Part shown: positions 1-64,000 of the stretch, piece by piece
How the letters are laid out: each line of letters starts with the position of its first letter
How positions within the stretch are numbered: the first letter of the stretch is position 1
Source of the DNA: Nostocoides sp.
Lineage (GTDB): Bacteria; Actinomycetota; Actinomycetes; Actinomycetales; Dermatophilaceae
Direction: 5' to 3'
DNA: 64,000 bases
NCBI GenBank assembly: GCA_016702415.1
Contig: JADJEA010000023.1
Span: 86,208 to 150,207, forward strand
Position numbers and translations under genes: made by a program
The notes under the pieces: model-generated
What the model was told of the DNA's origin: nothing
What the model saw: the letters and a program-made list of their open reading frames with translations, nothing else
The model's database searches: none

Positions 1-173
1 TGCGGGCGGCCGAGATCGAGGTCCCCGACCTGCGCGGCGGCTTCAGCTATCTCATCGCCGCGCTGGCGGCCGACGGGACCTCGAAGGTGCACGGGAGCGA
101 ACTGATCTACCGCGGCTACGAGCGCTTCTCCGAGAAGCTGGACGCGCTCGGCGCCGACTATCAACTCGACTGA
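1..173 (+). CDS. murA: UDP-N-acetylglucosamine 1-carboxyvinyltransferase, C-terminal end only (5' part lies upstream of the window)
   Basis: The frame ending at TGA 171-173 reads AAEIEVPDLRGGFSYLIAALAADGTSKVHGSELIYRGYERFSEKLDALGADYQLD. This matches the conserved MurA C-terminus (DLR..., RGYE..KL..LGA). Confidence 0.75.
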   Translation, partial: RAAEIEVPDLRGGFSYLIAALAADGTSKVHGSELIYRGYERFSEKLDALGADYQLD

Positions 174-197
174 GCGCGATGGGGCGGTCGTGTGTCG

Positions 198-425
198 CTA
201 GCGGATGATCTCGCCCTCGCCGATGCCGACCAACCACAGCCGGCTCACCGCGGGGGCGGCACCGTCCACAGGTTCGGTCCGAAGGCTCAGGCGCTGTCCG
301 ACCCGCAGCAGTCGAAGGCCGCTCTGCGCCAGTGCTGCCGGACCGAACGGGAGCACCACGCCGTCGTCGAGGATGACCTCGCCGGAGTGGGTGTCCGGGT
401 CGTACCGGTGGACGGTCGCCTGCAT
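198..425 (-). CDS. small hypothetical protein (75 aa) directly downstream of cofC on the same strand
   Basis: ORF track 198..425 (MQATVHRYDPDTHSGEVILDDGVVLPFG...). It has operon-like spacing after the cofC stop at 435. No domain is recognisable by eye. Confidence 0.45.
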   Translation of the reverse strand: MQATVHRYDPDTHSGEVILDDGVVLPFGPAALAQSGLRLLRVGQRLSLRTEPVDGAAPAVSRLWLVGIGEGEIIR

Positions 426-434
426 CGCGCGAGC

Positions 435-1098
435 CTAACGGAAGGAGACCGAGGCGTCGGCGAGGACCTTGGCGACATTGGGTCCGCAGCCGAGTTGAAG
501 GGCGGCGGCGAGATCGGCTGCGGTGTCGACATCGGTGCGCAACCGGGGGGAGTCGATATCCAGGCGGAGATAGCCGGACTTCTCGTGCCGCTCGGCCGAT
601 CCCTCCCCGAACCGCGGGTGCAGGGTCCCGGTTCGGTCGGTCAACAGGACCGTCCCGGTGCCCTCCCGGTCTGGGACGAAGGCACGGTCGTAGGACGCGG
701 CCAACGTGAGCGCGTCGATGAGGTCCTGCGGCCGCAGCGACGGGAGGTCGCCCAGAGGGGGGCGCGCCGCGGGGGTCAGGCCGGCGCGCGGGGGGGTGGC
801 GCCCGGGCCCGCTCGCACTGTCGGCGTGCCGGATCGCGGCGTTGAGGCCGGTCGCGGGGTCGGGGATACACAGCAGGCCGCGGCCCTCGGCATACCGACT
901 GATCACGGGGTCGCTGCACACGAGGACGATGCTGTCCGCGGGCAGCGCGGCGGCCACCGCATCAAGGGTGTCGAGGGCGATGGCGCGGCTGAGGGCGGCC
1001 CGGTCCGTGTGGGCGCCCTCGAGTCGGGACTTGCCCGCCGGCGCGCCCTTGACGGGCACGATGACCCACCAGGGGATCGGTCCGGGCGTCGGTGTCAT
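435..1098 (-). pseudogene. cofC: 2-phospho-L-lactate / phosphoenolpyruvate guanylyltransferase CofC/FbiD (F420 biosynthesis), split over two frames by one extra base in a C7 run (G7 on + strand, 790-796)
   Basis: The N-terminal ~96 aa (MTPTPGPIPWWVIVPVKGAPAGKSRL...GLNAAIRHADSA) lie in the frame of ORF 52..1098. The C-terminal ~105 aa (PLGDLPSLRPQDLIDALTLA...REGTGTVLL...) lie in the frame of ORF 435..893. The 664-nt span is not a multiple of 3. Deleting one C restores ...GRHPPRAGLTPAARPPLGDLPSLRP... Confidence 0.8.
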
Positions 1099-1175
1099 GG
1101 GCTCGATCGTGCCACGTCCGTCCGTGCGGAGGCAGCGTCCACCACGATGCGTCGTCGACAGGGAATGATCGGGAC

Positions 1176-1934
1176 GTGATCACCAGGACCGAGCACACCG
1201 AGGCCATGCCCGCGGCATACCGCCGAGTCGTTGCGACCCTGCGGCCGGTGATGATGCGGCTGACGAAGAGACACTGGTCGGGACTGGAGAACCTTCCCCG
1301 CACGGGCGGGTTCATCGTGTGCCCCAATCACGTGTCGTATGCCGATTTCCTCGCCCTCGCGCACCTCATGGTCGATGCGGGTCGTCCGGTCTATTTCCTC
1401 GGCAAGTCCGGGCTCTTCGAGACGCCGGTGCTCGGGCGGATCATCACCGCCGCCGATCAGATCCCGGTCTATCGGGGGACGGATCGCGCGGCCGATGCGT
1501 ATCGGGCCGCGGTCGCTGCGGTGCGCGCGGGCAAGGCGGTGGCGATGTATCCCGAGGGGACGCTCACGCGCGACCCCGGCCTGTGGCCGATGAAGGGCAA
1601 GACCGGTGCGGCTCGGGTCGCCCTGGAAACCGGGTGTCCGGTCATCCCGATCACGATGTGGGGACCGGAGCAGATCATCGCGCCGTACTCGGGCAAGTTG
1701 CGCGTCTTCCCGCGCAAGACCATGCGCATTGTCGTGGGGCCGCCAGTTCCTTTGGACGATCTGTACGGTCAGTCCGGAGCCGAGGTGGCGCGTCAGGCCA
1801 CCGATCGGATCATGGCGGCCATCACGGGGCAACTCGAGGAGATCCGGGGCGAGACGGCACCGGCACAGAGGTACGACTCGCGGCAGGCGGGCGAGCCGGA
1901 CTTCGGGGCACCCCGGGCCCGGCGCCGCGGATGA
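1176..1934 (+). CDS. 1-acyl-sn-glycerol-3-phosphate acyltransferase family protein (PlsC-like)
   Basis: ORF 1092..1934 carries the H(X)4D acyltransferase motif NHVSYAD and a PEGT motif (YPEGTLTRD). The start is uncertain (GTG 1176 or ATG 1206). Confidence 0.8.
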   Translation: MITRTEHTEAMPAAYRRVVATLRPVMMRLTKRHWSGLENLPRTGGFIVCPNHVSYADFLALAHLMVDAGRPVYFLGKSGLFETPVLGRIITAADQIPVYRGTDRAADAYRAAVAAVRAGKAVAMYPEGTLTRDPGLWPMKGKTGAARVALETGCPVIPITMWGPEQIIAPYSGKLRVFPRKTMRIVVGPPVPLDDLYGQSGAEVARQATDRIMAAITGQLEEIRGETAPAQRYDSRQAGEPDFGAPRARRRG

Positions 1935-2052
1935 CCGGTGCCCGGTATCGCGCCCCGGCAGGAGGATCGGCCCACTGCGGAAACTGCGCGGCGATCAGCG
2001 CGCGCACGGTGTCGAGGTCGATCGCGACCTCGTCCCCGTGCATGACACTCAT
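1822..2052 (-). pseudogene. N-terminal remnant of a phosphotransferase (APH/choline-kinase-like) gene
   Basis: ATG 2052-2050 overlaps the stop of the upstream PLP-enzyme gene (ATGA). The first ~27 aa (MSVMHGDEVAIDLDTVRALIAAQFPQWAD) look like the conserved N-terminus of actinobacterial phosphotransferase-family proteins. After that the frame runs as low-complexity sequence antisense into the 3' end of the plsC-like gene. Confidence 0.35.
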
Positions 2053-3131
2053 GCCTGCAGGGCGCCCGTCAGATCGGCCCACAGATCCTCGACGTCCTCG
2101 ATGCCGACCGAGAGGCGGATCAGGGTGTCGGGGGTCGAGGGGGGCTCCTCGGCATACCGCCGGCGGCGCTCCCACTGCGACTCGACTCCGCCCAGGGAGG
2201 TGGAGCGGCTGATGAGGTGGGCGGCGCGGCATACGCGCTCGGCGTCCGCGCCCGTCCCGGTCACCTCGAGGGAGATCATCGCCCCGAAGCCGGGGTAACG
2301 CACCCGCGCGACTCGGGGGTGCGCGGCCAGTCGCGCGGCGAGGATCGCGGCGTTGCGGGAGGCCCGGGTCAGGCGCACCGAGAGGGTGCGCAGGCCACGG
2401 GTTGCCAGCCAGGCCTCCGTCGGCCCGGGGATCGCGCCGCCGAGCAGCCGGGCCCGCGCAAGCCGGCCGGCGAGGTCGTCCCCGTGCGGGGTGGGCGCGG
2501 TGACGCAGGCGCCGAGGACGACGTCGGAATGACCGCTGAGGTACTTCGTGACGGAATGGACGACGACATCGGCCCCGTCGGCGAGCGGGCGCTGGCACAG
2601 TGGCGTGGCGAAGGTGTTGTCGCACACGACGATTGCCCCGCGGTCATGTGCGGCCTCGACGATCGCCGGGATATCGCATGTGTCCAGGAGCGGATTGGTG
2701 GGGGACTCCAGCCAGACGAGGCCGGCGCCCACGGTCGCGGCCTGCGAGGCCGCCGTATCGCTCATGTCGACCCAGCGGACGGCGAGGTCGCCGGCCGCGT
2801 GGGCGGCGGCCAGCACGGCGGCCGTCCCGTTATAGGGCCCGACCGGAGCCACGACCGTGCTTCCGGTGGGGACGAGTCCGATGGCCGCAGTGATCGCGGC
2901 CATGCCCGAGGCGAAGAGCAGCGCCTGCCCACCCTCGAGACTCCCCAGGATGTCTTCGAACGCGGTCCAGGTCGGATTCGTGTCTCGGGCGTAGACGTCG
3001 TCGCCGTCCGCGGTGTAGGTCGAGGTCAGCGTGATCGGTGCCACCAGGGGGGTGCCCGGCTCGGGCCGAGGCCGGCCACCGGCCACCACCCGGGTCGCCG
3101 GTTGGAGGGTGGGGCCTTCGGAGTGCGACAT
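2049..3131 (-). CDS. Cys/Met-metabolism PLP-dependent enzyme (cystathionine gamma-synthase / gamma-lyase family), 360 aa
   Basis: C-terminal part of ORF 2049..3995, starting at ATG 3131-3129 (MSHSEGPTLQPATRVVAGG...). It carries the PLP-lysine motif HSVTKYLSGHSDV and the family-typical end LIRLSVGIEDVEDLWADL. Confidence 0.88.
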   Translation of the reverse strand: MSHSEGPTLQPATRVVAGGRPRPEPGTPLVAPITLTSTYTADGDDVYARDTNPTWTAFEDILGSLEGGQALLFASGMAAITAAIGLVPTGSTVVAPVGPYNGTAAVLAAAHAAGDLAVRWVDMSDTAASQAATVGAGLVWLESPTNPLLDTCDIPAIVEAAHDRGAIVVCDNTFATPLCQRPLADGADVVVHSVTKYLSGHSDVVLGACVTAPTPHGDDLAGRLARARLLGGAIPGPTEAWLATRGLRTLSVRLTRASRNAAILAARLAAHPRVARVRYPGFGAMISLEVTGTGADAERVCRAAHLISRSTSLGGVESQWERRRRYAEEPPSTPDTLIRLSVGIEDVEDLWADLTGALQA

Positions 3132-3188
3132 GCGGCCCAGCCTAGGGTTGCGGTCGTGCGGGGAGCGCCGGGGATAGTGTCGGAGGCG

Positions 3189-4319
3189 ATGAATTCCGAC
3201 CAGCCCACCCGACGAATCCGCGTCGCTCTGCTCTTCGGCGGACGCTCGTCCGAACACGCGGTCTCGTGCGCCACGGCCGCCGGGGTGATGCGCGCGATCG
3301 ATCGCGCGGCATACGACATCATCCCGGTGGGCATCGCCCCGGACGGCCGGTGGGTCGTCGTCGCCGACGACCCGGCACCCCTGGAACTGACCACTGCCAA
3401 CCGGCCCGAGGTCCCCGTCGACGCCCCCAGCGTCCTGGTGCCGACGAGCACGCGGGACCGCACGCTCAAGGCCCTCGACGCGGGCGAGATCCCCACCGAG
3501 CTGGGTGAGGTCGATGTCGTCTTCCCGCTCCTCCACGGGCCGTATGGCGAGGACGGCACCGTCCAGGGGCTGCTGGAGTTGGCCGACATCCGCTACGTCG
3601 GGTCCGGGGTGCTCGCCTCCGCGGTGGGCATGGACAAGCACTACATGAAGGTCGTCTTTGCCGGGGCGGGATTGCCCGTCGGTCCGTATGCCGTTGTCCC
3701 CGACGCCCGCTGGCGCCATGAGCGCGAGGCCGTCCGGGCCGAGATCGCGGCGCTGGGGTTGCCGGTCTTCGTCAAGCCCGCGCGCGCCGGCAGTTCCATG
3801 GGCATCACCAAGGTCACCGACGCCGGGGCTCTCGACGCGGCGATCGAGGCGGCCCGGGAGCACGACCTCAAGGTCCTCGTCGAGGCGGCCATCGTCGGGC
3901 GGGAGATCGAGTGCGCGGTCCTCCAGGGCCACGACGGGGCGCCGCCGCGCACCTCGGAGGTCGGCGAGATCGTCGTGCGGCCGGGTCACGGGCACGAGTT
4001 CTACGACTTCGAGGCGAAATATCTCGACGGCAGCGCGGTCGAGCTGAGTTGCCCGGCGGATGTGCCGCCTGAGGTCGCCGACACCATCCGGGCGTATGCC
4101 GCGCGCGCCTTCTCCGCCCTCGGCTGCGAGGGGCTCGCCCGCGTCGATTGCTTCTATACCGACGACGGGACGGTCCTGGTCAACGAGATCAACACGATGC
4201 CGGGGTTCACCCCGACATCGATGTACCCGCAGATGTGGCGCGCGAGTGGCCTGACCTATCCCGACCTGATCGACGAGCTCATCGCGCTCGCCCTGGAGCG
4301 CCCGCTCGGCCTTCGCTGA
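3189..4319 (+). CDS. ddl: D-alanine--D-alanine ligase
   Basis: ATG 3189 is in the frame of ORF 2217..4319. Matching segments are RIRVALLFGGRSSEHAVS, FPLLHGPYGEDGTVQGLLEL, KPARAGSSMGI and VNEINTMPGFT. Confidence 0.95.
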   Translation: MNSDQPTRRIRVALLFGGRSSEHAVSCATAAGVMRAIDRAAYDIIPVGIAPDGRWVVVADDPAPLELTTANRPEVPVDAPSVLVPTSTRDRTLKALDAGEIPTELGEVDVVFPLLHGPYGEDGTVQGLLELADIRYVGSGVLASAVGMDKHYMKVVFAGAGLPVGPYAVVPDARWRHEREAVRAEIAALGLPVFVKPARAGSSMGITKVTDAGALDAAIEAAREHDLKVLVEAAIVGREIECAVLQGHDGAPPRTSEVGEIVVRPGHGHEFYDFEAKYLDGSAVELSCPADVPPEVADTIRAYAARAFSALGCEGLARVDCFYTDDGTVLVNEINTMPGFTPTSMYPQMWRASGLTYPDLIDELIALALERPLGLR

Positions 4320-4383
4320 GATCTCAGCCTCACGTCGACGTCGAAAGTCCGTCGGGGCTGGGCGCGAGGTTTCGACGTCAGCT

Positions 4384-4779
4384 TCACATGCAGTGATGAC
4401 CGGTCTTGGGCAATGCCGCGGCCACCGCGTCGAGGTCGGGCAGGATCATGGACTCGGGCGCATACGCCGACGGAACCAGGACTTCGACGGCGGGGTCGGT
4501 GCCATAGGTCGTGAAGGAGTACCCGTCGGAGAGCGACGTGACGATCCAGTCGTGGCCGTCCACGGAGAGACAGTCCTGTGTGGTGGCGGGGAGGGCGGCA
4601 TACCCACAGCGCGCGATGATCGCCGGGTCACCCCAGGCGGCTGTGGACGCATCCGCGGGGGTTGTCGACCGTCGCCGCTGGTCGGCGACGTGGTCGGGCC
4701 AGGCCACCGCCACGCAAGCGGGGTCGGAGGCCCGAGGAGCCAGCGCGACCTCGACACCGCCGCCGCAGGCGGCCAGCAC
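4384..4779 (-). CDS. DUF3515-like secreted/lipoprotein (conserved between ddl and thiL in actinobacteria)
   Basis: ORF 4384..4779. The open frame upstream of the annotated GTG reads LHRRSRLILPALVTASVLAACGGG, a lipoprotein signal peptide with lipobox LAAC. The true start is therefore probably upstream and non-canonical. Confidence 0.65.
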   Translation of the reverse strand: MLAACGGGVEVALAPRASDPACVAVAWPDHVADQRRRSTTPADASTAAWGDPAIIARCGYAALPATTQDCLSVDGHDWIVTSLSDGYSFTTYGTDPAVEVLVPSAYAPESMILPDLDAVAAALPKTGHHCM

Positions 4780-4805
4780 CGACGCCGTGACCAGCGCCGG
4801 GAGGA

Positions 4806-5039
4806 TCAGACGTGAACGACGGTGCAGGTCAGCGTCCGGGTGATTCCGGGGACTTCCTGGATCTTGGCGATGATGAGCTTGCCGAGATCGTCGACGGACT
4901 CCGCCTCGATGCGGGCGATGCAGTCGTAGGGGCCGGTGACGTCCTCCGCGGACGTGACGCCGTTGATCGCCGAGATGGCCTCGGTGACGGCGGCGGACTT
5001 GCCGACCTCGGTCTGGATGAGGATGTAGGCCTGAACCAC
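4806..5039 (-). CDS. small Lrp/AsnC ligand-binding-domain protein (77 aa)
   Basis: GTG 5039-5037 is preceded by the RBS GAAAGGA. The product reads VVQAYILIQTEVGKSAAVTEAISAINGVTSAEDVTGPYDCIARIEAESVDDLGKLIIAKIQEVPGITRTLTCTVVHV. Confidence 0.75.
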   Translation of the reverse strand: MVQAYILIQTEVGKSAAVTEAISAINGVTSAEDVTGPYDCIARIEAESVDDLGKLIIAKIQEVPGITRTLTCTVVHV

Positions 5040-5138
5040 GCGCGGGCCGTCCTTTCGTCTGGTCGATCCGGCCTTGGCCGGGGTCGATGGCCGGGCCCCT
5101 CGCCCGGTTGTCCTGGTCCGAACGCTACCTTGCCTGCC

Positions 5139-6134
5139 ATGCCCACGTCGCCCCAGGCCGTCGTCGCGGATCTCACCGAGGACGCCCTGCTCGATCGGAT
5201 CCTCCCGCTGCTGGCGATCGGGGGGTCGGAGCGGGTCGGTCCGGGCGACGACGCGGCGGTTCTGGAGTTGGGCGGTTCGGCGGTCCTGACGACCGATTCG
5301 ATGGTGCGGGATATCGACTGGCGCGACGACTGGTCGACCCCGGAGGACGTCGCCGTCAAGGTGGTGGTCCAAAACCTCGCCGACCTTGCCGCCATGGGGG
5401 CGGTCCCGAGGTCGCTGTTGCTCAGCCTCGTGGTGGATCGGCATACCCCGGTGGAGTGGGTGGTCCGGTTCGCGGGGCAGTTCGGTCAGCAATGCCGCCG
5501 GTATGCCGTGTCCGCCTCCGGCGGGGATCTCTCCTCGGCGCCGGCGCAGACCCGCGTTGTCTCCGTCACCGCGGTCGGCACCCTGGAGGGAGCGCCGGTC
5601 CTGCGGTCGGGGGCGCGCCCCGGTGACCGGGTCGCGGTCACGGGTTCGCTCGGCCGATCGGCGGTGGGTCTGGCGCTGCTGACGGAGGCGAGCCGAGACG
5701 GGGTCGAGGTGTCCGGGTTGCCCGCCGAGGCGCTGGCCCATCACCTGCGGCCGAGCTGTCCGCTCAGCCAAGGTCCGATCGCGGCGGCCGCTGGTGCCAG
5801 CGCCATGCTCGACATCTCGGACGGACTTCTGCGCGACGCGGGCCGGATCGCCCGCGCCTCGCAGGTCGCGATCGCCCTCGACTCCGCGGCGCTGGCCCCC
5901 GACCTCAACTGGGCCGAGCGTTGGGTGAGCCGGGCTGTGGCCCGGGCCGCTGTCCTCGGGGGCGGGGAGGAGCACAGCCTGCTCGCCTGCTTCCCGCCGT
6001 CCGTCGAGGTCCCGTCGTGGTGGCGCGTGATCGGTCAGGTCCGCTCCGGGGTCGGCCTGCTCGTTGATGACCGGCCGACACCGGTCGCGGGCTGGGATCA
6101 CTTCGCGGGACGCGAGGTCCACCCAAGCCCGTAG
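5139..6134 (+). CDS. thiL: thiamine-monophosphate kinase
   Basis: ATG 5139 is in the frame of ORF 4812..6134. Matching segments are GPGDDAAVL, TTDSMVRDIDW, VVQNLADLAAMGA, ASGGDLS and MLDISDGLLRDAGRIA. Confidence 0.9.
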   Translation: MPTSPQAVVADLTEDALLDRILPLLAIGGSERVGPGDDAAVLELGGSAVLTTDSMVRDIDWRDDWSTPEDVAVKVVVQNLADLAAMGAVPRSLLLSLVVDRHTPVEWVVRFAGQFGQQCRRYAVSASGGDLSSAPAQTRVVSVTAVGTLEGAPVLRSGARPGDRVAVTGSLGRSAVGLALLTEASRDGVEVSGLPAEALAHHLRPSCPLSQGPIAAAAGASAMLDISDGLLRDAGRIARASQVAIALDSAALAPDLNWAERWVSRAVARAAVLGGGEEHSLLACFPPSVEVPSWWRVIGQVRSGVGLLVDDRPTPVAGWDHFAGREVHPSP

Positions 6135-6186
6135 ATCCGGGTCCGCCACGAGATCCGGCTCGCCCGTGGGCCCTGCGCAGATGCGA

Positions 6187-6214
6187 ACGCCCCCGGATAG
6201 TGGTCCGGGGGCGT
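6187..6214. terminator. bidirectional intrinsic-terminator-like hairpin between convergent thiL and rpmB
   Basis: A perfect 11-bp stem, ACGCCCCCGGA (6187-6197) / TCCGGGGGCGT (6204-6214), with a 6-nt loop. Confidence 0.6.
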
Positions 6215-6228
6215 CGGTGTCGGTCAGG

Positions 6229-6423
6229 TCAGCGGGCGACCTTGCCGGCCTTGAGGCAGGAGGTGCAGACGTTGACCCGCTTCGGGGTGACTCCCGCGGC
6301 ACCGACCATCACGCGCACGCGCTGGATGTTGGGGTTCCAACGGCGCTTGGTGCGGCGGTGGGAGTGCGAGATGGAGTGTCCGAAGCCGGGTCCCTTGCCG
6401 CAGACGTCGCAGGTGGCAGCCAT
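6229..6423 (-). CDS. rpmB: 50S ribosomal protein L28
   Basis: [38 protein letters not shown]... Confidence 0.97.
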
Positions 6424-6653
6424 TGGGGGAACTCCTCGAGTGATTGGTCGGTCGATCAGCGGTCATCGCGGCGCACGGCGGCCCGACGCGGGCGCGCGGC
6501 ACAGGACAACTTGCTCAGATTAGCCGAGACCGGCCACCGGGACCAAAACGGCGGGCTGTCCCCGGCCCTCGGTAGTCTGCGCACCAGGCGGGAGACCGGC
6601 GGCCGAGCGTTGGCCCGCCGGTGCAGCGCGACCGGGCAACGAGAGGGTGAGGA

Positions 6654-8810
6654 GTGATGGCGGGACCCAACGCGCGCCTCGACCTCCTCGTCGGCGCGGC
6701 GGCCGGCGCGCTGGCGAAGGCGCGCGGCATACGGACCGCGGGGGAGTTGCTCGACTTCTTCCCCAGCCGCTATGTCGGGTACGACAGCGACCTGAGCGAC
6801 CTGCATGACGGCGACTTCGTCGTCGTCATGGGCGAGGTGAAGTCGGCCAGCACCCGATTCATGCGCAACCGCAAGGGCAAGATGCTTGTCGCGACGCTCA
6901 CCGACGGGCGCCACGAGGTCGAGATGACCTTCTTCGACGCCCGCGGACACGAAGCCAAGCTGCGCCCCGGCGTCAAGGTCATCGCCGGCGGTCAGGTCGG
7001 CTTCTTCCGCGAGACCTGCCAGTTGGCCCATCCGGGCTACACCGTGCTCAGCGATCTGGCGGAGGCGGAGCGACCGGGTCTGTTCCCGCTCTACCCCGCG
7101 GTGCCGCGGCTGCACAACTGGAATCTCGTGCGTGCGGTCAAGATCGTGCTGGACGCGCTGGACGAGATGCCCGATCCCATCCCAGCAGACGTGCGCGCCC
7201 GCCGCGGACTCATGCCGCGCCTCGAGGCGTATGCCGCCCTCCACCGCCCGGACTCCCGCACCCATCTCGAGGCCGCGCGGTCGCGGATGAGGTACGAAGA
7301 GGCGTTCGTCCTCCAGACCGTCCTGGCCCAGCACCGGGCGGAGCGGGAGCGCGAGGCCGCCAAACCCCGGGTGGCCGTGGACGGAGCCGCCCTCACGGTC
7401 TTCGACGCCCGGCTGCCCTTCACGCTGACCGACGGCCAGCGCGCGGTCGCCGCCGAGATCGCCGCCGACCTCGCCGCCGCCCACCCGATGTATCGCCTGC
7501 TCCAGGGCGACGTCGGCTCGGGCAAGACGGTCCTGGCGCTGCGGGCCATGCTCACCGCCGTCGACGCCGGCGCCCAGGCGGCGCTCCTGGCCCCGACTGA
7601 GGTGCTCGCTGGCCAGCACTTGCGGACGATCACGGCCCTCCTTGGCGACCTCGCCGACGGGGGGCGGCTCGGCGGCCACGAGGCCGGGACCACGGTCCGT
7701 CTCCTCACCGGCTCACTCACCCAGGCTCAGCGGCGAGCCGTGCTCCTCGATATCGCCTCGGGTGAGGCCGGCATCGTCATCGGCACCCATGCGCTACTGG
7801 AGGACCGGGTCAGCTTCGCCGACCTCGCGCTCGTGGTCATCGACGAGCAGCACCGGTTCGGGGTCGAGCAGCGCGACGTCCTGCGTGCCAAGGCGGCCAC
7901 GGCTCCCCACGTCCTCGTCATGACGGCCACCCCGATCCCGCGGACCGTGGCGATGACGGCCTTCGGCGATCTCGACGTCTCCACGCTCACGGAGAAGCCC
8001 GCCGGCCGGTCCCCGGTGGCGACCTATGTCGTGGACGACTCCCGCCCGACCTGGGTCGAGCGGACGTGGCAGCGGGTGGCGGAGGAATGCGGGCGGGGGG
8101 GCGCGGCATACGTCGTCTGTCCGCGGATCGGGGAGGAGGCGGGGATGGAGGAGGAGGTCGCTCCTGGCGGGGACGTCCTCTTCGACGTCGCCCCGGTGCG
8201 TCCACCCGCCGGCGTTCTCGAGACGTATGCCGACCTGACCGCCCACCCGGCCCTGGCCGGCCTGCGGATCGGGCTCATGCACGGCCGCCTCTCCGCCGAG
8301 GAGAAGGACACGGTCATGGCGGACTTCGCGGCCGGGGACATCGACGTCCTGGTGTCGACGAGCGTCATCGAGGTCGGTGTCGACGTCGCGCGCGCGAGCA
8401 TCATGGTTATCCGGGACGCCGATCGCTTCGGGGTCTCCCAATTGCACCAGCTGCGCGGCCGGGTCGGGCGCGGCGTCGACCCCGGGGTCTGCCTCCTGAT
8501 GACCGCAGCGGCTCCGGGCCCCACCCGTGATCGGCTCGATGCGGTCGCCGCGACGGCCGACGGGTTCGTCCTGGCGCGCCTGGACCTCGAGCAGCGCCGG
8601 GAGGGCGACATCCTCGGCGCCCGCCAGAGCGGAGGTGGCCGATTGCGCTTCCTCTCCCTCCTCGACCACGAAGAGATCATCGACAAGGCGCGGGCCGACG
8701 CCCGTGACATCGTGGCCGGCGACCCTGACCTCGACGACCACCCTGCCCTGCGCCACGCGACCCAGGAGTGGCTGGCTCCCGACCAGGCGCAATTTCTGGA
8801 CAAGGGGTGA
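6654..8810 (+). CDS. recG: ATP-dependent DNA helicase RecG
   Basis: 718-aa ORF with Walker A GDVGSGKT, the DEQHRFG box, TATPIPRT and QLHQLRGRVGRG. Confidence 0.95.
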   Translation: MMAGPNARLDLLVGAAAGALAKARGIRTAGELLDFFPSRYVGYDSDLSDLHDGDFVVVMGEVKSASTRFMRNRKGKMLVATLTDGRHEVEMTFFDARGHEAKLRPGVKVIAGGQVGFFRETCQLAHPGYTVLSDLAEAERPGLFPLYPAVPRLHNWNLVRAVKIVLDALDEMPDPIPADVRARRGLMPRLEAYAALHRPDSRTHLEAARSRMRYEEAFVLQTVLAQHRAEREREAAKPRVAVDGAALTVFDARLPFTLTDGQRAVAAEIAADLAAAHPMYRLLQGDVGSGKTVLALRAMLTAVDAGAQAALLAPTEVLAGQHLRTITALLGDLADGGRLGGHEAGTTVRLLTGSLTQAQRRAVLLDIASGEAGIVIGTHALLEDRVSFADLALVVIDEQHRFGVEQRDVLRAKAATAPHVLVMTATPIPRTVAMTAFGDLDVSTLTEKPAGRSPVATYVVDDSRPTWVERTWQRVAEECGRGGAAYVVCPRIGEEAGMEEEVAPGGDVLFDVAPVRPPAGVLETYADLTAHPALAGLRIGLMHGRLSAEEKDTVMADFAAGDIDVLVSTSVIEVGVDVARASIMVIRDADRFGVSQLHQLRGRVGRGVDPGVCLLMTAAAPGPTRDRLDAVAATADGFVLARLDLEQRREGDILGARQSGGGRLRFLSLLDHEEIIDKARADARDIVAGDPDLDDHPALRHATQEWLAPDQAQFLDKG

Positions 8811-8817
8811 GCGCGCG

Positions 8818-9366
8818 ATGACCCGGATCATCGGCGGCAGTGCGGGTGGGCGCCGAGTGGCGGTCCCGAAGGGCGCGGCGACGCGGCCGACCTCCGATCG
8901 GGTGCGGGAGGCGCTCTTCAACATCCTCGCCGCGCGCGGATTGCCGCGTGGTGTCGCCGTCCTCGATGCGTATGCCGGGTCCGGGGCCCTCGGTCTCGAG
9001 GCGGCCAGCCGGGGCGCGACCCGCGTGGTCTGCGTGGAGTCCCACCGCGCCACCGCCCGCCTCATCGAGGCCAATGCCACGTCCCTGGGTCTGACGGTCC
9101 AGGTCTGCTCGATGCCGGTCGCCGAGTATGCCGCGCGCCCCCCCGACCCGGTCGGGCTCGTCCTCGCCGACCCGCCCTACCCGATGAGCGAGGACGACCT
9201 GGCCAGGGATGTGGCGGCGCTCGTGGACGGTGGTCATGTCGAGCCGGGCGGGTTGCTCGTCATCGAGCGTTCGACCCGGTCGCCGCAGCCACGATGGCCC
9301 GCGGGGGTCGTCGCGGAGCCGGTCCGCAGGTATGGCGAGACGGCCCTGTGGCTGGGGACTTGCTAG
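8818..9366 (+). CDS. rsmD: 16S rRNA (guanine966-N2)-methyltransferase RsmD
   Basis: ATG 8818 is in the frame of ORF 8527..9366. Matching segments are MTRIIGGSAGGRRV, RPTSDRVREALFN, LDAYAGSGALGLEAASRGA and the DPPY motif. Confidence 0.9.
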   Translation: MTRIIGGSAGGRRVAVPKGAATRPTSDRVREALFNILAARGLPRGVAVLDAYAGSGALGLEAASRGATRVVCVESHRATARLIEANATSLGLTVQVCSMPVAEYAARPPDPVGLVLADPPYPMSEDDLARDVAALVDGGHVEPGGLLVIERSTRSPQPRWPAGVVAEPVRRYGETALWLGTC

Positions 9367-9376
9367 GTTGCCAGTC

Positions 9377-9853
9377 GTGTCGCTCGCCCTGTGCCCCGGT
9401 TCCTACGACCCGGTGACCGTCGGTCATCTCGACGTGATCGGCCGGGCCGCCACCCTCTTCGATGAGGTGCTCGTCGCCATCCTCCACAACCCGGCCAAGC
9501 AGGGCACCTTCCCGGTGGAGCAGCGGATCGCGTTCATCGAGGAGGCGACCGCGGCACTGCCCGGGGTGCGCGTGGCGGCATACTCCGGCCGGCTGATCGT
9601 CGACGTCGCGCGGGAGGTGGGCGCCACTTGTCTGCTCAAGGGCCTTCGGGGAGAGCCGGACTTCGCCTACGAGGTGCCGATGGCGGGCATGAATCGCGCA
9701 CTCACGGGGATCGAGACGCTCTTTCTCCTCGGCGACCCCGCCACCGCGCACATCTCCAGCAGCCTGGTCAAGGAGGTCGCGCGCTTCGGCGGGGACATCC
9801 GGGGGATGGTGCCCGATCCGGTGCTGGCCGCCCTCGCCGCCCGCGGCCTCTGA
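9377..9853 (+). CDS. coaD: pantetheine-phosphate adenylyltransferase
   Basis: GTG 9377 is in the frame of ORF 9209..9853. Matching segments are CPGSYDPVTVGHLDVIGRA and ISSSLVKEV. Confidence 0.95.
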   Translation: MSLALCPGSYDPVTVGHLDVIGRAATLFDEVLVAILHNPAKQGTFPVEQRIAFIEEATAALPGVRVAAYSGRLIVDVAREVGATCLLKGLRGEPDFAYEVPMAGMNRALTGIETLFLLGDPATAHISSSLVKEVARFGGDIRGMVPDPVLAALAARGL

Positions 9854-9976
9854 CGGCGACGCCAGCGCGGGCCGGCCTTGGATTTGGGGGGCCGACCGGC
9901 CAGACCCTATTGTTGACCCTTGGTCTGCGTCGCGCTCGTGACGTCGTCCGAATCCGATGAACACCGAGCTGGAGCC

Positions 9977-10564
9977 ATGACGCGACTCGACCCCCGCTCG
10001 CCCCTGGTGGTCGACACCACGGAGCTGAGCCGCCGAGCGGGATCGATGCGCACCCTCTCCCGCACGGTGGAGTTCCCCGACAATGTCGGCACCGAGGTGA
10101 TCTCCGTGCCCGCCGGTTCGCCGGTCGAGCTGGAGTTGCGTCTGGAGTCGGTCATGGAAGGGGTGCTCGTCACCGGGTCGGCCGATGCGCTCGCGGCCGG
10201 CTTGTGCGTGCGGTGCCTGGAACCTCTCACCCAACGGGTGAGCGCTCCGGTGCAGGAACTGTTCGTCCATGCCGACCGCGCCGTCCACAACCGCGAGATC
10301 GGGGCGACCGAGGAAGACACGGAGGAGTACGTCCTCGTCGACGATCTGATCGACCTTGCGCCGGTCCTTGTCGACGCGCTCGTCCCTGCGCTGCCCTTCC
10401 AACCGGTGTGCCGGGCCGACTGCCCGGGGTTGTGTCCGCAGTGCGGCCAGCCTCTGGCGGACGATCCCGGTCACTCGCACGAGACGCTCGACCCTCGCTG
10501 GTCGGCACTGACCCATCTGGCGTCCCCGGCCCAGCCCGAGGACCCACCGACGAAAGGGACCTGA
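9977..10564 (+). CDS. YceD/DUF177 family protein (23S rRNA accumulation protein), upstream of rpmF
   Basis: ATG 9977 is in the frame of ORF 9920..10564. Cys motifs are CVRCLEP and CRADCPGLCPQCG. The position before rpmF is the conserved one. Confidence 0.85.
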   Translation: MTRLDPRSPLVVDTTELSRRAGSMRTLSRTVEFPDNVGTEVISVPAGSPVELELRLESVMEGVLVTGSADALAAGLCVRCLEPLTQRVSAPVQELFVHADRAVHNREIGATEEDTEEYVLVDDLIDLAPVLVDALVPALPFQPVCRADCPGLCPQCGQPLADDPGHSHETLDPRWSALTHLASPAQPEDPPTKGT

Positions 10565-10565
10565 C

Positions 10566-10760
10566 GTGGCCGTTCCCAAGCGGAAGACCTCGCGATCCAA
10601 CACCCGTTCCCGCCGCGCCAACTGGAAGGCCGCGCCGGTCACCTTGACGACCTGCCCCGCCTGCAAGTCGCCGGCGCAGCCGCATATCGCCTGCCCCAAC
10701 TGCGGCTCCTATGACGGCCGCCGGTATGCCGTGGCCGAGCGGACCGAGCACCAGGCCTAG
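10566..10760 (+). CDS. rpmF: 50S ribosomal protein L32
   Basis: MAVPKRKTSRSNTRSRRANWK...CPACKSPAQPHIACPNCGSY. Confidence 0.95.
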   Translation: MAVPKRKTSRSNTRSRRANWKAAPVTLTTCPACKSPAQPHIACPNCGSYDGRRYAVAERTEHQA

Positions 10761-10772
10761 TCCGAGATCGTC

Positions 10773-11489
10773 ATGGAGCGGCCGGTGGCGCAGTTGTGCG
10801 CGCAACTCGCCGAGGTGACCGGGGGACCGGTCGTGGAGTCGCTGGTCGAACTGGCCGTCACGCATCGCTCGTTCGCGTACGAGAACGGCGGTGTGCCGCA
10901 CAACGAGCGGCTGGAGTTCCTCGGCGACTCCGTCCTCGGTCTCGTTGTCACCGACACCCTGTTTCGGGCGCACCCGGACAAGAGCGAAGGCCATCTCGCC
11001 AAGCTGCGCGCGGCCGTGGTCAACATGCGCGCGTTGGCCGAGGTGGGACGCACCATCGGGCTGGGCGATTTTGTCCGTCTCGGTCGGGGTGAGCAGACCA
11101 CCGGAGGCCGAGACAAGGCGTCGATCCTCGCCGACACCACCGAGGCCATCATCGGTGCCGTCTATCTCGGTGACGGTATGGAGGCGGCGGCCCGCCTGGT
11201 CCATCACCTTCTGGATCCGCTGCTGGCCCACTCGGCCGCGCTCGGCGCCGCGCTGGACTGGAAGACCTCGCTCCAGGAGGCGTCCGCCGCCCGGGAACTC
11301 GGTGGCGTGGAGTATCACATCGAGGACACCGGCCCCGAGCACGAGAAGGTGTTCACCGCCAGCGCCGTCGTCGGCGGCGATGTCCTCGGCACCGGCACCG
11401 GGCGAACCAAGAAGGACGCCGAGCAGGAGGCCGCCGCCCAAGCGTGGCGCGCGCTTCAGGAGCACGCGCACGCCCCGGACCCGGCGTGA
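10773..11489 (+). CDS. rnc: ribonuclease III
   Basis: The RNase III signature [12 protein letters not shown] is present, followed by a C-terminal dsRBD ([16 protein letters not shown]...[12 protein letters not shown]). Confidence 0.95.
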
Positions 11490-11507
11490 TCACGTCCCGG
11501 TCCTGAC

Positions 11508-12359
11508 ATGCCGGAACTACCCGAAGTCGAAGTGGTCCGTCGCGGCCTGGCTGCTCATGTCGTCGGCCGGACGATCATGGACGCCCGCTTCTCGGGTCAT
11601 CGCGTGGCTCGGCGCCACCTCGCCGGACCTCTCGATCTCGGCCACCGGCTGCGCGACCGCCCCGTGCTCCACGTGGCGCGCCGGGGGAAATACCTCTGGC
11701 TCGTCCTGGACGGTGACGAGGCCCTCCTGGTCCATCTCGGCATGAGCGGCCAGATGCTCGTCAGCGACCCCACGGCTCCTGACCAGCCCCATGTGCACGG
11801 CCGATTCGATCTCGACTCGGGTGTCCAGGTCCGGTTCGTCGACCAGCGAACCTTCGGCGGGTTCGCCCTCGCGGCCGTGGGGGCGGACGGCATACCGGAT
11901 CCGATCCGGCATATCGCCCGCGACCCCTTCGACCCGGCATTCGATGCGTCAGCCACCGCCGCCCGAATCGTGCGGTCGAGCAGCGGCATCAAACGGCTCC
12001 TGCTCAACCAGAGCGTGGTGTCCGGGATCGGCAACATCTATGCCGACGAGTCGCTCTGGCTGGCGCGCCTGCACGCCGAACGTCCGGGCGACCGGCTGAC
12101 CCGGCCGGCGGTGGTGCGCTTGCTGGGCTCGGCGAGGGACGTCATGGCGGGGGCGCTCGATCAGGGCGGCACGAGCTTCGACGCACTCTATGTGAATGTG
12201 AACGGGCAGTCGGGCTACTTCGACAGATCCTTGAACGCCTACGGACAGGCGGGCCGCCCGTGCCGTCGCTGCGAGACGCCGATCGTGCGTGAGCACTTCA
12301 TGAACAGGTCGAGCTTTTCCTGCCCGCGCTGTCAGCCGCGACCCCGCGCCAGTGGGTAG
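11508..12359 (+). CDS. mutM: formamidopyrimidine-DNA glycosylase
   Basis: [15 protein letters not shown]-terminus, H2TH region, and C-terminal zinc finger CRRCETPI...CPRCQ. Confidence 0.95.
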
Positions 12360-12459
12360 CCAGGACTCGCGCCAGACCAGACCCCCCGTTGCAGGTGGAC
12401 GGTCCAAGGCTGTCGGGTCCGGCGGCCTCCGACCGACAACCGAAAGGACGGAACATCCT

Positions 12460-12651
12460 GTGCGACTCTCCATCGACATCGACCTGGCTAGTCTGCCGTC
12501 TGACACAGCAGCCGAAATGGGACGCATCCTTCGTTACTGGGCTGGCGCGTTGGCTCAGATGGACCTCTCCGAGCCCGCCGAGTACCCCCTGATGAACTCC
12601 ACGTACGACACCCAGGTCGGCACGCTGCGGCTGAGCCGCGACGAGGGATGA
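12460..12651 (+). CDS. small hypothetical protein (63 aa), first gene of a lower-GC islet
   Basis: GTG 12460 is preceded by the RBS AAAGGA (12446-12451) and lies in the frame of ORF 12352..12651. GC is visibly lower than in flanking genes. No recognisable domain. Confidence 0.4.
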   Translation: MRLSIDIDLASLPSDTAAEMGRILRYWAGALAQMDLSEPAEYPLMNSTYDTQVGTLRLSRDEG

Positions 12652-12676
12652 ATGGAGCAGATTGGCGGTCGAGCAA

Positions 12677-13003
12677 TCAGCCGCCGACGCCGAGGATGAC
12701 CAAGAGCCGCCGTTCGAACTCGACGAACGTGGTGGCCTCCACGTGGCCGATGACGCTGTGGACGTTGGTGCGTCGCACAGTGGTGACCTTGTCGATCATG
12801 AGGTAGTAGTCCTTGTCCAAGCCATTGCCATCATCGGCCGGGACAGCTACGCGGAGCAGCGGTGCATCCACCGCGGTCGTGGTGAATGGGCAGACGGTTA
12901 CGGAGTCGGTGGCATCGAACCGGTCGTCCTGAATCACCAGTGCTGGCCGTGGCTTGCTCGCGTAGACGCCACCTGCGACGGTGACGATGTCACCGCGCCT
13001 CAC
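12677..13003 (-). CDS. type II toxin, PemK/MazF family endoribonuclease
   Basis: MRRGDIVTVAGGVYASKPRPALVIQDDRFDATDSVTVCPFTT... is the typical MazF/PemK N-terminal signature. Its GTG start overlaps the antitoxin stop (GTGA). Confidence 0.85.
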   Translation of the reverse strand: MRRGDIVTVAGGVYASKPRPALVIQDDRFDATDSVTVCPFTTTAVDAPLLRVAVPADDGNGLDKDYYLMIDKVTTVRRTNVHSVIGHVEATTFVEFERRLLVILGVGG

Positions 13004-13203
13004 TCGGGCCAGTCTTCAGAAATTGCTTCGACGAAGTCCATGTCGTCGGAGGTCTGCGCCGCCGAGGCGACAAGAAGTGCTTGCCGGTGGGCCTCGGCGG
13101 CGAACTCGGGTGATCGTACATCGGGCACCCAGATCTGCACGGGGCGCAAACCCTGTGCTCTCAACTTTGCCCTGTGGGCCTGAACCCGCTCGCGAACAGC
13201 CAT
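13000..13203 (-). CDS. MazE-family antitoxin (DUF3018-type)
   Basis: MAVRERVQAHRAKLRAQGLRPVQIWVPDVRSPEFAAEAHRQALLVA... It overlaps the downstream toxin gene by 4 nt. Confidence 0.8.
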   Translation of the reverse strand: MAVRERVQAHRAKLRAQGLRPVQIWVPDVRSPEFAAEAHRQALLVASAAQTSDDMDFVEAISEDWPE

Positions 13204-13211
13204 GGGTCCAT

Positions 13212-13223
13212 GTTACATGTAAC
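13212..13223. promoter_or_regulatory. perfect 12-bp palindrome GTTACATGTAAC 9 nt upstream of the antitoxin start; candidate TA operator
   Basis: The palindrome is read directly from the sequence. It lies in an AT-richer patch that also contains TGTACA (13245-13250). Confidence 0.45.
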
Positions 13224-13240
13224 GTCCTTGTGCTCGCAGT

Positions 13241-13470
13241 TTACTGTACAAACGTGATACCTCCTACTTGGCGAACATGATCCCCGAAGAGGCTGTTGTC
13301 CGCAGCCGGGTCCCATGAGCATCTGCGGCGAGAGTCGACGTCAGCTTGCGATACCGGAAACGCCTGGCGGACGGGCCTGCGCGGCGAACCCGGCGGGCGC
13401 ATGTCGGGGACCCAGATGTGCACGGGGCCGCGGCCACTGCGCTCTCATCTTGACCATGAGCCGCCGGACC
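13241..13470 (-). pseudogene. decayed second copy of the MazE-like antitoxin plus the first ~15 codons of a MazF-like toxin
   Basis: Minus-strand frames read RRLMVKMRAQWPRPR / VHIWVPDMRPPG / FAAQA...RQA, compared with AHRAKLRAQGLRPVQIWVPDVRSPEFAAEAHRQA in the intact copy. At least two frame changes are needed. A remnant GDHVRQVGGITFVQ* follows, compared with the toxin N-terminus GDIVTVAGGVYAS. Confidence 0.5.
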
Positions 13471-13490
13471 CACCCCAACCCCGCGGCGGC

Positions 13491-13502
13491 GGGGGGGGGG
13501 GG
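13491..13502. repeat. G12 homopolymer tract
   Basis: Read directly: twelve consecutive G after C13490. G-tract-rich DNA follows at 13542-13581. Confidence 0.9.
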
Positions 13503-13786
13503 CAGGCACCTGAGGTTGACGGTTGTAGATTGGGCCTCATCGGGGGAGCGTGGCCGGGGCGCAGGGAAGGGGGGCGGGGGGTCTATGAGGCCAGACAGGG
13601 AAATCACACAACACACCCACCCTTATCAGACGATGGCGTTCTGGCTCAGTCGGCACGGGAGCGACCGCGTGGGCCGACATGCCTGACGTGGGCGGACCCT
13701 GAACAGGCGATGACGGCGTCGTCGGACTAGGTCGACGGCTCCCTGATGCCGCCAAAGGCCAGGCGGCTGGTCCGGTCAGCGGCCGG

Positions 13787-15703
13787 TCAGGGGATAGGGA
13801 GTGGTTTGAGGGTGACGTGTCGGCCGGTATGCCGCTCGGACAGGTCGGCGAGCGCTTGGCGGATCACCTTGGCGTAGAGGTGCTGTCCGGTCATGCTGGG
13901 GTGGATGCCGTCGGGCTGCAGCTGCCCCGGATCGGCGGTCACGGCGGAGTTCCAGTCGGCGACGATGACGTTGGGATGCTCGCCGGCAACCTTGGCCAGC
14001 AGCGCGTTATCGCCGGCGGTCCGCGCCATGTTGAGGTGCAGGTTGACCAGGACGACCATGCGCTGGGGACCGAGCAGTCGCAATGTCTCACGGAGAGACG
14101 TCTCGTCGACGCCCGCATTGGTGCCGAAATCGAGGACAACCGCGCGGCGGATGTTGGCGCCCGAGGCGCGGACCGCGGCCAGGCCGTCACTCCACAGGCG
14201 GTTGGAGCGGGCGTCGATGCGGATGCCGGGGAAGTAGTAGCGCAGAGCGGGCACCGATCCGACGGTCATCGAGTCGCCGTAGACGTCGATGGACTTGCCG
14301 CTCGGCATCCCCCAGGACTGCTTGACTCCCCCCGAGGTCGTGGTGCTGACGCGTGGGCGGGTGGTCGTCGCGGCGGCCGCGTTGGCGTCGATCTGTCGCT
14401 GGGTCGAGGACTGCGACGGTGCCGTGAGCACGATGCCGGCAATGACGAGGAGGACGACGACCAGGAATCCGCCGACCCACTGACGGGCGCTGAACCGGCC
14501 GAGGGACGGCAACCGAAGCACGCGACGGGCGGCCCCCCGCCAGCCGAACCGGCGGACCGGAGACTCAACGAAGCGATAGGACAGGTCGGCGATCGCCAAA
14601 GTGACGACGACACACCAGAGCCGAGAGGTGAGGAATCCCGGACCACCGGGGGCTGTCCTGATGTCTTGGCTGACCACGAGGATGACCGGCCAGTGCCAGA
14701 GATAGATGCCGTAGGAGCGCTCCCCGACCCAACGCAGCGGGGGTAGGTCGAGCACGCGCTGGAAGGTCCCGGGCGTGCTCACGGCGACAGCGACGAGGAC
14801 CGTGGTGGCGGCGCAAGCCAGGGCCAGGCCGCCGCGGAAGGTCCAGGCCGACGCCTCGTCGGCGAACCAGAGCAATCCGCCGAGCGTGGCCAACGCTCCC
14901 AGGGTGACCGGTCGACGCAGGCGCGCCCAGCGCTCGGAGGCGAAGAAGGCGCGGTCGGGACCGGCATACGCGAAGGCGAGCGCGGCCCCGAACATCAGCC
15001 CCATCAGGTGGGTGTCGGTCCCGTAGTAGACGCGCGTCGCGCCGGCACCCGGCTGGAACCGGACCGCCATGGCGACGGTCGAGGCGAGCCCGGTAGCGAG
15101 GGCGACAAGCGCCCGGGTCCGTGGTCGTCGAACGGCGGTGAGCAGGGCCAGGGTCACCAGCGGCCACACGAGATAGAACTGCTCCTCGACCGCCAACGAC
15201 CAGAGGTTCATGAACAGCTGCGGCGTCGTCGCGTGGAAGTAGTCGGACCCGGCGGCGATCTCCAGCCAGTTGGTGGAGAACGTCAGCGCCCCGAGGATCT
15301 GCCGACCGATGCCGACCAACAGGTCGGTCTCGACGAGCCGGGCGAGCACGACGCTGACAGGGACGCACACGAGCAACGCCGGGAGCAGGCGGCGGGCCCG
15401 CCGCCCCCAGAACGCCCGGAGGTCGACCCGTCCGGACGAGGCGCGCTCGCGCACCAGCAAGGTCGTGATGAGGAAGCCGGACACGACGAAGAAGATGTCG
15501 ACCCCGAGATAACCGCCGGGCAACCAGCCGGGGTTGAGGTGGAACACGAGCACGGCGGCGATGGCCAGGGCGCGCAGTCCGTCGAGACCGTGCAGACGGT
15601 CCCCCTGCGCATCGGGGGCGGTGCCGACGGCTTGGCTACGGGCGTCGGCATGGGTCCGCGAGCGGGGGTCGGTCCGGCGGGCCGGATCGGCGAGTGCGGT
15701 CAT
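13787..15703 (-). CDS. acyltransferase-3 family membrane protein with C-terminal SGNH-hydrolase-like domain (OafA/PatA-like O-acyltransferase)
   Basis: 638-aa ORF. The N-terminal ~380 aa are polytopic (GLDGLRALAIAAVLVFHL..., YLWHWPV). The C-terminal soluble domain has VYGDSMTVG and a DGIHPS-like block. Confidence 0.85.
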   Translation of the reverse strand: MTALADPARRTDPRSRTHADARSQAVGTAPDAQGDRLHGLDGLRALAIAAVLVFHLNPGWLPGGYLGVDIFFVVSGFLITTLLVRERASSGRVDLRAFWGRRARRLLPALLVCVPVSVVLARLVETDLLVGIGRQILGALTFSTNWLEIAAGSDYFHATTPQLFMNLWSLAVEEQFYLVWPLVTLALLTAVRRPRTRALVALATGLASTVAMAVRFQPGAGATRVYYGTDTHLMGLMFGAALAFAYAGPDRAFFASERWARLRRPVTLGALATLGGLLWFADEASAWTFRGGLALACAATTVLVAVAVSTPGTFQRVLDLPPLRWVGERSYGIYLWHWPVILVVSQDIRTAPGGPGFLTSRLWCVVVTLAIADLSYRFVESPVRRFGWRGAARRVLRLPSLGRFSARQWVGGFLVVVLLVIAGIVLTAPSQSSTQRQIDANAAAATTTRPRVSTTTSGGVKQSWGMPSGKSIDVYGDSMTVGSVPALRYYFPGIRIDARSNRLWSDGLAAVRASGANIRRAVVLDFGTNAGVDETSLRETLRLLGPQRMVVLVNLHLNMARTAGDNALLAKVAGEHPNVIVADWNSAVTADPGQLQPDGIHPSMTGQHLYAKVIRQALADLSERHTGRHVTLKPLPIP

Positions 15704-15808
15704 GCCGGGCCTCCTTCACAGTCGATAGATCACCTTGGTGTCACCGTAGAGTGGGGCACCGACAGCCCGTGGAAGCCACGCGGGTGAGACCGGAAGGCGG
15801 GTGCCGAG

Positions 15809-16099
15809 ATGACCGAGACGGTCCGCATGGTGGTCTTCGTCTCCGGCCTGGTCCAGGGCGTCGGCTTCCGTTGGTGGACGCGCACGCATGCCCTGGAGTT
15901 GGGCCTCGCGGGCCGGGCCCGCAACACCGACGACGGTCGCGTCGAGGTGGAGGCCGAGGGCACTCGGGAGGCCTGCGAGCAGCTTCTCGATCTGCTCACC
16001 GAATGGCCCTCGATGCACCGCCGACCCGGCCGCGTGAGCTTCGTCTCCGGACCCCAGTGGGGCACCGGACGGGGCCTGAGCGGCTTTACCGAAGCCTGA
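15809..16099 (+). CDS. acyP: acylphosphatase
   Basis: VFVSGLVQGVGFRWWT...GLAGRARNTDDGRVEVEAEG. Confidence 0.9.
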   Translation: MTETVRMVVFVSGLVQGVGFRWWTRTHALELGLAGRARNTDDGRVEVEAEGTREACEQLLDLLTEWPSMHRRPGRVSFVSGPQWGTGRGLSGFTEA

Positions 16100-16158
16100 C
16101 GGCGTCTCACGCTCCTGACCGGGCAGGCCGATCCCGTCCGCCGTCCTAGGATGGCGAC

Positions 16159-16500
16159 GTGGGTGAGAACGCTCCCGCCGGGACCGCGCAGGACGACCTC
16201 ATGCGCCTGCGCGCCACCATCGACAATGTCGACGCCGCCCTGGTCCATTTGCTCGCCGAGCGGTTCAAGGCCACCCAGGCGGTCGGTCGCCTCAAGGCTT
16301 CCGCCGGTATGCCGCCCGCCGACCCCGCGCGCGAGGAACGCCAGATCGCTCGCCTGCGCAGCCTCGCCCAAGAGGCCGGGCTCGATCCCCAGTTCGCCGA
16401 GAAGTTCCTCGCCTTCATCATCGCCGAGGTGATCCGCCACCACGAGGCGATCAGCGCGGCGCACGGCTCGCCGGGGGAGTCCGGCTCCGCGGGGAGCTGA
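16159..16500 (+). CDS. chorismate mutase (AroQ class)
   Basis: LMRLRATIDNVDAALVHLLAERFKATQAVGRLK...PAREERQIARL...FLAFIIAEVIRHH. Confidence 0.85.
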   Translation: MGENAPAGTAQDDLMRLRATIDNVDAALVHLLAERFKATQAVGRLKASAGMPPADPAREERQIARLRSLAQEAGLDPQFAEKFLAFIIAEVIRHHEAISAAHGSPGESGSAGS

Positions 16501-16552
16501 GCACCCGGCGGTTACAGTGGGGCGCTGATCCCCCGCGTGCCGAAGGACCCGA

Positions 16553-19500
16553 GTGTTCGTCAAGACCTTGACTCTCAAGGGCTTCAAGTCCTTCGCGTCC
16601 GCGACCACTCTCCGTCTCGAGCCCGGCGTCACGTGCATCGTCGGTCCCAATGGCTCCGGCAAGTCCAATGTCGTCGACGCCTTGGCGTGGGTGATGGGGG
16701 AGCAGGGCGCCAAGAGTCTGCGCGGCGGCAAGATGGAGGACGTTATCTTCGCCGGCACCCCCGGGCGGGCTCCGCTCGGGCGGGCCGAGGTGGCGATGAC
16801 GATCGACAACACCGATGGTGCCCTGCCGATCGACTACACCGAGGTCACGATCTCGCGGACGATGTTCCGGACGGGTGGATCGGAATACGCGATCAACGGG
16901 ACCCCGGCGCGTCTCCTCGACGTCCAGGAACTCCTCTCCGACAGCGGTCTCGGCCGGGAGATGCACGTCATCGTGGGCCAGGGACAGCTCGACACCGTGC
17001 TTCGGGCGACTCCTGAGGAACGGCGCGGGTTCATCGAGGAGGCGGCGGGTGTCCTGAAGCACCGCCGCCGCAAGGAACGCGCGCTGCGCAAGCTGGAGTC
17101 CATGGAGGGCAATCTCACCCGTGTCGCCGATCTGACCGGGGAGATCCGCCGCCAACTCGGCCCGCTGGGGCGTCAGGCGGAGGCGGCCCGCCGGGCGGCC
17201 GTCATCCAGGCCGAGGCGCGCGACGCCCGGCTCCGCCTCCTCGCCGACGACCTCGTCCGGCTCGTCTCGGCGGTCGAGCAGGAGAGCGCCGACGAGACCG
17301 CGCTCATGGTCCGCCGGGCCGAGATCGAGGCTGCGCTCGCGCAGGCCCGGGCGCGCGTCGCGGCGCTGGAGGAGACCGCCGCCGCGGCAGCCCCGGCGCT
17401 GACCGCCGCCCGTGACCGGTGGATCGCGCTGCGCTCGGTTCGAGACCGGATGGAGGCCACCCGCTCCCTCGCGGCCGAGCGACTGCGCCTGTTGCGCACC
17501 GACGATGCCGAGGAGACCGTCACCGGCCGTGACCCCGAGGAGTTGACCCGGCAGGCGGCCGCGGCCCGGGTCCAGGAAGCCGAACTCGCGGCAGCGGTCG
17601 AGTCGGCGACCGCCGCGCTCGCCGTCGCGGTCACCGCACGCGAGGCCGCCGAACAGGCGGCGTATGCCGAGCAGCAGCGTGTTGCCCGCCTCGCCCGGGC
17701 CGAGGCCGACCGGCGGGAGGGTCTGGCGCGGCTGACCGGGCAGGTCGCCTCCCGCGCATCCCGGATCGAGGCCACCGAAGCCGAACTCGGCCGGATCAAG
17801 GCGTCGATCACCGCGGCGCGGGCGCGTGCGGCCGAGGCCGAGCAGGATTTCGCGGCGCTCGAGGGGTCCATCGCGGCGGACGAGGAGGGCGAGGAGGGGT
17901 TGGATGCGGCATACGAGGCGGCGGCGGCCCTCCACGACCAACGGTGCCGCCGGGTCGACAACCTCGTCGAGGCCGAACGCAGCCTCGAACGCGAACGCCT
18001 CGCCCTCGTCTCTCGCCTCGACGCCCTCCGGATGAGCCTGCGGCGCAAGGACGGCGCGGAGAGCCTCCTCGCGGGCACGGGCGAGGAGGGGATTCTCGGC
18101 AGCTTCGCCCACACCCTGCGGGTGGCTCCCGGTCACGAGGTCGCCGTCGCCGCCGCCCTCGGCTGGGCGGCGGACGCGGTCGCGGTGCGGGACGGCTCGG
18201 TGGCCCTGGCCGCCCTCTCCCGGCTGCGGGCGCAGGACGGGGGTCGGGCCGGTCTCGTCGTCGCGGGGACCCCGTCGGCGCCCGCCGCCGACCGTCCACC
18301 ATTGCCGGACGGGGCGATTTGGGCGCGAACCGTCGTCACGCCGCCCGAGGGCTTTGCCGGCGCGGTCGACCACCTCCTCTCCGGTGTGGTCCTCGTCCCG
18401 GATCTGTCGTCGGCCCAAGCTGTGGCCGACGACATGCGCGTGATCGCTGTGACCCCGGACGGGGACCTCGTCGGGCCGGGATTCGCCCGCGGCGGAAGCG
18501 CCGATGCGCCCAGCCCGATCGAGCTCGAGGCGGCGGTCGCCGAAGCCGAGAGTCAGCTCGCGGAACGCACCGCCACGGCCGAGCAGAACCGCTTCGCCCT
18601 CGTGCGCGCCCGCGAGGAGCTCGCCGAGAGCGGGGACGCGGTCGACGCGCATCTCGAACGCCTCCACGAGTCGGATGCCCGGATGGCCGCGCTCGCCGAA
18701 CGCCTGGGCGCCCTTGGTGCCGCGATCCGGGCCGCCAACGCCGAAGTTGCGCGCGGGGAGCGGTCGGCGGCGACGGCCCGCGAGGGAGCCGAGGCCGCGC
18801 GCGCCGAGCTCGCCGCGCTGACGGAGCGGCTCGAGGCGGCCCAAGCCGAGCCGGCCGCGTCCCTGGGCGAGGACCGGGATGACCGAGCGGCCCTGGAAGC
18901 CGCCGCCTCGGCCGCACGCGCCGCGGAGACCGAGGCGCGTCTCCACGTCCGCACCACCGAGGAGCGGGCACGGGCCGTCCACGGGCGGGCTGCCTCCCTC
19001 GAGGGTGCCGCGCGCAACGAGCGCGCAGCCCGCGAGCGGCTGCGGGTGCGCCGCGAGCGTCGGCAGCGGGAAGCCGCGGTCGCCCAGACCGTTCTCGTGG
19101 CCGCGCAGACCGGGGTCGAGCGGCTGGCCGCGGCGGCCGAGCGGGCCGGCGACGACGTAGCGACCGGGGACGCGGAGCGGTCGGTGCGCGAGCGCGACCT
19201 GGCCACCCTGCGGGAGGAGGTCGAGCGTCACCGCGAGGACCTGACCGCTCTCACCGATGACCTCCACCGGGACGAGATCGCGCGGGCGGCCGCTCAGGCC
19301 AAGATCGACCAGCTGCGCGGTCAGGCGGTCGAGGAACTCGGCATCGACCCGGACGTCCTCGTCGAGGACTTCGGTCCCCACCAACCGGTCCCGGTCGTCG
19401 TGCCCGAGGGGGAGACGGCGGGGGAGCCCGCGGCATACGTCCGGGATGTGCAGGAAAAGCGCCTGCGGCGCGCCGAACGCGGCCTGCGCGATCTCGGCCG

Positions 19501-20104
19501 GATCAACCCCCTGGCGTTGGAGGAGTATGCCGCCCTGGAGGAGCGCCATGCCTTCCTCACCAAGCAGATGGAGGACCTGAAGTCCTCCCGCCGCGATCTC
19601 CTCGAGATCGTCAAGGAGGTCGACACCCGGGTCGAGCAGGTGTTCACCGAGGCCTTCCGGGACACGGCCGTGCAATTCGAGCGCGTCTTCGACCGGCTCT
19701 TCCCCGGTGGGGAGGGGCGGCTACACCTGACCGACCCGGACAACATGCTGACGACGGGGATCGAGGTCGAGGCCCGCCCCCCCGGCAAGAAGATCAAACG
19801 GCTCTCGCTGCTTTCGGGCGGAGAGCGGTCGCTGGTGGCGGTGGCGCTCCTCGTCGCGATCTTCAAGGCGCGGCCGAGCCCGTTCTACATCATGGACGAG
19901 GTCGAGGCGGCGCTCGACGACACCAACCTCGGGCGGCTGCTGACGTTGTTCGAGGAGTTGCGCGATTCCAGCCAGCTCATCGTCATCACCCACCAGAAGC
20001 GGACGATGGAGATCGCCGACGCGCTCTACGGCGTCTCGATGCGCGGTGACGGCGTCACCACGGTCGTCTCCCAGCGCCTGCGGGAGACCGAAGCGAGCGC
20101 CTGA
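16553..20104 (+). CDS. smc: chromosome segregation protein SMC
   Basis: 1183 aa with Walker A GPNGSGKSN, long Ala/Glu/Arg coiled coils, a hinge, the signature LLSGGERSLVA and Walker B FYIMDEVEAALD. Confidence 0.97.
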   Translation: MFVKTLTLKGFKSFASATTLRLEPGVTCIVGPNGSGKSNVVDALAWVMGEQGAKSLRGGKMEDVIFAGTPGRAPLGRAEVAMTIDNTDGALPIDYTEVTISRTMFRTGGSEYAINGTPARLLDVQELLSDSGLGREMHVIVGQGQLDTVLRATPEERRGFIEEAAGVLKHRRRKERALRKLESMEGNLTRVADLTGEIRRQLGPLGRQAEAARRAAVIQAEARDARLRLLADDLVRLVSAVEQESADETALMVRRAEIEAALAQARARVAALEETAAAAAPALTAARDRWIALRSVRDRMEATRSLAAERLRLLRTDDAEETVTGRDPEELTRQAAAARVQEAELAAAVESATAALAVAVTAREAAEQAAYAEQQRVARLARAEADRREGLARLTGQVASRASRIEATEAELGRIKASITAARARAAEAEQDFAALEGSIAADEEGEEGLDAAYEAAAALHDQRCRRVDNLVEAERSLERERLALVSRLDALRMSLRRKDGAESLLAGTGEEGILGSFAHTLRVAPGHEVAVAAALGWAADAVAVRDGSVALAALSRLRAQDGGRAGLVVAGTPSAPAADRPPLPDGAIWARTVVTPPEGFAGAVDHLLSGVVLVPDLSSAQAVADDMRVIAVTPDGDLVGPGFARGGSADAPSPIELEAAVAEAESQLAERTATAEQNRFALVRAREELAESGDAVDAHLERLHESDARMAALAERLGALGAAIRAANAEVARGERSAATAREGAEAARAELAALTERLEAAQAEPAASLGEDRDDRAALEAAASAARAAETEARLHVRTTEERARAVHGRAASLEGAARNERAARERLRVRRERRQREAAVAQTVLVAAQTGVERLAAAAERAGDDVATGDAERSVRERDLATLREEVERHREDLTALTDDLHRDEIARAAAQAKIDQLRGQAVEELGIDPDVLVEDFGPHQPVPVVVPEGETAGEPAAYVRDVQEKRLRRAERGLRDLGRINPLALEEYAALEERHAFLTKQMEDLKSSRRDLLEIVKEVDTRVEQVFTEAFRDTAVQFERVFDRLFPGGEGRLHLTDPDNMLTTGIEVEARPPGKKIKRLSLLSGGERSLVAVALLVAIFKARPSPFYIMDEVEAALDDTNLGRLLTLFEELRDSSQLIVITHQKRTMEIADALYGVSMRGDGVTTVVSQRLRETEASA

Positions 20105-20188
20105 CCGGGCAGGGTCAACCGAGATTGGCCCGGCCGGAAGCCGTGTCGCGTTTGGATCCGGCTGCCGCAGTGGGAGATCCTGGTTCGC

Positions 20189-20422
20189 ATGCTCGGTGTC
20201 CTCCTTCCGTTGCTGGTCGCCATCGCCGTTGCCGTCGTCGTGCTCGCCGTCGTGGCCATCCCGGCGCGGCGATCCGGGCGCGACTTGCTCACCGATCGCG
20301 GTGAGGCGGTGTTCGTCAAGGTGAAGACCGGCGCCGGGGAGATCGGGCCGAAGGCCGGCGAAATCGCCTCCCAGGCGGCTGCCGGGGTGGCAAAGGTCCT
20401 ACCCAAGGAACGCCGTCACTAA
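20189..20422 (+). CDS. small membrane protein (77 aa), hypothetical
   Basis: ORF 20189..20422 has a single N-terminal TM helix (MLGVLLPLLVAIAVAVVVLAVVAIP). Confidence 0.45.
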   Translation: MLGVLLPLLVAIAVAVVVLAVVAIPARRSGRDLLTDRGEAVFVKVKTGAGEIGPKAGEIASQAAAGVAKVLPKERRH

Positions 20423-20478
20423 CCCCAGGACGGCGGACGCAGCGGCATACCGTCACCGCGCGGTGTGAGGATTGACCC

Positions 20479-21708
20479 GTGAACAGCGTCTGGGAATGGT
20501 TGATCGTCGCCGGTGTCCTTCTCGTCGTCCTGCTCGGGGGCCTGGTTGCCTTCCTCCGACCGGGACGGGGCGGACGCACCCGAGAGCTGCCGACGCCGCC
20601 GTCCACGCCCTCGACGCCTGACCGCGGCCCAGCCCCACCATCGACGGGACCCGCCGCCCCATCCCCGGGCGAGGGTTCCGGCGGCATCGCCGCGCCACCC
20701 CGGCCCACGCCGCCGCCCACCCTCAACGACGACACCACCGTCACCGACGACGACCTCGAGGAGCTGCTTCGACTCGAACGTCCGGAGGCTCCTGCCGGCC
20801 GGCTCCAGCGCCTGCGCGCGCGGCTGGCCCGGAGCAACTCGGCACTCGGCAAGGGCCTGCTCAATCTCCTGACCCGCGGTGGGCTCGACGAGGAGGCCTG
20901 GGAGGAGGTCGAGGACACCCTCATCCGGGCCGACCTCGGCATCGAGGCGAGCACCGAACTCGTCGAGGCCCTGCGCACCCAGGTCAAGGTCGCCGGCACC
21001 CGGGACGAGGCGACGGTGCGCGGGTGGCTACGCACGGATCTCCTGCGCCTGCTCGACCCGAGCATGGATCGCTCGATCGCCTCCAGCCGTGTCGGGGACC
21101 GTCCGGCGGTCGTCCTCGTCGTCGGGGTCAACGGCACGGGCAAGACGACGACGGTCGGCAAACTCGCTCGGGTGCTCGTCGCCGAGGACAAGGACGTCAT
21201 CCTCGGTGCCGCCGACACCTTCCGCGCCGCGGCCGCCGACCAGCTCGAGACGTGGGGTGCCCGGGTCGGGGTCCCCACCGTGCGGTCGCACAAGGACGGT
21301 GCCGACCCGGCGGCGGTCGCCTTCGACGCCGTCAAGTCGGGGATCGAGATGGAGGCCGACGTCGTGCTCCTCGACACCGCCGGCCGGCTGCACAACAAGA
21401 CCAACCTCATGGACGAGCTCGGCAAGATCAAGCGCGTCGTGGAGAAGCAGTCGCCGATCGATGAGGTCCTGCTCGTGCTCGATGCGACCACCGGACAGAA
21501 CGGCCTGCGTCAGGCCGAGGTCTTCGCCCAGGTGGTCGGCATCACCGGCATCGTCCTGACCAAGCTGGACGGCACGGCCAAGGGCGGCATCGTCGTCGCT
21601 GTGCAGCGGCGGCTCGGGGTCCCGGTCAAACTCGTCGGCCTCGGTGAAGGACCCGACGACCTCGCACCCTTCGACCCGGCCCAGTTCGTCGACGCGATCC
21701 TGGCCTAA
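20479..21708 (+). CDS. ftsY: signal recognition particle receptor FtsY
   Basis: N-terminal TM helix plus a Pro-rich linker. The NG domain has GVNGTGKTTT, DTAGR and TKLDGTAKGG. Confidence 0.95.
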   Translation: MNSVWEWLIVAGVLLVVLLGGLVAFLRPGRGGRTRELPTPPSTPSTPDRGPAPPSTGPAAPSPGEGSGGIAAPPRPTPPPTLNDDTTVTDDDLEELLRLERPEAPAGRLQRLRARLARSNSALGKGLLNLLTRGGLDEEAWEEVEDTLIRADLGIEASTELVEALRTQVKVAGTRDEATVRGWLRTDLLRLLDPSMDRSIASSRVGDRPAVVLVVGVNGTGKTTTVGKLARVLVAEDKDVILGAADTFRAAAADQLETWGARVGVPTVRSHKDGADPAAVAFDAVKSGIEMEADVVLLDTAGRLHNKTNLMDELGKIKRVVEKQSPIDEVLLVLDATTGQNGLRQAEVFAQVVGITGIVLTKLDGTAKGGIVVAVQRRLGVPVKLVGLGEGPDDLAPFDPAQFVDAILA

Positions 21709-21746
21709 GAGGTGGGCGTCTCGGCATACGGGACGAGGCGTCCGCG

Positions 21747-23576
<1,830 letters not shown>

Positions 23577-23667
23577 GCCAGCCATCTCCACCGCCCGACC
23601 CACCCGAACCCGACCACCCAACCCGCCCGGCTCACGGGCAGACGTTCACCACCATCCACGAGGAGCC

Positions 23668-26019
23668 ATGCGCGCATCAGCCGATGTCAGCCGCACCCGC
23701 CTCGACCTCGCCGGCACCCGCGCGTTCACCACGCCGGGTGCCGGTGCGGTGCGCCGGGCCGCCATCACCGACTACACCCGGACCTGGCTGCAGGAGATCT
23801 GGGCAACGGCGGCGGGTGGACGGCCGACCCCGGGTCTGGCTCTGGCCGCGGTGGGCTCGCTCGGCCGGGGGGAGCCCGGGCCGCTGTCGGACCTCGACCT
23901 CGTCCTCCTCCACGACGGTCGGTCCTGCCCTCCGGCCGACCTCGTCGCCTTCGCCGACCGCCTCTGGTACCCCATCTGGGACGCCAAGCTTCGCCTCGAC
24001 CACAGCGTCCGCACCCTGGCCCAGTGCCGGGAGGTCGCCGGCAACGACCTCTCGGCGGCCGTTGGGCTGCTCGACATCGGCCCGATCGCCGGTGAGGTCG
24101 CCCTCGTGGCGGCGATCCGCTCGACCTTGGCCCACGACTGGCGGGCCAATGCCCGCAAGCGGCTCCCGGCGTTGACGGCGGACGTGCGGGCGCGGCATAC
24201 CCGCCATGGGGAGTTGTCGCAGTCGATCGAACCCGATCTCAAGGAGGCTCGGGGGGGCCTGCGCGACATGACCGTCCTGCGCGCCCTGGTGTCCGCGTGG
24301 CTGACCGACCGGCCACACGGGCCGGTGGACGCGGCATACGGCCAATTGCTCGACGTCCGGGATGCGCTCCACGTCGTCACCGGCCGCGGCCGGGACCGGC
24401 TGGGGCGGGAGGACACCGATGCCGTCGCGGCGCTCCTGGGGTATGCCGACAGCGACGCCCTCCTGACCATGGTCAGTTCCAGCGGGCGCACCATCGCCAA
24501 TGCGCTCGAGGGGACGATGCGCCGCGCCGGCCAGAGCCAGCGGGCCCGCACTCTGCGGGTGGGGCCGCGCCGCCCGCGGCTGACGGCGCTGGGCTATGGG
24601 GTGTACGAGCACGACGGTGAGGCCGTCCTTTCCGGTGCGAGCACGACCGATCCGTTGTTGCCATTGCGGACGGCGTCCGTCGCCGCGCGGGCCTGTCTGC
24701 CGCTGGCCCCCCAAACGCTGGCCAATCTCGCCGAAGCCCCGGACCTGCCGGTGCCGTGGCCGGCCGCTGCCCGCGACTTCTTGACCGACCTCCTGGCCTC
24801 GGGGCCCGGCCTGATCCCGGTGTGGGAAGGGCTGCACGCGGTCGGGTTGATCGACCGGTGGCTCCCGGAGTGGGCGGCGGTGGACTCGCGGCCACAGCGC
24901 AACCCGGTCCATCGGCATACCGTCGACCGGCACCTGCTGGAGAGTGTCGTCGAGGCGGGTCGATTGGTGCGGGAGGTCGGCCGACCGGACCTGCTGCTCA
25001 TTGCTGCTGTGTTGCACGACATCGGCAAGATCGCCGGAGCACATGACCACAGCCATGAGGGTGGCGTCATCACGGCCCAGATCGTGGCGCGCATGGGTCT
25101 GCCCGAGCCGGACGCCCAGGTCGTGGTGCGGCTGGTGCGCGAGCACCTGACCCTCATCGACCTCGCCACGCGCCGGGATCTCGCCGACCCCGCGACGGTC
25201 GCGGCCGCCTGGTCGGCGGCGGGGGAAAGCCGGGAAGGGCTGGACCTGCTGCGGTGCCTGACCATCGCCGATGCCAAGTCCGTCGGAGCGGCGGCATGGA
25301 CCGAGTGGCGCGCCGGTCTCCTGGAGGCGCTCGTGCGAGCCGCGCGGGAGTGCGGCCACGGGAGGCCGGCGACGGATTCGGGGGAGACAGCGTCGGTGGC
25401 GTCCCGTCGCCCAGATCCGCCGGGCACCACCACCCCCCGGGTCGAGATCTCCGCCCTGCCTGGGGCCTTCCAGGTCGACATCGTCGACCGCGACCGCATC
25501 GGCCTCTTCGCCGACACCGCCGGACTCTTCGCCGCGCTCGGCCTGACCGTGCGCACCGCGGTCCTGCGGACCGAGGACGGCATCGCCTATGACGAGTGGC
25601 ACGTGGAGACGCCGGCCGGGGACGCCCCCGACGTGGCCCGCTTGCTGCGCGGACTGGAGCGACTCGCTGCGGGGGACCGGTCGCCACTGGGCGACCTCCA
25701 CCGGAAGCGCACCTTCGCCCGGCGAGCGATCCCCGAGCCGCACCGGCAGACCCGCGCCTTCGTCCTGCCGGAGGCGGCGAGCGCCGCCACGGTCATCGAG
25801 GTGCGCGGGGAGGACCGCATCGGGCTCCTCCACGACCTCGGGGTGACCTTCGCCGACGCCGGGCTGTCCGTCCGGTCCGCCCATATCGCAACGTATGCCG
25901 GGCAGACCCTCGACACCTTCTATCTCACCGACGCGTCGGGTCGGCCGCTGTCGCCGGGGAAGGTTGCCGCGACCGTGGCCGCGGTGATCGACACCTGCGA
26001 CGCCCGACCGCGATCGTGA
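23668..26019 (+). CDS. glnD: [protein-PII] uridylyltransferase / uridylyl-removing enzyme
   Basis: ATG 23668 is in the frame of ORF 23344..26019. It has a nucleotidyltransferase region (GSLGRGEPGPLSDLDLVLL), an HD domain (HRHTVDRHLLE...LLHDIGK) and two C-terminal ACT-like segments. Confidence 0.93.
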   Translation: MRASADVSRTRLDLAGTRAFTTPGAGAVRRAAITDYTRTWLQEIWATAAGGRPTPGLALAAVGSLGRGEPGPLSDLDLVLLHDGRSCPPADLVAFADRLWYPIWDAKLRLDHSVRTLAQCREVAGNDLSAAVGLLDIGPIAGEVALVAAIRSTLAHDWRANARKRLPALTADVRARHTRHGELSQSIEPDLKEARGGLRDMTVLRALVSAWLTDRPHGPVDAAYGQLLDVRDALHVVTGRGRDRLGREDTDAVAALLGYADSDALLTMVSSSGRTIANALEGTMRRAGQSQRARTLRVGPRRPRLTALGYGVYEHDGEAVLSGASTTDPLLPLRTASVAARACLPLAPQTLANLAEAPDLPVPWPAAARDFLTDLLASGPGLIPVWEGLHAVGLIDRWLPEWAAVDSRPQRNPVHRHTVDRHLLESVVEAGRLVREVGRPDLLLIAAVLHDIGKIAGAHDHSHEGGVITAQIVARMGLPEPDAQVVVRLVREHLTLIDLATRRDLADPATVAAAWSAAGESREGLDLLRCLTIADAKSVGAAAWTEWRAGLLEALVRAARECGHGRPATDSGETASVASRRPDPPGTTTPRVEISALPGAFQVDIVDRDRIGLFADTAGLFAALGLTVRTAVLRTEDGIAYDEWHVETPAGDAPDVARLLRGLERLAAGDRSPLGDLHRKRTFARRAIPEPHRQTRAFVLPEAASAATVIEVRGEDRIGLLHDLGVTFADAGLSVRSAHIATYAGQTLDTFYLTDASGRPLSPGKVAATVAAVIDTCDARPRS

Positions 26020-26029
26020 GCGCGCGGAG

Positions 26030-26155
26030 GTTCGGGCGGTCGGCGGCCGGGCCGACGTGGGTCGGCCGGTCGGGGACCAGGCCGGGGTCGGGGGTCGGGC
26101 CGTCCGAGGTCGGCACGTCGGGGGCGGGGCGGTCCGGAGTCGGCGGGTCGCCGGC
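26030..26155 (+). repeat. G-rich spacer made of degenerate GGTCGG repeats with several G4-G5 tracts
   Basis: Read directly. GGTCGG-like hexamers recur about 8 times. G tracts lie at 26072-75, 26084-87, 26090-94, 26097-99, 26120-24 and 26126-29. Confidence 0.7.
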
Positions 26156-26178
26156 AGGCGGCGGTTAGGCTTTCCCCC

Positions 26179-27774
26179 GTGTTCACCTCACTCTCCGATC
26201 GCCTGACCGCGACCTTCAAGAACCTCCGCGGCAAGGGGCGGCTGAGCGAGTCCGATGTCAACAAGACGATCCGCGACATCCGGATGGCGCTGCTCGACGC
26301 CGATGTCGCGCTCCCGGTCGTCAAGGACTTCACCCATGCCGTGCGGGAGCGGGCCCTCGGCGCCGAGGTCTCCCAGGCCCTCAACCCGGCACAGCAGGTC
26401 GTCAAGATCGTCAACGAGGAACTCGTCGACATCCTCGGGCAGCACACCCGGCCGCTGCGGCTGGCCAAGACCGCGCCGACGGTCATCATGCTCGCTGGCC
26501 TCCAGGGGTCGGGCAAGACGACCCTGGCGGGCAAGCTCGGCAAGTGGTTCAAGGACCAGGGCAACACCCCGCTCCTGGTCGCCGCCGACCTCCAGCGGCC
26601 CAATGCCGTGACCCAGTTGCAGGTCGTCGGGGAGCGCGCCGGAGTCCCGGTCTTCGCGCCCGAGAAGGGCAATGTCGGTGGGCACGACGCGGTCGGACCC
26701 ACCGGTGAGGGCACCCGCTCTTTCGGCGATCCGGTCGAGGTCGCCGAGGACGGCATTCAGTACGCCGTCTCCAAGCTCTACAACGTCGTCATCGTCGACA
26801 CCGCCGGGCGGCTCGCCGTCGACCAGGAGTTGATGCAGCAGGCCGCCGACATCAAGGACGCGATCGAGCCGGATGAGGTCCTCTTCGTCATCGACGCGAT
26901 GATCGGCCAGGCCGCGGTCGAGACCGCGAAGGCGTTCCTCGAGGGCATCGACTTCAGCGGCGTCGTCCTCTCCAAGCTCGATGGCGACGCCCGCGGCGGT
27001 GCCGCGCTCTCGGTCGCCAAGATCACCGGCCGGCCGATCATGTTCGCCTCCATCGGCGAGGGTGTGAAGGACTTCGAGATCTTCCATCCCGACCGGATGG
27101 CCTCCCGAATCCTCGACATGGGCGACATGCTCACCCTCATCGAGCAGGCCGAGCGGGCCTTCGACCGCCAGCAGGTCGCCGAGATGGAGCGGAAGTTCCT
27201 CGCTGCGGAGGACTTCACCTTCGACGACTTCCTCCAGCAGTTGTCGGCGATCAAGCGGATGGGCTCGCTGAAGGGGATGCTCCGGATGATGCCGGGCATG
27301 AACCAGATGCGCGAGCAACTGGACGCCCTCGACGAGCGGGAGTTCGACCGGGTCGAGGCGATGATCCGCTCCATGACGCCCTTCGAGCGCGCCCACCCCA
27401 AGCAGATCAACGGCTCGCGCCGCCAGCGCATCGCCGCCGGCTCCGGAATGCAGATCGGTGACGTCAACCAACTGCTCGTCCGCTTTGGGGACGCCCAGAA
27501 GATGATGAAGCAGTTGGCGAGAGGCGGCGGCATACCCGGAATGCCTGGGGTGACCGGTCCCGGGAAGCGCGGGCAGAAGCAGGTCGCCCAGCGGCGCAAG
27601 GGCAAGTCCGGCAACCCGGCCAAGCGGGCCGAGCAGGAGCGGGCGGCGGCAGCGGCATCGGCCAACCGGCCGGCAGGCGGGGGTTCGGCTTTCGGTCTCG
27701 GCGGCGGCGATCCGACCGCGGGGCTCGACCCGAGCAAGCTGCCCAAGGGGTTCGAGAAGTTCCTGGGCCAGTAG
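26179..27774 (+). CDS. ffh: signal recognition particle protein Ffh
   Basis: GLQGSGKTT, DTAGR, SKLDGDARGG, a Met-rich M domain and a basic C-terminal tail. Confidence 0.97.
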   Translation: MFTSLSDRLTATFKNLRGKGRLSESDVNKTIRDIRMALLDADVALPVVKDFTHAVRERALGAEVSQALNPAQQVVKIVNEELVDILGQHTRPLRLAKTAPTVIMLAGLQGSGKTTLAGKLGKWFKDQGNTPLLVAADLQRPNAVTQLQVVGERAGVPVFAPEKGNVGGHDAVGPTGEGTRSFGDPVEVAEDGIQYAVSKLYNVVIVDTAGRLAVDQELMQQAADIKDAIEPDEVLFVIDAMIGQAAVETAKAFLEGIDFSGVVLSKLDGDARGGAALSVAKITGRPIMFASIGEGVKDFEIFHPDRMASRILDMGDMLTLIEQAERAFDRQQVAEMERKFLAAEDFTFDDFLQQLSAIKRMGSLKGMLRMMPGMNQMREQLDALDEREFDRVEAMIRSMTPFERAHPKQINGSRRQRIAAGSGMQIGDVNQLLVRFGDAQKMMKQLARGGGIPGMPGVTGPGKRGQKQVAQRRKGKSGNPAKRAEQERAAAAASANRPAGGGSAFGLGGGDPTAGLDPSKLPKGFEKFLGQ

Positions 27775-27780
27775 CCCCGC

Positions 27781-28654
27781 GTGACCCTGCACACAGTGGA
27801 GGTCGGCACCGCCGGACCCCGAATCGCCTTCCTGCACGGGCTTTTCGGTCAGGGACGCAACTGGAACCAGATCGCCCGGGCGCTCGCCGGCCCGGACGGC
27901 GAGACCGCGCGGTGCCTCCTGGTGGACCTGCCCGACCACGGCCGGTCACCGTGGAGCGCGGCGTTTTCCTATCGGGGGTATGCCGACGCCGTCGCCGCCG
28001 CGCTTTCCCGGTGGGGCGGGTCGGACCCGGTCACCCTGGTCGGGCACTCGCTCGGCGGCAAGACCGCGATGGTGACCGCCCTGGAGCATCCCGACACGAT
28101 CGCCCGGTTGTGCGTCGTCGACATCGCCCCGAAGAGCTATGGCAATCTTCACCGCTTCACCGGGTATATCGACGGGATGCGCGCCCTGCCGCTCGATAAG
28201 GTGTCCACCCGGGCCGATGCGGACGCGTGGTTCGCCCGGGTCGAGCCCGACCCCGGCATCCGCGCCTTCCTCCTCCAGAATCTGCGGCGCCGCGGCGCCG
28301 GCTGGGCCTGGCAGTGCAACCTCGACCTGATCGCGGCCGACGCGGCCCGCGGGTCGGCGTCCGTCATCGCCGACTTCCCGTTCGCGGGCTCGGTGAGTGA
28401 GCACGCGGGGGGTGAGCCTGCGGGGGGTGAGCCGGCGGGTGGGCGCGCGGGGGGCGAGCCCGCGGCATACGACGGGCCGGTGGTGTGGCTGGTGGGCGCG
28501 GACTCGGGCTATGTCCACGACGACGACGGGCCACGGATGCGGTCGCTCTTCCCCGCGGTGCGCAAGGGTGACCGTCAATGGAGCCGGCCACTGGGTGCAC
28601 ACCGACGCGCCGGGCGTCGTCGTGGAGACCCTGCACCGACTGATCGGTCGCTGA
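27781..28654 (+). pseudogene. alpha/beta hydrolase, reading frame broken by one extra G at 28566-28568
   Basis: The nucleophile elbow GHSLGG is in the frame of ORF 27781..28785. The catalytic-His end VTVNGAGHWVHTDAPGVVVETLHRLIGR* is in the frame of ORF 28397..28654. The 874-nt span is not a multiple of 3. Changing AAGGGTG to AAGGTG restores ...FPAVRKVTVNGAGHWVH... Confidence 0.75.
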
Positions 28655-28760
28655 TCCGGCGGCCACCCGCAACACGGGCGCGCCGGGATCGGCTGTCCAA
28701 AAAGGTGGTGACCGTCGGCGGGGGGTTCCCGGCCGGCGCCGTCCCGATAAGGTCGCCGGT

Positions 28761-29857
28761 ATGGCGCTCACGAGCTACCACCTGACCGGTCCGGTCCTCG
28801 TCGGCCCGCAGGAGGTGCGGGCGGAGGTCTGGATCCTCGACGGACGGATCAGTTTCTCGGCCCCGATGTCGGGCGAGGTCACGACGATTCCGGGGTGGGT
28901 GATTCCGGGCCTGGTCGATGCCCACTGCCACATCGGGCTCGCCGCCCACGGGGGTGTCGATGCGGCGGAGGCCGAGCGACAGGCGCTGATGGATCGGGCC
29001 CACGGCACGCTCTTGATCCGTGACGCGGGGTCGCCCTCGGATACCCGGTGGATCGACGACCGCGACGACTTGCCCAAGGTGATCCGCGCGGGCCGCCATA
29101 TCGCCCGCACCCGCCGCTATATCCGCAACTTCGCCAACGAGGTCGAGCCCGACCAACTCGCCGACGCGGCCCGGATCCAGGCCCGCCGTGGCGACGGGTG
29201 GGTCAAGATCGTCGGCGACTGGATCGACCGCGACACCGGCGACCTCGAGCCGTGCTGGCCCCGCGAGGCCGTGGCGGCTGCCGTCGCGGTCGCGCACGAG
29301 GAGGGGGCCCGGATCACGGCCCACTGCTTCGGGCCGAAGGTGCTGCACGACCTCGCCGCGGTCGGCATCGACTGCGTCGAACACGCCAGCGGGTTGGAGC
29401 CAGAGACAATCGACTCCTTTGCGGCACAAGGGATCGCCATTGTCCCGACGCTGATCAATATCGCGACCTTCCCCGAGATCGCCGAGCCCGCGCGCGAGAA
29501 GTTCCCGCGGTATCGCGACCGGATGCTCGACATCTGGCGACGGCGCTACGCGACGATCGGGGCGGCATACGAGGCGGGAGTGCCGATCTATCTCGGGACC
29601 GACGCGGGTGGCTCGCTGCGTCACGGCCTGGCGCCCTACGAGGCCCAGGAACTCGCCCGGGCCGGTCTCCCGCCGACGGCGGTCCTCGACGCGGGCGTTT
29701 GGGGGCGCGCGCCTGGCTAGGGCATCCCGGCATCGATGAGGGTGCCGACGCCGACGTTCTGGTCCTGCGCGCCGACCCACGCACCGACCTCGGTGCGCTG
29801 CACGGACCGGAGGCGGTATTCCTGCGCGGCGTCCTGCGCGACCCCGTCACGCGCTGA
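28761..29857 (+). pseudogene. amidohydrolase family protein, reading frame broken by a missing G in the run 29701-29705
   Basis: ORF 28761..29720 has the metal-binding motif GLVDAHCHIG and stops at ...LDAGVWGRAPG*. The family-typical C-terminus ARAWLGHPGIDEGADADVLVLRADPRTDLGALHGPEAVFLRGV continues in the frame of ORF 29048..29857. The 1097-nt span is not a multiple of 3. Confidence 0.75.
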
Positions 29858-29881
29858 CCAGCGCCGTATCCTGAGCCCGCC

Positions 29882-30358
29882 ATGGACATCTCCGCCAAGA
29901 CCGACTACGCGATCCGCGCCCTCATCGCGCTCGCGGAAGCCGACACCGGGGAGGTGTCGGACACCGGCGCGGCGATGTCGACCGATGTGCTCGCCCAGCG
30001 GCAGGGGCTGCCCCGCAAGTTCCTCGAGGCGATCCTCTCCGACCTGCGTCGCGGGGGCCTGGTCATGAGTGTGCGCGGCTCGCACGGGGGATATCGGCTT
30101 GCCCGGCCGGCGGCCGAGATCACGCTCGGATCGGTGTTCCGGGTCGTCGACGGCCCCCTCGCGGAGGTCCGTGGCCTGCGCCCGCAGGATTTGTCGTATG
30201 CCGGGTCCGCCCGCCACCTGCCGACCGTCTGGATCGCTGTGCGCGCCAGCCTCCGTCGGGTCCTCGACGACGTCACCCTCGCCGATGTCACCTCCGGCGA
30301 CCTGCCCGCCCATGTGGCCGCCCTGGCCAACACGCCCGGGGCGTGGAGCAACCGCTGA
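29882..30358 (+). CDS. Rrf2 family transcriptional regulator
   Basis: [18 protein letters not shown]...[34 protein letters not shown]. Confidence 0.85.
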
Positions 30359-30585
30359 GCCGGACTGCGGCGGGGCTGCGCCTCGGGACGGGTGCCCGGG
30401 TTGGTCCGCGGGCACCGGGACGGGCAGCGCGGATTGGCCCGCGGCATACCCCCTCTGGCACAATCGCCTGGCGTACACCTTCCGCCGGGGTCTCCCGGAC
30501 GGATATCTACCCCGAGTTCCGGCACCCCGGGCGTTGCTGCCCGGTCTCGCCGCGCTCACGAACCGAAATGGAGAGGTCCACACTC

Positions 30586-31110
30586 GTGGCCGTCAAGATT
30601 CGCCTCAAGCGGATGGGCAAGATCCGCACCCCGTTCTATCGCGTCGTCGTCATGGATTCCCGCACCAAGCGGGACGGACGGGCGATCGAGGAGATCGGGA
30701 AGTACCACCCCACCGAGGAGCCCTCGCTCATCGACATCGACAGCGCCCGCGCCCAGTACTGGCTGCGCCAGGGTGCCCAGCCGACCGAGGCCGTCGTCAA
30801 CCTGCTCAAGATCACCGGCGACTGGCAGTCCTTCAAGGGCGAGGCCGGCGGGTCCACCCTCAAGGTGGCCGCGGTGAAGCCGAGCAAGAAGGAGCTCTAC
30901 GAGGCGGCCGTCGCCGCTGCCGGCAAGTCCCTCGACGGCGGACCGTCCGCGACGACTCCGCGAAAGAGCGCCGCACGCAAGGCCGCCGAAGAGGCGCCGG
31001 TCGCCGCGGACACCGACAGCAGCGCCGCGTCGGCCAAGGGTGAGGACGCCGACGCCGACGCGACCACCACCACTTCCGCCGCCGCCGACCCGGACAAGGC
31101 GGACGCGTGA
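30586..31110 (+). CDS. rpsP: 30S ribosomal protein S16 (with actinobacterial Ala/Asp-rich C-terminal extension)
   Basis: GTG 30586 follows the RBS GGAGAGG. The product starts [42 protein letters not shown]. Confidence 0.95.
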
Positions 31111-31355
31111 CCGTGCTCGAGGAGGCGCTCGAGCACCTCGTCACCGGGATCGTCGATCACAAGGACGACGTGCGCGTCCGGACCAAGGACCTGCGCCGCG
31201 GGAGCCTGCTCGAGGTCCGGGTCCACCCGGAGGATCTGGGCCGGGTCATCGGTCGTTCCGGCCGCACGGCGAGCGCCCTGCGCACCGTGATGTCGGCGCT
31301 CTCCGGTGGGCAGAACGTCCGGATCGACATCGTCGACACCGACCGGGTGCGCTGA
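31107..31355 (+). CDS. KH-domain RNA-binding protein (YlqC family)
   Basis: [28 protein letters not shown]. The start overlaps the rpsP stop. Confidence 0.9.
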
Positions 31356-31360
31356 CGCAC

Positions 31361-31408
31361 GACGACTGAGGGGCCGGACGGCAGCTGCCGTCCGGCCCCT
31401 CAGTCGTC
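31361..31408. terminator. 48-nt perfect palindrome (24-bp stem) after the KH gene
   Basis: GACGACTGAGGGGCCGGACGGCAG (31361-31384) / CTGCCGTCCGGCCCCTCAGTCGTC (31385-31408). It lies between the + strand rpsP-KH unit and the convergent kinase gene. Confidence 0.7.
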
Positions 31409-31542
31409 GGTGGACCGTTGCCGGCCGCCGGACCTTGCGGTCCTTGCGCCCGGCCCCCCTGCTGCCGGGCGCAACTATCTCCTCTGACGCCGCGAGGGGC
31501 CTTCCGGTTGCCTCGCGCTCACCATTGGTGCCCGCGTTGAGG

Positions 31543-34503
31543 TCAGCTGTCACCCAGCGGGCCCTGGCAGTGACCGCCCGAGGGATCGACCTCGACCCCG
31601 GCCAGGGCCTCGGCGGCGCGGTGCCGTCCGAGATTCCACTCGAGCGGATCGTCCGCCCGCCCGTGGGCCCGGGTGGAGCCGAGCGCGCAGTCGCGCAACC
31701 GCGTCGGCAGCCGGGTGACGATCGCTTCAGTGGCGTCGTCGGACAGCGTGGACAGATAGACCGTGTCGAGCCGATGACCGGCGACGTGCTCGTAGCGGTC
31801 GATATTGCGATTGGCGATCCACGCATCCGGGTTGAGCAGGCCCAGAGCGAGCACCATCCCCGCCCCCGACAGTGCCGCGGCCCGAGGCAGCCACCGACCG
31901 TCGCGGGTCAGCCCCGCGACCATGACGAGGACAACGACCAGGCCCACCCACACCTCGATGAGATCGGCCAGCAGGCGCAGTGTGGTGTAGCCGTAGGCTT
32001 GCTGGTAAAGGTGCATCCGATACAGCGCCGACGCGACGACGACAAGCGTCAAGGCACACAGAGTCCCGAGCACCAGCCGGCGGATCCGCACCTCGGCGGC
32101 CTCGCGGCTGCCCGACTTCCGCGCGGCGATCGCGACGACGAGCAGGGTCAGCATGCTCGCGACGAGAAGCTGTCCGAAGCCTTGGTGACTGTACGCGGCA
32201 TACGTCATCCCGGTGGTGCGGTGCACGTAGTCGTGCCCACCCAGCCACGCGGTCGCTTCGGCGGCGATGAAGAGGACGTATGCCGCGATCACCAGTCCGA
32301 CGGGGATCAGCCACTCCCAGCGTGACCGGGTCGGCCGTCTCGGCGGCAGCGTCGTCGCATCGTCGGGAATCGGGTTGAGCGCCAAGTAGATTCCAGAGAG
32401 AGTGACCCCGAAGACCGCGCCGAACACGAACGACCGGAAGACGAATCCGTTCATGGAGAGGTTCGGCAGGAGGGAATCCATCCAGGCTCGCAGAACGGCG
32501 TCCGCCGAGGCGAATAGCGCGAGGAAGACCCCACTTGCGACCCCCGACACCACGATGGTGCGGGCAACGCTCCACCAAATGCGCCGGTCGCCGCGGGTGC
32601 GCAGACTGCGACCGAGCCACGGCAGGCCGCGTAGCCCTGCCAGCGGCCACGCGATCGACTCGGCGATCAGGGCGAGGACCGAGCGCGCCGGGGTGACGGC
32701 CACGACGAGGACGACGGCCCCGCACAGGAGGACCAGCGGGATCAGCCAGGTTGCCGCCCGCAGCATCGGGATCAGGGCCAGCCCTGTGCCGATGACGAGG
32801 CACGCATAGGTCCACGCGGTGCGCTTGGGAGCCGCGACCAGGATCGCCGCGGCGGCGACGAGCAGGACCAGGGTCGTCCCGATTCCGTTGCGTCGGTAAG
32901 GAAGAATCACCGCGGCCAGCGCCGCGATGCCGAGAGCGAGGCCGACCAGCCGTGGCCGTCCGCGTCCGTCCCGCTCCGGCCACAGGGCCCCGAAGAGGGC
33001 GTCCATGGCCGGTGGGGCCGAACTGGTGGCGCCATCCTGGGCCGTATGCCGCGCCCTCCCCCCCGTCCCGAGCGACCCGCTTTGCTCGGGCACACCCCGG
33101 GTGCCGAGGGAGTCGGACCGGGGGAGGACTCCCGCCGCGCGCGCCCCGCCGCGCGAGCGCAACGCGGCCTGCGCGCGCTGGTCGGCGGCGGTCGGATCGG
33201 GCGTGGGCATGTGCGCTCCTGGGGCCGGGGCCGGGGCCGGGGCCGGGGCCTGGGTCGGGGTGGAGGCCTGGGTCGGCGTCTGGGTCGGCCCGAGGGTCTG
33301 GGTGGGGCCGGGGGTCTGGGTTGGGCCGGGCGTCTGGGTTGGGCCGGGGGCCTGAGTCGGCGCGGCGGTCTGGGGCGGCCCGGGGGCCAGCGGTGGGGCC
33401 GAGGGCGGAAGTAGGCCCGGGCTCTGACGTGGGCCGGAGGTCGATTCCGCGCCGTGGTTCGGCAATGTGGATGCGGCGCCGGCCGTGGATTGCGTCGATC
33501 GGGGGTCGCCGGGAGAGATCGGGAGCGTCAAGCGCAGGCGCGCGCCCGCGTCTCCCGGTGCGGGATCGACCGCCTCCAACCGGCCACCGTGGAGTTCGGC
33601 GATCCAGCGACCGATGGCTAGGCCGAGGCCGGTGCCACCGGCCGAGGGCTGCCCGAATCGTTCGAACACGCGGTCGCGGTCCGACGGGGCGAGCCCTGGG
33701 CCCGAATCGGCCACGTCGAGGCACCAGTGGCGGCCGTCGGCATACGCGCGAATGCGGACGGTGCCGTCCGGAGGGCTGTGCCGGGCGGCATTGTCGAGGA
33801 GGTTCGTCAGGACTTGGCGCACTCGAGAGGCGTCGGCGCAAACGACCAGACCGGCCGGGCTGACGTCGACGGTGAACCCCACCGCCCGGCCGAGCGCGGT
33901 GGCCTCGGCCACGGATGCCTCGAGCAGGGGGCTGACCGCAACGGTGGCGATATCCAGTCGGGCATGGCCGGCGTCGATCCGGGAGAGCGAGAGGAGGTTC
34001 TCGACCAGGGTGGTGAGCCGATCCGCCTGGGAGACAATCGCATCGAGGTTCGCCTGGGTGGGGGGTGCGACGCCGTCGGCGAGATTCTCCCCGACCGCAC
34101 GGATCGCCGCGACCGGTGTGCGCAGTTCGTGGGCGACCGTCGCGATGAGCTCCCGACGGTGCCGGTCGACCGCCTCGAGCTCCCCGGCCATCGTGGTGAA
34201 GGCGCGGGCCAGCTCGGCGACCTCGTCCCGGCCGGCCACCTCGAGCCGGGTGTCGTAGTCGCCCGCCGCCATCCTCCGGGCCGCGTCGGTCATCGCCCGC
34301 AGCGGGGCGGTCATCCCGGCGGCGAGCATCTGCGTGACCGCCATCGCGGCCAGGACGGCGACGGGAACGACGAGCCACGCCTTGACGCCGCTGCGGGCAC
34401 CGATGGTGGCCAGGAGGGTCGCGACGAGCACGCTGACGCCGACGATGGCGCCGAGCTTCGTCTTGAGGGAGGCGAGTTCGCCCACCGGGCTGCGCGTGGT
34501 CAC
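31543..34503 (-). CDS. sensor histidine kinase (2 TM, HAMP, DHp, HATPase_c) fused through a ~170-aa Pro/Thr/Gln/Ala-rich linker to a ~470-aa polytopic membrane domain (DUF4153/DUF4173-like)
   Basis: GTG 34503-34501 overlaps the response-regulator stop (GTGA) and is in the frame of ORF 31543..34632. It has the H-box ATVAHELRTP, N-box LLDNAARHS, and G-boxes DSGPGL and GTGLGLAI. After the linker come at least 10 hydrophobic segments and the motif LYRMHLYQQAYGYTTLRLL. Confidence 0.8.
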   Translation of the reverse strand: MTTRSPVGELASLKTKLGAIVGVSVLVATLLATIGARSGVKAWLVVPVAVLAAMAVTQMLAAGMTAPLRAMTDAARRMAAGDYDTRLEVAGRDEVAELARAFTTMAGELEAVDRHRRELIATVAHELRTPVAAIRAVGENLADGVAPPTQANLDAIVSQADRLTTLVENLLSLSRIDAGHARLDIATVAVSPLLEASVAEATALGRAVGFTVDVSPAGLVVCADASRVRQVLTNLLDNAARHSPPDGTVRIRAYADGRHWCLDVADSGPGLAPSDRDRVFERFGQPSAGGTGLGLAIGRWIAELHGGRLEAVDPAPGDAGARLRLTLPISPGDPRSTQSTAGAASTLPNHGAESTSGPRQSPGLLPPSAPPLAPGPPQTAAPTQAPGPTQTPGPTQTPGPTQTLGPTQTPTQASTPTQAPAPAPAPAPGAHMPTPDPTAADQRAQAALRSRGGARAAGVLPRSDSLGTRGVPEQSGSLGTGGRARHTAQDGATSSAPPAMDALFGALWPERDGRGRPRLVGLALGIAALAAVILPYRRNGIGTTLVLLVAAAAILVAAPKRTAWTYACLVIGTGLALIPMLRAATWLIPLVLLCGAVVLVVAVTPARSVLALIAESIAWPLAGLRGLPWLGRSLRTRGDRRIWWSVARTIVVSGVASGVFLALFASADAVLRAWMDSLLPNLSMNGFVFRSFVFGAVFGVTLSGIYLALNPIPDDATTLPPRRPTRSRWEWLIPVGLVIAAYVLFIAAEATAWLGGHDYVHRTTGMTYAAYSHQGFGQLLVASMLTLLVVAIAARKSGSREAAEVRIRRLVLGTLCALTLVVVASALYRMHLYQQAYGYTTLRLLADLIEVWVGLVVVLVMVAGLTRDGRWLPRAAALSGAGMVLALGLLNPDAWIANRNIDRYEHVAGHRLDTVYLSTLSDDATEAIVTRLPTRLRDCALGSTRAHGRADDPLEWNLGRHRAAEALAGVEVDPSGGHCQGPLGDS
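33221..33360 (-). repeat. in-frame tandem repeats inside the kinase linker (GGGGCC hexamers encoding AP repeats; 18-bp units encoding PGPTQT)
   Basis: The + strand reads GGGGCCGGGGCCGGGGCCGGGGCCGGGGCC, then GTCTGGGTTGGGCCGGGC-like units. The protein reads PGPTQTPGPTQTPGPTQTLGPTQTPTQ...APAPAPAPAP. Confidence 0.85.
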
Positions 34504-35192
34504 GGGCGCGGGTCGGGGGATTCGAGTGCGTAGCCGACGCCGTGCACGGTCCGCACCCGGTGGCCACCGAGCTTGGCCCGCAGCGCCTTGACGTGGCTGT
34601 CGACCGTCCGCGTCCCGGAGGCGTCCGCCCACCCCCAGACGTCGAGGAGGAGTTTCTCGCGGGTCAGGACCGTCCCGGGCTCGGCAGCCAGGGCGGTGAG
34701 GAGGTCGAACTCCGTCGGCGTGAGATGGACCTCGCGCCCGTCCACGACGACCCGGCGACGGGCCGGATCGACGGACAGCGACCCGACCGAGAGCACGGGG
34801 GAGTCCCGGCGCGCGAGGACCTCCGCTCGCTCCACCCGGCGCAGCAGCGCCTGGACGCGAGCGACCAGCTCCCGCATCCGGAAGGGTTTGGTCAGGTAGT
34901 CGTCCGCGCCCACCCCGAGCCCGACGAGGATGTCGGACTCATCGTCACGGGCGGTGAGCATCAGGACCGGGACGGGGCGCTGGGACTGGACCCGGCGGCA
35001 TACCTCGATCCCGTCGAAACCGGGGAGCATGAGGTCGAGGATGACGGCGTCGGGAAGCTCCTCCTGCGCGGCGGCGACGGCGTCGGGACCGGTGAAGGCC
35101 TGGCGCACGGCATACCCCTCGGCGCGCAGGCGATCGGTCACCGCCTGGTTGATCAACGGCTCGTCCTCGACGACGAGTAGGCGGGCGCTCAT
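34500..35192 (-). CDS. OmpR/PhoB-family response regulator
   Basis: Receiver domain (LLVVEDEPLI..., DAVILDLMLPGFDG, LMLTARD) plus a winged-helix output domain (LTPTEFDLLTALA...VDSHVKALRAKL). Confidence 0.93.
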   Translation of the reverse strand: MSARLLVVEDEPLINQAVTDRLRAEGYAVRQAFTGPDAVAAAQEELPDAVILDLMLPGFDGIEVCRRVQSQRPVPVLMLTARDDESDILVGLGVGADDYLTKPFRMRELVARVQALLRRVERAEVLARRDSPVLSVGSLSVDPARRRVVVDGREVHLTPTEFDLLTALAAEPGTVLTREKLLLDVWGWADASGTRTVDSHVKALRAKLGGHRVRTVHGVGYALESPDPRP

Positions 35193-35293
35193 GGCAGCCA
35201 GGCTAGGAGGTCGGCGGCGGGGGTTTCGGGTGGGACATGTGGAGGTCCTGTGGAGCTTTCGGCTCGGTGGCCCACCCCTGGGAGAATGGCCCG

Positions 35294-35812
35294 GTGAGTG
35301 TCCTCGTCGCCCGGATCGGCAAACCCCACGGTCTCGACGGCGAGGTGACCGTCCAGGTGCATACCGACGCCCCGGAGGAGAGATTCGTCGTGGGGGTGTC
35401 GTTGACGACGCAGGCGGACGCGGGCAGCGGTGTGCCGCGCGCGCTCACCCTGCGCAGTGCCCGGGTCCATCGGCAGATCTGGCTGCTCGCGTTCGAGGAG
35501 ATCCCGGACCGGACGGGTGCGGAGTCCCTGCGGGGAACGCGCCTGTATGCCGAGCACCTCGACGAGCCGGACGGGTGGTATGAGGAGGAGTTGCGGGGAT
35601 TGCGGGTCCTGGACCCGGCCGGGGTGGAGCTTGGCGAGGTGACCGGCCTCGACCTCGGGGTCGCGCAGGACCGGCTCGTCATCCGTCTGGCCGACGGCAC
35701 CGAGGCCCTCGTGCCGCTCGTCGACGCGATCGTGCCCATCGTCGACGTCGCCGGTGGCCGGGTCGTCGTCGACGCTCCGCCCGGGCTGTTCGACCTGGGG
35801 CGGGACGGCTGA
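35294..35812 (+). CDS. rimM: ribosome maturation factor RimM
   Basis: GTG 35294 is in the frame of ORF 35237..35812. Matching segments are [16 protein letters not shown] and a C-terminal PRC-barrel-like part. Confidence 0.9.
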
Positions 35813-35813
35813 G

Positions 35814-37013
35814 GTGCGCATCGACGTCGTCACGATCTTCCCGGAGTACCTCGCCCCGCTGGACCTCTCGCTGCTGGGCAGGGCCCGGCGCGACGGTCTG
35901 CTCGACATCCACGTCCACGACCTGCGCACCTTTGCGACCGACCGGCACCGCACCGTCGACGACAGTCCCTTCGGGGGCGGAGCCGGGATGGTCATGACGC
36001 CGCAACCGTGGGCGGCAGCGCTGGATGCCGTTGTCGCCCAAGGCCGCACGGCGAGTATGCCGAGTCCTCACCTCCTCGTCCCCGGTCCCGGTGGCGTGCC
36101 CTTCACCCAGGCGCTGGCCCGACGGCTGGCGGGTGAGCCATGGCTCGCGTTCGCCTGCGGGCGCTACGAGGGCATCGACGAGCGGGTCTACGAGCACGCG
36201 GCGGCACGGATGCCGGTGACGGTCGTCTCGCTCGGCGACTATGTGCTCAACGGCGGTGAGGTGGCGGTACTCGCCATGGTCGAGGCGATCGGCCGGCTGC
36301 TCCCGGGCGTGGTCGGCAACGCCGAGTCCCTCGTCGAAGAGTCGCACGAGGACGGGCTCTTGGAGTACCCGGTCTACACGCGGCCTGCCGTCTGGGCCGA
36401 CGGCGACGCGACCCGCGCGGTGCCGCCGGTGCTGCTCTCGGGAGACCACGCCGCGATCGCGGCGTGGCGCCACCAGCAGCGGCTGGCGCGGACCGCGCAG
36501 CGACGACCGGACCTGCTGCCCGCCTCCGCCGTCACGACCACCCTGAGCCAGTTGGGGCTGCGGCTCGCGGTCCCCGCGGACGCGGAGGAGATCCTCGTGC
36601 TCCAGCGGGCGTGCTGGGTCCCGGAGGGGCGAATCAACCAGGCATGGGACATCCCGCCGCTCGTCGAGACGATCGACGACGTGCGGGCCGGGCTCACGGC
36701 ATACCGGACCTGGGTCGGCCACAGCGGTGGGCGACTCGTCGTCTCTGGGCGGGCGCGGATCTCGCCGGAGGACCCGGCGGTGTGGGAGCTGGGTCGGCTC
36801 ATGGTCGCGCCGGATCTCGCGGGCCGTGGGATCGGGCGCGAACTCATCGCGTTCCTCGAATCGCAGGCCCCCGACACCTGCCGCACAGCGTGGATGAACA
36901 CGGGGGACCGGAGCGAGCGGAATCTGCGGATCTACCGGAAGGCGGGCTACCGGCGGATGCGCACCTCACCCCGCTACGCGGGGACCGTCGAGCTCACCAA
37001 GCGCCTGCGCTGA
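35814..37013 (+). CDS. trmD: tRNA (guanine37-N1)-methyltransferase TrmD fused in frame to a C-terminal GNAT N-acetyltransferase domain (399 aa)
   Basis: TrmD part: [56 protein letters not shown]...RRPDLL (aa 1 to ~235). GNAT part from ~36552: [16 protein letters not shown]..., acetyl-CoA motif [17 protein letters not shown], and [10 protein letters not shown]. Confidence 0.85.
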
Positions 37014-37070
37014 CCGCTGGGGGGTCGCGCGTCGCCGGGTGAATCGGCCCAGGTGGCGCTGGCCCGCCGC

Positions 37071-37640
37071 TCACCCGGACACCTCGCGGAGGAAGGCGAG
37101 GCTCCGCTCGACCACCTCGGCAGTCGCCGCCGCGTCGTAAGCGGCCGTGCTGGAGTCGGTGAAGAGGTGCCGGTCACCGGCATACGTGACGAGTTCGGCC
37201 TCCGGATGCCCGGCCACCCACTCCCGCGCGGCGGGCTCGTCCTCGAGGAAGAAGGGGTCGGCGGCCATCGCGTGGACCTGGAGCGGGACGGGCCGGTCCC
37301 ACCCGCCGACCCACTGCGGGTCGATGAAGGACTCGTAGGAGAGAACGCCACGCACCGAGCGCCGCCGGGCGGCGGCAGCCGCAACGGCTGCTCCGAACGA
37401 CACGCCGGCGACGACGCACCCGTCCGCATCGTCGGGAAGGGCGTCCAGGCCCATCTGGGTGAGAGTCTCCTCATCGCTCGCCCGGACGAAGGCGAGGCCC
37501 TCATCGATGGTCGCGAACGTCCGACCCCCGAAGAGGTCAGGGGTGACGACGGTGTGACCGCCGGCGCGCAGCGCGTCGGCGAGGGCCACAACCCCAGGCG
37601 TCAGCCCCAGGACGTGGTGGTACAGAACGACGATGGCCAT
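37071..37640 (-). CDS. dienelactone hydrolase family protein (189 aa)
   Basis: ATG 37640 is in the frame of ORF 37071..38057. The product reads MAIVVLYHHVLGLTPGVVALADALRAGGHTVVTPDLF... Confidence 0.75.
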   Translation of the reverse strand: MAIVVLYHHVLGLTPGVVALADALRAGGHTVVTPDLFGGRTFATIDEGLAFVRASDEETLTQMGLDALPDDADGCVVAGVSFGAAVAAAAARRRSVRGVLSYESFIDPQWVGGWDRPVPLQVHAMAADPFFLEDEPAAREWVAGHPEAELVTYAGDRHLFTDSSTAAYDAAATAEVVERSLAFLREVSG

Positions 37641-37704
37641 GCGTGCCCCTTCCGTTGGTGGTCTTTTCCACACGCTAGATCCACCCACCGACAACCCGCC
37701 CCAC

Positions 37705-38463
37705 TCAGGGTCGCAGCGACTCCCGCAGGTCTTCGGGCAGCAGCCAGGACCGGCACATGAGGCGCTCGGCGACGACGGTCGTGATCGTCTGCGCGGCCAT
37801 GATCCCCATGAGCACCAGCACCTGCGCCGCCGCGGCCTGAGCCGGCGAACCACCGCCGAGGAGGACCCCGATGAAGGCTCCGGGGAGGGTGACCACGCCC
37901 GCGGTGCGGATCTGATCGAGCCCCGGGACGAGCGCCTCGGGAAGGTGCCGGTGAACGATCCGGCCGATCGCCTGGGACCGGGTGAACCCCAGGGCGAGCC
38001 ACGCGTCATACGCGTCGCGTTCCTCGCGCACGGCCGCGAAGGCGCGTCGGCAGGCAAGGGTATGCCCGTTCATCGTGTTGCCCATGAGGATGCCGAGGAC
38101 GGGGATGAGGGCCAGCCCGGTCGGGGGAATGGTCCGCGTCAGGAGGATGACGGCGACGACCGGCACCAGGCCCGCGAGGATGGCGACCGTCGCCCACGGC
38201 CAGGCCCGCGGCGCTCCGACCCGCCGGACCGTGGTGACGACGGCGACGGTGAACATCCCGGCGAGGACGACCACCGACCACGCGAGGCTGGCGATGACCG
38301 AGGTGATGACCAGGGCGGCGAGGCTCAACTGGACGATCGCCCGGGCCGCGGCCAGCAGGGGCGAGAGTCGCTCGGGGAGGTGGCCCACGGCATACGCCAG
38401 CAGGGTCAGCAGGAGGAGTATGCCGATCGCCCAGGCGACGGGCCACCCGGGCGAGATCGTCAC
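37705..38463 (-). CDS. UPF0014 / FetB (YbbM)-like ABC-type permease, no adjacent ATPase gene
   Basis: GTG 38463 is in the frame of ORF 37705..38604. The product is polytopic and carries the family-like block [13 protein letters not shown]. Confidence 0.7.
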
Positions 38464-38657
38464 CTCCCCACGATAGGGCCCCCGGCGGGGCCCCGATTTC
38501 CGCCGGAGGGGCCTGCTCTGGCACCATTGACCCTTGCGTCCAGGCATCCGCGGCCCCTGCCACAGGGGGAGCGAGCCACCTCGTGCGGCCGAGCCGGACG
38601 GCATACGACATCCACGACCGATGCGGCGACCTGTGGCGCCCGAAGAAGGACACTGCC

Positions 38658-39008
38658 ATGCAGCGTTTCGACGAGATCGACCAGGCCTCCCTCAAGAGCG
38701 ACCTCCCCGCGTTCCGCGCCGGTGACACCGTCAAGGTGCACGTGAAGGTCGTCGAAGGCAACCGCTCCCGGATTCAGGTCTTCCAGGGGATCGTCATCCG
38801 GCGCCACGGCGGCGGGATCGGGGAGACCTTCACGGTCCGCAAGGTGTCCTTCGGTGTCGGGGTGGAGCGGACCTTCCCGCTGCACACCCCGATCATCGAC
38901 AAGATCGAGGTCGTCACCCGCGGTGACGTCCGCCGCGCCAAGCTCTACTACCTGCGCGACCTGCGCGGCAAGGCCGCGCGCATCCGCGAGCGCCGCGAGA
39001 CCAACTGA
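38658..39008 (+). CDS. rplS: 50S ribosomal protein L19
   Basis: [47 protein letters not shown]. Confidence 0.97.
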
Positions 39009-39046
39009 CCAGTCCGCGGTCCCACGCTGCCCGACGCACCGCCGAC

Positions 39047-39086
39047 CGCCCGGTCCCGGCTTGCCCATCGCTGCCAGGACCGGGCG
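39047..39086 (+). terminator. hairpin between rplS and lepB (10-bp stem, 20-nt loop); terminator/attenuator candidate
   Basis: CGCCCGGTCC (39047-39056) / GGACCGGGCG (39077-39086). Confidence 0.35.
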
Positions 39087-39102
39087 TTAGGCTGCTAGCC
39101 CT

Positions 39103-39813
39103 ATGACCACCGTGCCCACGCCCCCGGAGGCCGACGCCGCCACCCCCCGGGAGCGCCGGAGAGGGAAACGCGCTCCGCGCCGACCGTGGCCGGTCTGGGT
39201 CCACCTCATCCTCGCGCTGGTCCTGGTCGCCCTGCTGCGCAATTTCGTCGCCCAGTCGTTCTATGTCCCGTCCGGGTCGATGATCCCGACCCTTGCCGTC
39301 GGCGACCGCATGGTGGTCAGCCGGATCCCCACGACGCTCCATCGGGGCGACATCGTCGTCTTCGACGGAACCACGACGTTCGGGGGCAACCCGGGGCCCC
39401 GGTTCGACTCGACGATCGGCAAAGTCCTCTCGGCCGGCGCCAAGGTCTTCGGCATCGACGTCAACGAGCGTGACTATGTCAAGCGGATCGTCGGTCTGCC
39501 CGGCGATCATGTGGTCTGCTGCGATGCCCAACACCGGATCGTCGTCAACGACAAACCCCTGGCCGAGCCCTATCTCGCGCCCGGGATGGCGCCGAGCCTG
39601 ATGGACTTCGATGTGCGCGTCCCGGCCGGACGCTTGTGGCTGATGGGCGATAACCGTTCCAATTCGGCCGATTCGCGGGCGCACCTCGGCGACCCGGGCG
39701 GCGGCATGGTGCCGGAGTCCGATGTGATCGGCAAGCCCTTGCTGAGGTATTGGCCGTTCAGCCGGTTCGGGACGCTCCCGTCGGCCGAACAGCCTGCGGT
39801 GGCCGGCGGATGA
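39103..39813 (+). CDS. lepB: signal peptidase I (copy 1)
   Basis: TM anchor, catalytic Ser box PSGSMIPTL, Lys box YVKRIVGLPGD, and GDNRSNSADSR. Confidence 0.9.
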   Translation: MTTVPTPPEADAATPRERRRGKRAPRRPWPVWVHLILALVLVALLRNFVAQSFYVPSGSMIPTLAVGDRMVVSRIPTTLHRGDIVVFDGTTTFGGNPGPRFDSTIGKVLSAGAKVFGIDVNERDYVKRIVGLPGDHVVCCDAQHRIVVNDKPLAEPYLAPGMAPSLMDFDVRVPAGRLWLMGDNRSNSADSRAHLGDPGGGMVPESDVIGKPLLRYWPFSRFGTLPSAEQPAVAGG

Positions 39814-40637
39814 CGGGGCAGCCCGAGGGCGTGGACGGCGACGCGTCGTTGCCCATGCCGGGCGCGGCGGCGAGTGCCGCGCCCGGATCGAGCGGGGAAC
39901 CGCCACCCACGGAGGAGGTGCCGGCCGAGGGTCCGGTCCGTCGTGGCGCGGGTGAGCACGCCCTGGCGATGATTCGCGAGTTCGTGACCGTCGCCGCGAT
40001 CGCCATCGTCTTGTCCTTCCTCGTCAAGACCTTCCTCGTCCAGCCGTTCTATATCCCCTCGGAATCGATGGAGAACACCCTCGTCAAGGGCGACCGGGTG
40101 ATCGTCTCCAAACTCACGCCGGCTCCCTTCGCGATCAAGCGCGGCGATGTCGTCGTCTTCGCCGACCCAGGCGACTGGCTCGGCCCGACGGAGCCGGTCG
40201 ACCACGGCCGGATCGGCAACGCGATCCGGTCCGCCCTCACCTTCGTCGGCCTGCTCCCCAATAGCTCCGAGGGCCATCTCATCAAACGGGTCATCGGGAT
40301 GCCGGGCGACAAGGTCGTCTGCTGCGACGCCCAAGGCCGGCTGACCGTCAACGGGGCCTCCATCACCGAGCCCTATCTCAAACCCGGTGAGGACCCGAGC
40401 GATATCGAGTTCGCCATCACCGTCCCCGCCGGCAAGCTCTGGGTCATGGGCGATAACCGCGGCCACTCCAGCGACTCGCGGTTGCACGACCCGAGCGGCG
40501 ACGGCTCGGAAGGATCGATCGACGAGAACCTCGTCGTCGGCCGGGCGGTCGCGACGATCTGGCCGCTCTCGCGGGTGACGTGGCTGTCCGACTATCAGGA
40601 ATCCTTCGCCTCGGTGCCTGCGCACGCCCCAGGATGA
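39810..40637 (+). CDS. lepB: signal peptidase I (copy 2, tandem paralogue)
   Basis: The ATG overlaps the stop of copy 1 (ATGA). Boxes are [20 protein letters not shown] and [11 protein letters not shown]. Confidence 0.9.
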
Positions 40638-41410
40638 CCAGGACGACCGCACGCAAGCCGTCCCTGCGGGTCGAGCGCACCCTCCAACGTCAGGGGTATG
40701 CCGTGCTCGCCGGCATGGACGAGGTCGGCCGGGGTGCCCTGGCCGGCCCGGTGAGTGTCGGCGTGGTTCTCGTCGACCAGCTGAGCCGGTCCGCCCCCGT
40801 CGGCGTCCGGGACTCCAAACTCCTGGCCCCCGCCGCCCGGTCCCGCCTGGTCCCGCGCATCCAGCGCTGGGCCCGCGCGTATGCCGTCGGGCACGCCTGG
40901 CCCGTCGAGATCGACGCCATCGGGATCATCGCCGCCCTCCGGCTGGCGGGGCGGCGGGCACTCGCGCAACTGCCGATGACGCCGGATCTGGTCATCCTGG
41001 ACGGCAACCACGACTGGCTCACCGATCCGCTGGAGGTCGGCCTCCTCGCGTTGACGCGGCCCACGCGCACGCCACCGGTGACGACGATGATCAAGGCCGA
41101 CGTCCGCTGCTCCTCGGTCGCCGCCGCGAGCGTGCTGGCGAAGGTGACCCGGGACATGCTCATGGTCGCCACGGCGGGGGAGCATGCGGCATACGGATGG
41201 GAACACAACAAGGGGTATGCCGCCCCCGACCACCTCGCCGCCCTCGCCGAACACGGGCCCTGCCACTTCCACCGCCGCTCGTGGCACCTCCCGGGCCAGG
41301 GTGATAGCAATGAGGTCGGCATCTCCGTCGCCGAAACCGGCCCAACAACGACCGACCCATCGATCACCGACCCATCGACCACCGACCCCGACCAAGGAAT
41401 CGACGCCTGA
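40634..41410 (+). CDS. rnhB: ribonuclease HII (with repeat-containing C-terminal extension)
   Basis: [36 protein letters not shown]. The tail is ...[20 protein letters not shown]. Confidence 0.93.
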
Positions 41411-41724
41411 TGAGCACCGAAGATCTCGAGAAGTACGAGACCGAGATGGAGTTGGCCCTCTATCGCGAGTACCGCGACGTGGTCGGGCTGTTCACTCACG
41501 TCGTGGAGACCGAGCGGCGCTTCTATCTCGCCAATGGCGTCGACGTGCAGGTGCGGGGGCAGGGCGGCGAGGTCTATTTCGAGGTCACGATGACCGACGC
41601 GTGGGTGTGGGACATCTATCGGCCCGCCCGCTTCGCCAAGTCCGTGCGGGTGGTGACCTTCAAAGACGTCAATGTGGAGGAGTTGGCCAAGGCGGACTTG
41701 GAGGTCCCGAAGGGCCACTTCTGA
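41410..41724 (+). CDS. DUF2469 family protein
   Basis: [28 protein letters not shown]... The position after rnhB is the conserved one. Confidence 0.85.
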   Translation: MSTEDLEKYETEMELALYREYRDVVGLFTHVVETERRFYLANGVDVQVRGQGGEVYFEVTMTDAWVWDIYRPARFAKSVRVVTFKDVNVEELAKADLEVPKGHF

Positions 41725-41855
41725 GCGACCCGGCGGGTTGTCCACAGCCCTGACGGGGCAGGATCGGCCGCCGTCCACAGGTGCGGCACGGTCGGGTGGC
41801 GCGCCCCCGCCCCCCGGAGCAGGCTGGGCCTCCACGCAACAGGTGGGGGACTGTC

Positions 41856-42236
41856 ATGGGGGTTATGGAGCCGTGGGGACGCACGCGGCAGTCGATCGGG
41901 GCGTTCGGTGAGGATGTCGTCGTCCGCTACCTGCTGCAGCTCGGCTGGCTGATCGTCGCGCGCAACTGGCGGCATCCCGGTGGGGAGCTCGACATTGTCG
42001 CCCGCGACGGCCGCGACCTGGTCATCTGCGAGGTCAAGACCCGGCGGGGCCTGGTGACCGGTGACCCGGTCGAGGCGGTCACACCTTTGAAGCACCGACG
42101 CCTGCGGCAGCTGGCTCGGGCGTGGGTGGACGCGCACCCGGACGAGCGGGCCGGGCATGTGCGCATCGACGTCCTCGGCGTCGTCCTCTGGTCCGATCGT
42201 GGCGAGATCCACCACCTGCGGGAGGTCGTCCCGTGA
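41856..42236 (+). CDS. YraN family (UPF0102) endonuclease-like protein
   Basis: GEDVVVRYLLQLGWLIVARNWRHPGGELDIVARDGRDLVICEVKTR. The start is uncertain. Confidence 0.85.
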   Translation: MGVMEPWGRTRQSIGAFGEDVVVRYLLQLGWLIVARNWRHPGGELDIVARDGRDLVICEVKTRRGLVTGDPVEAVTPLKHRRLRQLARAWVDAHPDERAGHVRIDVLGVVLWSDRGEIHHLREVVP

Positions 42237-43777
42237 TCCTCGGCTCCACGACCTCGGTCGCCCTCGCCGGGCTGGAGGGGCGCGCCGTCAAGGTGGAGGC
42301 TCAGTTGTCGAGCTCGCTGCCCGGGCTGATCGTCAGCGGGCTGCCCGACGCTGCCTGTCGCCAGGCGCCCGAGCGGGTTCGCGCGGCGTGCACGTCGGCG
42401 GGAGCACCGCTGCCGCCCAAGAAGATCGTCGTCAATCTCTCGCCGGCGAGCGTGCCGAAGTCGGGGACGGGCTTCGATCTCGGGATCGCGCTGGCCATCC
42501 TCGCCGCCGGGGGGACCGTCCGCCAGGAGGCGTGCGGCGGCGTCGTCCACCTGGGCGAACTCGGTCTCGACGGGTCCGTCCGGGGGGTGATCGGCATACT
42601 CCCGGCGGTGCGGTATGCCGCCCGCTCCGGCCTCCGCGACGCCGTCGTCCCGCTGGACAATGGTGCCGAGGCCCGCATCGTCGAGGGCATCCGCATCCAT
42701 CCCGTCGCCAGCCTCGCCGACGTCATTCAGCTGTATGCCGACCACGGCCCCCCGGACCGCTGGCCGCCGCCGGCGGTGGTGACGCCGTCCGCGCCCGCCG
42801 AGCCCAGGCCGGTGCCTGACCTCGCCGACATCGTCGGCCAGAGCGAGGCCCGACTGGCCGTCGAGTTGGCCGCGGCGGGTGGGCACCACCTGCTGCTGAG
42901 TGGGCCGCCCGGGTCGGGCAAGACGATGCTGGCCGAGCGCATGGTCGGGGTGCTGCCGCCGCTCGGTTTCGATGCCGCGGTGGAGGTGCATTCGATCCGG
43001 TCGCTCCAGGGCGACACCCGGGCCGGCGGCCCGCTCGACCTGCGGCCGCCCTTCGTCGCCCCGCACCACGGGTCGAGCCTGGCGGCGATGGTCGGCGGCG
43101 GGTCGGGCACCATCCGGCCGGGGGCGGTGTCGGCGGCGCACCGTGGGCTGCTCTTCCTCGACGAGGCCCCGGAGTTCCGCAATGACGTCCTGCAGTCGCT
43201 GCGCCAACCCCTCGAGAGAGGCCGGGTCGTCATCGCCCGGGCGCGGGAGACCGTCACCTTCCCGGCGCGCTTCCAACTCGTCCTCGCCGCGAACCCGTGT
43301 CCGTGCGGGTACGGCAGTGGGAAGGCATTGCGATGCACGTGCTCGCCGCAACGGCGTCGGGCGTATGCCGCGCGCCTGCGCGGGCCGCTCCTCGATCGAG
43401 TCGATCTCCAGGTGCATGTGCCCGCGGTGACCCGGTCGCGCAGCGTGGGCATCGTGGGGGAGGGCAGTGACGCGGTGGCCGCCCGGGTGGCGTCGGCGCG
43501 ATGGGCGGCGGTCGAACGCTGGCGCGAGCACGGATGGGAGCGCAACGCCGACGTTCCCGGCCCACTCCTGCGGACGGGGCGGTTCGCGTTGCCCCGATCG
43601 GTCACCAATGCCCTCGATCTCGCGCTCGAATCCGGGCGCCTGACGTTGCGTGGCTACGACCGGACGATCCGGCTGGCATGGACGCATGCCGACGTGCAGG
43701 GGCGCCTCGCGCCGACCGCCGAGGACGTGGGGATCGCGTTGATGTTGCGGACGAACGAGCGGGAGACGGCGGCATGA
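42233..43777 (+). CDS. comM: YifB/ComM family Mg-chelatase-like ATPase
   Basis: GTG 42233 overlaps the yraN stop. It has a Lon-protease-like N-domain, Walker A GPPGSGKTM, Walker B GLLFLDEAPEF, and CPCG...C.C. Confidence 0.93.
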   Translation: MILGSTTSVALAGLEGRAVKVEAQLSSSLPGLIVSGLPDAACRQAPERVRAACTSAGAPLPPKKIVVNLSPASVPKSGTGFDLGIALAILAAGGTVRQEACGGVVHLGELGLDGSVRGVIGILPAVRYAARSGLRDAVVPLDNGAEARIVEGIRIHPVASLADVIQLYADHGPPDRWPPPAVVTPSAPAEPRPVPDLADIVGQSEARLAVELAAAGGHHLLLSGPPGSGKTMLAERMVGVLPPLGFDAAVEVHSIRSLQGDTRAGGPLDLRPPFVAPHHGSSLAAMVGGGSGTIRPGAVSAAHRGLLFLDEAPEFRNDVLQSLRQPLERGRVVIARARETVTFPARFQLVLAANPCPCGYGSGKALRCTCSPQRRRAYAARLRGPLLDRVDLQVHVPAVTRSRSVGIVGEGSDAVAARVASARWAAVERWREHGWERNADVPGPLLRTGRFALPRSVTNALDLALESGRLTLRGYDRTIRLAWTHADVQGRLAPTAEDVGIALMLRTNERETAA

Positions 43778-45075
43778 CCGGCTCCATCGATCCGCAGCGA
43801 TGCGGGCACGGCGCGGGCGCGGAAGGTGGGATCAGGGCGCACCAGGGCGCTCTGGATAAGGGCGCTCTCGACGAGAGTGTTCTCGATGAGCGTGAAGCCC
43901 GAACGTTGGTCGCTCGGCTCGCCGAGCCGGGCGATCCGCGGGTCGCCGCCGAACTCGCTGAGTTCGGCTACCCGGGCCTGATCCAGCGCCTGCGCGAGGG
44001 CCGGATGTCGGGGGCGGTCGCGGATGCGCTCCGACCTCGGCTGGAGCGACTGATGAGCCCCACGACGGGTGGCGACTGCCCGAGAGCTGACGCCACGCCT
44101 CGGGAGCGAGGAGGCGCCCCGACCGGTCCCGGCCCGGCCAGGTGCTCGCCCGAAGACCTCGGCGTGCCGGACGACCAGCAGATCGCGGCGAGGCTCGATG
44201 CTCGGATCGTCATCCCGGGCGATCGGGAATGGCCTACTGGGCTGGACGACCTGGCGGTTCCGCCGCACTGCCTGTGGGTGCGGGGGCCAATCGACCTCGG
44301 CGTGGTGACCCGGCGCAGTGTCGCCGTGGTCGGGGCGAGGGCGGCCACGGCATACGGCATCGACCGCGCGGGTGAGATCGCCGCGGGCCTGGTGTCACGA
44401 GGTTTCGCCGTGGTGTCCGGGGCGGCCTTCGGGATCGATGCGGCGGCCCACCGCGGGGCCCTTGCCGCAGAGGGGACCACGGTTGCCGTGCTCGCGTGCG
44501 GGATCGACCGGGCCTATCCCCTCGCCCACGCGGACCTCCTGCGCGTCATCGCCGCCAGCGGAGCCGTGGTCACTGAACTTCCCCCCGGTGCCGCGCCCTA
44601 TCGGGGCCGCTTCCTCCAGCGCAACCGCCTCATCGCCGCCATGAGCGGGGGTGTCGTGGTCGTCGAGGCCGCCCTTCGGTCGGGATCGTTGCAGACTGCG
44701 GCCAGGGCGATCGACCTCGGCCGTCCCGTCGGTGCCGTTCCCGGCCCGGTGACCTCGGCCTCCTCGGCCGGATGCCATCAGGCCATCCGGGACCAGGTGG
44801 CAGTGCTGGTCAGCGATGCCGCCGAGGCGGCCGACCTCGCCGGCGACTTCGGACGGGATGCGGCGCCGGCGCGTCGGGGCCGGGTGACCCCGGAGGATGC
44901 CTTGGCGCCCGATCAGCGGGCCGTTTGGGAGGTGTTACCGATCAGCCAGGCCGCAACCGTGTCGGCGTTGGCCCTGCGCGCCGGGCTGCCGGAGCGCACC
45001 GTGCTCGCCGCCCTCGGCGGGCTCGACCTGGCGGGGCTCGCCATGCGCTCGGGAGATCGGTGGCGACGGCCGTGA
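43774..45075 (+). CDS. dprA: DNA-processing protein DprA
   Basis: The ATG overlaps the comM stop. Matching segments are VVGARAATAYG..., SGAAFGIDAAAHRGAL, VLACGIDRAYP and RNRLIAA. Confidence 0.9.
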   Translation: MTGSIDPQRCGHGAGAEGGIRAHQGALDKGALDESVLDEREARTLVARLAEPGDPRVAAELAEFGYPGLIQRLREGRMSGAVADALRPRLERLMSPTTGGDCPRADATPRERGGAPTGPGPARCSPEDLGVPDDQQIAARLDARIVIPGDREWPTGLDDLAVPPHCLWVRGPIDLGVVTRRSVAVVGARAATAYGIDRAGEIAAGLVSRGFAVVSGAAFGIDAAAHRGALAAEGTTVAVLACGIDRAYPLAHADLLRVIAASGAVVTELPPGAAPYRGRFLQRNRLIAAMSGGVVVVEAALRSGSLQTAARAIDLGRPVGAVPGPVTSASSAGCHQAIRDQVAVLVSDAAEAADLAGDFGRDAAPARRGRVTPEDALAPDQRAVWEVLPISQAATVSALALRAGLPERTVLAALGGLDLAGLAMRSGDRWRRP

Positions 45076-45205
45076 CGACCCTGCCCCTGGAGGTTCGAGC
45101 CCGCGGCTCCCCGCGGGACCGCCGGCCGGCCTACTCCGTCTCCCGCCCGGGTGTCGCAGATCCCGCCGTCGGTGCGGTGTTGCGTCGCCGGAAGCGGACG
45201 CGCGC

Positions 45206-46228
45206 ATGGGATCGTGGCTCATGCGCCGCGATCGGGATGTTCTTGCGGCCTTCGAGCGCCACCTGCTGCTGGAAAGGGGTCGGTCGACGCACACGGCGCT
45301 GGCCTATCTGGGCGACCTCGAGGCGTTGCGGGACTTCCTGCTTGCCCGTGGTGTCGGTGATCACGCGCTGGAGAAGGCGCCGCCTGGCGCCTGGGACCCT
45401 GACGAATCAAGGGCGGTCACTCCTGACCCGAGCGTGGTGGCCGAGGGTGAGACGTGCGTTCTGCTCGCGGCGAACCTGACCGACCTTCGGGCGTGGCTCG
45501 GCGACATGGCCCGCAAGAGCCGGGCGCGCTCGACGCTGGGGCGAAGGGCGGCCAGCGCCCGCACGTTCTATGGGTGGGCCACGAGAACGGGGCTGATCGA
45601 GCGCGACCCGTCGCTTCGCCTGGCGACCGCCCGTCCAGCGCGCACCTTGCCGGTCATCCTCAGCGCGGCCGACGCCGCGACGACGCTCGCGGCGGCAGCC
45701 GTCGCCGCGGACGACGCCGAGCCCGTGGCCCTGCGTGACCGAGCGATGCTCGAGTTGCTGTATGCCAGCGGCATCCGCGTGGGTGAGTTGACTCGGCTCG
45801 ACATCGACGACATCGACCTGCACGACGGACTTGCCCGCGTGTTCGGGAAGGGCGCGAGGGAGCGCACGGTCCCGTTCGGTCGACCCGCGGCTCGGGCCAT
45901 CGACGACTGGCTGACCCTCGGCCGGCCGCGGTTGGTCCGCCCGGATTCCGGGCCCGCCGTCTTTCTCGGGGCGCGTGGGCGACGGGTCGGGCAGAGACAG
46001 GTGCGCGACGCGGTTCGCGCGGCGACCGAGCGGGTCCCTGGACAGCCCGCGATCGGGCCCCGCGGACTGCGACACACCGCGGCCACGCACATCCTCGACG
46101 GGGGCGCGGATCTGCGTATGGTGCAGGAATTACTGGGTCACCGCAGCCTGGCGACGACCCAGCTCTACACGCATGTGTCGATCGAGCGGCTGAAGGAGTC
46201 GTATGCCCGGGCCCACCCACGCGCCTGA
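45206..46228 (+). CDS. xerC: tyrosine recombinase XerC
   Basis: ORF 44897..46228. Core-binding region FERHLLLERGRSTHTALAYLGDL. Catalytic residues lie in ELLYASGIRVGEL, GLRHTAATH and LGHRSLATTQLYTHV. Confidence 0.9.
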   Translation: MGSWLMRRDRDVLAAFERHLLLERGRSTHTALAYLGDLEALRDFLLARGVGDHALEKAPPGAWDPDESRAVTPDPSVVAEGETCVLLAANLTDLRAWLGDMARKSRARSTLGRRAASARTFYGWATRTGLIERDPSLRLATARPARTLPVILSAADAATTLAAAAVAADDAEPVALRDRAMLELLYASGIRVGELTRLDIDDIDLHDGLARVFGKGARERTVPFGRPAARAIDDWLTLGRPRLVRPDSGPAVFLGARGRRVGQRQVRDAVRAATERVPGQPAIGPRGLRHTAATHILDGGADLRMVQELLGHRSLATTQLYTHVSIERLKESYARAHPRA

Positions 46229-46235
46229 CCGGCCG

Positions 46236-47057
46236 ATGCCCACCAGGACCGCACCGATCGGCGACTCCGCGCGCTCCATGAGCATCGAACGACAGCGTCG
46301 CTTGCGCCGCACCCTGGTCGTCGGAGGACTGCTGCTCCTGGCGCTGCTGTGGTTCGCCATCAAGGCACTCACCGGCTCCTCCGGGCCCTCGACGGCCGCG
46401 CACGCGGCGACGGAGGCAGCGGGGTCGAGGCCGACGTCCTCGGCGGGTGCGACTGCCAGTGCGAGTGCGTCCAAAGCTGCGTCGACCACGGCATCGGCGG
46501 AACCGACCACGGTGCCGAAAGCCGGAACCGGAAAACTCATCCCCGTCGCCATCCCCGGATCGGACAGCGACCGGAGCGGCCGGCGGGTGACATTCAGCAT
46601 CGATATCGAGGGCGGACTCGGCATCGACCCGGCGACCTTCGCGGCCAAGGTCCGGTCCGTGCTCGGCGATGCCCGTGGATGGGAGACCAAGCTGGGCGTC
46701 CACTTCGTCGGCATCTCCCCGCAGCAACGCGCCGCCTGAGCGGCCGCGGACATCCGGATCACGCTGGCCAGCCCTGACCTGACCGACCAGCTTTGTGCCC
46801 CGCTGCAGACGGACGGCAAGGTCTCGTGCAATCACAACTCCCGAGCCGTCCTCAACGCATTGCGGTGGGTCGAGGGCATCGAGTACTACTCCGACCTCGA
46901 CCTGTACCGCGACTACCTCATCAACCACGAGGTCGGGCACGGCCTTTGGCAGCAACACGAGACGTGCCCCGGCCCGGGCAAGAAGGCGCCCGTCATGCAG
47001 CAGCAGACCCTGGGCCTGCACGGGTGCGTGGCCTGGCCGTGGCCGCAACAGAACTGA
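46236..47057 (+). pseudogene. DUF3152-family putative zinc metalloprotease interrupted by an in-frame TGA at 46737-46739
   Basis: ORF 46203..46739 (TM anchor, Ser/Ala-rich linker, RRVTFSIDIEGGLGIDPATFAAKVRSVLGDARGW) continues in the same frame after TGA. The continuation reads AAADIRITLASPDLTDQLCAPLQTDGKVSC...YRDYLINHEVGHGL (HExxH) up to 47057. Confidence 0.7.
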
Positions 47058-47181
47058 TGCTCCGCCGGGCCGACCACCGGATTCCAGGGGGCGAGGTCTT
47101 GCGTGCCTGGCTGGGCCGGAGGCCGCAGACACGTCCGCTCATGGCTCATCACGAGGAGTCGAGGGTGAGCGGGGCGTCGAG

Positions 47182-48354
47182 GTGACGAAGCCAGTCGGTG
47201 GCCGGCCCCCCTGCCATCCTGCGCTGGTCTCCTTCGGCACGACGATCTTCGCCGAGATGTCCGCCCTCGCCCAGGCCACCGGCGCGATCAACCTCGGGCA
47301 GGGGTTCCCCGACACCGACGGCCCACCGGAGGTGCTCGCCGCGGCAGTTGCCGCCATCGAGGGTGGGCGCAACCAGTACCCTCCAGGCCCCGGCACGCCC
47401 GAACTCCTCGAGGCGATTGCCGAGCACCAGCGCCGCTTCTACGGGGTCGAGCTTGACCCCCGCAGCGAGATCCTCGTCACCGTGGGCGCGACCGAAGCCA
47501 TCGCCGCGACCATCATGGCCTTGTGCGCCCCGGGGGACGAGGTCGTCACCTTCGAGCCCTACTACGACTCGTATGCCGCCACGATCGCCCTCGCCGGCGC
47601 CACCCGCCGCACGAGCGTCCTTCGCTTTCCCGACTTCGCGGTCGATGAGGGATCGCTGCGGGCGGCCTTCTCGGACCGAACCCGGGTCGTCCTGGTGAAC
47701 ACCCCGCACAATCCCACCGGCAAGGTGTTCTCCCGGGCGGAGTTGGAACTCGTGGCCGCTCTGGCCCGCGAGCACGACGCGTGGGTCGTCACCGATGAGG
47801 TCTACGAGCATCTGACCTTCGGGCCCGCGCACATCCCAATGTCGACGCTGCCCCGAATGGCGGAACGCACCCTGACGATCAGCTCGGGTGGCAAGACGTT
47901 CAGCACGACGGGGTGGAAGGTCGGCTGGGTCAGCGGTCCCGCCGACGCCATCGCGGCGATCCGCGGCGTCAAACAGTTCCTCACCTATGTGGGGTCGGGA
48001 CCTTTTCAGCCCGCGATCGCCCACGGGCTCGGCCTGCCCGACGACCGGTATGCCGCCCTCGCCTCCTCTCTGCGGGCCAAGCGGGACCTGCTCGTGGATG
48101 GTCTCCGGTCGGCCGGGCTCGAGGTCTCGGTTCCCGATGGCACCTATTTCGTGGTCGCCGATGTCGCCTCACTCGGCGTGAGCGACGCGCTGGCGTTCTG
48201 TCGCGACCTGCCCCACCGGGCCGGCGTCGTCGCGATCCCCGTCTCCGTCTTTCACGACGACGTCGAGGCGGGGGCACGCCTCATCCGGTTCGCCTTCTGC
48301 AAACGAGACGATGTGCTCCGGGAGGCGGTCACGCGGCTCGGCCGCCTGCGCTGA
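47182..48354 (+). CDS. class I/II pyridoxal-phosphate-dependent aminotransferase (DapC / kynurenine-aminotransferase-like)
   Basis: INLGQGFPD, NQYPPGPG, VNTPHNPTGKVF, and the PLP-Lys block SSGGKTFSTTGWKVGW. The start (GTG 47182) is uncertain. Confidence 0.88.
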   Translation: MTKPVGGRPPCHPALVSFGTTIFAEMSALAQATGAINLGQGFPDTDGPPEVLAAAVAAIEGGRNQYPPGPGTPELLEAIAEHQRRFYGVELDPRSEILVTVGATEAIAATIMALCAPGDEVVTFEPYYDSYAATIALAGATRRTSVLRFPDFAVDEGSLRAAFSDRTRVVLVNTPHNPTGKVFSRAELELVAALAREHDAWVVTDEVYEHLTFGPAHIPMSTLPRMAERTLTISSGGKTFSTTGWKVGWVSGPADAIAAIRGVKQFLTYVGSGPFQPAIAHGLGLPDDRYAALASSLRAKRDLLVDGLRSAGLEVSVPDGTYFVVADVASLGVSDALAFCRDLPHRAGVVAIPVSVFHDDVEAGARLIRFAFCKRDDVLREAVTRLGRLR

Positions 48355-48359
48355 CCCCT

Positions 48360-48396
48360 CCCGCCCGGCCTGGCCCCGCCCGCCCGGCCTGGCCCC
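48360..48396. repeat. two tandem copies of a 19-bp C-rich unit between convergent genes
   Basis: CGCCCGGCCTGGCCCC occurs at 48362-48377 and again at 48381-48396. Confidence 0.8.
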
Positions 48397-48426
48397 TCTG
48401 CCCTGTCCCGTCCGTCGACACCCGGC

Positions 48427-48999
48427 TCAGCCGCCCGTCGGCAGCAGCACGATCTCGATGGGGGCCAGCAGGAGCAGGGGATCGACATAGTTCCAGGTGC
48501 CGGCACTGTCCCGGCGCAGCGCTCCGAGATGCAGGCACCGAATCGGCAGGCAGTGGCCGCCAGCGAGGTCGAGGCCACCGACGACCTGTCCCCGCGCCAC
48601 CAGGTCACCGACGCGCAGCGTGCTGGTCACCGGCTCGTAGGTGCTCTTGATGTCCCCCGCGTGCAGGATGCTCACCGTTCCGCGCCCGGCGATGACCCCG
48701 ACGTGGGTGACCTCGCCGGCGTCAACGGCCAACACGGTCTCCACGCCGGCCCGCGAGGTGAGATCCACTCCGCGGTGTCCTGGGTTCCACGGGCGCGGGG
48801 GTGGATCGAACGCGTGCACGACCCGCGGGGCCGGCCACAGGGGCCACGCCCAGACGGGGCGGCCGCGGCTGGCGTCGCTGCCCGCGGGTCGTGCACTCGC
48901 CGCCATGGTGGGGAGGGGTCCGGCCACGGCGGCGTCACTCGCGACACCAGCGACGGTGACCGCGAGGGCGAAGGAGGCAATAGCACGCAACGGAGTCAT
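48427..48999 (-). CDS. M23-family (LytM-like) peptidase, secreted
   Basis: ATG 48999 is in the frame of ORF 48427..49143. It has a signal peptide (MTPLRAIASFALAVTVAGVA), PGHRGVDL, and the C-terminal block GGHCLPIRCLHLGALR...YVDPLLLL. Confidence 0.85.
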   Translation of the reverse strand: MTPLRAIASFALAVTVAGVASDAAVAGPLPTMAASARPAGSDASRGRPVWAWPLWPAPRVVHAFDPPPRPWNPGHRGVDLTSRAGVETVLAVDAGEVTHVGVIAGRGTVSILHAGDIKSTYEPVTSTLRVGDLVARGQVVGGLDLAGGHCLPIRCLHLGALRRDSAGTWNYVDPLLLLAPIEIVLLPTGG

Positions 49000-49129
49000 T
49001 CGGCAACGATGGCTCGGAGCACCGGAGGGGGCCAGCGCACCGGCAATACCCTGTGGACGAAGCCGGATCCTTGGGTCACGCCACTCTGTGGACAAGTGGG
49101 TTGTCGGGGGCCTCGGGGATACTTCCGGG

Positions 49130-49924
49130 ATGACCATTCCCATCGGCGCCCACGTCCCGCAGGAGGACCCGCTCGAGGAGGCGAGAGCACGGCATACGAC
49201 CGTCGTGCAGTTCTTTCTCGGCTCCCCGCAGAGTTACCAGGGCCCCGTGGTGGCGTATGCCGCGGGCCCGGCCGCCCTTGCCGCCGACGCAGCGGCGGCC
49301 GGGATCGACCTCTACGTCCACGCTCCTTACATCGTCAATGTCGCCACGACCAACAACCGCATCCGCATCCCCAGCCGCAAACTCCTCCAACAGCACATGG
49401 ATGCGGCGGCGGCCATCGGTGCCAAGGGCCTGATCGTCCACGGGGGACATCTCGACAAGGGGGTGGATCCGGCAACCGGCTACGACAACTGGCGCAAGGC
49501 GATCGAGGCCACCGACCTTCGCATCCCCCTGCTCCTGGAAAACACCGCCGGCGGCGACAATGCGATGGCCCGCCACATGGACCGGATCGCCGGGGTGTGG
49601 GATGCGATCGCGGGCGCGGCGGGCGGGGATCAGGTCGGCTTCTGCCTCGACACCTGCCACGCGTGGGCCGGCGGCATCGCGCTCGACTCGGCCGTCGAGA
49701 AGATCCGCGGCATCACCGGCCGGATCGACCTCGTCCATGCCAACGACAGCCGAGACGGATTCGGGTCGGGGGCCGATCGGCATACGAACTTCGGGGCGGG
49801 CCAGATCGACCAGGCGGGCTTCGTCGACCTCGTCCGCGCCGCCGGGGCACCGGTGATCTGCGAAACCCCCGGCGGCCCGGCGGAGCACCTGGCCGACTTC
49901 GGCTGGCTCCGCGAGCGCCTCTGA
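49130..49924 (+). CDS. nfo: deoxyribonuclease IV (endonuclease IV, TIM-barrel AP endonuclease)
   Basis: ATG 49130 is in the frame of ORF 48641..49924. Matching segments are [34 protein letters not shown] and VHANDS. Confidence 0.88.
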
Positions 49925-50017
49925 TCGATCCAGTCCCCGGTGTCGATCGACTCGGACCGAGCGGGCGCTCGCCGCGCGCGTCCGATGGGCGATTGGCCCC
50001 GCCCCGGCACCCCGGGC

Positions 50018-50053
50018 TAGACTGAGGGGCACGACCAGCTTCGGCTGGTCGAA
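50018..50053 (+). terminator. nested stem-loop downstream of nfo (outer stem GGCACG/CGTGCC, inner ACCAGC-TTCG-GCTGGT)
   Basis: Read directly. It is followed by TTCTC and lies within the long rpsB upstream region. Confidence 0.35.
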
Positions 50054-50234
50054 TTCGCGTGCCTTCTCACCGGTTGACGACTGCGGTCCGATCCGGGGCG
50101 CACCACATCGGTCCGCGTTCGCGTCAGCGATCGCCGCGGGGTGCGTATGCCGGCACCAGGCAGGCCGCCGACCCGCCCCTCGGGGCGCCAGGCGACCGAC
50201 GGAACTGACACAACGACATAAGGGAGAACACGGC

Positions 50235-51299
50235 ATGGCCGTCGTCACCATGCGCCAGCTCCTCGAGAGCGGCGTCCACTTCGGGCACCAGACCCGTCGC
50301 TGGAACCCGAAGATGAAGCGCTTCATCATGACCGAGCGCAACGGGATCTACATCATCGACCTCCAGCAGTCGATCACCTATATCAACTCGGCGTACGAGT
50401 TCGTCCGCGAGACCGTCGCCCACGGCGGGTCCATCCTCTTCGTCGGCACCAAGAAGCAGGCGCAGGAGCCCGTCGCCGAGCAGGCGACCCGGGTCGGTAT
50501 GCCGTATGTCAACCACCGCTGGCTCGGTGGCATGCTCACCAACTTCACGACGATCTCCAAGCGGCTGGCCCGCCTGAAGGAGCTCGAGGAGATCAACTTC
50601 GACCAGGTCGCCGGGTCCGGCTACACCAAGAAGGAACTCCTCATCCTCCAGCGCGAGAAGGACAAGCTGGAGAAGACCCTCGGCGGCATCCGCGACATGA
50701 GCAAGGTCCCGTCGGCGATCTGGGTCGTCGACACCAAGAAGGAGCACCTCGCGGTCGATGAGGCCAAGAAGCTCGGGCTGCCGGTCATCGCGATTCTCGA
50801 CACCAACTGCGACCCCGACGAGGTCGACTACAAGATCCCCGGCAACGACGACGCGATCCGCTCGGTCACCCTGCTGACCCGGGTGATCGCCGATGCCGTC
50901 GCCGACGGTCTCATCCAGCGCAGCCAGGCCCGCGCCAACGCCGGCGCGAGCGCCGAGGCCACCGGTGTCGCCGCCGACGAGCCGCTGACCGAGTGGGAGC
51001 GCGAACTCCTCGGTGCGGACGCGGTCGCCGCCGCGGAGGCGAGTGACGCGGTGGAGTCCGCGGATGTCGCCACCGAGGAGGCCGCCGCTCCTGAGTCCAC
51101 CGCTCCTGAGTCCGACGCCGCGGAACCGGCCGCCCCCGAGGCCGAGTCGGCCGTCGACGCTCCTGCCGCCGACGCCGCGCCCGCTGAGGCCGACACCGCG
51201 ACCGCCACCGAGACCACCGAGACCACCGAGTCCGCCGAGGTGACCGAGGCGGCCGCCCCCGTCGCGGAGGCCGCTGCCGAGACGTCGCCCGAGGCCTGA
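50235..51299 (+). CDS. rpsB: 30S ribosomal protein S2 (with ~100-aa Ala/Glu/Pro-rich C-terminal tail)
   Basis: [31 protein letters not shown]... Confidence 0.97.
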
Positions 51300-51338
51300 C
51301 CGCCGCCGAACCGAACGAAAGAGAAGGCACGCATACAC

Positions 51339-52166
51339 ATGGCGAACTACACCGCCGCTGACATCAAGGCGCTGCGCGAGAAGACCGCCGCCGGGATGAT
51401 GGACGTCAAGAAGGCCCTCGACGAGGCCGACGGCGACATGGCCAAGGCCGAGGAGATCCTGCGCGTCAAGGGACTCAAGGGCGTCACCAAGCGCGAGGGC
51501 CGGGCGACCTCCAACGGACTCGTGCGGGCCCAGGCCGCCGACGGCGTGGGCACGATGGTCGAGGTCCTCTGCGAGACCGACTTCGTCGCCAAGGGCGAGC
51601 GGTTCGGTGCCCTGGCCGACCAGGTCATGGCCCAGGCCGTTGCGACCGGGGCGACCGACGCCGCCGCCCTCCTGGCCAGCGAGATCGACGGCAAGTCGGT
51701 GCAGGAACTCCTCGACGAGGCCAACGCGACGATCGGCGAGAAGATCGAGGTCAAGCGGGTCGCCCGCCTCGAGGGTGAGCACGTCGTGGCCTACCTCCAC
51801 AAGACGAGCCCGGACCTGCCCCCCCAGATCGGCGTTCTGGTCGCGACGGCGGGTGGCGATGAGATCGTCGCTCGCGACGTGGCGATGCATGTCGCCGCCT
51901 TTGCGCCGGCGGTCCTGAGCCGGGGCGACGTCTCCGAGGAGACGATCGCCCACGAACGCAAGGTCGCCGAGGACACCGCCCGCGAGGAGGGCAAGCCGGA
52001 AGCCGCGCTCGCCCGGATCGTCGAGGGCCGGGTCAACGGCTACTTCAAGGAGAAGGTCCTCCTCGAGCAGGCGTTCGCCAAGGACCAGAAGAAGACCGTC
52101 GCCGCCGTCCTCAACGAGGCCGGAGCCGCAGCCACCGGCTTCGCTCGGTTCAAGGTCGGCGTCTGA
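51339..52166 (+). CDS. tsf: translation elongation factor Ts
   Basis: AADIKALREKTAAGMMDVKKALDEADGDMAKAEEILR... Confidence 0.97.
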   Translation: MANYTAADIKALREKTAAGMMDVKKALDEADGDMAKAEEILRVKGLKGVTKREGRATSNGLVRAQAADGVGTMVEVLCETDFVAKGERFGALADQVMAQAVATGATDAAALLASEIDGKSVQELLDEANATIGEKIEVKRVARLEGEHVVAYLHKTSPDLPPQIGVLVATAGGDEIVARDVAMHVAAFAPAVLSRGDVSEETIAHERKVAEDTAREEGKPEAALARIVEGRVNGYFKEKVLLEQAFAKDQKKTVAAVLNEAGAAATGFARFKVGV

Positions 52167-52175
52167 TCGACCACT

Positions 52176-52216
52176 GACGTATGCCGCGCGCCCCCAGGGG
52201 GTGCGCGGCATACGTC
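52176..52216. terminator. long hairpin between convergent tsf and the ATL gene, built from an inverted pair of the over-represented 8-mer
   Basis: GACGTATGCCGCGCGCCCCC / GGGGGTGCGCGGCATACGTC. GTATGCCG lies at 52179-52186 and CGGCATAC at 52206-52213. Confidence 0.7.
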
Positions 52217-52240
52217 TGTCTGGGGGTCGTTTCCGGTGGT

Positions 52241-52582
52241 TCAGCCGCGCGGCAGGTCGGCCACGGCGAGTTCCCACGCCCGGGCCAGCGCCTCCAGATC
52301 GGCGCGGTGGTCGGCGATCCGGCACCCGTGCCCCCCGGGTTTCGCCGCGATGCCTTCCCGCGCCCACGCGACCCGGGCCTCGTCCAGCAACGCCTGCGGC
52401 AGGTCGCCGGCGGCATTGGTCACCCGCCACCAGGGCACGGTGCTCCCGTAGGCCTGCATCACCCACCCGACCTGGCGAGGTCCGATGCCGACGACCCCAC
52501 CGATATCGCCGTATGCCGCGACCCGCCCCCGCGGGATCGCCTCCACCGCGCGGAGCACGCGCTCGACGGCAACCTCGTCCAC
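52241..52582 (-). CDS. MGMT-family DNA-binding protein lacking the acceptor cysteine (alkyltransferase-like, ATL)
   Basis: RVLRAVEAIPRGRVAAYGDIGGVVG...VPWWRVTNAAGDL. The PCHR active-site motif is replaced by PWWR. Confidence 0.75.
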   Translation of the reverse strand: MDEVAVERVLRAVEAIPRGRVAAYGDIGGVVGIGPRQVGWVMQAYGSTVPWWRVTNAAGDLPQALLDEARVAWAREGIAAKPGGHGCRIADHRADLEALARAWELAVADLPRG

Positions 52583-52638
52583 GAGGCAGCAGTCTGCCCT
52601 GCCACCGGGCGTGCGGCGGACCCGCCGCCCTGGCGTTG

Positions 52639-53106
52639 TCAGCCGCGTTGCCCGGAGCGGGCATCACGGGCGAGCACGAGCCCGCCGCCGACTGCCAACA
52701 CCACCGTCACCGTCAACCATCCCCAGGGAACGCCCAACGACCGGCACGGATTGACCTGATCGGCCGCGGAGGAGCCGGAGGAGCCGGAGCATGTCGATGC
52801 GCTGGACCAGCGCATCGTCCAGGCGATCCAGCCGGTCAGGATCGCGCCGCCGAGCAGGCCACCGGCGCGGGCGTGCGGGGCATGATGAGCCAAGAGGGCC
52901 CAGATGAGCCCCAGCGCAACGGGGAGGACGAAGGGCCCGATCGTGAGCATTCCCAGAACGGACAGCGTCAGGAGCAGGCCCGCGAGAATCCAGCCGAGCA
53001 GGCCCGGCACGCTGACGCCCCGGGAGCGGGAATCGGGCGTCCGGAGGCCGGGAACCTGAGGATCGGGCACCTGAGGATCGGGTCGCGGGGGAGGGGCGCC
53101 GGTCAT
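52639..53106 (-). CDS. hypothetical membrane protein (155 aa, ~4 TM)
   Basis: ATG 53106 overlaps the TetR stop (ATGA). The N-terminus has the repeat PDPQVPDPQVP, followed by hydrophobic segments. Confidence 0.55.
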   Translation of the reverse strand: MTGAPPPRPDPQVPDPQVPGLRTPDSRSRGVSVPGLLGWILAGLLLTLSVLGMLTIGPFVLPVALGLIWALLAHHAPHARAGGLLGGAILTGWIAWTMRWSSASTCSGSSGSSAADQVNPCRSLGVPWGWLTVTVVLAVGGGLVLARDARSGQRG

Positions 53107-53753
53107 GGGGACTCCGTTCGGCGGGCGGTGACCAGGAGGGTGAGAAGGGCGACGGCACCCGTGGCCTCGTCGAGGATGCGGCCGGGGGTCTCCCGATCGC
53201 CGCTGACATGGGCGAGCAACTCCAGGCCGAGGATTCCCGCGACGACCGCGTGGGCGAGATCCGGCACGGGGGCAAGTCGGGCGATCGGACCCTCGGGTAG
53301 GGCCGTGGCCACGGCTCGCTCGGCGAACTCCTGCCACGGATGCAGTCGCGCCATGACCTCCGCATCGAGCCCGGGGACGAGCCTCGCGCCGGCCAGCATC
53401 TCGACCAGCACGGTGACATCGCCGGAGTCGAGGTCGGCCCGGATGATGTCGGCCGCGGCATCGAGCAGATCGCCGATATCCCGCGCGTCGCTGACCAAAC
53501 CGTCGAATGCCGCGCGCCTCCGTTGCGACGCGGCGTCCAGGGCGGCCAGGAGCACACCGGCGACGGATCCAAAGTGATAGAAGACCTGGCTCTGGCGGCA
53601 CCCCGCGCGCCGGGCAATCTCCCGCGCGCTGGCCCCGGCGAACCCGACCTCCTGGAGCGCGGCGGTGGCGGCCTCGACGAGGGCAGCGCGGGTCGCCATA
53701 CCGCGTGGGTCCGCGGCGCGCCCTGCCGACCCCGCGCCTCCCGACTTGGCCAC
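53103..53753 (-). CDS. TetR/AcrR family transcriptional regulator
   Basis: HTH region AALQEVGFAGASAREIARRAGCRQSQVFYHFGS. The start is uncertain (GTG 53753 or ATG 53699). Confidence 0.8.
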   Translation of the reverse strand: MAKSGGAGSAGRAADPRGMATRAALVEAATAALQEVGFAGASAREIARRAGCRQSQVFYHFGSVAGVLLAALDAASQRRRAAFDGLVSDARDIGDLLDAAADIIRADLDSGDVTVLVEMLAGARLVPGLDAEVMARLHPWQEFAERAVATALPEGPIARLAPVPDLAHAVVAGILGLELLAHVSGDRETPGRILDEATGAVALLTLLVTARRTESP

Positions 53754-53783
53754 CGGACCCTCCTCCAAAGATGCGAGCGAATG

Positions 53784-53803
53784 ATTTGAGCATCCGCTCA
53801 AAT
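53784..53803. promoter_or_regulatory. perfect inverted repeat ATTTGAGC-ATCC-GCTCAAAT in the TetR / pyrH divergent region; candidate TetR operator
   Basis: Read directly. It lies in an AT-rich patch (ATGATTTGAGCATCCGCTCAAATAATAG). Confidence 0.5.
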
Positions 53804-53904
53804 AATAGCCACGTCGTCGGTCCGGCACCAGGGGTGTGGGAAGATCTGTGGCGATCCCCGACCCGACCGCGACCCGGCGGGTCCCCCCTGCGCGAAGGAC
53901 CGAC

Positions 53905-54723
53905 GTGACCACGAGCCCGGCAGCCACGGCAACGACGACGCCCCCCACCGACCCGAGCGGTTCACGCGACGAGACACCCGACGGCGGTGCCCCCTCCTCG
54001 GTCCCGATCCACGGGGAGTACCGGCGGGTCCTGCTCAAGCTTTCGGGCGAGGTCTTCGGCGGCGGGCGCGTCGGCCTCGACCCCGAGGTCGTCCGCGGCA
54101 TCGCCCACCAGATCGCTCTCGCCGTCCACGAGGGCATCCAGGTCGCTGTCGTCATCGGCGGCGGCAACTTCTTCCGTGGTGCCGAACTCCAGCAGAAGGG
54201 CATGGACCGCACCCGCGCCGACTACATGGGGATGCTCGGCACCGTGATGAATTGCCTTGCCCTGCAAGACTTCCTGGAGCATGAAGGGGTCGACACGCGC
54301 GTCCAGACGGCCATCACGATGGGTCAGGTCGCCGAGCCCTATATCCCCCGCCGGGCGATCCGCCATCTCGAGAAGGGCCGGCTCGTCATCTTCGGTGCCG
54401 GGGCCGGTATGCCGTTCTTCTCCACCGACACCGTCAGCGCCCAGCGCGCTCTGGAGATCAAGTGCGACGCGGTGCTCATGTCCAAGAGCGGCGTCGACGG
54501 GGTCTACGACAGCGATCCCCGGACCAACCCGGACGCGCGGAAGTTCGACAAGGTGACCTATCAGGAGGCCCTCCAGCGCGGCCTCAAGGTTGTCGACGCC
54601 GCGGCCTTCAGCCTCTGCATGGACAACGGTCTCGACATGATCGTCTTCGGGATGGAGGGTGAGGGCAATATCACCCGTGCCGTCCGCGGCGACCGAATCG
54701 GGACCCTCGTCACGGCCGGGTGA
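53905..54723 (+). CDS. pyrH: UMP kinase
   Basis: [37 protein letters not shown] and [13 protein letters not shown], in ORF 53836..54723. The start is uncertain (GTG 53836, 53848 or 53905). Confidence 0.92.
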
Positions 54724-54804
54724 CCGGGCACGATCTCGGGAGATGTCACACTTTGCGCAGGTGCCCTCCGCGGCGGCGCGCCCTACGACGGAACGGAGTT
54801 GTTG

Positions 54805-55362
54805 ATGATCGAGGAGATCCTGCTCGAGACCGAGTTGAAGATGGAGCGAGCCATCGAGGTGGTCAAGGAGGACTTCGCCGGCATCCGGACCGGACGGGCC
54901 AACCCCTCGATGTTTGCCAAGCTCATGGTCGAGTACTACGGCGCGCCGACCCCCTTGCAGCAACTGGCCTCCTTCACCGTTCCGGAGGCTCGCGTCATGC
55001 TGATCAACCCCTTCGACAAGGGCTCGATGCGCGCCATCGAAAAGGCCTTGCGGGACAGCGACTTCGGCGCCAACCCGAGCAATGACGGCCAGGTCATCCG
55101 GATCGTGCTTCCCGAGTTGACCCAGGAGCGGCGCCGCGAATACATCAAGATCGCCAAGCACAAGGGCGAGGACGCCAAGATCGCGATCCGCAATGTCCGC
55201 CGGCACGCCATGCACGACATCGACAAGCTCATCAAGGACGGCGACGTCGGCGAGGACGACGGCAAGCGCGGCGAGAAAGAACTCGACGTGACCACCAAGA
55301 GGTATGTCGAGCAGGTGGACGACCTCTTGAAGAACAAGGAAGCCGAACTCCTCGAGGTCTGA
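54805..55362 (+). CDS. frr: ribosome recycling factor
   Basis: MIEEILLETELKMERAIEVVKEDFAGIRTGRANPSMF... Confidence 0.95.
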   Translation: MIEEILLETELKMERAIEVVKEDFAGIRTGRANPSMFAKLMVEYYGAPTPLQQLASFTVPEARVMLINPFDKGSMRAIEKALRDSDFGANPSNDGQVIRIVLPELTQERRREYIKIAKHKGEDAKIAIRNVRRHAMHDIDKLIKDGDVGEDDGKRGEKELDVTTKRYVEQVDDLLKNKEAELLEV

Positions 55363-55372
55363 CCCCACCCGC

Positions 55373-56284
55373 ATGAGCGACCCTGCGATCCGGGCGGAGA
55401 ACCCGGCCCCCGAGCCGATCGGGGCCGGCCCCTCGGCATACCCCCCGGCCATGTCCGCCGCGACGGCGCCACCCTCGCGCGCTGGACGCAACCTCGGGCA
55501 GGCGATCGCCGTCGGTGTCGCGCTCGCCGCCCTGGTCCTGGGGACGCTGGCGATCGAGAAGGACTGGTTCGGCTATGTCATCGCGGCGGCGATGGCCGTC
55601 GGGGCCTGGGAGATGCGACAGGCGCTGGCGCACAGGGATATTCACATCCCGCTGGTCCCCGTCGCCCTGGGGTCGGTCTTGATGATCCTCGGCGCGCAGG
55701 CCCAGGGTGCCGAGTCTCTCGTCATCGCCTTCGGCCTGACCGCGCTGGCGATCGTCGCGTGGCGCTTGCTCGACGGTGTGCAGGGAGCCGCCGCCGACTG
55801 TGCCGGCGGCATCCTCGTCGCCCTCTATCCCGGTTTCCTCGGCGGGTTCGCGGCGATGATGCTCGCCGAGACCGACGGTCTGGCGCGCACCGTCGTCTTC
55901 ATCCTCACGACGGTCTGTTCCGACATCGGGGGGTATGCCGCGGGCGTCCGCTTCGGACGCCATCCCATGGCCCCGCGGTTGTCGCCGAAGAAGTCGTGGG
56001 AGGGGTTCGCCGGGTCTGTCGGCGCGTGCGCCATCGCCGGGGGTGCCTCGGTGGCGCTGCTCCTGCATGGGTCGTGGATCGGGGGAGCCGGTCTCGGGGT
56101 GCTGGTTGCCTGCTGCGCCACGGTCGGCGACCTCATGGAGTCGAGCATCAAGCGGGACCTGGGCATCAAGGACATGTCGAATCTCCTTCCCGGACATGGC
56201 GGCCTGATGGACCGACTCGACTCGTTGGTGATGACTGCCCCGGTCTGTTGGGCCCTCCTCCTCCTGCTCGCCCCGGTCTCGTGA
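55373..56284 (+). CDS. cdsA: phosphatidate cytidylyltransferase
   Basis: Polytopic product with the CDS signature [28 protein letters not shown]. Confidence 0.93.
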
Positions 56285-57597
56285 GCGGCGACTCGGCCGC
56301 GCCGGACGGGACCGGTGTCGCGCCGGACGGCGCCGGGGGAGGGGACGCCGTCCGACCGCGGCCCGGCCAGCTGACGTTCGTCGCACCGCGGCGCCGCAAG
56401 CCCCCGACCCATCTGGCGGATCTCGATCCAGCGGGCCGCACGGCTGCCGCCGAGGCGTTGGGGCAGAAGGGCTTCCGCGCCCGGCAGGTCGCGGTGCACT
56501 ACTTCGAGCACCTGACCGTGACGCCCGAGGAGATGACCGACCTGCCCAAGGCCGGGCGCGCCGATCTCGTCGCTGCCCTCCTGCCGACGCTGCTGACGCC
56601 GGTGCGCACCCTGACCGCCGATGGCGGCGCGACGGTCAAGACGCTTTGGCGCCTCCACGATGGGGCGCTGGTGGAGTCGGTGCTCATGCGCTACCCCCGG
56701 CGGATCACGGTCTGCATCTCCAGTCAGGCCGGATGCGGGATGAACTGCCCGTTCTGCGCCACCGGTCAGGCGGGCCTGACCCGCAATCTCAGCACCGCCG
56801 AGATCGTCGAGCAGGTCGCGTATGCCGCGCGCACCCTCCGCGCGGGTGGCCTCGCCGACATCGAGCGCACCGACGCCGGACTCGGCCTCGCCGAGATGGA
56901 GGACTCCGGCGGTGGCCCGGACTCCGGCGGTGGCCCCGACTCCGGCGGTGGTGCGGACCTGGGCGGCGAGACCGGGGAGGCGGACGCGGCATACGGCGGC
57001 ACGCGGGTGACCAATGTCGTGTTCATGGGGATGGGGGAGGCCCTGGCCAACTACGCGGCCGCGATCGGGGCGATCCGGCGCCTGACCGACCCCTCGCCGG
57101 AGGGTTTCGGGATGTCCGCCCGCGGGCTGACCATGTCCACGGTCGGGCTGGTCCCGGCGATCGATCGCCTTGCGGCGGAGGGGATTCCGGTCACGCTCGC
57201 GCTGTCGTTGCATGCTCCCGACGACGATCTGCGCGACACCCTCGTGCCGATCAACACCCGCTGGCGGGTGGACGAGGCGCTCGACGCCGCCCGGCGCTAT
57301 TTCGAGGCCACCGGCCGGCGGGTGAGCATCGAGTACGCCCTGATCCGCGACATCAACGACCAGTCCTGGCGCGCCGACCTGTTGGGGGAGAAGCTCGCCG
57401 CCCGTGGCCGAGGCTGGGTCCACGTCAACCCGATCCCGCTCAACCCGACCCCGGGGTCGCGCTGGACCGCCTCCCGGGCGGGGGTCGCCCAACAGTTCGT
57501 CGAGCGGGTGCGGGCGCACGGCATACCGACGACGGTGCGGGACACCCGCGGTCGGGAGATCGACGGCGCCTGCGGGCAGCTCGCCGCAGCCACCTGA
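56281..57597 (+). CDS. rlmN: 23S rRNA / tRNA (adenine-C2)-methyltransferase RlmN (radical SAM) with an internal repeat insertion
   Basis: GTG 56281 overlaps the cdsA stop. It has the CxxxCxxC cluster motif [21 protein letters not shown] and the conserved end GACGQL. Confidence 0.93.
56902..56955 (+). repeat. three tandem 18-bp units (GACTCCGGCGGTGGCCCN, encoding DSGGGP) inside rlmN
   Basis: Read directly. The protein reads [23 protein letters not shown]. Confidence 0.85.
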
Positions 57598-57657
57598 GCC
57601 TGCCGGTCCGGTCCGGCGATTCGGTGGGAGCAATCGCCCCCGGATAGCCTGTCGCGC

Positions 57658-59064
57658 ATGGCTCAACCGACCTCCACCGTCGAGACCGTCGTCAATCTCT
57701 GCAAGCGGCGCGGCTTCGTGTTCCCGTGCGGAGAGATCTATGGCGGGACCCGGTCGGCGTGGGACTACGGCCCCCTCGGGGTGGAGCTCAAGGAGAACAT
57801 CAAGCGCCAGTGGTGGAAGGCGATGGTCCACGGGCGCGACGACGTCGTCGGCCTCGATTCTTCGATCATCTTGCCGAAACAGACCTGGGTGGCCAGTGGT
57901 CACGTCGGCGAGTTCACCGATCCGCTGACCGAGTGCCTGTCCTGTCACAAGCGGTTCCGGGTCGACCACATGCAGGAGGCGCTGGCCGACAAGGAATCCA
58001 AGAAGGGCAAGGAGGTCGCGCCCGACTCGATCGCGCTGGAGACCATCGCCTGCCCCAATTGCGGGACCCGTGGGCAGTGGACCGAGCCGCGTGCCTTCAA
58101 CATGATGCTCAAGACCTACCTCGGGGTCGTCGACGACGAGTCCGGGCTGCACTACCTGCGGCCCGAGACGGCGCAAGGGATCTTCGTCAACTACCTCAAC
58201 GTCCAGAACGCGGCCCGGATGAAGCCGCCGTTCGGCATCGCCCAGACCGGCAAGTCCTTCCGCAACGAGATCACGCCGGGCAACTTCATCTTCCGCACCC
58301 GCGAGTTCGAGCAGATGGAGATGGAGTTCTTCGTCCCGCCGGGCACCGACGAGGACTGGCATCAGTACTGGATCGACGAGCGCATGCGGTGGTATGTCGA
58401 TCTCGGCATCAACCCCGACAATCTGCGCCTCTACGAACACCCGCGGGAGAAGCTCTCGCACTACTCCAAGCGGACCGTCGACATCGAGTACCGCTTCGGC
58501 TTCACCGGCTCGGAGTGGGGCGAACTGGAGGGCATCGCCAACCGGACCGACTTCGACCTCGGCACCCACTCGCGCCACTCCGGCACCGACCTCGTCTTCT
58601 TCGACCAGGCCTCGGGGGAGAAATACACGCCCTATGTGATCGAGCCGGCCGCCGGTCTCTCCCGGTCCTTGATGACCTTTCTCGTCGAGGCGTATGCCGA
58701 GGACGAGGCCCCGAACGCCAAGGGCGGGGTCGACAAACGCGTCGTGCTGCGCTTGGACAAGCGCCTGGCACCGGTCAAGGCGGCCGTGCTGCCGCTGTCC
58801 CGCAACGCCGACCTCTCGCCGAAGGCGCGCGACCTCGCCGCCCGACTGCGGCGCAACTGGAATGTCGAGTTCGACGACGCCCAGGCGATCGGGCGCCGCT
58901 ACCGCCGCCAGGACGAGATCGGCACGCCGTACTGCATCACGGTCGACTTCGACAGCCTCCAGGACGAGGCGGTGACCATCCGCGAGCGCGACACGATGCG
59001 TCAGGAACGGGTGTCCCTGGACCAGGTCGAGGGCTATCTCGCCGCCCGCCTTCCCGGTTGCTGA
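57658..59064 (+). CDS. glyQS: glycine--tRNA ligase (homodimeric class II type)
   Basis: [51 protein letters not shown], and an anticodon-binding C-terminus. Confidence 0.97.
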
Positions 59065-59109
59065 CCTGTCACCGGTCGGCGCGGTCGGCATGAGCGCGGT
59101 CGAGCGAGC

Positions 59110-60153
59110 GTGAGTGCGGAGTTCGCGCGGCGCTGGCTCCGCTTCACCCCGAGCCTGAATCGGATGATCCTCGCCGACCTCCCGGGGGCGCCCGCGGGGG
59201 TGGCCGGGACGCGAGCGAACGACTGGCTGACCACGTGGTCGATCGCCCGCCACCTCGCCGCCGACGCGGACCTGCTCGAGGAGACCCGCGGCATACGGCC
59301 TGGACTGGCGACCCTGCCGTCGGCACCGGAGGTCACGGCCGAGCTCATGGACGCGGCGATCGACTATCCCGCGGCCCTCGATGCCCTGCTCGCCCCTTCT
59401 GGTCGTCCTCGAACCGATCCGGCGTCGGCGCTGGCGCGGCGCCTCGGCACCATCCTGGGCCTCTTGTTGGCCACAGTCACCATCGGCCCCGAGGAGACCC
59501 GGCGCGCGCACGGGGAGTGGCCAGCGCAGCACTGGGAGCGGTGGGCCGCGGTGCGCCGGATCGCCCTCGGTGGTGGAGTCCTGCGCGGCCGGCTCGGTGT
59601 CGTCATGACGGACTCCGCGAGCCGATTCCTGGCGGATCTGGCGTCTCCGGCCCGGCTCGTGCTTGTCGATGACCCTCGATTCCTCGTGCTGCGCGGGGCG
59701 GCTCACCGCATCGGCGAGGGCGTCGCGCTGGATTGCGGCGGGTCGACCATCAAGCGTGCCGTGGCCCATCGAGGGCGTCCCGGGGACATCGACACCGTCC
59801 CGGCACCCGGGCGGGTCGCGGCCGAGGAGGTCATCGAGACCATCGCGGTGTCCGCCGCTCCCCTGATCGCGACGTGGCCGGGCCCCGACCCCGTGCCCCT
59901 GTCGGTCGCCATCGCGACCTATGTCGACCCCGACGGTCAGCCGTATGCCGATCAACTCGGCCCGTACGCACCCCTGGGGAATCTCGACGCGCCGGCCGCC
60001 CTGCGGGCGGCGAGCACGCGGCATACCGACCGGGCGGTGGAGGTCCTCCTCGCGCACGACGGGGCCAGCGCGCTGTCCGGTGCCCGCGCCGAGGCTCCGG
60101 ACACGGATGCGGCGGTCGTCCTCGGGACCGCTCTGGGCAGCGGGCTGGCCTGA
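59110..60153 (+). CDS. hypothetical protein (347 aa) with weak ASKHA/ROK-kinase-like motifs in its C-terminal half
   Basis: ORF 59110..60153. ALDCGGSTIKRAV resembles the phosphate-1 motif D.GGT.IK, and VVLGTALGSG resembles the G-rich ADENOSINE motif. The N-terminal ~190 aa are unassigned. Confidence 0.45.
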   Translation: MSAEFARRWLRFTPSLNRMILADLPGAPAGVAGTRANDWLTTWSIARHLAADADLLEETRGIRPGLATLPSAPEVTAELMDAAIDYPAALDALLAPSGRPRTDPASALARRLGTILGLLLATVTIGPEETRRAHGEWPAQHWERWAAVRRIALGGGVLRGRLGVVMTDSASRFLADLASPARLVLVDDPRFLVLRGAAHRIGEGVALDCGGSTIKRAVAHRGRPGDIDTVPAPGRVAAEEVIETIAVSAAPLIATWPGPDPVPLSVAIATYVDPDGQPYADQLGPYAPLGNLDAPAALRAASTRHTDRAVEVLLAHDGASALSGARAEAPDTDAAVVLGTALGSGLA

Positions 60154-60260
60154 CGGACGTGGACCGGCAGGGGGTGTCGGTGGCCCCCGATAGACTCCCG
60201 GATAATCAACAGAAGCGTTGGATAACAACTGAGTTAGTTATTTGAGGAGGTGGTCGCGGG

Positions 60261-61430
60261 ATGGCACCCGGCCGACAGATCCGCCCGATCCCCTTGTCCC
60301 TCGGGGGAATCCCCGACACCCGCAATCTCATCGGCCGCGATGGGCAGGCGGCCCGGGTGGCCGATCTCCTGCAGCAATCCCACGGGGTCGTCCTCACCGG
60401 CGACCGGCGCGTGGGCAAGACCTCCCTCGCGCGCCTGGTCGAGGAGCGGCTGACCGGCGCCGGCGTCCGCGTGGCCCGTACCAGCGCGCAGCGCGAGTCC
60501 ATGGCCGATTTCGCTCGCGCGCTCCACGACGCGGTCCTCGCCGCCTCCCCGACGGGGGCCGCGCGCCGGGAGTTGGAACGCTGGAGCATCGGCATCGATG
60601 CGGGCCCCATCACCGTCGAGCGCGATCGAGTCTCCGCCTCCCTCGACGACCTGGTCCGGCGCGCCACGGCGAGTTCACCGACCGCCGACGGCACCGGGCT
60701 GGTCCTCATCGTCGATGAGGTCCCTGAGCTCGCGCGCCTCCTCGACGTCACCACTCCCGGCGCGGGTGCGGCCCTGCTCGGCACCCTCCGACGCCTGCGC
60801 CAGGACAACAGCGGGCGTTTGTCGATGCTCCTCTTGGGCAGCATCGGATTCCACCATGTCTCGGACGACGCGCCGGGCACGCTCAACGACCTCGTCCAGG
60901 AGCCGGTCGGTGCTATTGCGGCCGACGACGGGGCCTATCTCGCGCGTTGTCTCATGCTGGGTGCGCGCGTGACCCCGACCGACGATCGGGAAGTCGCGGA
61001 GCGGATCACGGTGTGCGCCGAGGGCATCCCCTATTACATCCAGCAGATCGTCTTCGCCCTGAGCAAGCGCCGCGGAATCGTCAGCCCCGAGCACGTCGAT
61101 CAGGTGGTCACCGATGCCTTGACCGACCCGGTCGACCCGTGGAATCTGCGGCATTACCTCCAGCGCATCGAGCCCTACTATGGCGCCGCCGACGCAGAGG
61201 CGGTCGCGACGGTCCTCGACCGGTTCGCGGCCACCGGGGAGCCACTCGGCGTCGATGATGTCAGGCACGATCCGGCGGTCGCCTCCCTCGACCCGCCGCC
61301 GTCACGAGCCCGGCTCGTCGGCTGGATCGAGAAGCTGGAGCAGGATCACTATCTCGACCGCGTCGATGTCACGCGCAGCCGTTGGCGAAGCGGCCTGATC
61401 CGGCGCGCGTGGCTGGCCGGTCGGCGATGA
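60261..61430 (+). CDS. AAA+ P-loop ATPase, archaeal-type ATPase_2 / DUF234-like architecture (389 aa)
   Basis: LIGRDGQAARVADLL...VVLTGDRRVGKTSL (Walker A), LVLIVDEVPE (Walker B), EGIPYYIQQIV, and a C-terminal winged-helix-like end ...HYLDRVDVTRSRWRSGLIRRAW. RBS GAGGAGG at 60244-60250. Confidence 0.75.
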   Translation: MAPGRQIRPIPLSLGGIPDTRNLIGRDGQAARVADLLQQSHGVVLTGDRRVGKTSLARLVEERLTGAGVRVARTSAQRESMADFARALHDAVLAASPTGAARRELERWSIGIDAGPITVERDRVSASLDDLVRRATASSPTADGTGLVLIVDEVPELARLLDVTTPGAGAALLGTLRRLRQDNSGRLSMLLLGSIGFHHVSDDAPGTLNDLVQEPVGAIAADDGAYLARCLMLGARVTPTDDREVAERITVCAEGIPYYIQQIVFALSKRRGIVSPEHVDQVVTDALTDPVDPWNLRHYLQRIEPYYGAADAEAVATVLDRFAATGEPLGVDDVRHDPAVASLDPPPSRARLVGWIEKLEQDHYLDRVDVTRSRWRSGLIRRAWLAGRR

Positions 61431-61469
61431 CCGGTCCCCGGTGATGGGGCGAAGACACCAGGAGTGCCG

Positions 61470-62711
61470 ATGATCGACCCCGTCGTCCACCGTCCGGAGA
61501 TCCTGCGCTTGGTCGCGCGCCTGCGGGAGGCTGCACGGGGGTCGGCGCGACCGCATACCCTCATCATTGGTGCCCGGGGGAGCGGCAAGACGACGGTCGT
61601 CGCGTCGGCCGTCCAGGCAGCCCTCGGATCGCCTCGCACCTCCCGCCGACTCACAGTCGTCTGGGTCGGCCAGGATGCCGTCGCCCTCATGGCGTATGCC
61701 GATCTCCTCCTGCTGATCCTGCGCCGCCTCACCGGCGCAAGCGACCCTAGGCACGCGGCCCTGCGCCGCGAGCGTGACCACGTCGGGCTGGAGACCGCGA
61801 TCGTCGCGGCCCTGGACGGGCGGGTGCTCGTCCTGGTCCTGGAGAATCTCCACCATCTCTTCGGCGCCTTCGGGCGCACCGGGGCGGGCGCCCTGCGCGG
61901 CTTCGTCGAGTCCTCCGGCTCCGTGCTCGTCGTCGCCACCTCCCCCCGCGTCTTCCGCGATGTGACGTCTCGTGACGAGCCCTGGTTCGGCAATTTCGTC
62001 ACCGAACGCCTCGACGGTCTCTCCGCGTCGACCGGTGCCGCGGTCCTGGTCTCGGCTGCCCGCGACCGAGGCGGCGACGACGTCGTCGCCTTCGTCGACA
62101 GCGAGCCGGGGCGGGCACGCATCGCTGCGCTGGCGCACCTCGCCGGCGGCTCGATCCGGTTCTGGAGTCTCCTCGGGACGTATGCCGATGCCTCCGACCT
62201 CGACGACCTCGCTCCCGCCGTGCGGCTGGTCCTGGACCGACTCGGCGGCTATCTCACCGGCCGCATCGCCGCCCTGCCCGCCGACCAACAGACCCTCGTC
62301 GCCGAGTTGGCTCGCGGTCCCGGCGCGCAGAGCGTCCAGGAACTCGCCGACAGCGCCGGCCAGGACCCCAAGGTCACGGGCACGACCCTGCGCCGCCTGA
62401 CCGACGCCCACCTCGTGACCGCGACCAAGGTCCCGGGGACCGACCAGCGCACCACGTGGTACGACATTCGCGAGCCCCTCCTTCGCCTCCATATCCAATG
62501 GTCGGACCTCGACTCCGTCGCCCGTGCGGGGCCGGCGAGTCCGGACCCGCCTGCCGTGCCCGACCTGCTGCCGCTCCTGCGCCGGTGGCATGCCGATTCC
62601 TCCCTCCACCCGCCCGCCTCGCCCCTGGAGGAACTCTTCTTGGCCGCGCGGGGGGACCGCGCGGCATACGCCCATCTGCCCGCCGACCTGCGCGCGCTCG
62701 TGGATGGCTGA
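61470..62711 (+). CDS. second, divergent AAA+ P-loop ATPase with C-terminal winged-helix domain (413 aa)
   Basis: ATG 61470 follows the RBS AGGAG. It has Walker A GARGSGKTT and a Walker-B-like VLVLVLENLH. A wHTH-like segment reads QQTLVAELARGPGAQSVQELADSAG...LRRLTDAHLV, followed by TTWYDIREPLLRLHIQW. Confidence 0.7.
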   Translation: MIDPVVHRPEILRLVARLREAARGSARPHTLIIGARGSGKTTVVASAVQAALGSPRTSRRLTVVWVGQDAVALMAYADLLLLILRRLTGASDPRHAALRRERDHVGLETAIVAALDGRVLVLVLENLHHLFGAFGRTGAGALRGFVESSGSVLVVATSPRVFRDVTSRDEPWFGNFVTERLDGLSASTGAAVLVSAARDRGGDDVVAFVDSEPGRARIAALAHLAGGSIRFWSLLGTYADASDLDDLAPAVRLVLDRLGGYLTGRIAALPADQQTLVAELARGPGAQSVQELADSAGQDPKVTGTTLRRLTDAHLVTATKVPGTDQRTTWYDIREPLLRLHIQWSDLDSVARAGPASPDPPAVPDLLPLLRRWHADSSLHPPASPLEELFLAARGDRAAYAHLPADLRALVDG

Positions 62712-62798
62712 CGCACCCCCGTACGTGGCGTATCTGCGCACCAAAATCGGCCGGAGCGCTGTTTGCCGCTGGCCTGAGCGGGCGCTTACCCTGGCCCG

Positions 62799-63992
62799 AT
62801 GCGTGTGCGTGCCCTTGTCGTCGCCGTCGTGGCCGTCCTGTCTCTGGCCGCGTGCGGAGGCGACCCGGCAAGTCTCCCCAAAGCGGGGCAGCACGGGCAT
62901 ACCTCCGCCGGGAGTTCATCGACCGCGTCCGCCGCCTCCTCCGGTGTCCCCACGGTCAAGGCCAAGCCGGTGGCTCTGCGGCGCGGCGAGCGCTTCCTCG
63001 AGCTGCGGATGCCGCACCCCTACACGCCGTCGGTCCCGACGATCGGGACCGACGAATACCGCTGCTTCCTTCTCGACCCGAAGCTGAGCAAGGACGCGGT
63101 GATCACGGGGACCGACTTCTTGCCGGGGAACGTCAAAGAGGTTCATCACGTCATCCTCTACAAGGTGGATCCCCAGGACGTCGCGGCCGCAAAGGCGCTC
63201 GACGCCAAGGACCCCGGTGACGGCTGGACCTGCTTCGGCGGCACCGGGATTCGCGAAGGCGGCGCAGGGGCGCAGCAGATCGACCAGGCACCCTGGCTCG
63301 GCGCGTGGGCCCCGGGCGGGACGGAAAAGGTCACGCCCCCCGGCATCGGCACCTCGCTGCCCGAGGGCAGTCAGATCGTCATGCAGATCCACTACAACCT
63401 CCTCGACGGGAGTTCGCCGGACCAGAGCGCGGCGAAGTTGCGCATCGCCACCGACGACGGGAGCTACAACTACCTCCACACGACGCTCTTGCCGGCACCG
63501 ATCGAGCTGCCCTGCCGCGACGGTGTGGCCAACAAACTGTGCAGCCGGGACGCAGCGATGGCCGATAACTATGCGCGCTTCGGCACCGAGGCCAAGCTTG
63601 CCGATCTGCTCCATCTCCTCTGCGGGCCCGAGCCCGTCGGCCCGACCCAGAGCTGCACCCGGCCGGTCGCCGAGCCGATGGTCGTGCGCGCCATCGCCGG
63701 GCACATGCACCTGCTCGGACGATCGATCTCCGTCGTCGCCGACAAGGGCACCCCCAAGGAGAAGACCCTCCTCGATATCGCGACGTGGGACTTCGACAAC
63801 CAGGGGTCGATCCCGCTCCCGCAGCCGGTTAGGCTGACGCCCACGGACACGCTCACCGTGACGTGCACCCACGATCAGTCCCTGCGCGACAAGCTCCCGG
63901 CCTTCGCCGGAACGAAGGAACGCTATGTCGTCTGGGGCGAGGGCACGACCGACGAGATGTGCCTCGGCATCGTGTTGTTCACCAAGTCCTGA
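62799..63992 (+). CDS. lipoprotein with copper type II ascorbate-dependent monooxygenase-like (PHM/DBH-like) two-domain core
   Basis: Signal peptide plus lipobox (VAVLSLAAC). Copper-ligand-like pattern in canonical order: HH (EVHHVILY), H (QIHYNL), HxH (GHMHLLG), M (TDEMCLG). Multiple paired Cys residues. Confidence 0.65.
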   Translation: MRVRALVVAVVAVLSLAACGGDPASLPKAGQHGHTSAGSSSTASAASSGVPTVKAKPVALRRGERFLELRMPHPYTPSVPTIGTDEYRCFLLDPKLSKDAVITGTDFLPGNVKEVHHVILYKVDPQDVAAAKALDAKDPGDGWTCFGGTGIREGGAGAQQIDQAPWLGAWAPGGTEKVTPPGIGTSLPEGSQIVMQIHYNLLDGSSPDQSAAKLRIATDDGSYNYLHTTLLPAPIELPCRDGVANKLCSRDAAMADNYARFGTEAKLADLLHLLCGPEPVGPTQSCTRPVAEPMVVRAIAGHMHLLGRSISVVADKGTPKEKTLLDIATWDFDNQGSIPLPQPVRLTPTDTLTVTCTHDQSLRDKLPAFAGTKERYVVWGEGTTDEMCLGIVLFTKS

Positions 63993-64000
63993 CCGGGTGC

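Follow-up and report, generated by a model that had tools for sequence, protein, structure and literature searches.

A saturating eight-nucleotide word in a clade of Actinobacteria: possible core of a DNA self-recognition signal

Introduction

Why does a single word of eight letters, CGGCATAC, recur about 1.4 times per kb in the window, that is, in the whole 64 kb stretch of DNA analysed here? An earlier note, made from the letters alone, had counted about 45 and 42 copies on the two strands and compared the word with DNA uptake signals. The hyper-abundant oligomers in the literature are only Chi, uptake sequences and HIP1 (PMC4390886), and HIP1 has now been linked to transformation (bioRxiv 10.64898/2026.06.24.733823). 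In our limited literature search we found no earlier description of CGGCATAC or of such a signal class in Actinobacteria, in agreement with the earlier note.

Results

The window contains 87 exact copies, 45 on the + strand and 42 on the - strand (Table 1), precisely as counted before, and the reported excess of about 40-fold holds against a zero-order expectation of 2.2. Dinucleotide-preserving shuffles of the window yield 1.05 copies on average and never more than 4, and base composition is excluded as the cause. The 8-mer is the unit, because the counts of its sub-words are barely higher (GCATAC 95, GGCATA 93, GGCATAC 91, CGGCATA 89). Its 24 one-mismatch neighbours show no enrichment in the window (53 in total vs 59 expected), and dispersed repeats are excluded as carriers of the excess. 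Coding copies number 79, a count that rests on crude CDSs of the window; within-gene synonymous shuffles give 7.1 +/- 2.5 (maximum 15) and codon-order shuffles 2.2 +/- 1.5. A codon artefact, against which the earlier note had argued, is thus also excluded.

The word has been written into nearly every protein-neutral place of the window genome. Of 109 peptide contexts able to encode it synonymously, 79 (72%) do so, compared with 2.2% in other actinobacterial families; by class, the saturation is 38/41 for x-Y-A-[ADEGV], 8/9 for R-H-T and 20/25 for [APST]-A-Y. Expressed as ln(odds ratio), the scaled advantage per site is about 3-5, which is typical of per-site drive and not of a diffuse organism-level benefit. 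As previously claimed, all frames are used: the coding copies fill the six frame/orientation classes unevenly (xxG-TAT-GCC-G 38, xCG-GCA-TAC 20, CGG-CAT-AC 8, GGC-ATA-C 7, xGT-ATG-CCG 4 and GTA-TGC-CG 2), and the word does bring in the rare Ile codon ATA, with 7 of the 8 such codons in window CDSs falling inside it. The gene names given earlier (recG, mutM, ffh, comM, rlmN, thiL, glnD and nfo) were verified.

Neither the window (45:42) nor the oriented syntenic loci of relatives (292:292 pooled) reveal strand polarity, and a polar signal of the Chi or KOPS type is excluded, as had been suggested. Untranslated copies exist (7-8), one of those listed earlier, at 38599, possibly lying in the 5' part of the rplS ORF; the density is approximately 0.8 per kb in intergenic DNA vs 1.45 per kb in coding DNA. 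The inverted pair at 52179/52206, previously described as a terminator, forms the only clear intergenic hairpin of this kind in the window (dG -49 kcal/mol, z -6.1). It sits between tsf and a - strand ORF, which converge on it, and resembles a bidirectional terminator that lacks a U tract; close inverted pairs as such are not significantly enriched in the window (4 vs 2.3 expected, P = 0.19). The lower intergenic density and the lack of over-represented inverted pairs are observations that speak against uptake. No copies occur between 11888 and 13827 or in 60261-61430, which bears out the statement that the low-GC islet and the first ATPase gene lack the word. The ORFs of the islet have no Pfam matches, and the islet was probably acquired more recently; its lack of CGGCATAC is an observation in favour of uptake.

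In 79 of 87 copies the word is followed by G or C, as the earlier note had observed. Most copies are also preceded, on the motif strand specifically, by a G-rich tract at -14..-5, with G at -11 in 68/87, at -5 in 61/87 and at -8 in 56/87, and a GGGG run lies within 20 nt upstream in 26/79 coding copies. C is seldom found at -1, G or C is preferred at +1, and C is favoured at +3/+4. The G-rich 5' flank is an addition in the window genome and a new finding.

Enrichment of CGGCATAC extends across a family-level clade comprising Janibacter, Nostocoides, Lapillicoccus, Arsenicicoccus and Serinicoccus, together with numerous metagenome contigs, in which as many as 35 copies stand in 22 kb. Saturation is 58% in Janibacter and 17-45% in other in-group genomes. 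Dermacoccaceae, Mobilicoccus and all other families sampled remain at background level. Two subclades use single-letter dialects in its place, CGGCATCC and CCGCATAC, which are monophyletic and mutually exclusive: one member of the CGGCATCC clade (L232) has 34 dialect copies vs 1, and the CCGCATAC clade reaches a dialect saturation of 38-41% vs a background of 0.9%. Two forms occur together in a few genomes (L220, L007). At orthologous sites, outgroups carry CGGCACAC, GTACGCCG, CGGCATGC or CGGCATCC, and GTTCGCGG, and sites with different neighbour words have converged on CGGCATAC. Some sites involve amino-acid replacements, namely M/L to I-ATA in Ffh and F to Y in SMC. Host-like saturation with the word is also seen in two contigs of phages that are probably temperate.

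Table 1. Copies of CGGCATAC in the window (rows naming only a gene or region) and other features
Positions	Strand	Gene, region or feature	Context
1..64000	.	extended CGGCATAC context	flanks + core: one element, asymmetric, about 22 nt long
888..895	+	CofC-like ORF (- strand)	sense nnG-TAT-GCC-Gnn
1213..1220	+	acyltransferase	nCG-GCA-TAC
1337..1344	-	acyltransferase	nnG-TAT-GCC-Gnn
2150..2157	+	Cys/Met PLP enzyme	nnG-TAT-GCC-Gnn
2227..2234	+	Cys/Met PLP enzyme	GTA-TGC-CGn
3307..3314	+	ddl	nCG-GCA-TAC
3686..3693	-	ddl	nnG-TAT-GCC-Gnn
4094..4101	-	ddl	nnG-TAT-GCC-Gnn
4596..4603	+	hypothetical ORF	nnG-TAT-GCC-Gnn
5439..5446	+	thiL	CGG-CAT-ACn
5501..5508	-	thiL	nnG-TAT-GCC-Gnn
6725..6732	+	recG	GGC-ATA (rare Ile codon)
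7229..7236	-	recG	nnG-TAT-GCC-Gnn
8104..8111	+	recG	nCG-GCA-TAC; G7 run before
8225..8232	-	recG	nnG-TAT-GCC-Gnn
8970..8977	-	rsmD	nnG-TAT-GCC-Gnn
9126..9133	-	rsmD	nnG-TAT-GCC-Gnn
9576..9583	+	coaD	nCG-GCA-TAC
10724..10731	-	intergenic	upstream of rnc
11888..11895	+	mutM	GGC-ATA
12360..13790	.	motif-free islet	lower GC, 0.657 measured over 11888-13827
13827..13834	-	acyltransferase-like gene	CGG-CAT-ACn
14962..14969	+	acyltransferase-like gene	nnG-TAT-GCC-Gnn
16307..16314	-	chorismate mutase	nGT-ATG-CCG
17662..17669	-	smc	nnG-TAT-GCC-Gnn
17907..17914	+	smc	nCG-GCA-TAC
19431..19438	+	smc	nCG-GCA-TAC
19525..19532	-	smc	E-Y-A-A; outgroups E-F-A-A
20443..20450	+	intergenic	smc-ftsY
21722..21729	+	intergenic	ftsY-amt
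22835..22842	+	amt	nCG-GCA-TAC
23138..23145	+	amt	nCG-GCA-TAC
24193..24200	+	glnD	CGG-CAT-ACn; Thr unique to window
24332..24339	+	glnD	nCG-GCA-TAC
24441..24448	-	glnD	nnG-TAT-GCC-Gnn
24913..24920	+	glnD	conserved R-H-T; outgroups CGGCACAC
25893..25900	-	glnD	conserved T-Y-A-G; outgroups GTACGCCG or GTACGCGG
27528..27535	+	ffh	G-G-I(ATA)-P; relatives Met, Leu or Ile(ATC)
27978..27985	-	a/b hydrolase	nnG-TAT-GCC-Gnn
28463..28470	+	a/b hydrolase	nCG-GCA-TAC
29563..29570	+	hypothetical ORF	nCG-GCA-TAC
30196..30203	-	Rrf2 regulator	nnG-TAT-GCC-Gnn
30442..30449	+	intergenic	upstream of rpsP
32196..32203	+	histidine kinase/DUF4153	nnG-TAT-GCC-Gnn
32278..32285	-	histidine kinase/DUF4153	nCG-GCA-TAC
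33044..33051	-	histidine kinase/DUF4153	CGG-CAT-ACn
33738..33745	+	histidine kinase/DUF4153	nnG-TAT-GCC-Gnn
34996..35003	+	response regulator	GTA-TGC-CGn
35108..35115	+	response regulator	nnG-TAT-GCC-Gnn
35545..35552	-	rimM	nnG-TAT-GCC-Gnn
36055..36062	-	trmD	nGT-ATG-CCG
36697..36704	+	trmD	nCG-GCA-TAC
37178..37185	+	hypothetical ORF	nnG-TAT-GCC-Gnn
38388..38395	+	hypothetical ORF	close inverted pair with 38418
38418..38425	-	hypothetical ORF	GGC-ATA
38599..38606	+	rplS	5' end or leader
40696..40703	-	rnhB	nnG-TAT-GCC-Gnn
40879..40886	-	rnhB	nnG-TAT-GCC-Gnn
41187..41194	+	rnhB	close inverted pair with 41215
41215..41222	-	rnhB	nnG-TAT-GCC-Gnn
42233..45075	+	comM (Mg-chelatase/ChlI family) + dprA (DNA_processg_A)	context only; transformation-associated genes
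42592..42599	+	comM	GGC-ATA; close inverted pair with 42613
42613..42620	-	comM	nnG-TAT-GCC-Gnn
42733..42740	-	comM	nnG-TAT-GCC-Gnn
43363..43370	-	comM	nnG-TAT-GCC-Gnn
44348..44355	+	dprA	nCG-GCA-TAC
47571..47578	-	aminotransferase	nnG-TAT-GCC-Gnn
48048..48055	-	aminotransferase	nnG-TAT-GCC-Gnn
49190..49197	+	nfo	CGG-CAT-ACn
49255..49262	-	nfo	nnG-TAT-GCC-Gnn
49778..49785	+	nfo	CGG-CAT-ACn
50145..50152	-	intergenic	upstream of rpsB
50497..50504	-	rpsB	nGT-ATG-CCG
52176..52216	.	hairpin	perfect 19-bp stem, 3-nt loop; inverted CGGCATAC pair + GC-rich flanks
52179..52186	-	intergenic	hairpin left arm
52206..52213	+	intergenic	hairpin right arm
52511..52518	-	hypothetical ORF	nCG-GCA-TAC
54407..54414	-	pyrH	nGT-ATG-CCG
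55434..55441	+	ORF after frr	nCG-GCA-TAC
55933..55940	-	ORF after frr	nnG-TAT-GCC-Gnn
56820..56827	-	rlmN	nnG-TAT-GCC-Gnn
56987..56994	+	rlmN	nCG-GCA-TAC
57519..57526	+	rlmN	GGC-ATA
58692..58699	-	glyQS	nnG-TAT-GCC-Gnn
59289..59296	+	hypothetical ORF	GGC-ATA
59943..59950	-	hypothetical ORF	nnG-TAT-GCC-Gnn
60019..60026	+	hypothetical ORF	CGG-CAT-ACn
61694..61701	-	AAA ATPase 2	nnG-TAT-GCC-Gnn
62180..62187	-	AAA ATPase 2	nnG-TAT-GCC-Gnn
62662..62669	+	AAA ATPase 2	nCG-GCA-TAC

Discussion

The sequences show directly how abundant CGGCATAC is, how far it saturates its possible sites, its symmetry between the strands, its distribution over the clade, its dialects and its presence on phage contigs, and we infer that DNA uptake or transfer may be the process that reads it. 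We tentatively propose, giving the idea a little under an even chance, that CGGCATAC forms the core of a signal, specific to this clade, for self-recognition in DNA uptake or transfer, and that molecular drive has spread it. According to this proposal, a sequence-specific DNA-binding part of the DNA-import (possibly DNA-transfer) machinery would prefer double-stranded DNA bearing the word, and in the window genome the G-rich 5' flank would strengthen the preference. Word-bearing fragments from relatives would be taken up and recombined more frequently, the recombination being carried out by functions of the DprA, ComM and RecA type, of which DprA and ComM are encoded in the window. Because such fragments would enter and recombine more often, mutations that create the word would be over-transmitted in the population, which is molecular drive. 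With time the word would fill nearly all amino-acid-neutral positions, plus some that require a conservative change; it would spread onto long-resident, probably temperate phages and be lacking in DNA gained only recently. Were the receptor to change its specificity, the genome of the descendant lineage would be rewritten into a dialect that differs by one letter, CGGCATCC or CCGCATAC.

The uptake-signal reading of the earlier note is partly supported. Each sequence-level hallmark of uptake signals open to analysis here agrees with it: a density of about 1.4 per kb, the symmetry, the use of all frames and of intergenic DNA, the hairpin and the motif-free islet. Further hallmarks, out of reach of the earlier note, are clade restriction, single-nucleotide dialects that are monophyletic, and the build-up of the word in the two probably temperate phage contigs. 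The presence of comM and dprA is weak evidence for uptake, because both genes are widespread in Actinobacteria. To our knowledge, sequence-specific uptake occurs solely in diderm Proteobacteria, where type IV pilins are combined with an outer-membrane step, an observation that speaks against uptake here, and we know of no monoderm bacterium studied to date that takes up DNA with a sequence preference. Our limited literature search found no reports of uptake or transformation for members of the clade. The word may instead be the footprint of a HIP1-like methylation or repair system, or may serve as a "self tag" bound by a protein, alternatives of the kind that the earlier note had itself raised; any mechanism that acts on all intracellular DNA also predicts the host-level saturation in phage structural genes. 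Known uptake signals have no counterpart to the G10-type flank of the window genome, which likewise counts against uptake.

For the proposed self-recognition signal, the closest analogues are the DUS of Neisseriaceae and the USS of Pasteurellaceae. The density of CGGCATAC differs from that of DUS, in that intergenic DNA is not enriched over coding DNA. The clade-wise dialects resemble those of DUS, which are likewise monophyletic, mutually exclusive single-nucleotide forms, and the hairpin of the window has its parallel in the DUS inverted pairs described between convergent genes (PMC3630211). The saturation of the phage contigs resembles that of temperate Pasteurellaceae phages, in which USS occur at host-like levels (PMC6776037). 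The pattern of CGGCATAC is otherwise known only for the DNA-uptake signals of Gram-negative bacteria, and therefore the bacteria of this clade may exchange DNA preferentially with their own kind.

Results

Abundance and placement of the word in the window

The 8-base word CGGCATAC occurs 45 times in the window and its reverse complement GTATGCCG occurs 42 times, which bears out the estimate of approximately 45 and 42 copies in the earlier note. These 87 copies in 64 kb amount to 1.36 per kb (basis: the 64 kb and the syntenic loci) and represent a 40-fold over-representation, with a strand use of 1:1, in DNA with a GC content of 70.9%; dinucleotide-preserving shuffles of the window contained 1.05 copies on average and four at most. 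The 8-mer is the unit of the excess: GCATAC, GGCATA, GGCATAC and CGGCATA are found 95, 93, 91 and 89 times in the window, compared with 87 for the full word, and the 24 one-mismatch neighbours together reach 53 copies versus 59 expected from composition. The largest family of 12-mers has 11 members; therefore, no longer repeat lies beneath the word. Dispersed repeats of the REP or MITE type, which exceed 20-30 nt and are mostly extragenic imperfect palindromes, were rejected because approximately 80 of the 87 copies are intragenic and sequence conservation ends at the 8-mer.

Genes were called from GC3, and their identities were verified with Pfam and NCBIfam. The verified genes include recG, thiL, ddl, rnc, mutM, smc, ftsY, amt, glnB, glnD, ffh, rpsP, rimM and trmD, together with rplS, lepB, rnhB, comM, dprA, an xerC-type recombinase gene, nfo, rpsB, tsf, pyrH, frr, rlmN and glyQS. 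The first, crude gene calls placed 79 copies in coding sequence, and ORFs extended to full length placed 80, the copy at 888 then being part of ORF 52-1098. When synonymous codons were shuffled in each gene, 7.1 +/- 2.5 copies (maximum 15) remained, and shuffles of codon order left 2.2 +/- 1.5, compared with the 79 coding copies, so that the claim that the excess is no codon-pair artefact withstood both nulls.

The word uses all six frame and orientation classes and has 7-8 intergenic copies in the window; the earlier note had placed it in all three frames and in untranslated DNA. The main classes are the sense form xxG-TAT-GCC-G (38 copies) and xCG-GCA-TAC (20 copies), and rare codons are concentrated within the word, which accounts for 7 of the 8 ATA and 38 of the 126 TAT codons of the window. 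Saturation, the share of peptide contexts able to encode the word synonymously that do carry it, is 72% (79/109); it reaches 38/41 for x-Tyr-Ala-[ADEGV], 8/9 for Arg-His-Thr and 20/25 for [APST]-Ala-Tyr, and the empty contexts are mostly Gly-Ile, in which ATA is required, and x-Met-Pro, in which an NGT codon is required. The dipeptides themselves are enriched just 1.2- to 1.4-fold, which indicates that the excess was gained mainly at synonymous sites. The log odds ratio relative to background is approximately 3-5 per site, and a per-site advantage of this size is large enough to fill most free sites.

In a grouping chosen post hoc, highly expressed genes use 7 of 16 opportunities versus 72 of 93 elsewhere; recG, glnD, comM, rnhB, nfo and rlmN are near saturation. 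The low use in highly expressed genes suggests that the motif competes with codon selection for translation. Genome-maintenance genes use 21 of 24 opportunities versus 58 of 85 elsewhere, a difference that is suggestive only and likewise stems from a post hoc choice.

Most genes of the window lie on the + strand, yet the word is divided 45:42 between the strands, and the division is 292:292 when all carrier loci are pooled and oriented by the flanking conserved gene. These ratios exclude polar signals of the Chi or KOPS type, as the earlier note had argued: the orientation bias along replication expected of a Chi recombination hotspot for RecBCD or AddAB is missing, as is the leading-strand skew toward dif expected of KOPS and SRS, the words that guide FtsK and SpoIIIE. 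The gaps between copies are slightly more even than random (CV 0.82).

The pair at 52179 and 52206, between convergent genes, folds into a perfect stem of 19 bp (dG -49 kcal/mol, z -6.1) without a U tract. The inverted pair that the earlier note read as a terminator is thus one clear intergenic hairpin, and pairing is no general rule, since inverted pairs less than 40 nt apart are not enriched in the window (4 versus 2.3 expected, P = 0.19). In addition, motif density in the intergenic DNA of the window is not above that in coding DNA.

The longest gaps between copies include a low-GC stretch at 11888-13827 (GC 0.657). The islet within it and one ATPase gene, both small regions, lack the motif, and the label toxin-antitoxin previously given to the islet was not confirmed. 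A large gene on the - strand (31543-34503) encodes a HAMP/HisKA/HATPase sensor kinase fused to a C-terminal DUF4153 membrane domain; it adjoins an MtrA/CseB-like response regulator gene and is inserted between rpsP/KH and rimM/trmD.

The G-rich tract upstream of the word

When all copies are oriented alike, positions -14 to -5 on the motif strand are G-rich, often with a G5-G7 run. G makes up a fraction of 0.52 at -16 to -3 of the 79 coding copies, compared with 0.348 +/- 0.012 in controls of equal frame and orientation; position -11 is G in 64 of these copies (z about 7), and GGGG runs occur in 26 copies versus 7.1 +/- 2.4 expected. The tract is found in all six frame classes and hence on either coding strand, and it also enriches non-third codon positions, which means that it costs amino-acid changes. 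Position -1 is seldom C, +1 is G or C in 79 of the 87 copies, and +3 and +4 favour C. The 8-mer, the G tract and these preferences together form an asymmetric composite element of approximately 22 nt, beyond which no sequence is conserved. The genome of the window has the strongest tract; in several relatives it is less marked (0.42-0.47), and others lack it.

Coordinates of features in the window and in the loci compared with it
Sequence	Feature	Coordinates	Remarks
Window	G-rich tract 5' of a copy (example)	8080-8103	
Window	G-rich tract 5' of a copy (example)	33052-33075	- strand
Window	G-rich tract 5' of a copy (example)	62638-62661	
Window	Lower-GC islet	12360-13790	Between mutM and an acyltransferase-like gene; ORFs 12662-13183 and 13296-13730, both without Pfam hit; no motif
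Window	AAA_16/STAND-like ATPase gene, first of adjacent pair	60261-61430	No motif; 1 opportunity unused
Window	AAA_16/STAND-like ATPase gene, second of pair	61464-62711	Motif in 3/3 opportunities; sub-threshold FtsK_SpoIIIE P-loop hit
Window	ffh	26179-27774	Highly expressed, less saturated
Window	rpsB	50235-51299	Highly expressed, less saturated
Window	amt	21838-23241	Highly expressed, less saturated
Window	frr	54799-55362	Highly expressed, less saturated
L015	Tandem coding repeat	17433-17620	Period 9-15 nt
L242	Tandem coding repeat	9226-9377	Period 9-15 nt
L268	Tandem coding repeat	8111-8304	Period 9-15 nt
L266	Tandem coding repeat	16472-16587	Period 9-15 nt
L006	Tandem coding repeat	11612-11684	Period 9-15 nt
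L002	Tandem coding repeat	3926-4004	Period 9-15 nt
L300 (= L314)	Phage contig	1-11178	High GC; terminase, portal, protease, major head and tape-measure proteins
L302	Phage contig	1-7591	High GC; ParB-like nucleases, RusA

Taxonomic distribution and dialects

The window was compared with Ffh-centred loci, one genome per species, and with GlnD-centred metagenome contigs. The Ffh-centred loci place it in the Dermatophilaceae/Intrasporangiaceae, and its closest Ffh matches are a Nostocoides MAG and an Intrasporangiaceae MAG (85% identity). Codon-aware saturation is 2.2% (14/646) in other actinobacterial families, compared with 17-72% within the group: 58% in Janibacter sp. HTCC2649 and 17-45% in Nostocoides, Lapillicoccus, Arsenicicoccus, Serinicoccus, Ornithinimicrobium, Phycicoccus sp. 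Root101 and several MAGs. It is 0-5% in the Dermacoccaceae (Luteipulveratus, Yimella), Mobilicoccus and Phycicoccus avicenniae. The GlnD-centred contigs add dozens of carriers, the richest of which has 35 copies in 22 kb; no close strain appeared in this metagenome scan, in which the best GlnD identity was 74%.

Two subclades write the word with a single letter changed. CGGCATCC takes the place of CGGCATAC in a clade of 13 loci (34:1, 27:1 and 28:4 in loci L232, L224 and L244), and CCGCATAC does so in four loci, in which its saturation is 38-41% versus a background of 0.9%. Each group is monophyletic on a GlnD neighbour-joining tree and nested in the CGGCATAC radiation, and in a few genomes (loci L220 and L007) two forms stand side by side.

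The earlier note had asked for a check of the synonymous motif positions in orthologues, and indeed the word stands in the in-group at conserved peptides that outgroups encode with ordinary codons. At a GlnD Arg-His-Thr site, the in-group has CGGCATAC and the outgroups have CGGCACAC; at a Thr-Tyr-Ala-Gly site, the in-group has GTATGCCG and the outgroups have GTACGCCG or GTACGCGG. Some window copies came at the price of an altered peptide: Gly-Gly-(Met/Leu/Ile-ATC)-Pro of Ffh has Ile-ATA, Glu-Phe-Ala-Ala of SMC has become Glu-Tyr-Ala-Ala, and Arg-His-x of GlnD has become Arg-His-Thr. The word is reached from differing neighbour words by changes at positions 2, 5, 6 and 7, transversions included; therefore, the whole 8-mer is favoured rather than one mutational hotspot. 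A single hotspot of 5-methylcytosine deamination (GTACGCCG to GTATGCCG) was rejected because the R-H-T, G-I and M-P contexts reach the word via other positions.

The window is poor in GTAC (6.9 versus 15.8 per 10 kb), which fits a conversion of GTACGCCG to GTATGCCG. Two Dermacoccaceae loci, from Yimella (L023) and Luteipulveratus (L008), have approximately twice the GTAC and 6-10 times the CGTACG of the median actinobacterial locus. Neither CGTACG nor CGGCGTAC, both enriched in the Dermacoccaceae and in a Nocardioides locus, was accepted as a motif of its own, as all GTAC words rise diffusely and no sharp 8-mer emerges. Likewise, the apparent second hyper-abundant motifs of relatives (GAGCCTCAGCA, AAGGCTGAGAAG, CTGACAAGG and others) proved to be tandem repeats of local extent within coding sequence. 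These repeats lie near the ftsY/smc region (e.g., AAGGCTGAGAAG, which encodes K-A-E-K), and the window has no counterpart.

Phage contigs

A strict hairpin pattern searched against viral contigs returned two relevant high-GC contigs, L300 and L302; among the matches listed for a looser scan with CGGCATAC-N4-34-GTATGCCG, only chance hairpins in unrelated, mostly low-GC phages were seen. L300 carries 7 copies (saturation 4/8) and L302 carries 8 (7/11), so that saturation is host-like at 50-64% in a sample biased by the fact that both contigs were found through the motif. Contig L315, which is 92% identical to L300, differs by single bases at 4 of the 7 motif sites, changes that are not polarised in this pair without an outgroup. 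The relatives of the L300 terminase belong almost all to low-GC phages without the motif and yielded no unbiased phage sample for the host clade. Temperate phages of Pasteurellaceae accumulate USS in a similar manner, up to host-like levels (PMC6776037), and the motif could serve as a host predictor for Dermatophilaceae phages.

Discussion

Composition, codon usage, dispersed repeats and polar motor signals are excluded as the source of the CGGCATAC excess. That the word is functionless and its excess stems from base composition, from the usage of codons or codon pairs, or from some mobile element or dispersed repeat, has practically no chance of being true. The concentration of 58 of the 79 coding copies in just two frames (Tyr-Ala and Ala-Tyr) would speak for such an origin, but the dinucleotide, synonymous-codon and codon-order shuffles leave 1, 7 and 2 copies versus 87 (79 coding), the word takes the disfavoured codons TAT, ATA, GTA, CAT and GCA, every frame class and intergenic DNA are in use, neither the approximately 22-nt limit of conservation nor the small 12-mer families suit a repeat, and related families of equal GC content and codon usage are saturated to only 2.2%. 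The shuffles, the saturation and the comparison with other families refute this reading. Something sequence-specific reads the word in full, and it is heritable and able to switch by one base.

Our best explanation, which we hold tentatively and with slightly less than even confidence, is that CGGCATAC may be a clade-specific self-recognition signal for DNA import or transfer, spread by molecular drive. By analogy, this reading is favoured because the non-polar hyper-abundant oligomers of the literature are uptake sequences and HIP1 (PMC4390886), because HIP1 itself is now being linked to transformation (bioRxiv 10.64898/2026.06.24.733823), and because the dialects resemble those of DUS. Of the hallmarks of uptake signals invoked by the earlier note, high density and the absence of polarity held up, and restriction to a clade, with dialects, adds to them; every frame class and intergenic DNA are used and one hairpin is present, but neither intergenic copies nor inverted pairs are enriched. 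Both comM and dprA lie in the window; these genes are common in Actinobacteria and prove nothing for uptake, and comEA/comEC, pilus genes and any receptor gene would lie beyond its limits. Against an uptake signal stand the lack of intergenic enrichment and the G tract, for which this reading offers no explanation. In the literature searched, no competence or sequence-specific uptake is reported for any monoderm of this group, nor does that literature describe the word, uptake-like signals or a naturally competent member of the Intrasporangiaceae/Dermatophilaceae, in line with the statement that this class is not described in Actinobacteria. A literature search with the 8-mer itself gave only noise because an Illumina adapter contains GTATGCCG.

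It is unlikely that the word is a HIP1-like element, that is, the site recognised by a DNA methyltransferase, orphan or non-palindromic, or by sequence-directed mismatch or nick repair, in which biased correction toward the word in heteroduplex or damaged DNA (gene conversion of a very-short-patch-like type) would enrich all resident DNA. Restriction-modification sites are as a rule avoided in genomes rather than enriched, the word is not a palindrome, a flank of approximately 10 G-rich nucleotides is unlike a compact enzyme recognition site, and the convergence via four positions with transversions leaves no single deamination or mismatch hotspot; moreover, the window has no DNA methyltransferase gene, although 64 kb says little. 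In its favour, host-like saturation in phage structural genes is expected of an intracellular process, one-base dialect shifts would be typical of a changed enzyme specificity, and the cyanobacterial HIP1, likewise an 8-mer, exceeds expectation 15- to 300-fold, occupies all frames, is conserved and has ties to methyltransferases (PMC5861425, PMC4390886), but HIP1 itself may work via transformation (bioRxiv 10.64898/2026.06.24.733823). It is also rather unlikely that organism-level selection keeps the word as the binding site of a chromosome-associated protein, be it one that structures the nucleoid or loads condensin, as a recombination hotspot without polarity, or as a "self" tag that guards DNA from a host nuclease or defence system and that phages mimic. 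The asymmetric composite of approximately 22 nt resembles a protein footprint, the slightly even spacing agrees with such a site, clade restriction and dialects fit a co-evolving DNA-binding protein, and the copies in phage genes fit selection on phages to pass as self. However, a collective function with diminishing returns would hardly maintain thousands of sites per genome, with 70-90% of the synonymous opportunities filled and a scaled advantage of approximately 3-5 per site. The known chromosome-organising sites (parS, matS and those of SlmA/Noc) number tens to about a hundred, Chi and KOPS are strongly polar, unlike this word, and the least saturation in highly expressed genes suggests a weak per-site benefit traded against codon choice.

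A variant of our best explanation, which predicts the same genomic footprint, is that an actinobacterial dsDNA translocase of the FtsK/SpoIIIE/TraB type reads the word in conjugative or distributive chromosome transfer, with drive arising from transfer bias rather than uptake bias; we regard it as quite improbable. The gamma domains of FtsK-family proteins read 8-bp words (KOPS, GGGNAGGG; SRS, GAGAAGGG; TRS of Streptomyces TraB, GACCCGGA), dsDNA conjugation is known only from Actinobacteria, and both the 8-bp length and the per-site drive signature fit. However, KOPS and SRS are highly strand-skewed, TRS words cluster in the clt loci of plasmids and are not known to abound on chromosomes in this way, and no TraB-like gene was seen in the window, in which the FtsK_SpoIIIE hit of the second ATPase gene scores 21.0 bits versus a cut-off of 24. 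Finally, there is a small but real chance that the word is no uptake signal but the trace of an intracellular, sequence-directed system of a kind not known before, whether a drive by conversion or repair or a "self-tag" that a nuclease or defence system reads. Such a system would act on all resident DNA of Dermatophilaceae cells, phages included, and would rewrite synonymous sites genome-wide, switch its target by one base and include the G10 flank in recognition.

Should CGGCATAC prove to be a signal for uptake or transfer, Proteobacteria would no longer be the only group with such a system, for which the still-debated HIP1 is the sole other candidate elsewhere, and a Gram-positive phylum would have its first. 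This would imply frequent kin-biased DNA exchange in the Dermatophilaceae, which include the Tetrasphaera/Phosphoribacter-type polyphosphate accumulators dominant in phosphorus-removal wastewater plants (PMC9123174). Oligonucleotides with the motif, its dialects and scrambled forms could then be used to find the receptor and to make poorly tractable bacteria transformable, and the co-evolution of recognition specificity with thousands of genomic sites could be studied. Whatever the mechanism, the word is a taxon marker for binning metagenomic contigs, can help to predict phage hosts and can flag recently acquired DNA. At a synonymous saturation of 70-90%, it is also remarkable how far a non-coding signal prevails over codon usage.

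Comparison with known systems

Chi, KOPS, SRS and TRS are likewise over-represented asymmetric words (5-8 nt) read by DNA-processing motors, and KOPS and SRS are G-rich, as is the flank of CGGCATAC; however, these words are co-oriented with replication and few-fold over-represented, compared with 40-fold and 1:1 strands here. HIP1 (GCGATCGC, cyanobacteria; PMC5861425, PMC4390886; bioRxiv 10.64898/2026.06.24.733823) is similarly a lineage-specific, hyper-abundant 8-mer that occurs in all frames, is attributed to selection or drive and long had no clear function. It is palindromic, tied to two methyltransferases and uniform across a phylum, whereas CGGCATAC is asymmetric, with the reverse complement GTATGCCG and a one-sided flank, and has dialects. 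The USS of Pasteurellaceae (PMC3458573, PMC2817400, PMC6776037) shares a strong core with a weaker extended flank preference, mostly coding copies in tolerant frames and peptides at some cost to proteins, and two family-level dialects; temperate phages reach host-like levels of USS, as two phage contigs found through the motif do for CGGCATAC. The USS flanks are AT-rich and helically phased, whereas CGGCATAC has one G-rich tract on one side; the saturation of CGGCATAC is very high (72% overall, approximately 90% in the main classes), and no comparable figure for USS was found.

The Neisseriaceae DUS, which likewise comes in dialects (Frye et al., 2013; PMC3630211), has 10-12 nt of unrelated sequence, whereas CGGCATAC has 8 nt and a G-rich flank, and it is read by ComP in Neisseria, whereas the host of CGGCATAC is a monoderm high-GC actinobacterium; the likeness is one of sequence features, and intergenic copies and inverted pairs are not enriched here. 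The one-sided G-rich flank is unique to the CGGCATAC system and among its new features, which comprise an uptake-signal-like word in a new phylum, a different cell envelope and dialects of its own. In common with DUS, CGGCATAC is a short non-palindromic word at approximately 1-2.5 copies per kb, on both strands, in several gene frames and between genes, with one clear case in the window of the terminator-like hairpins that inverted DUS pairs form, restriction to one family, monophyletic single-nucleotide dialects that match the core phylogeny, and occasional genomes that use two dialects.
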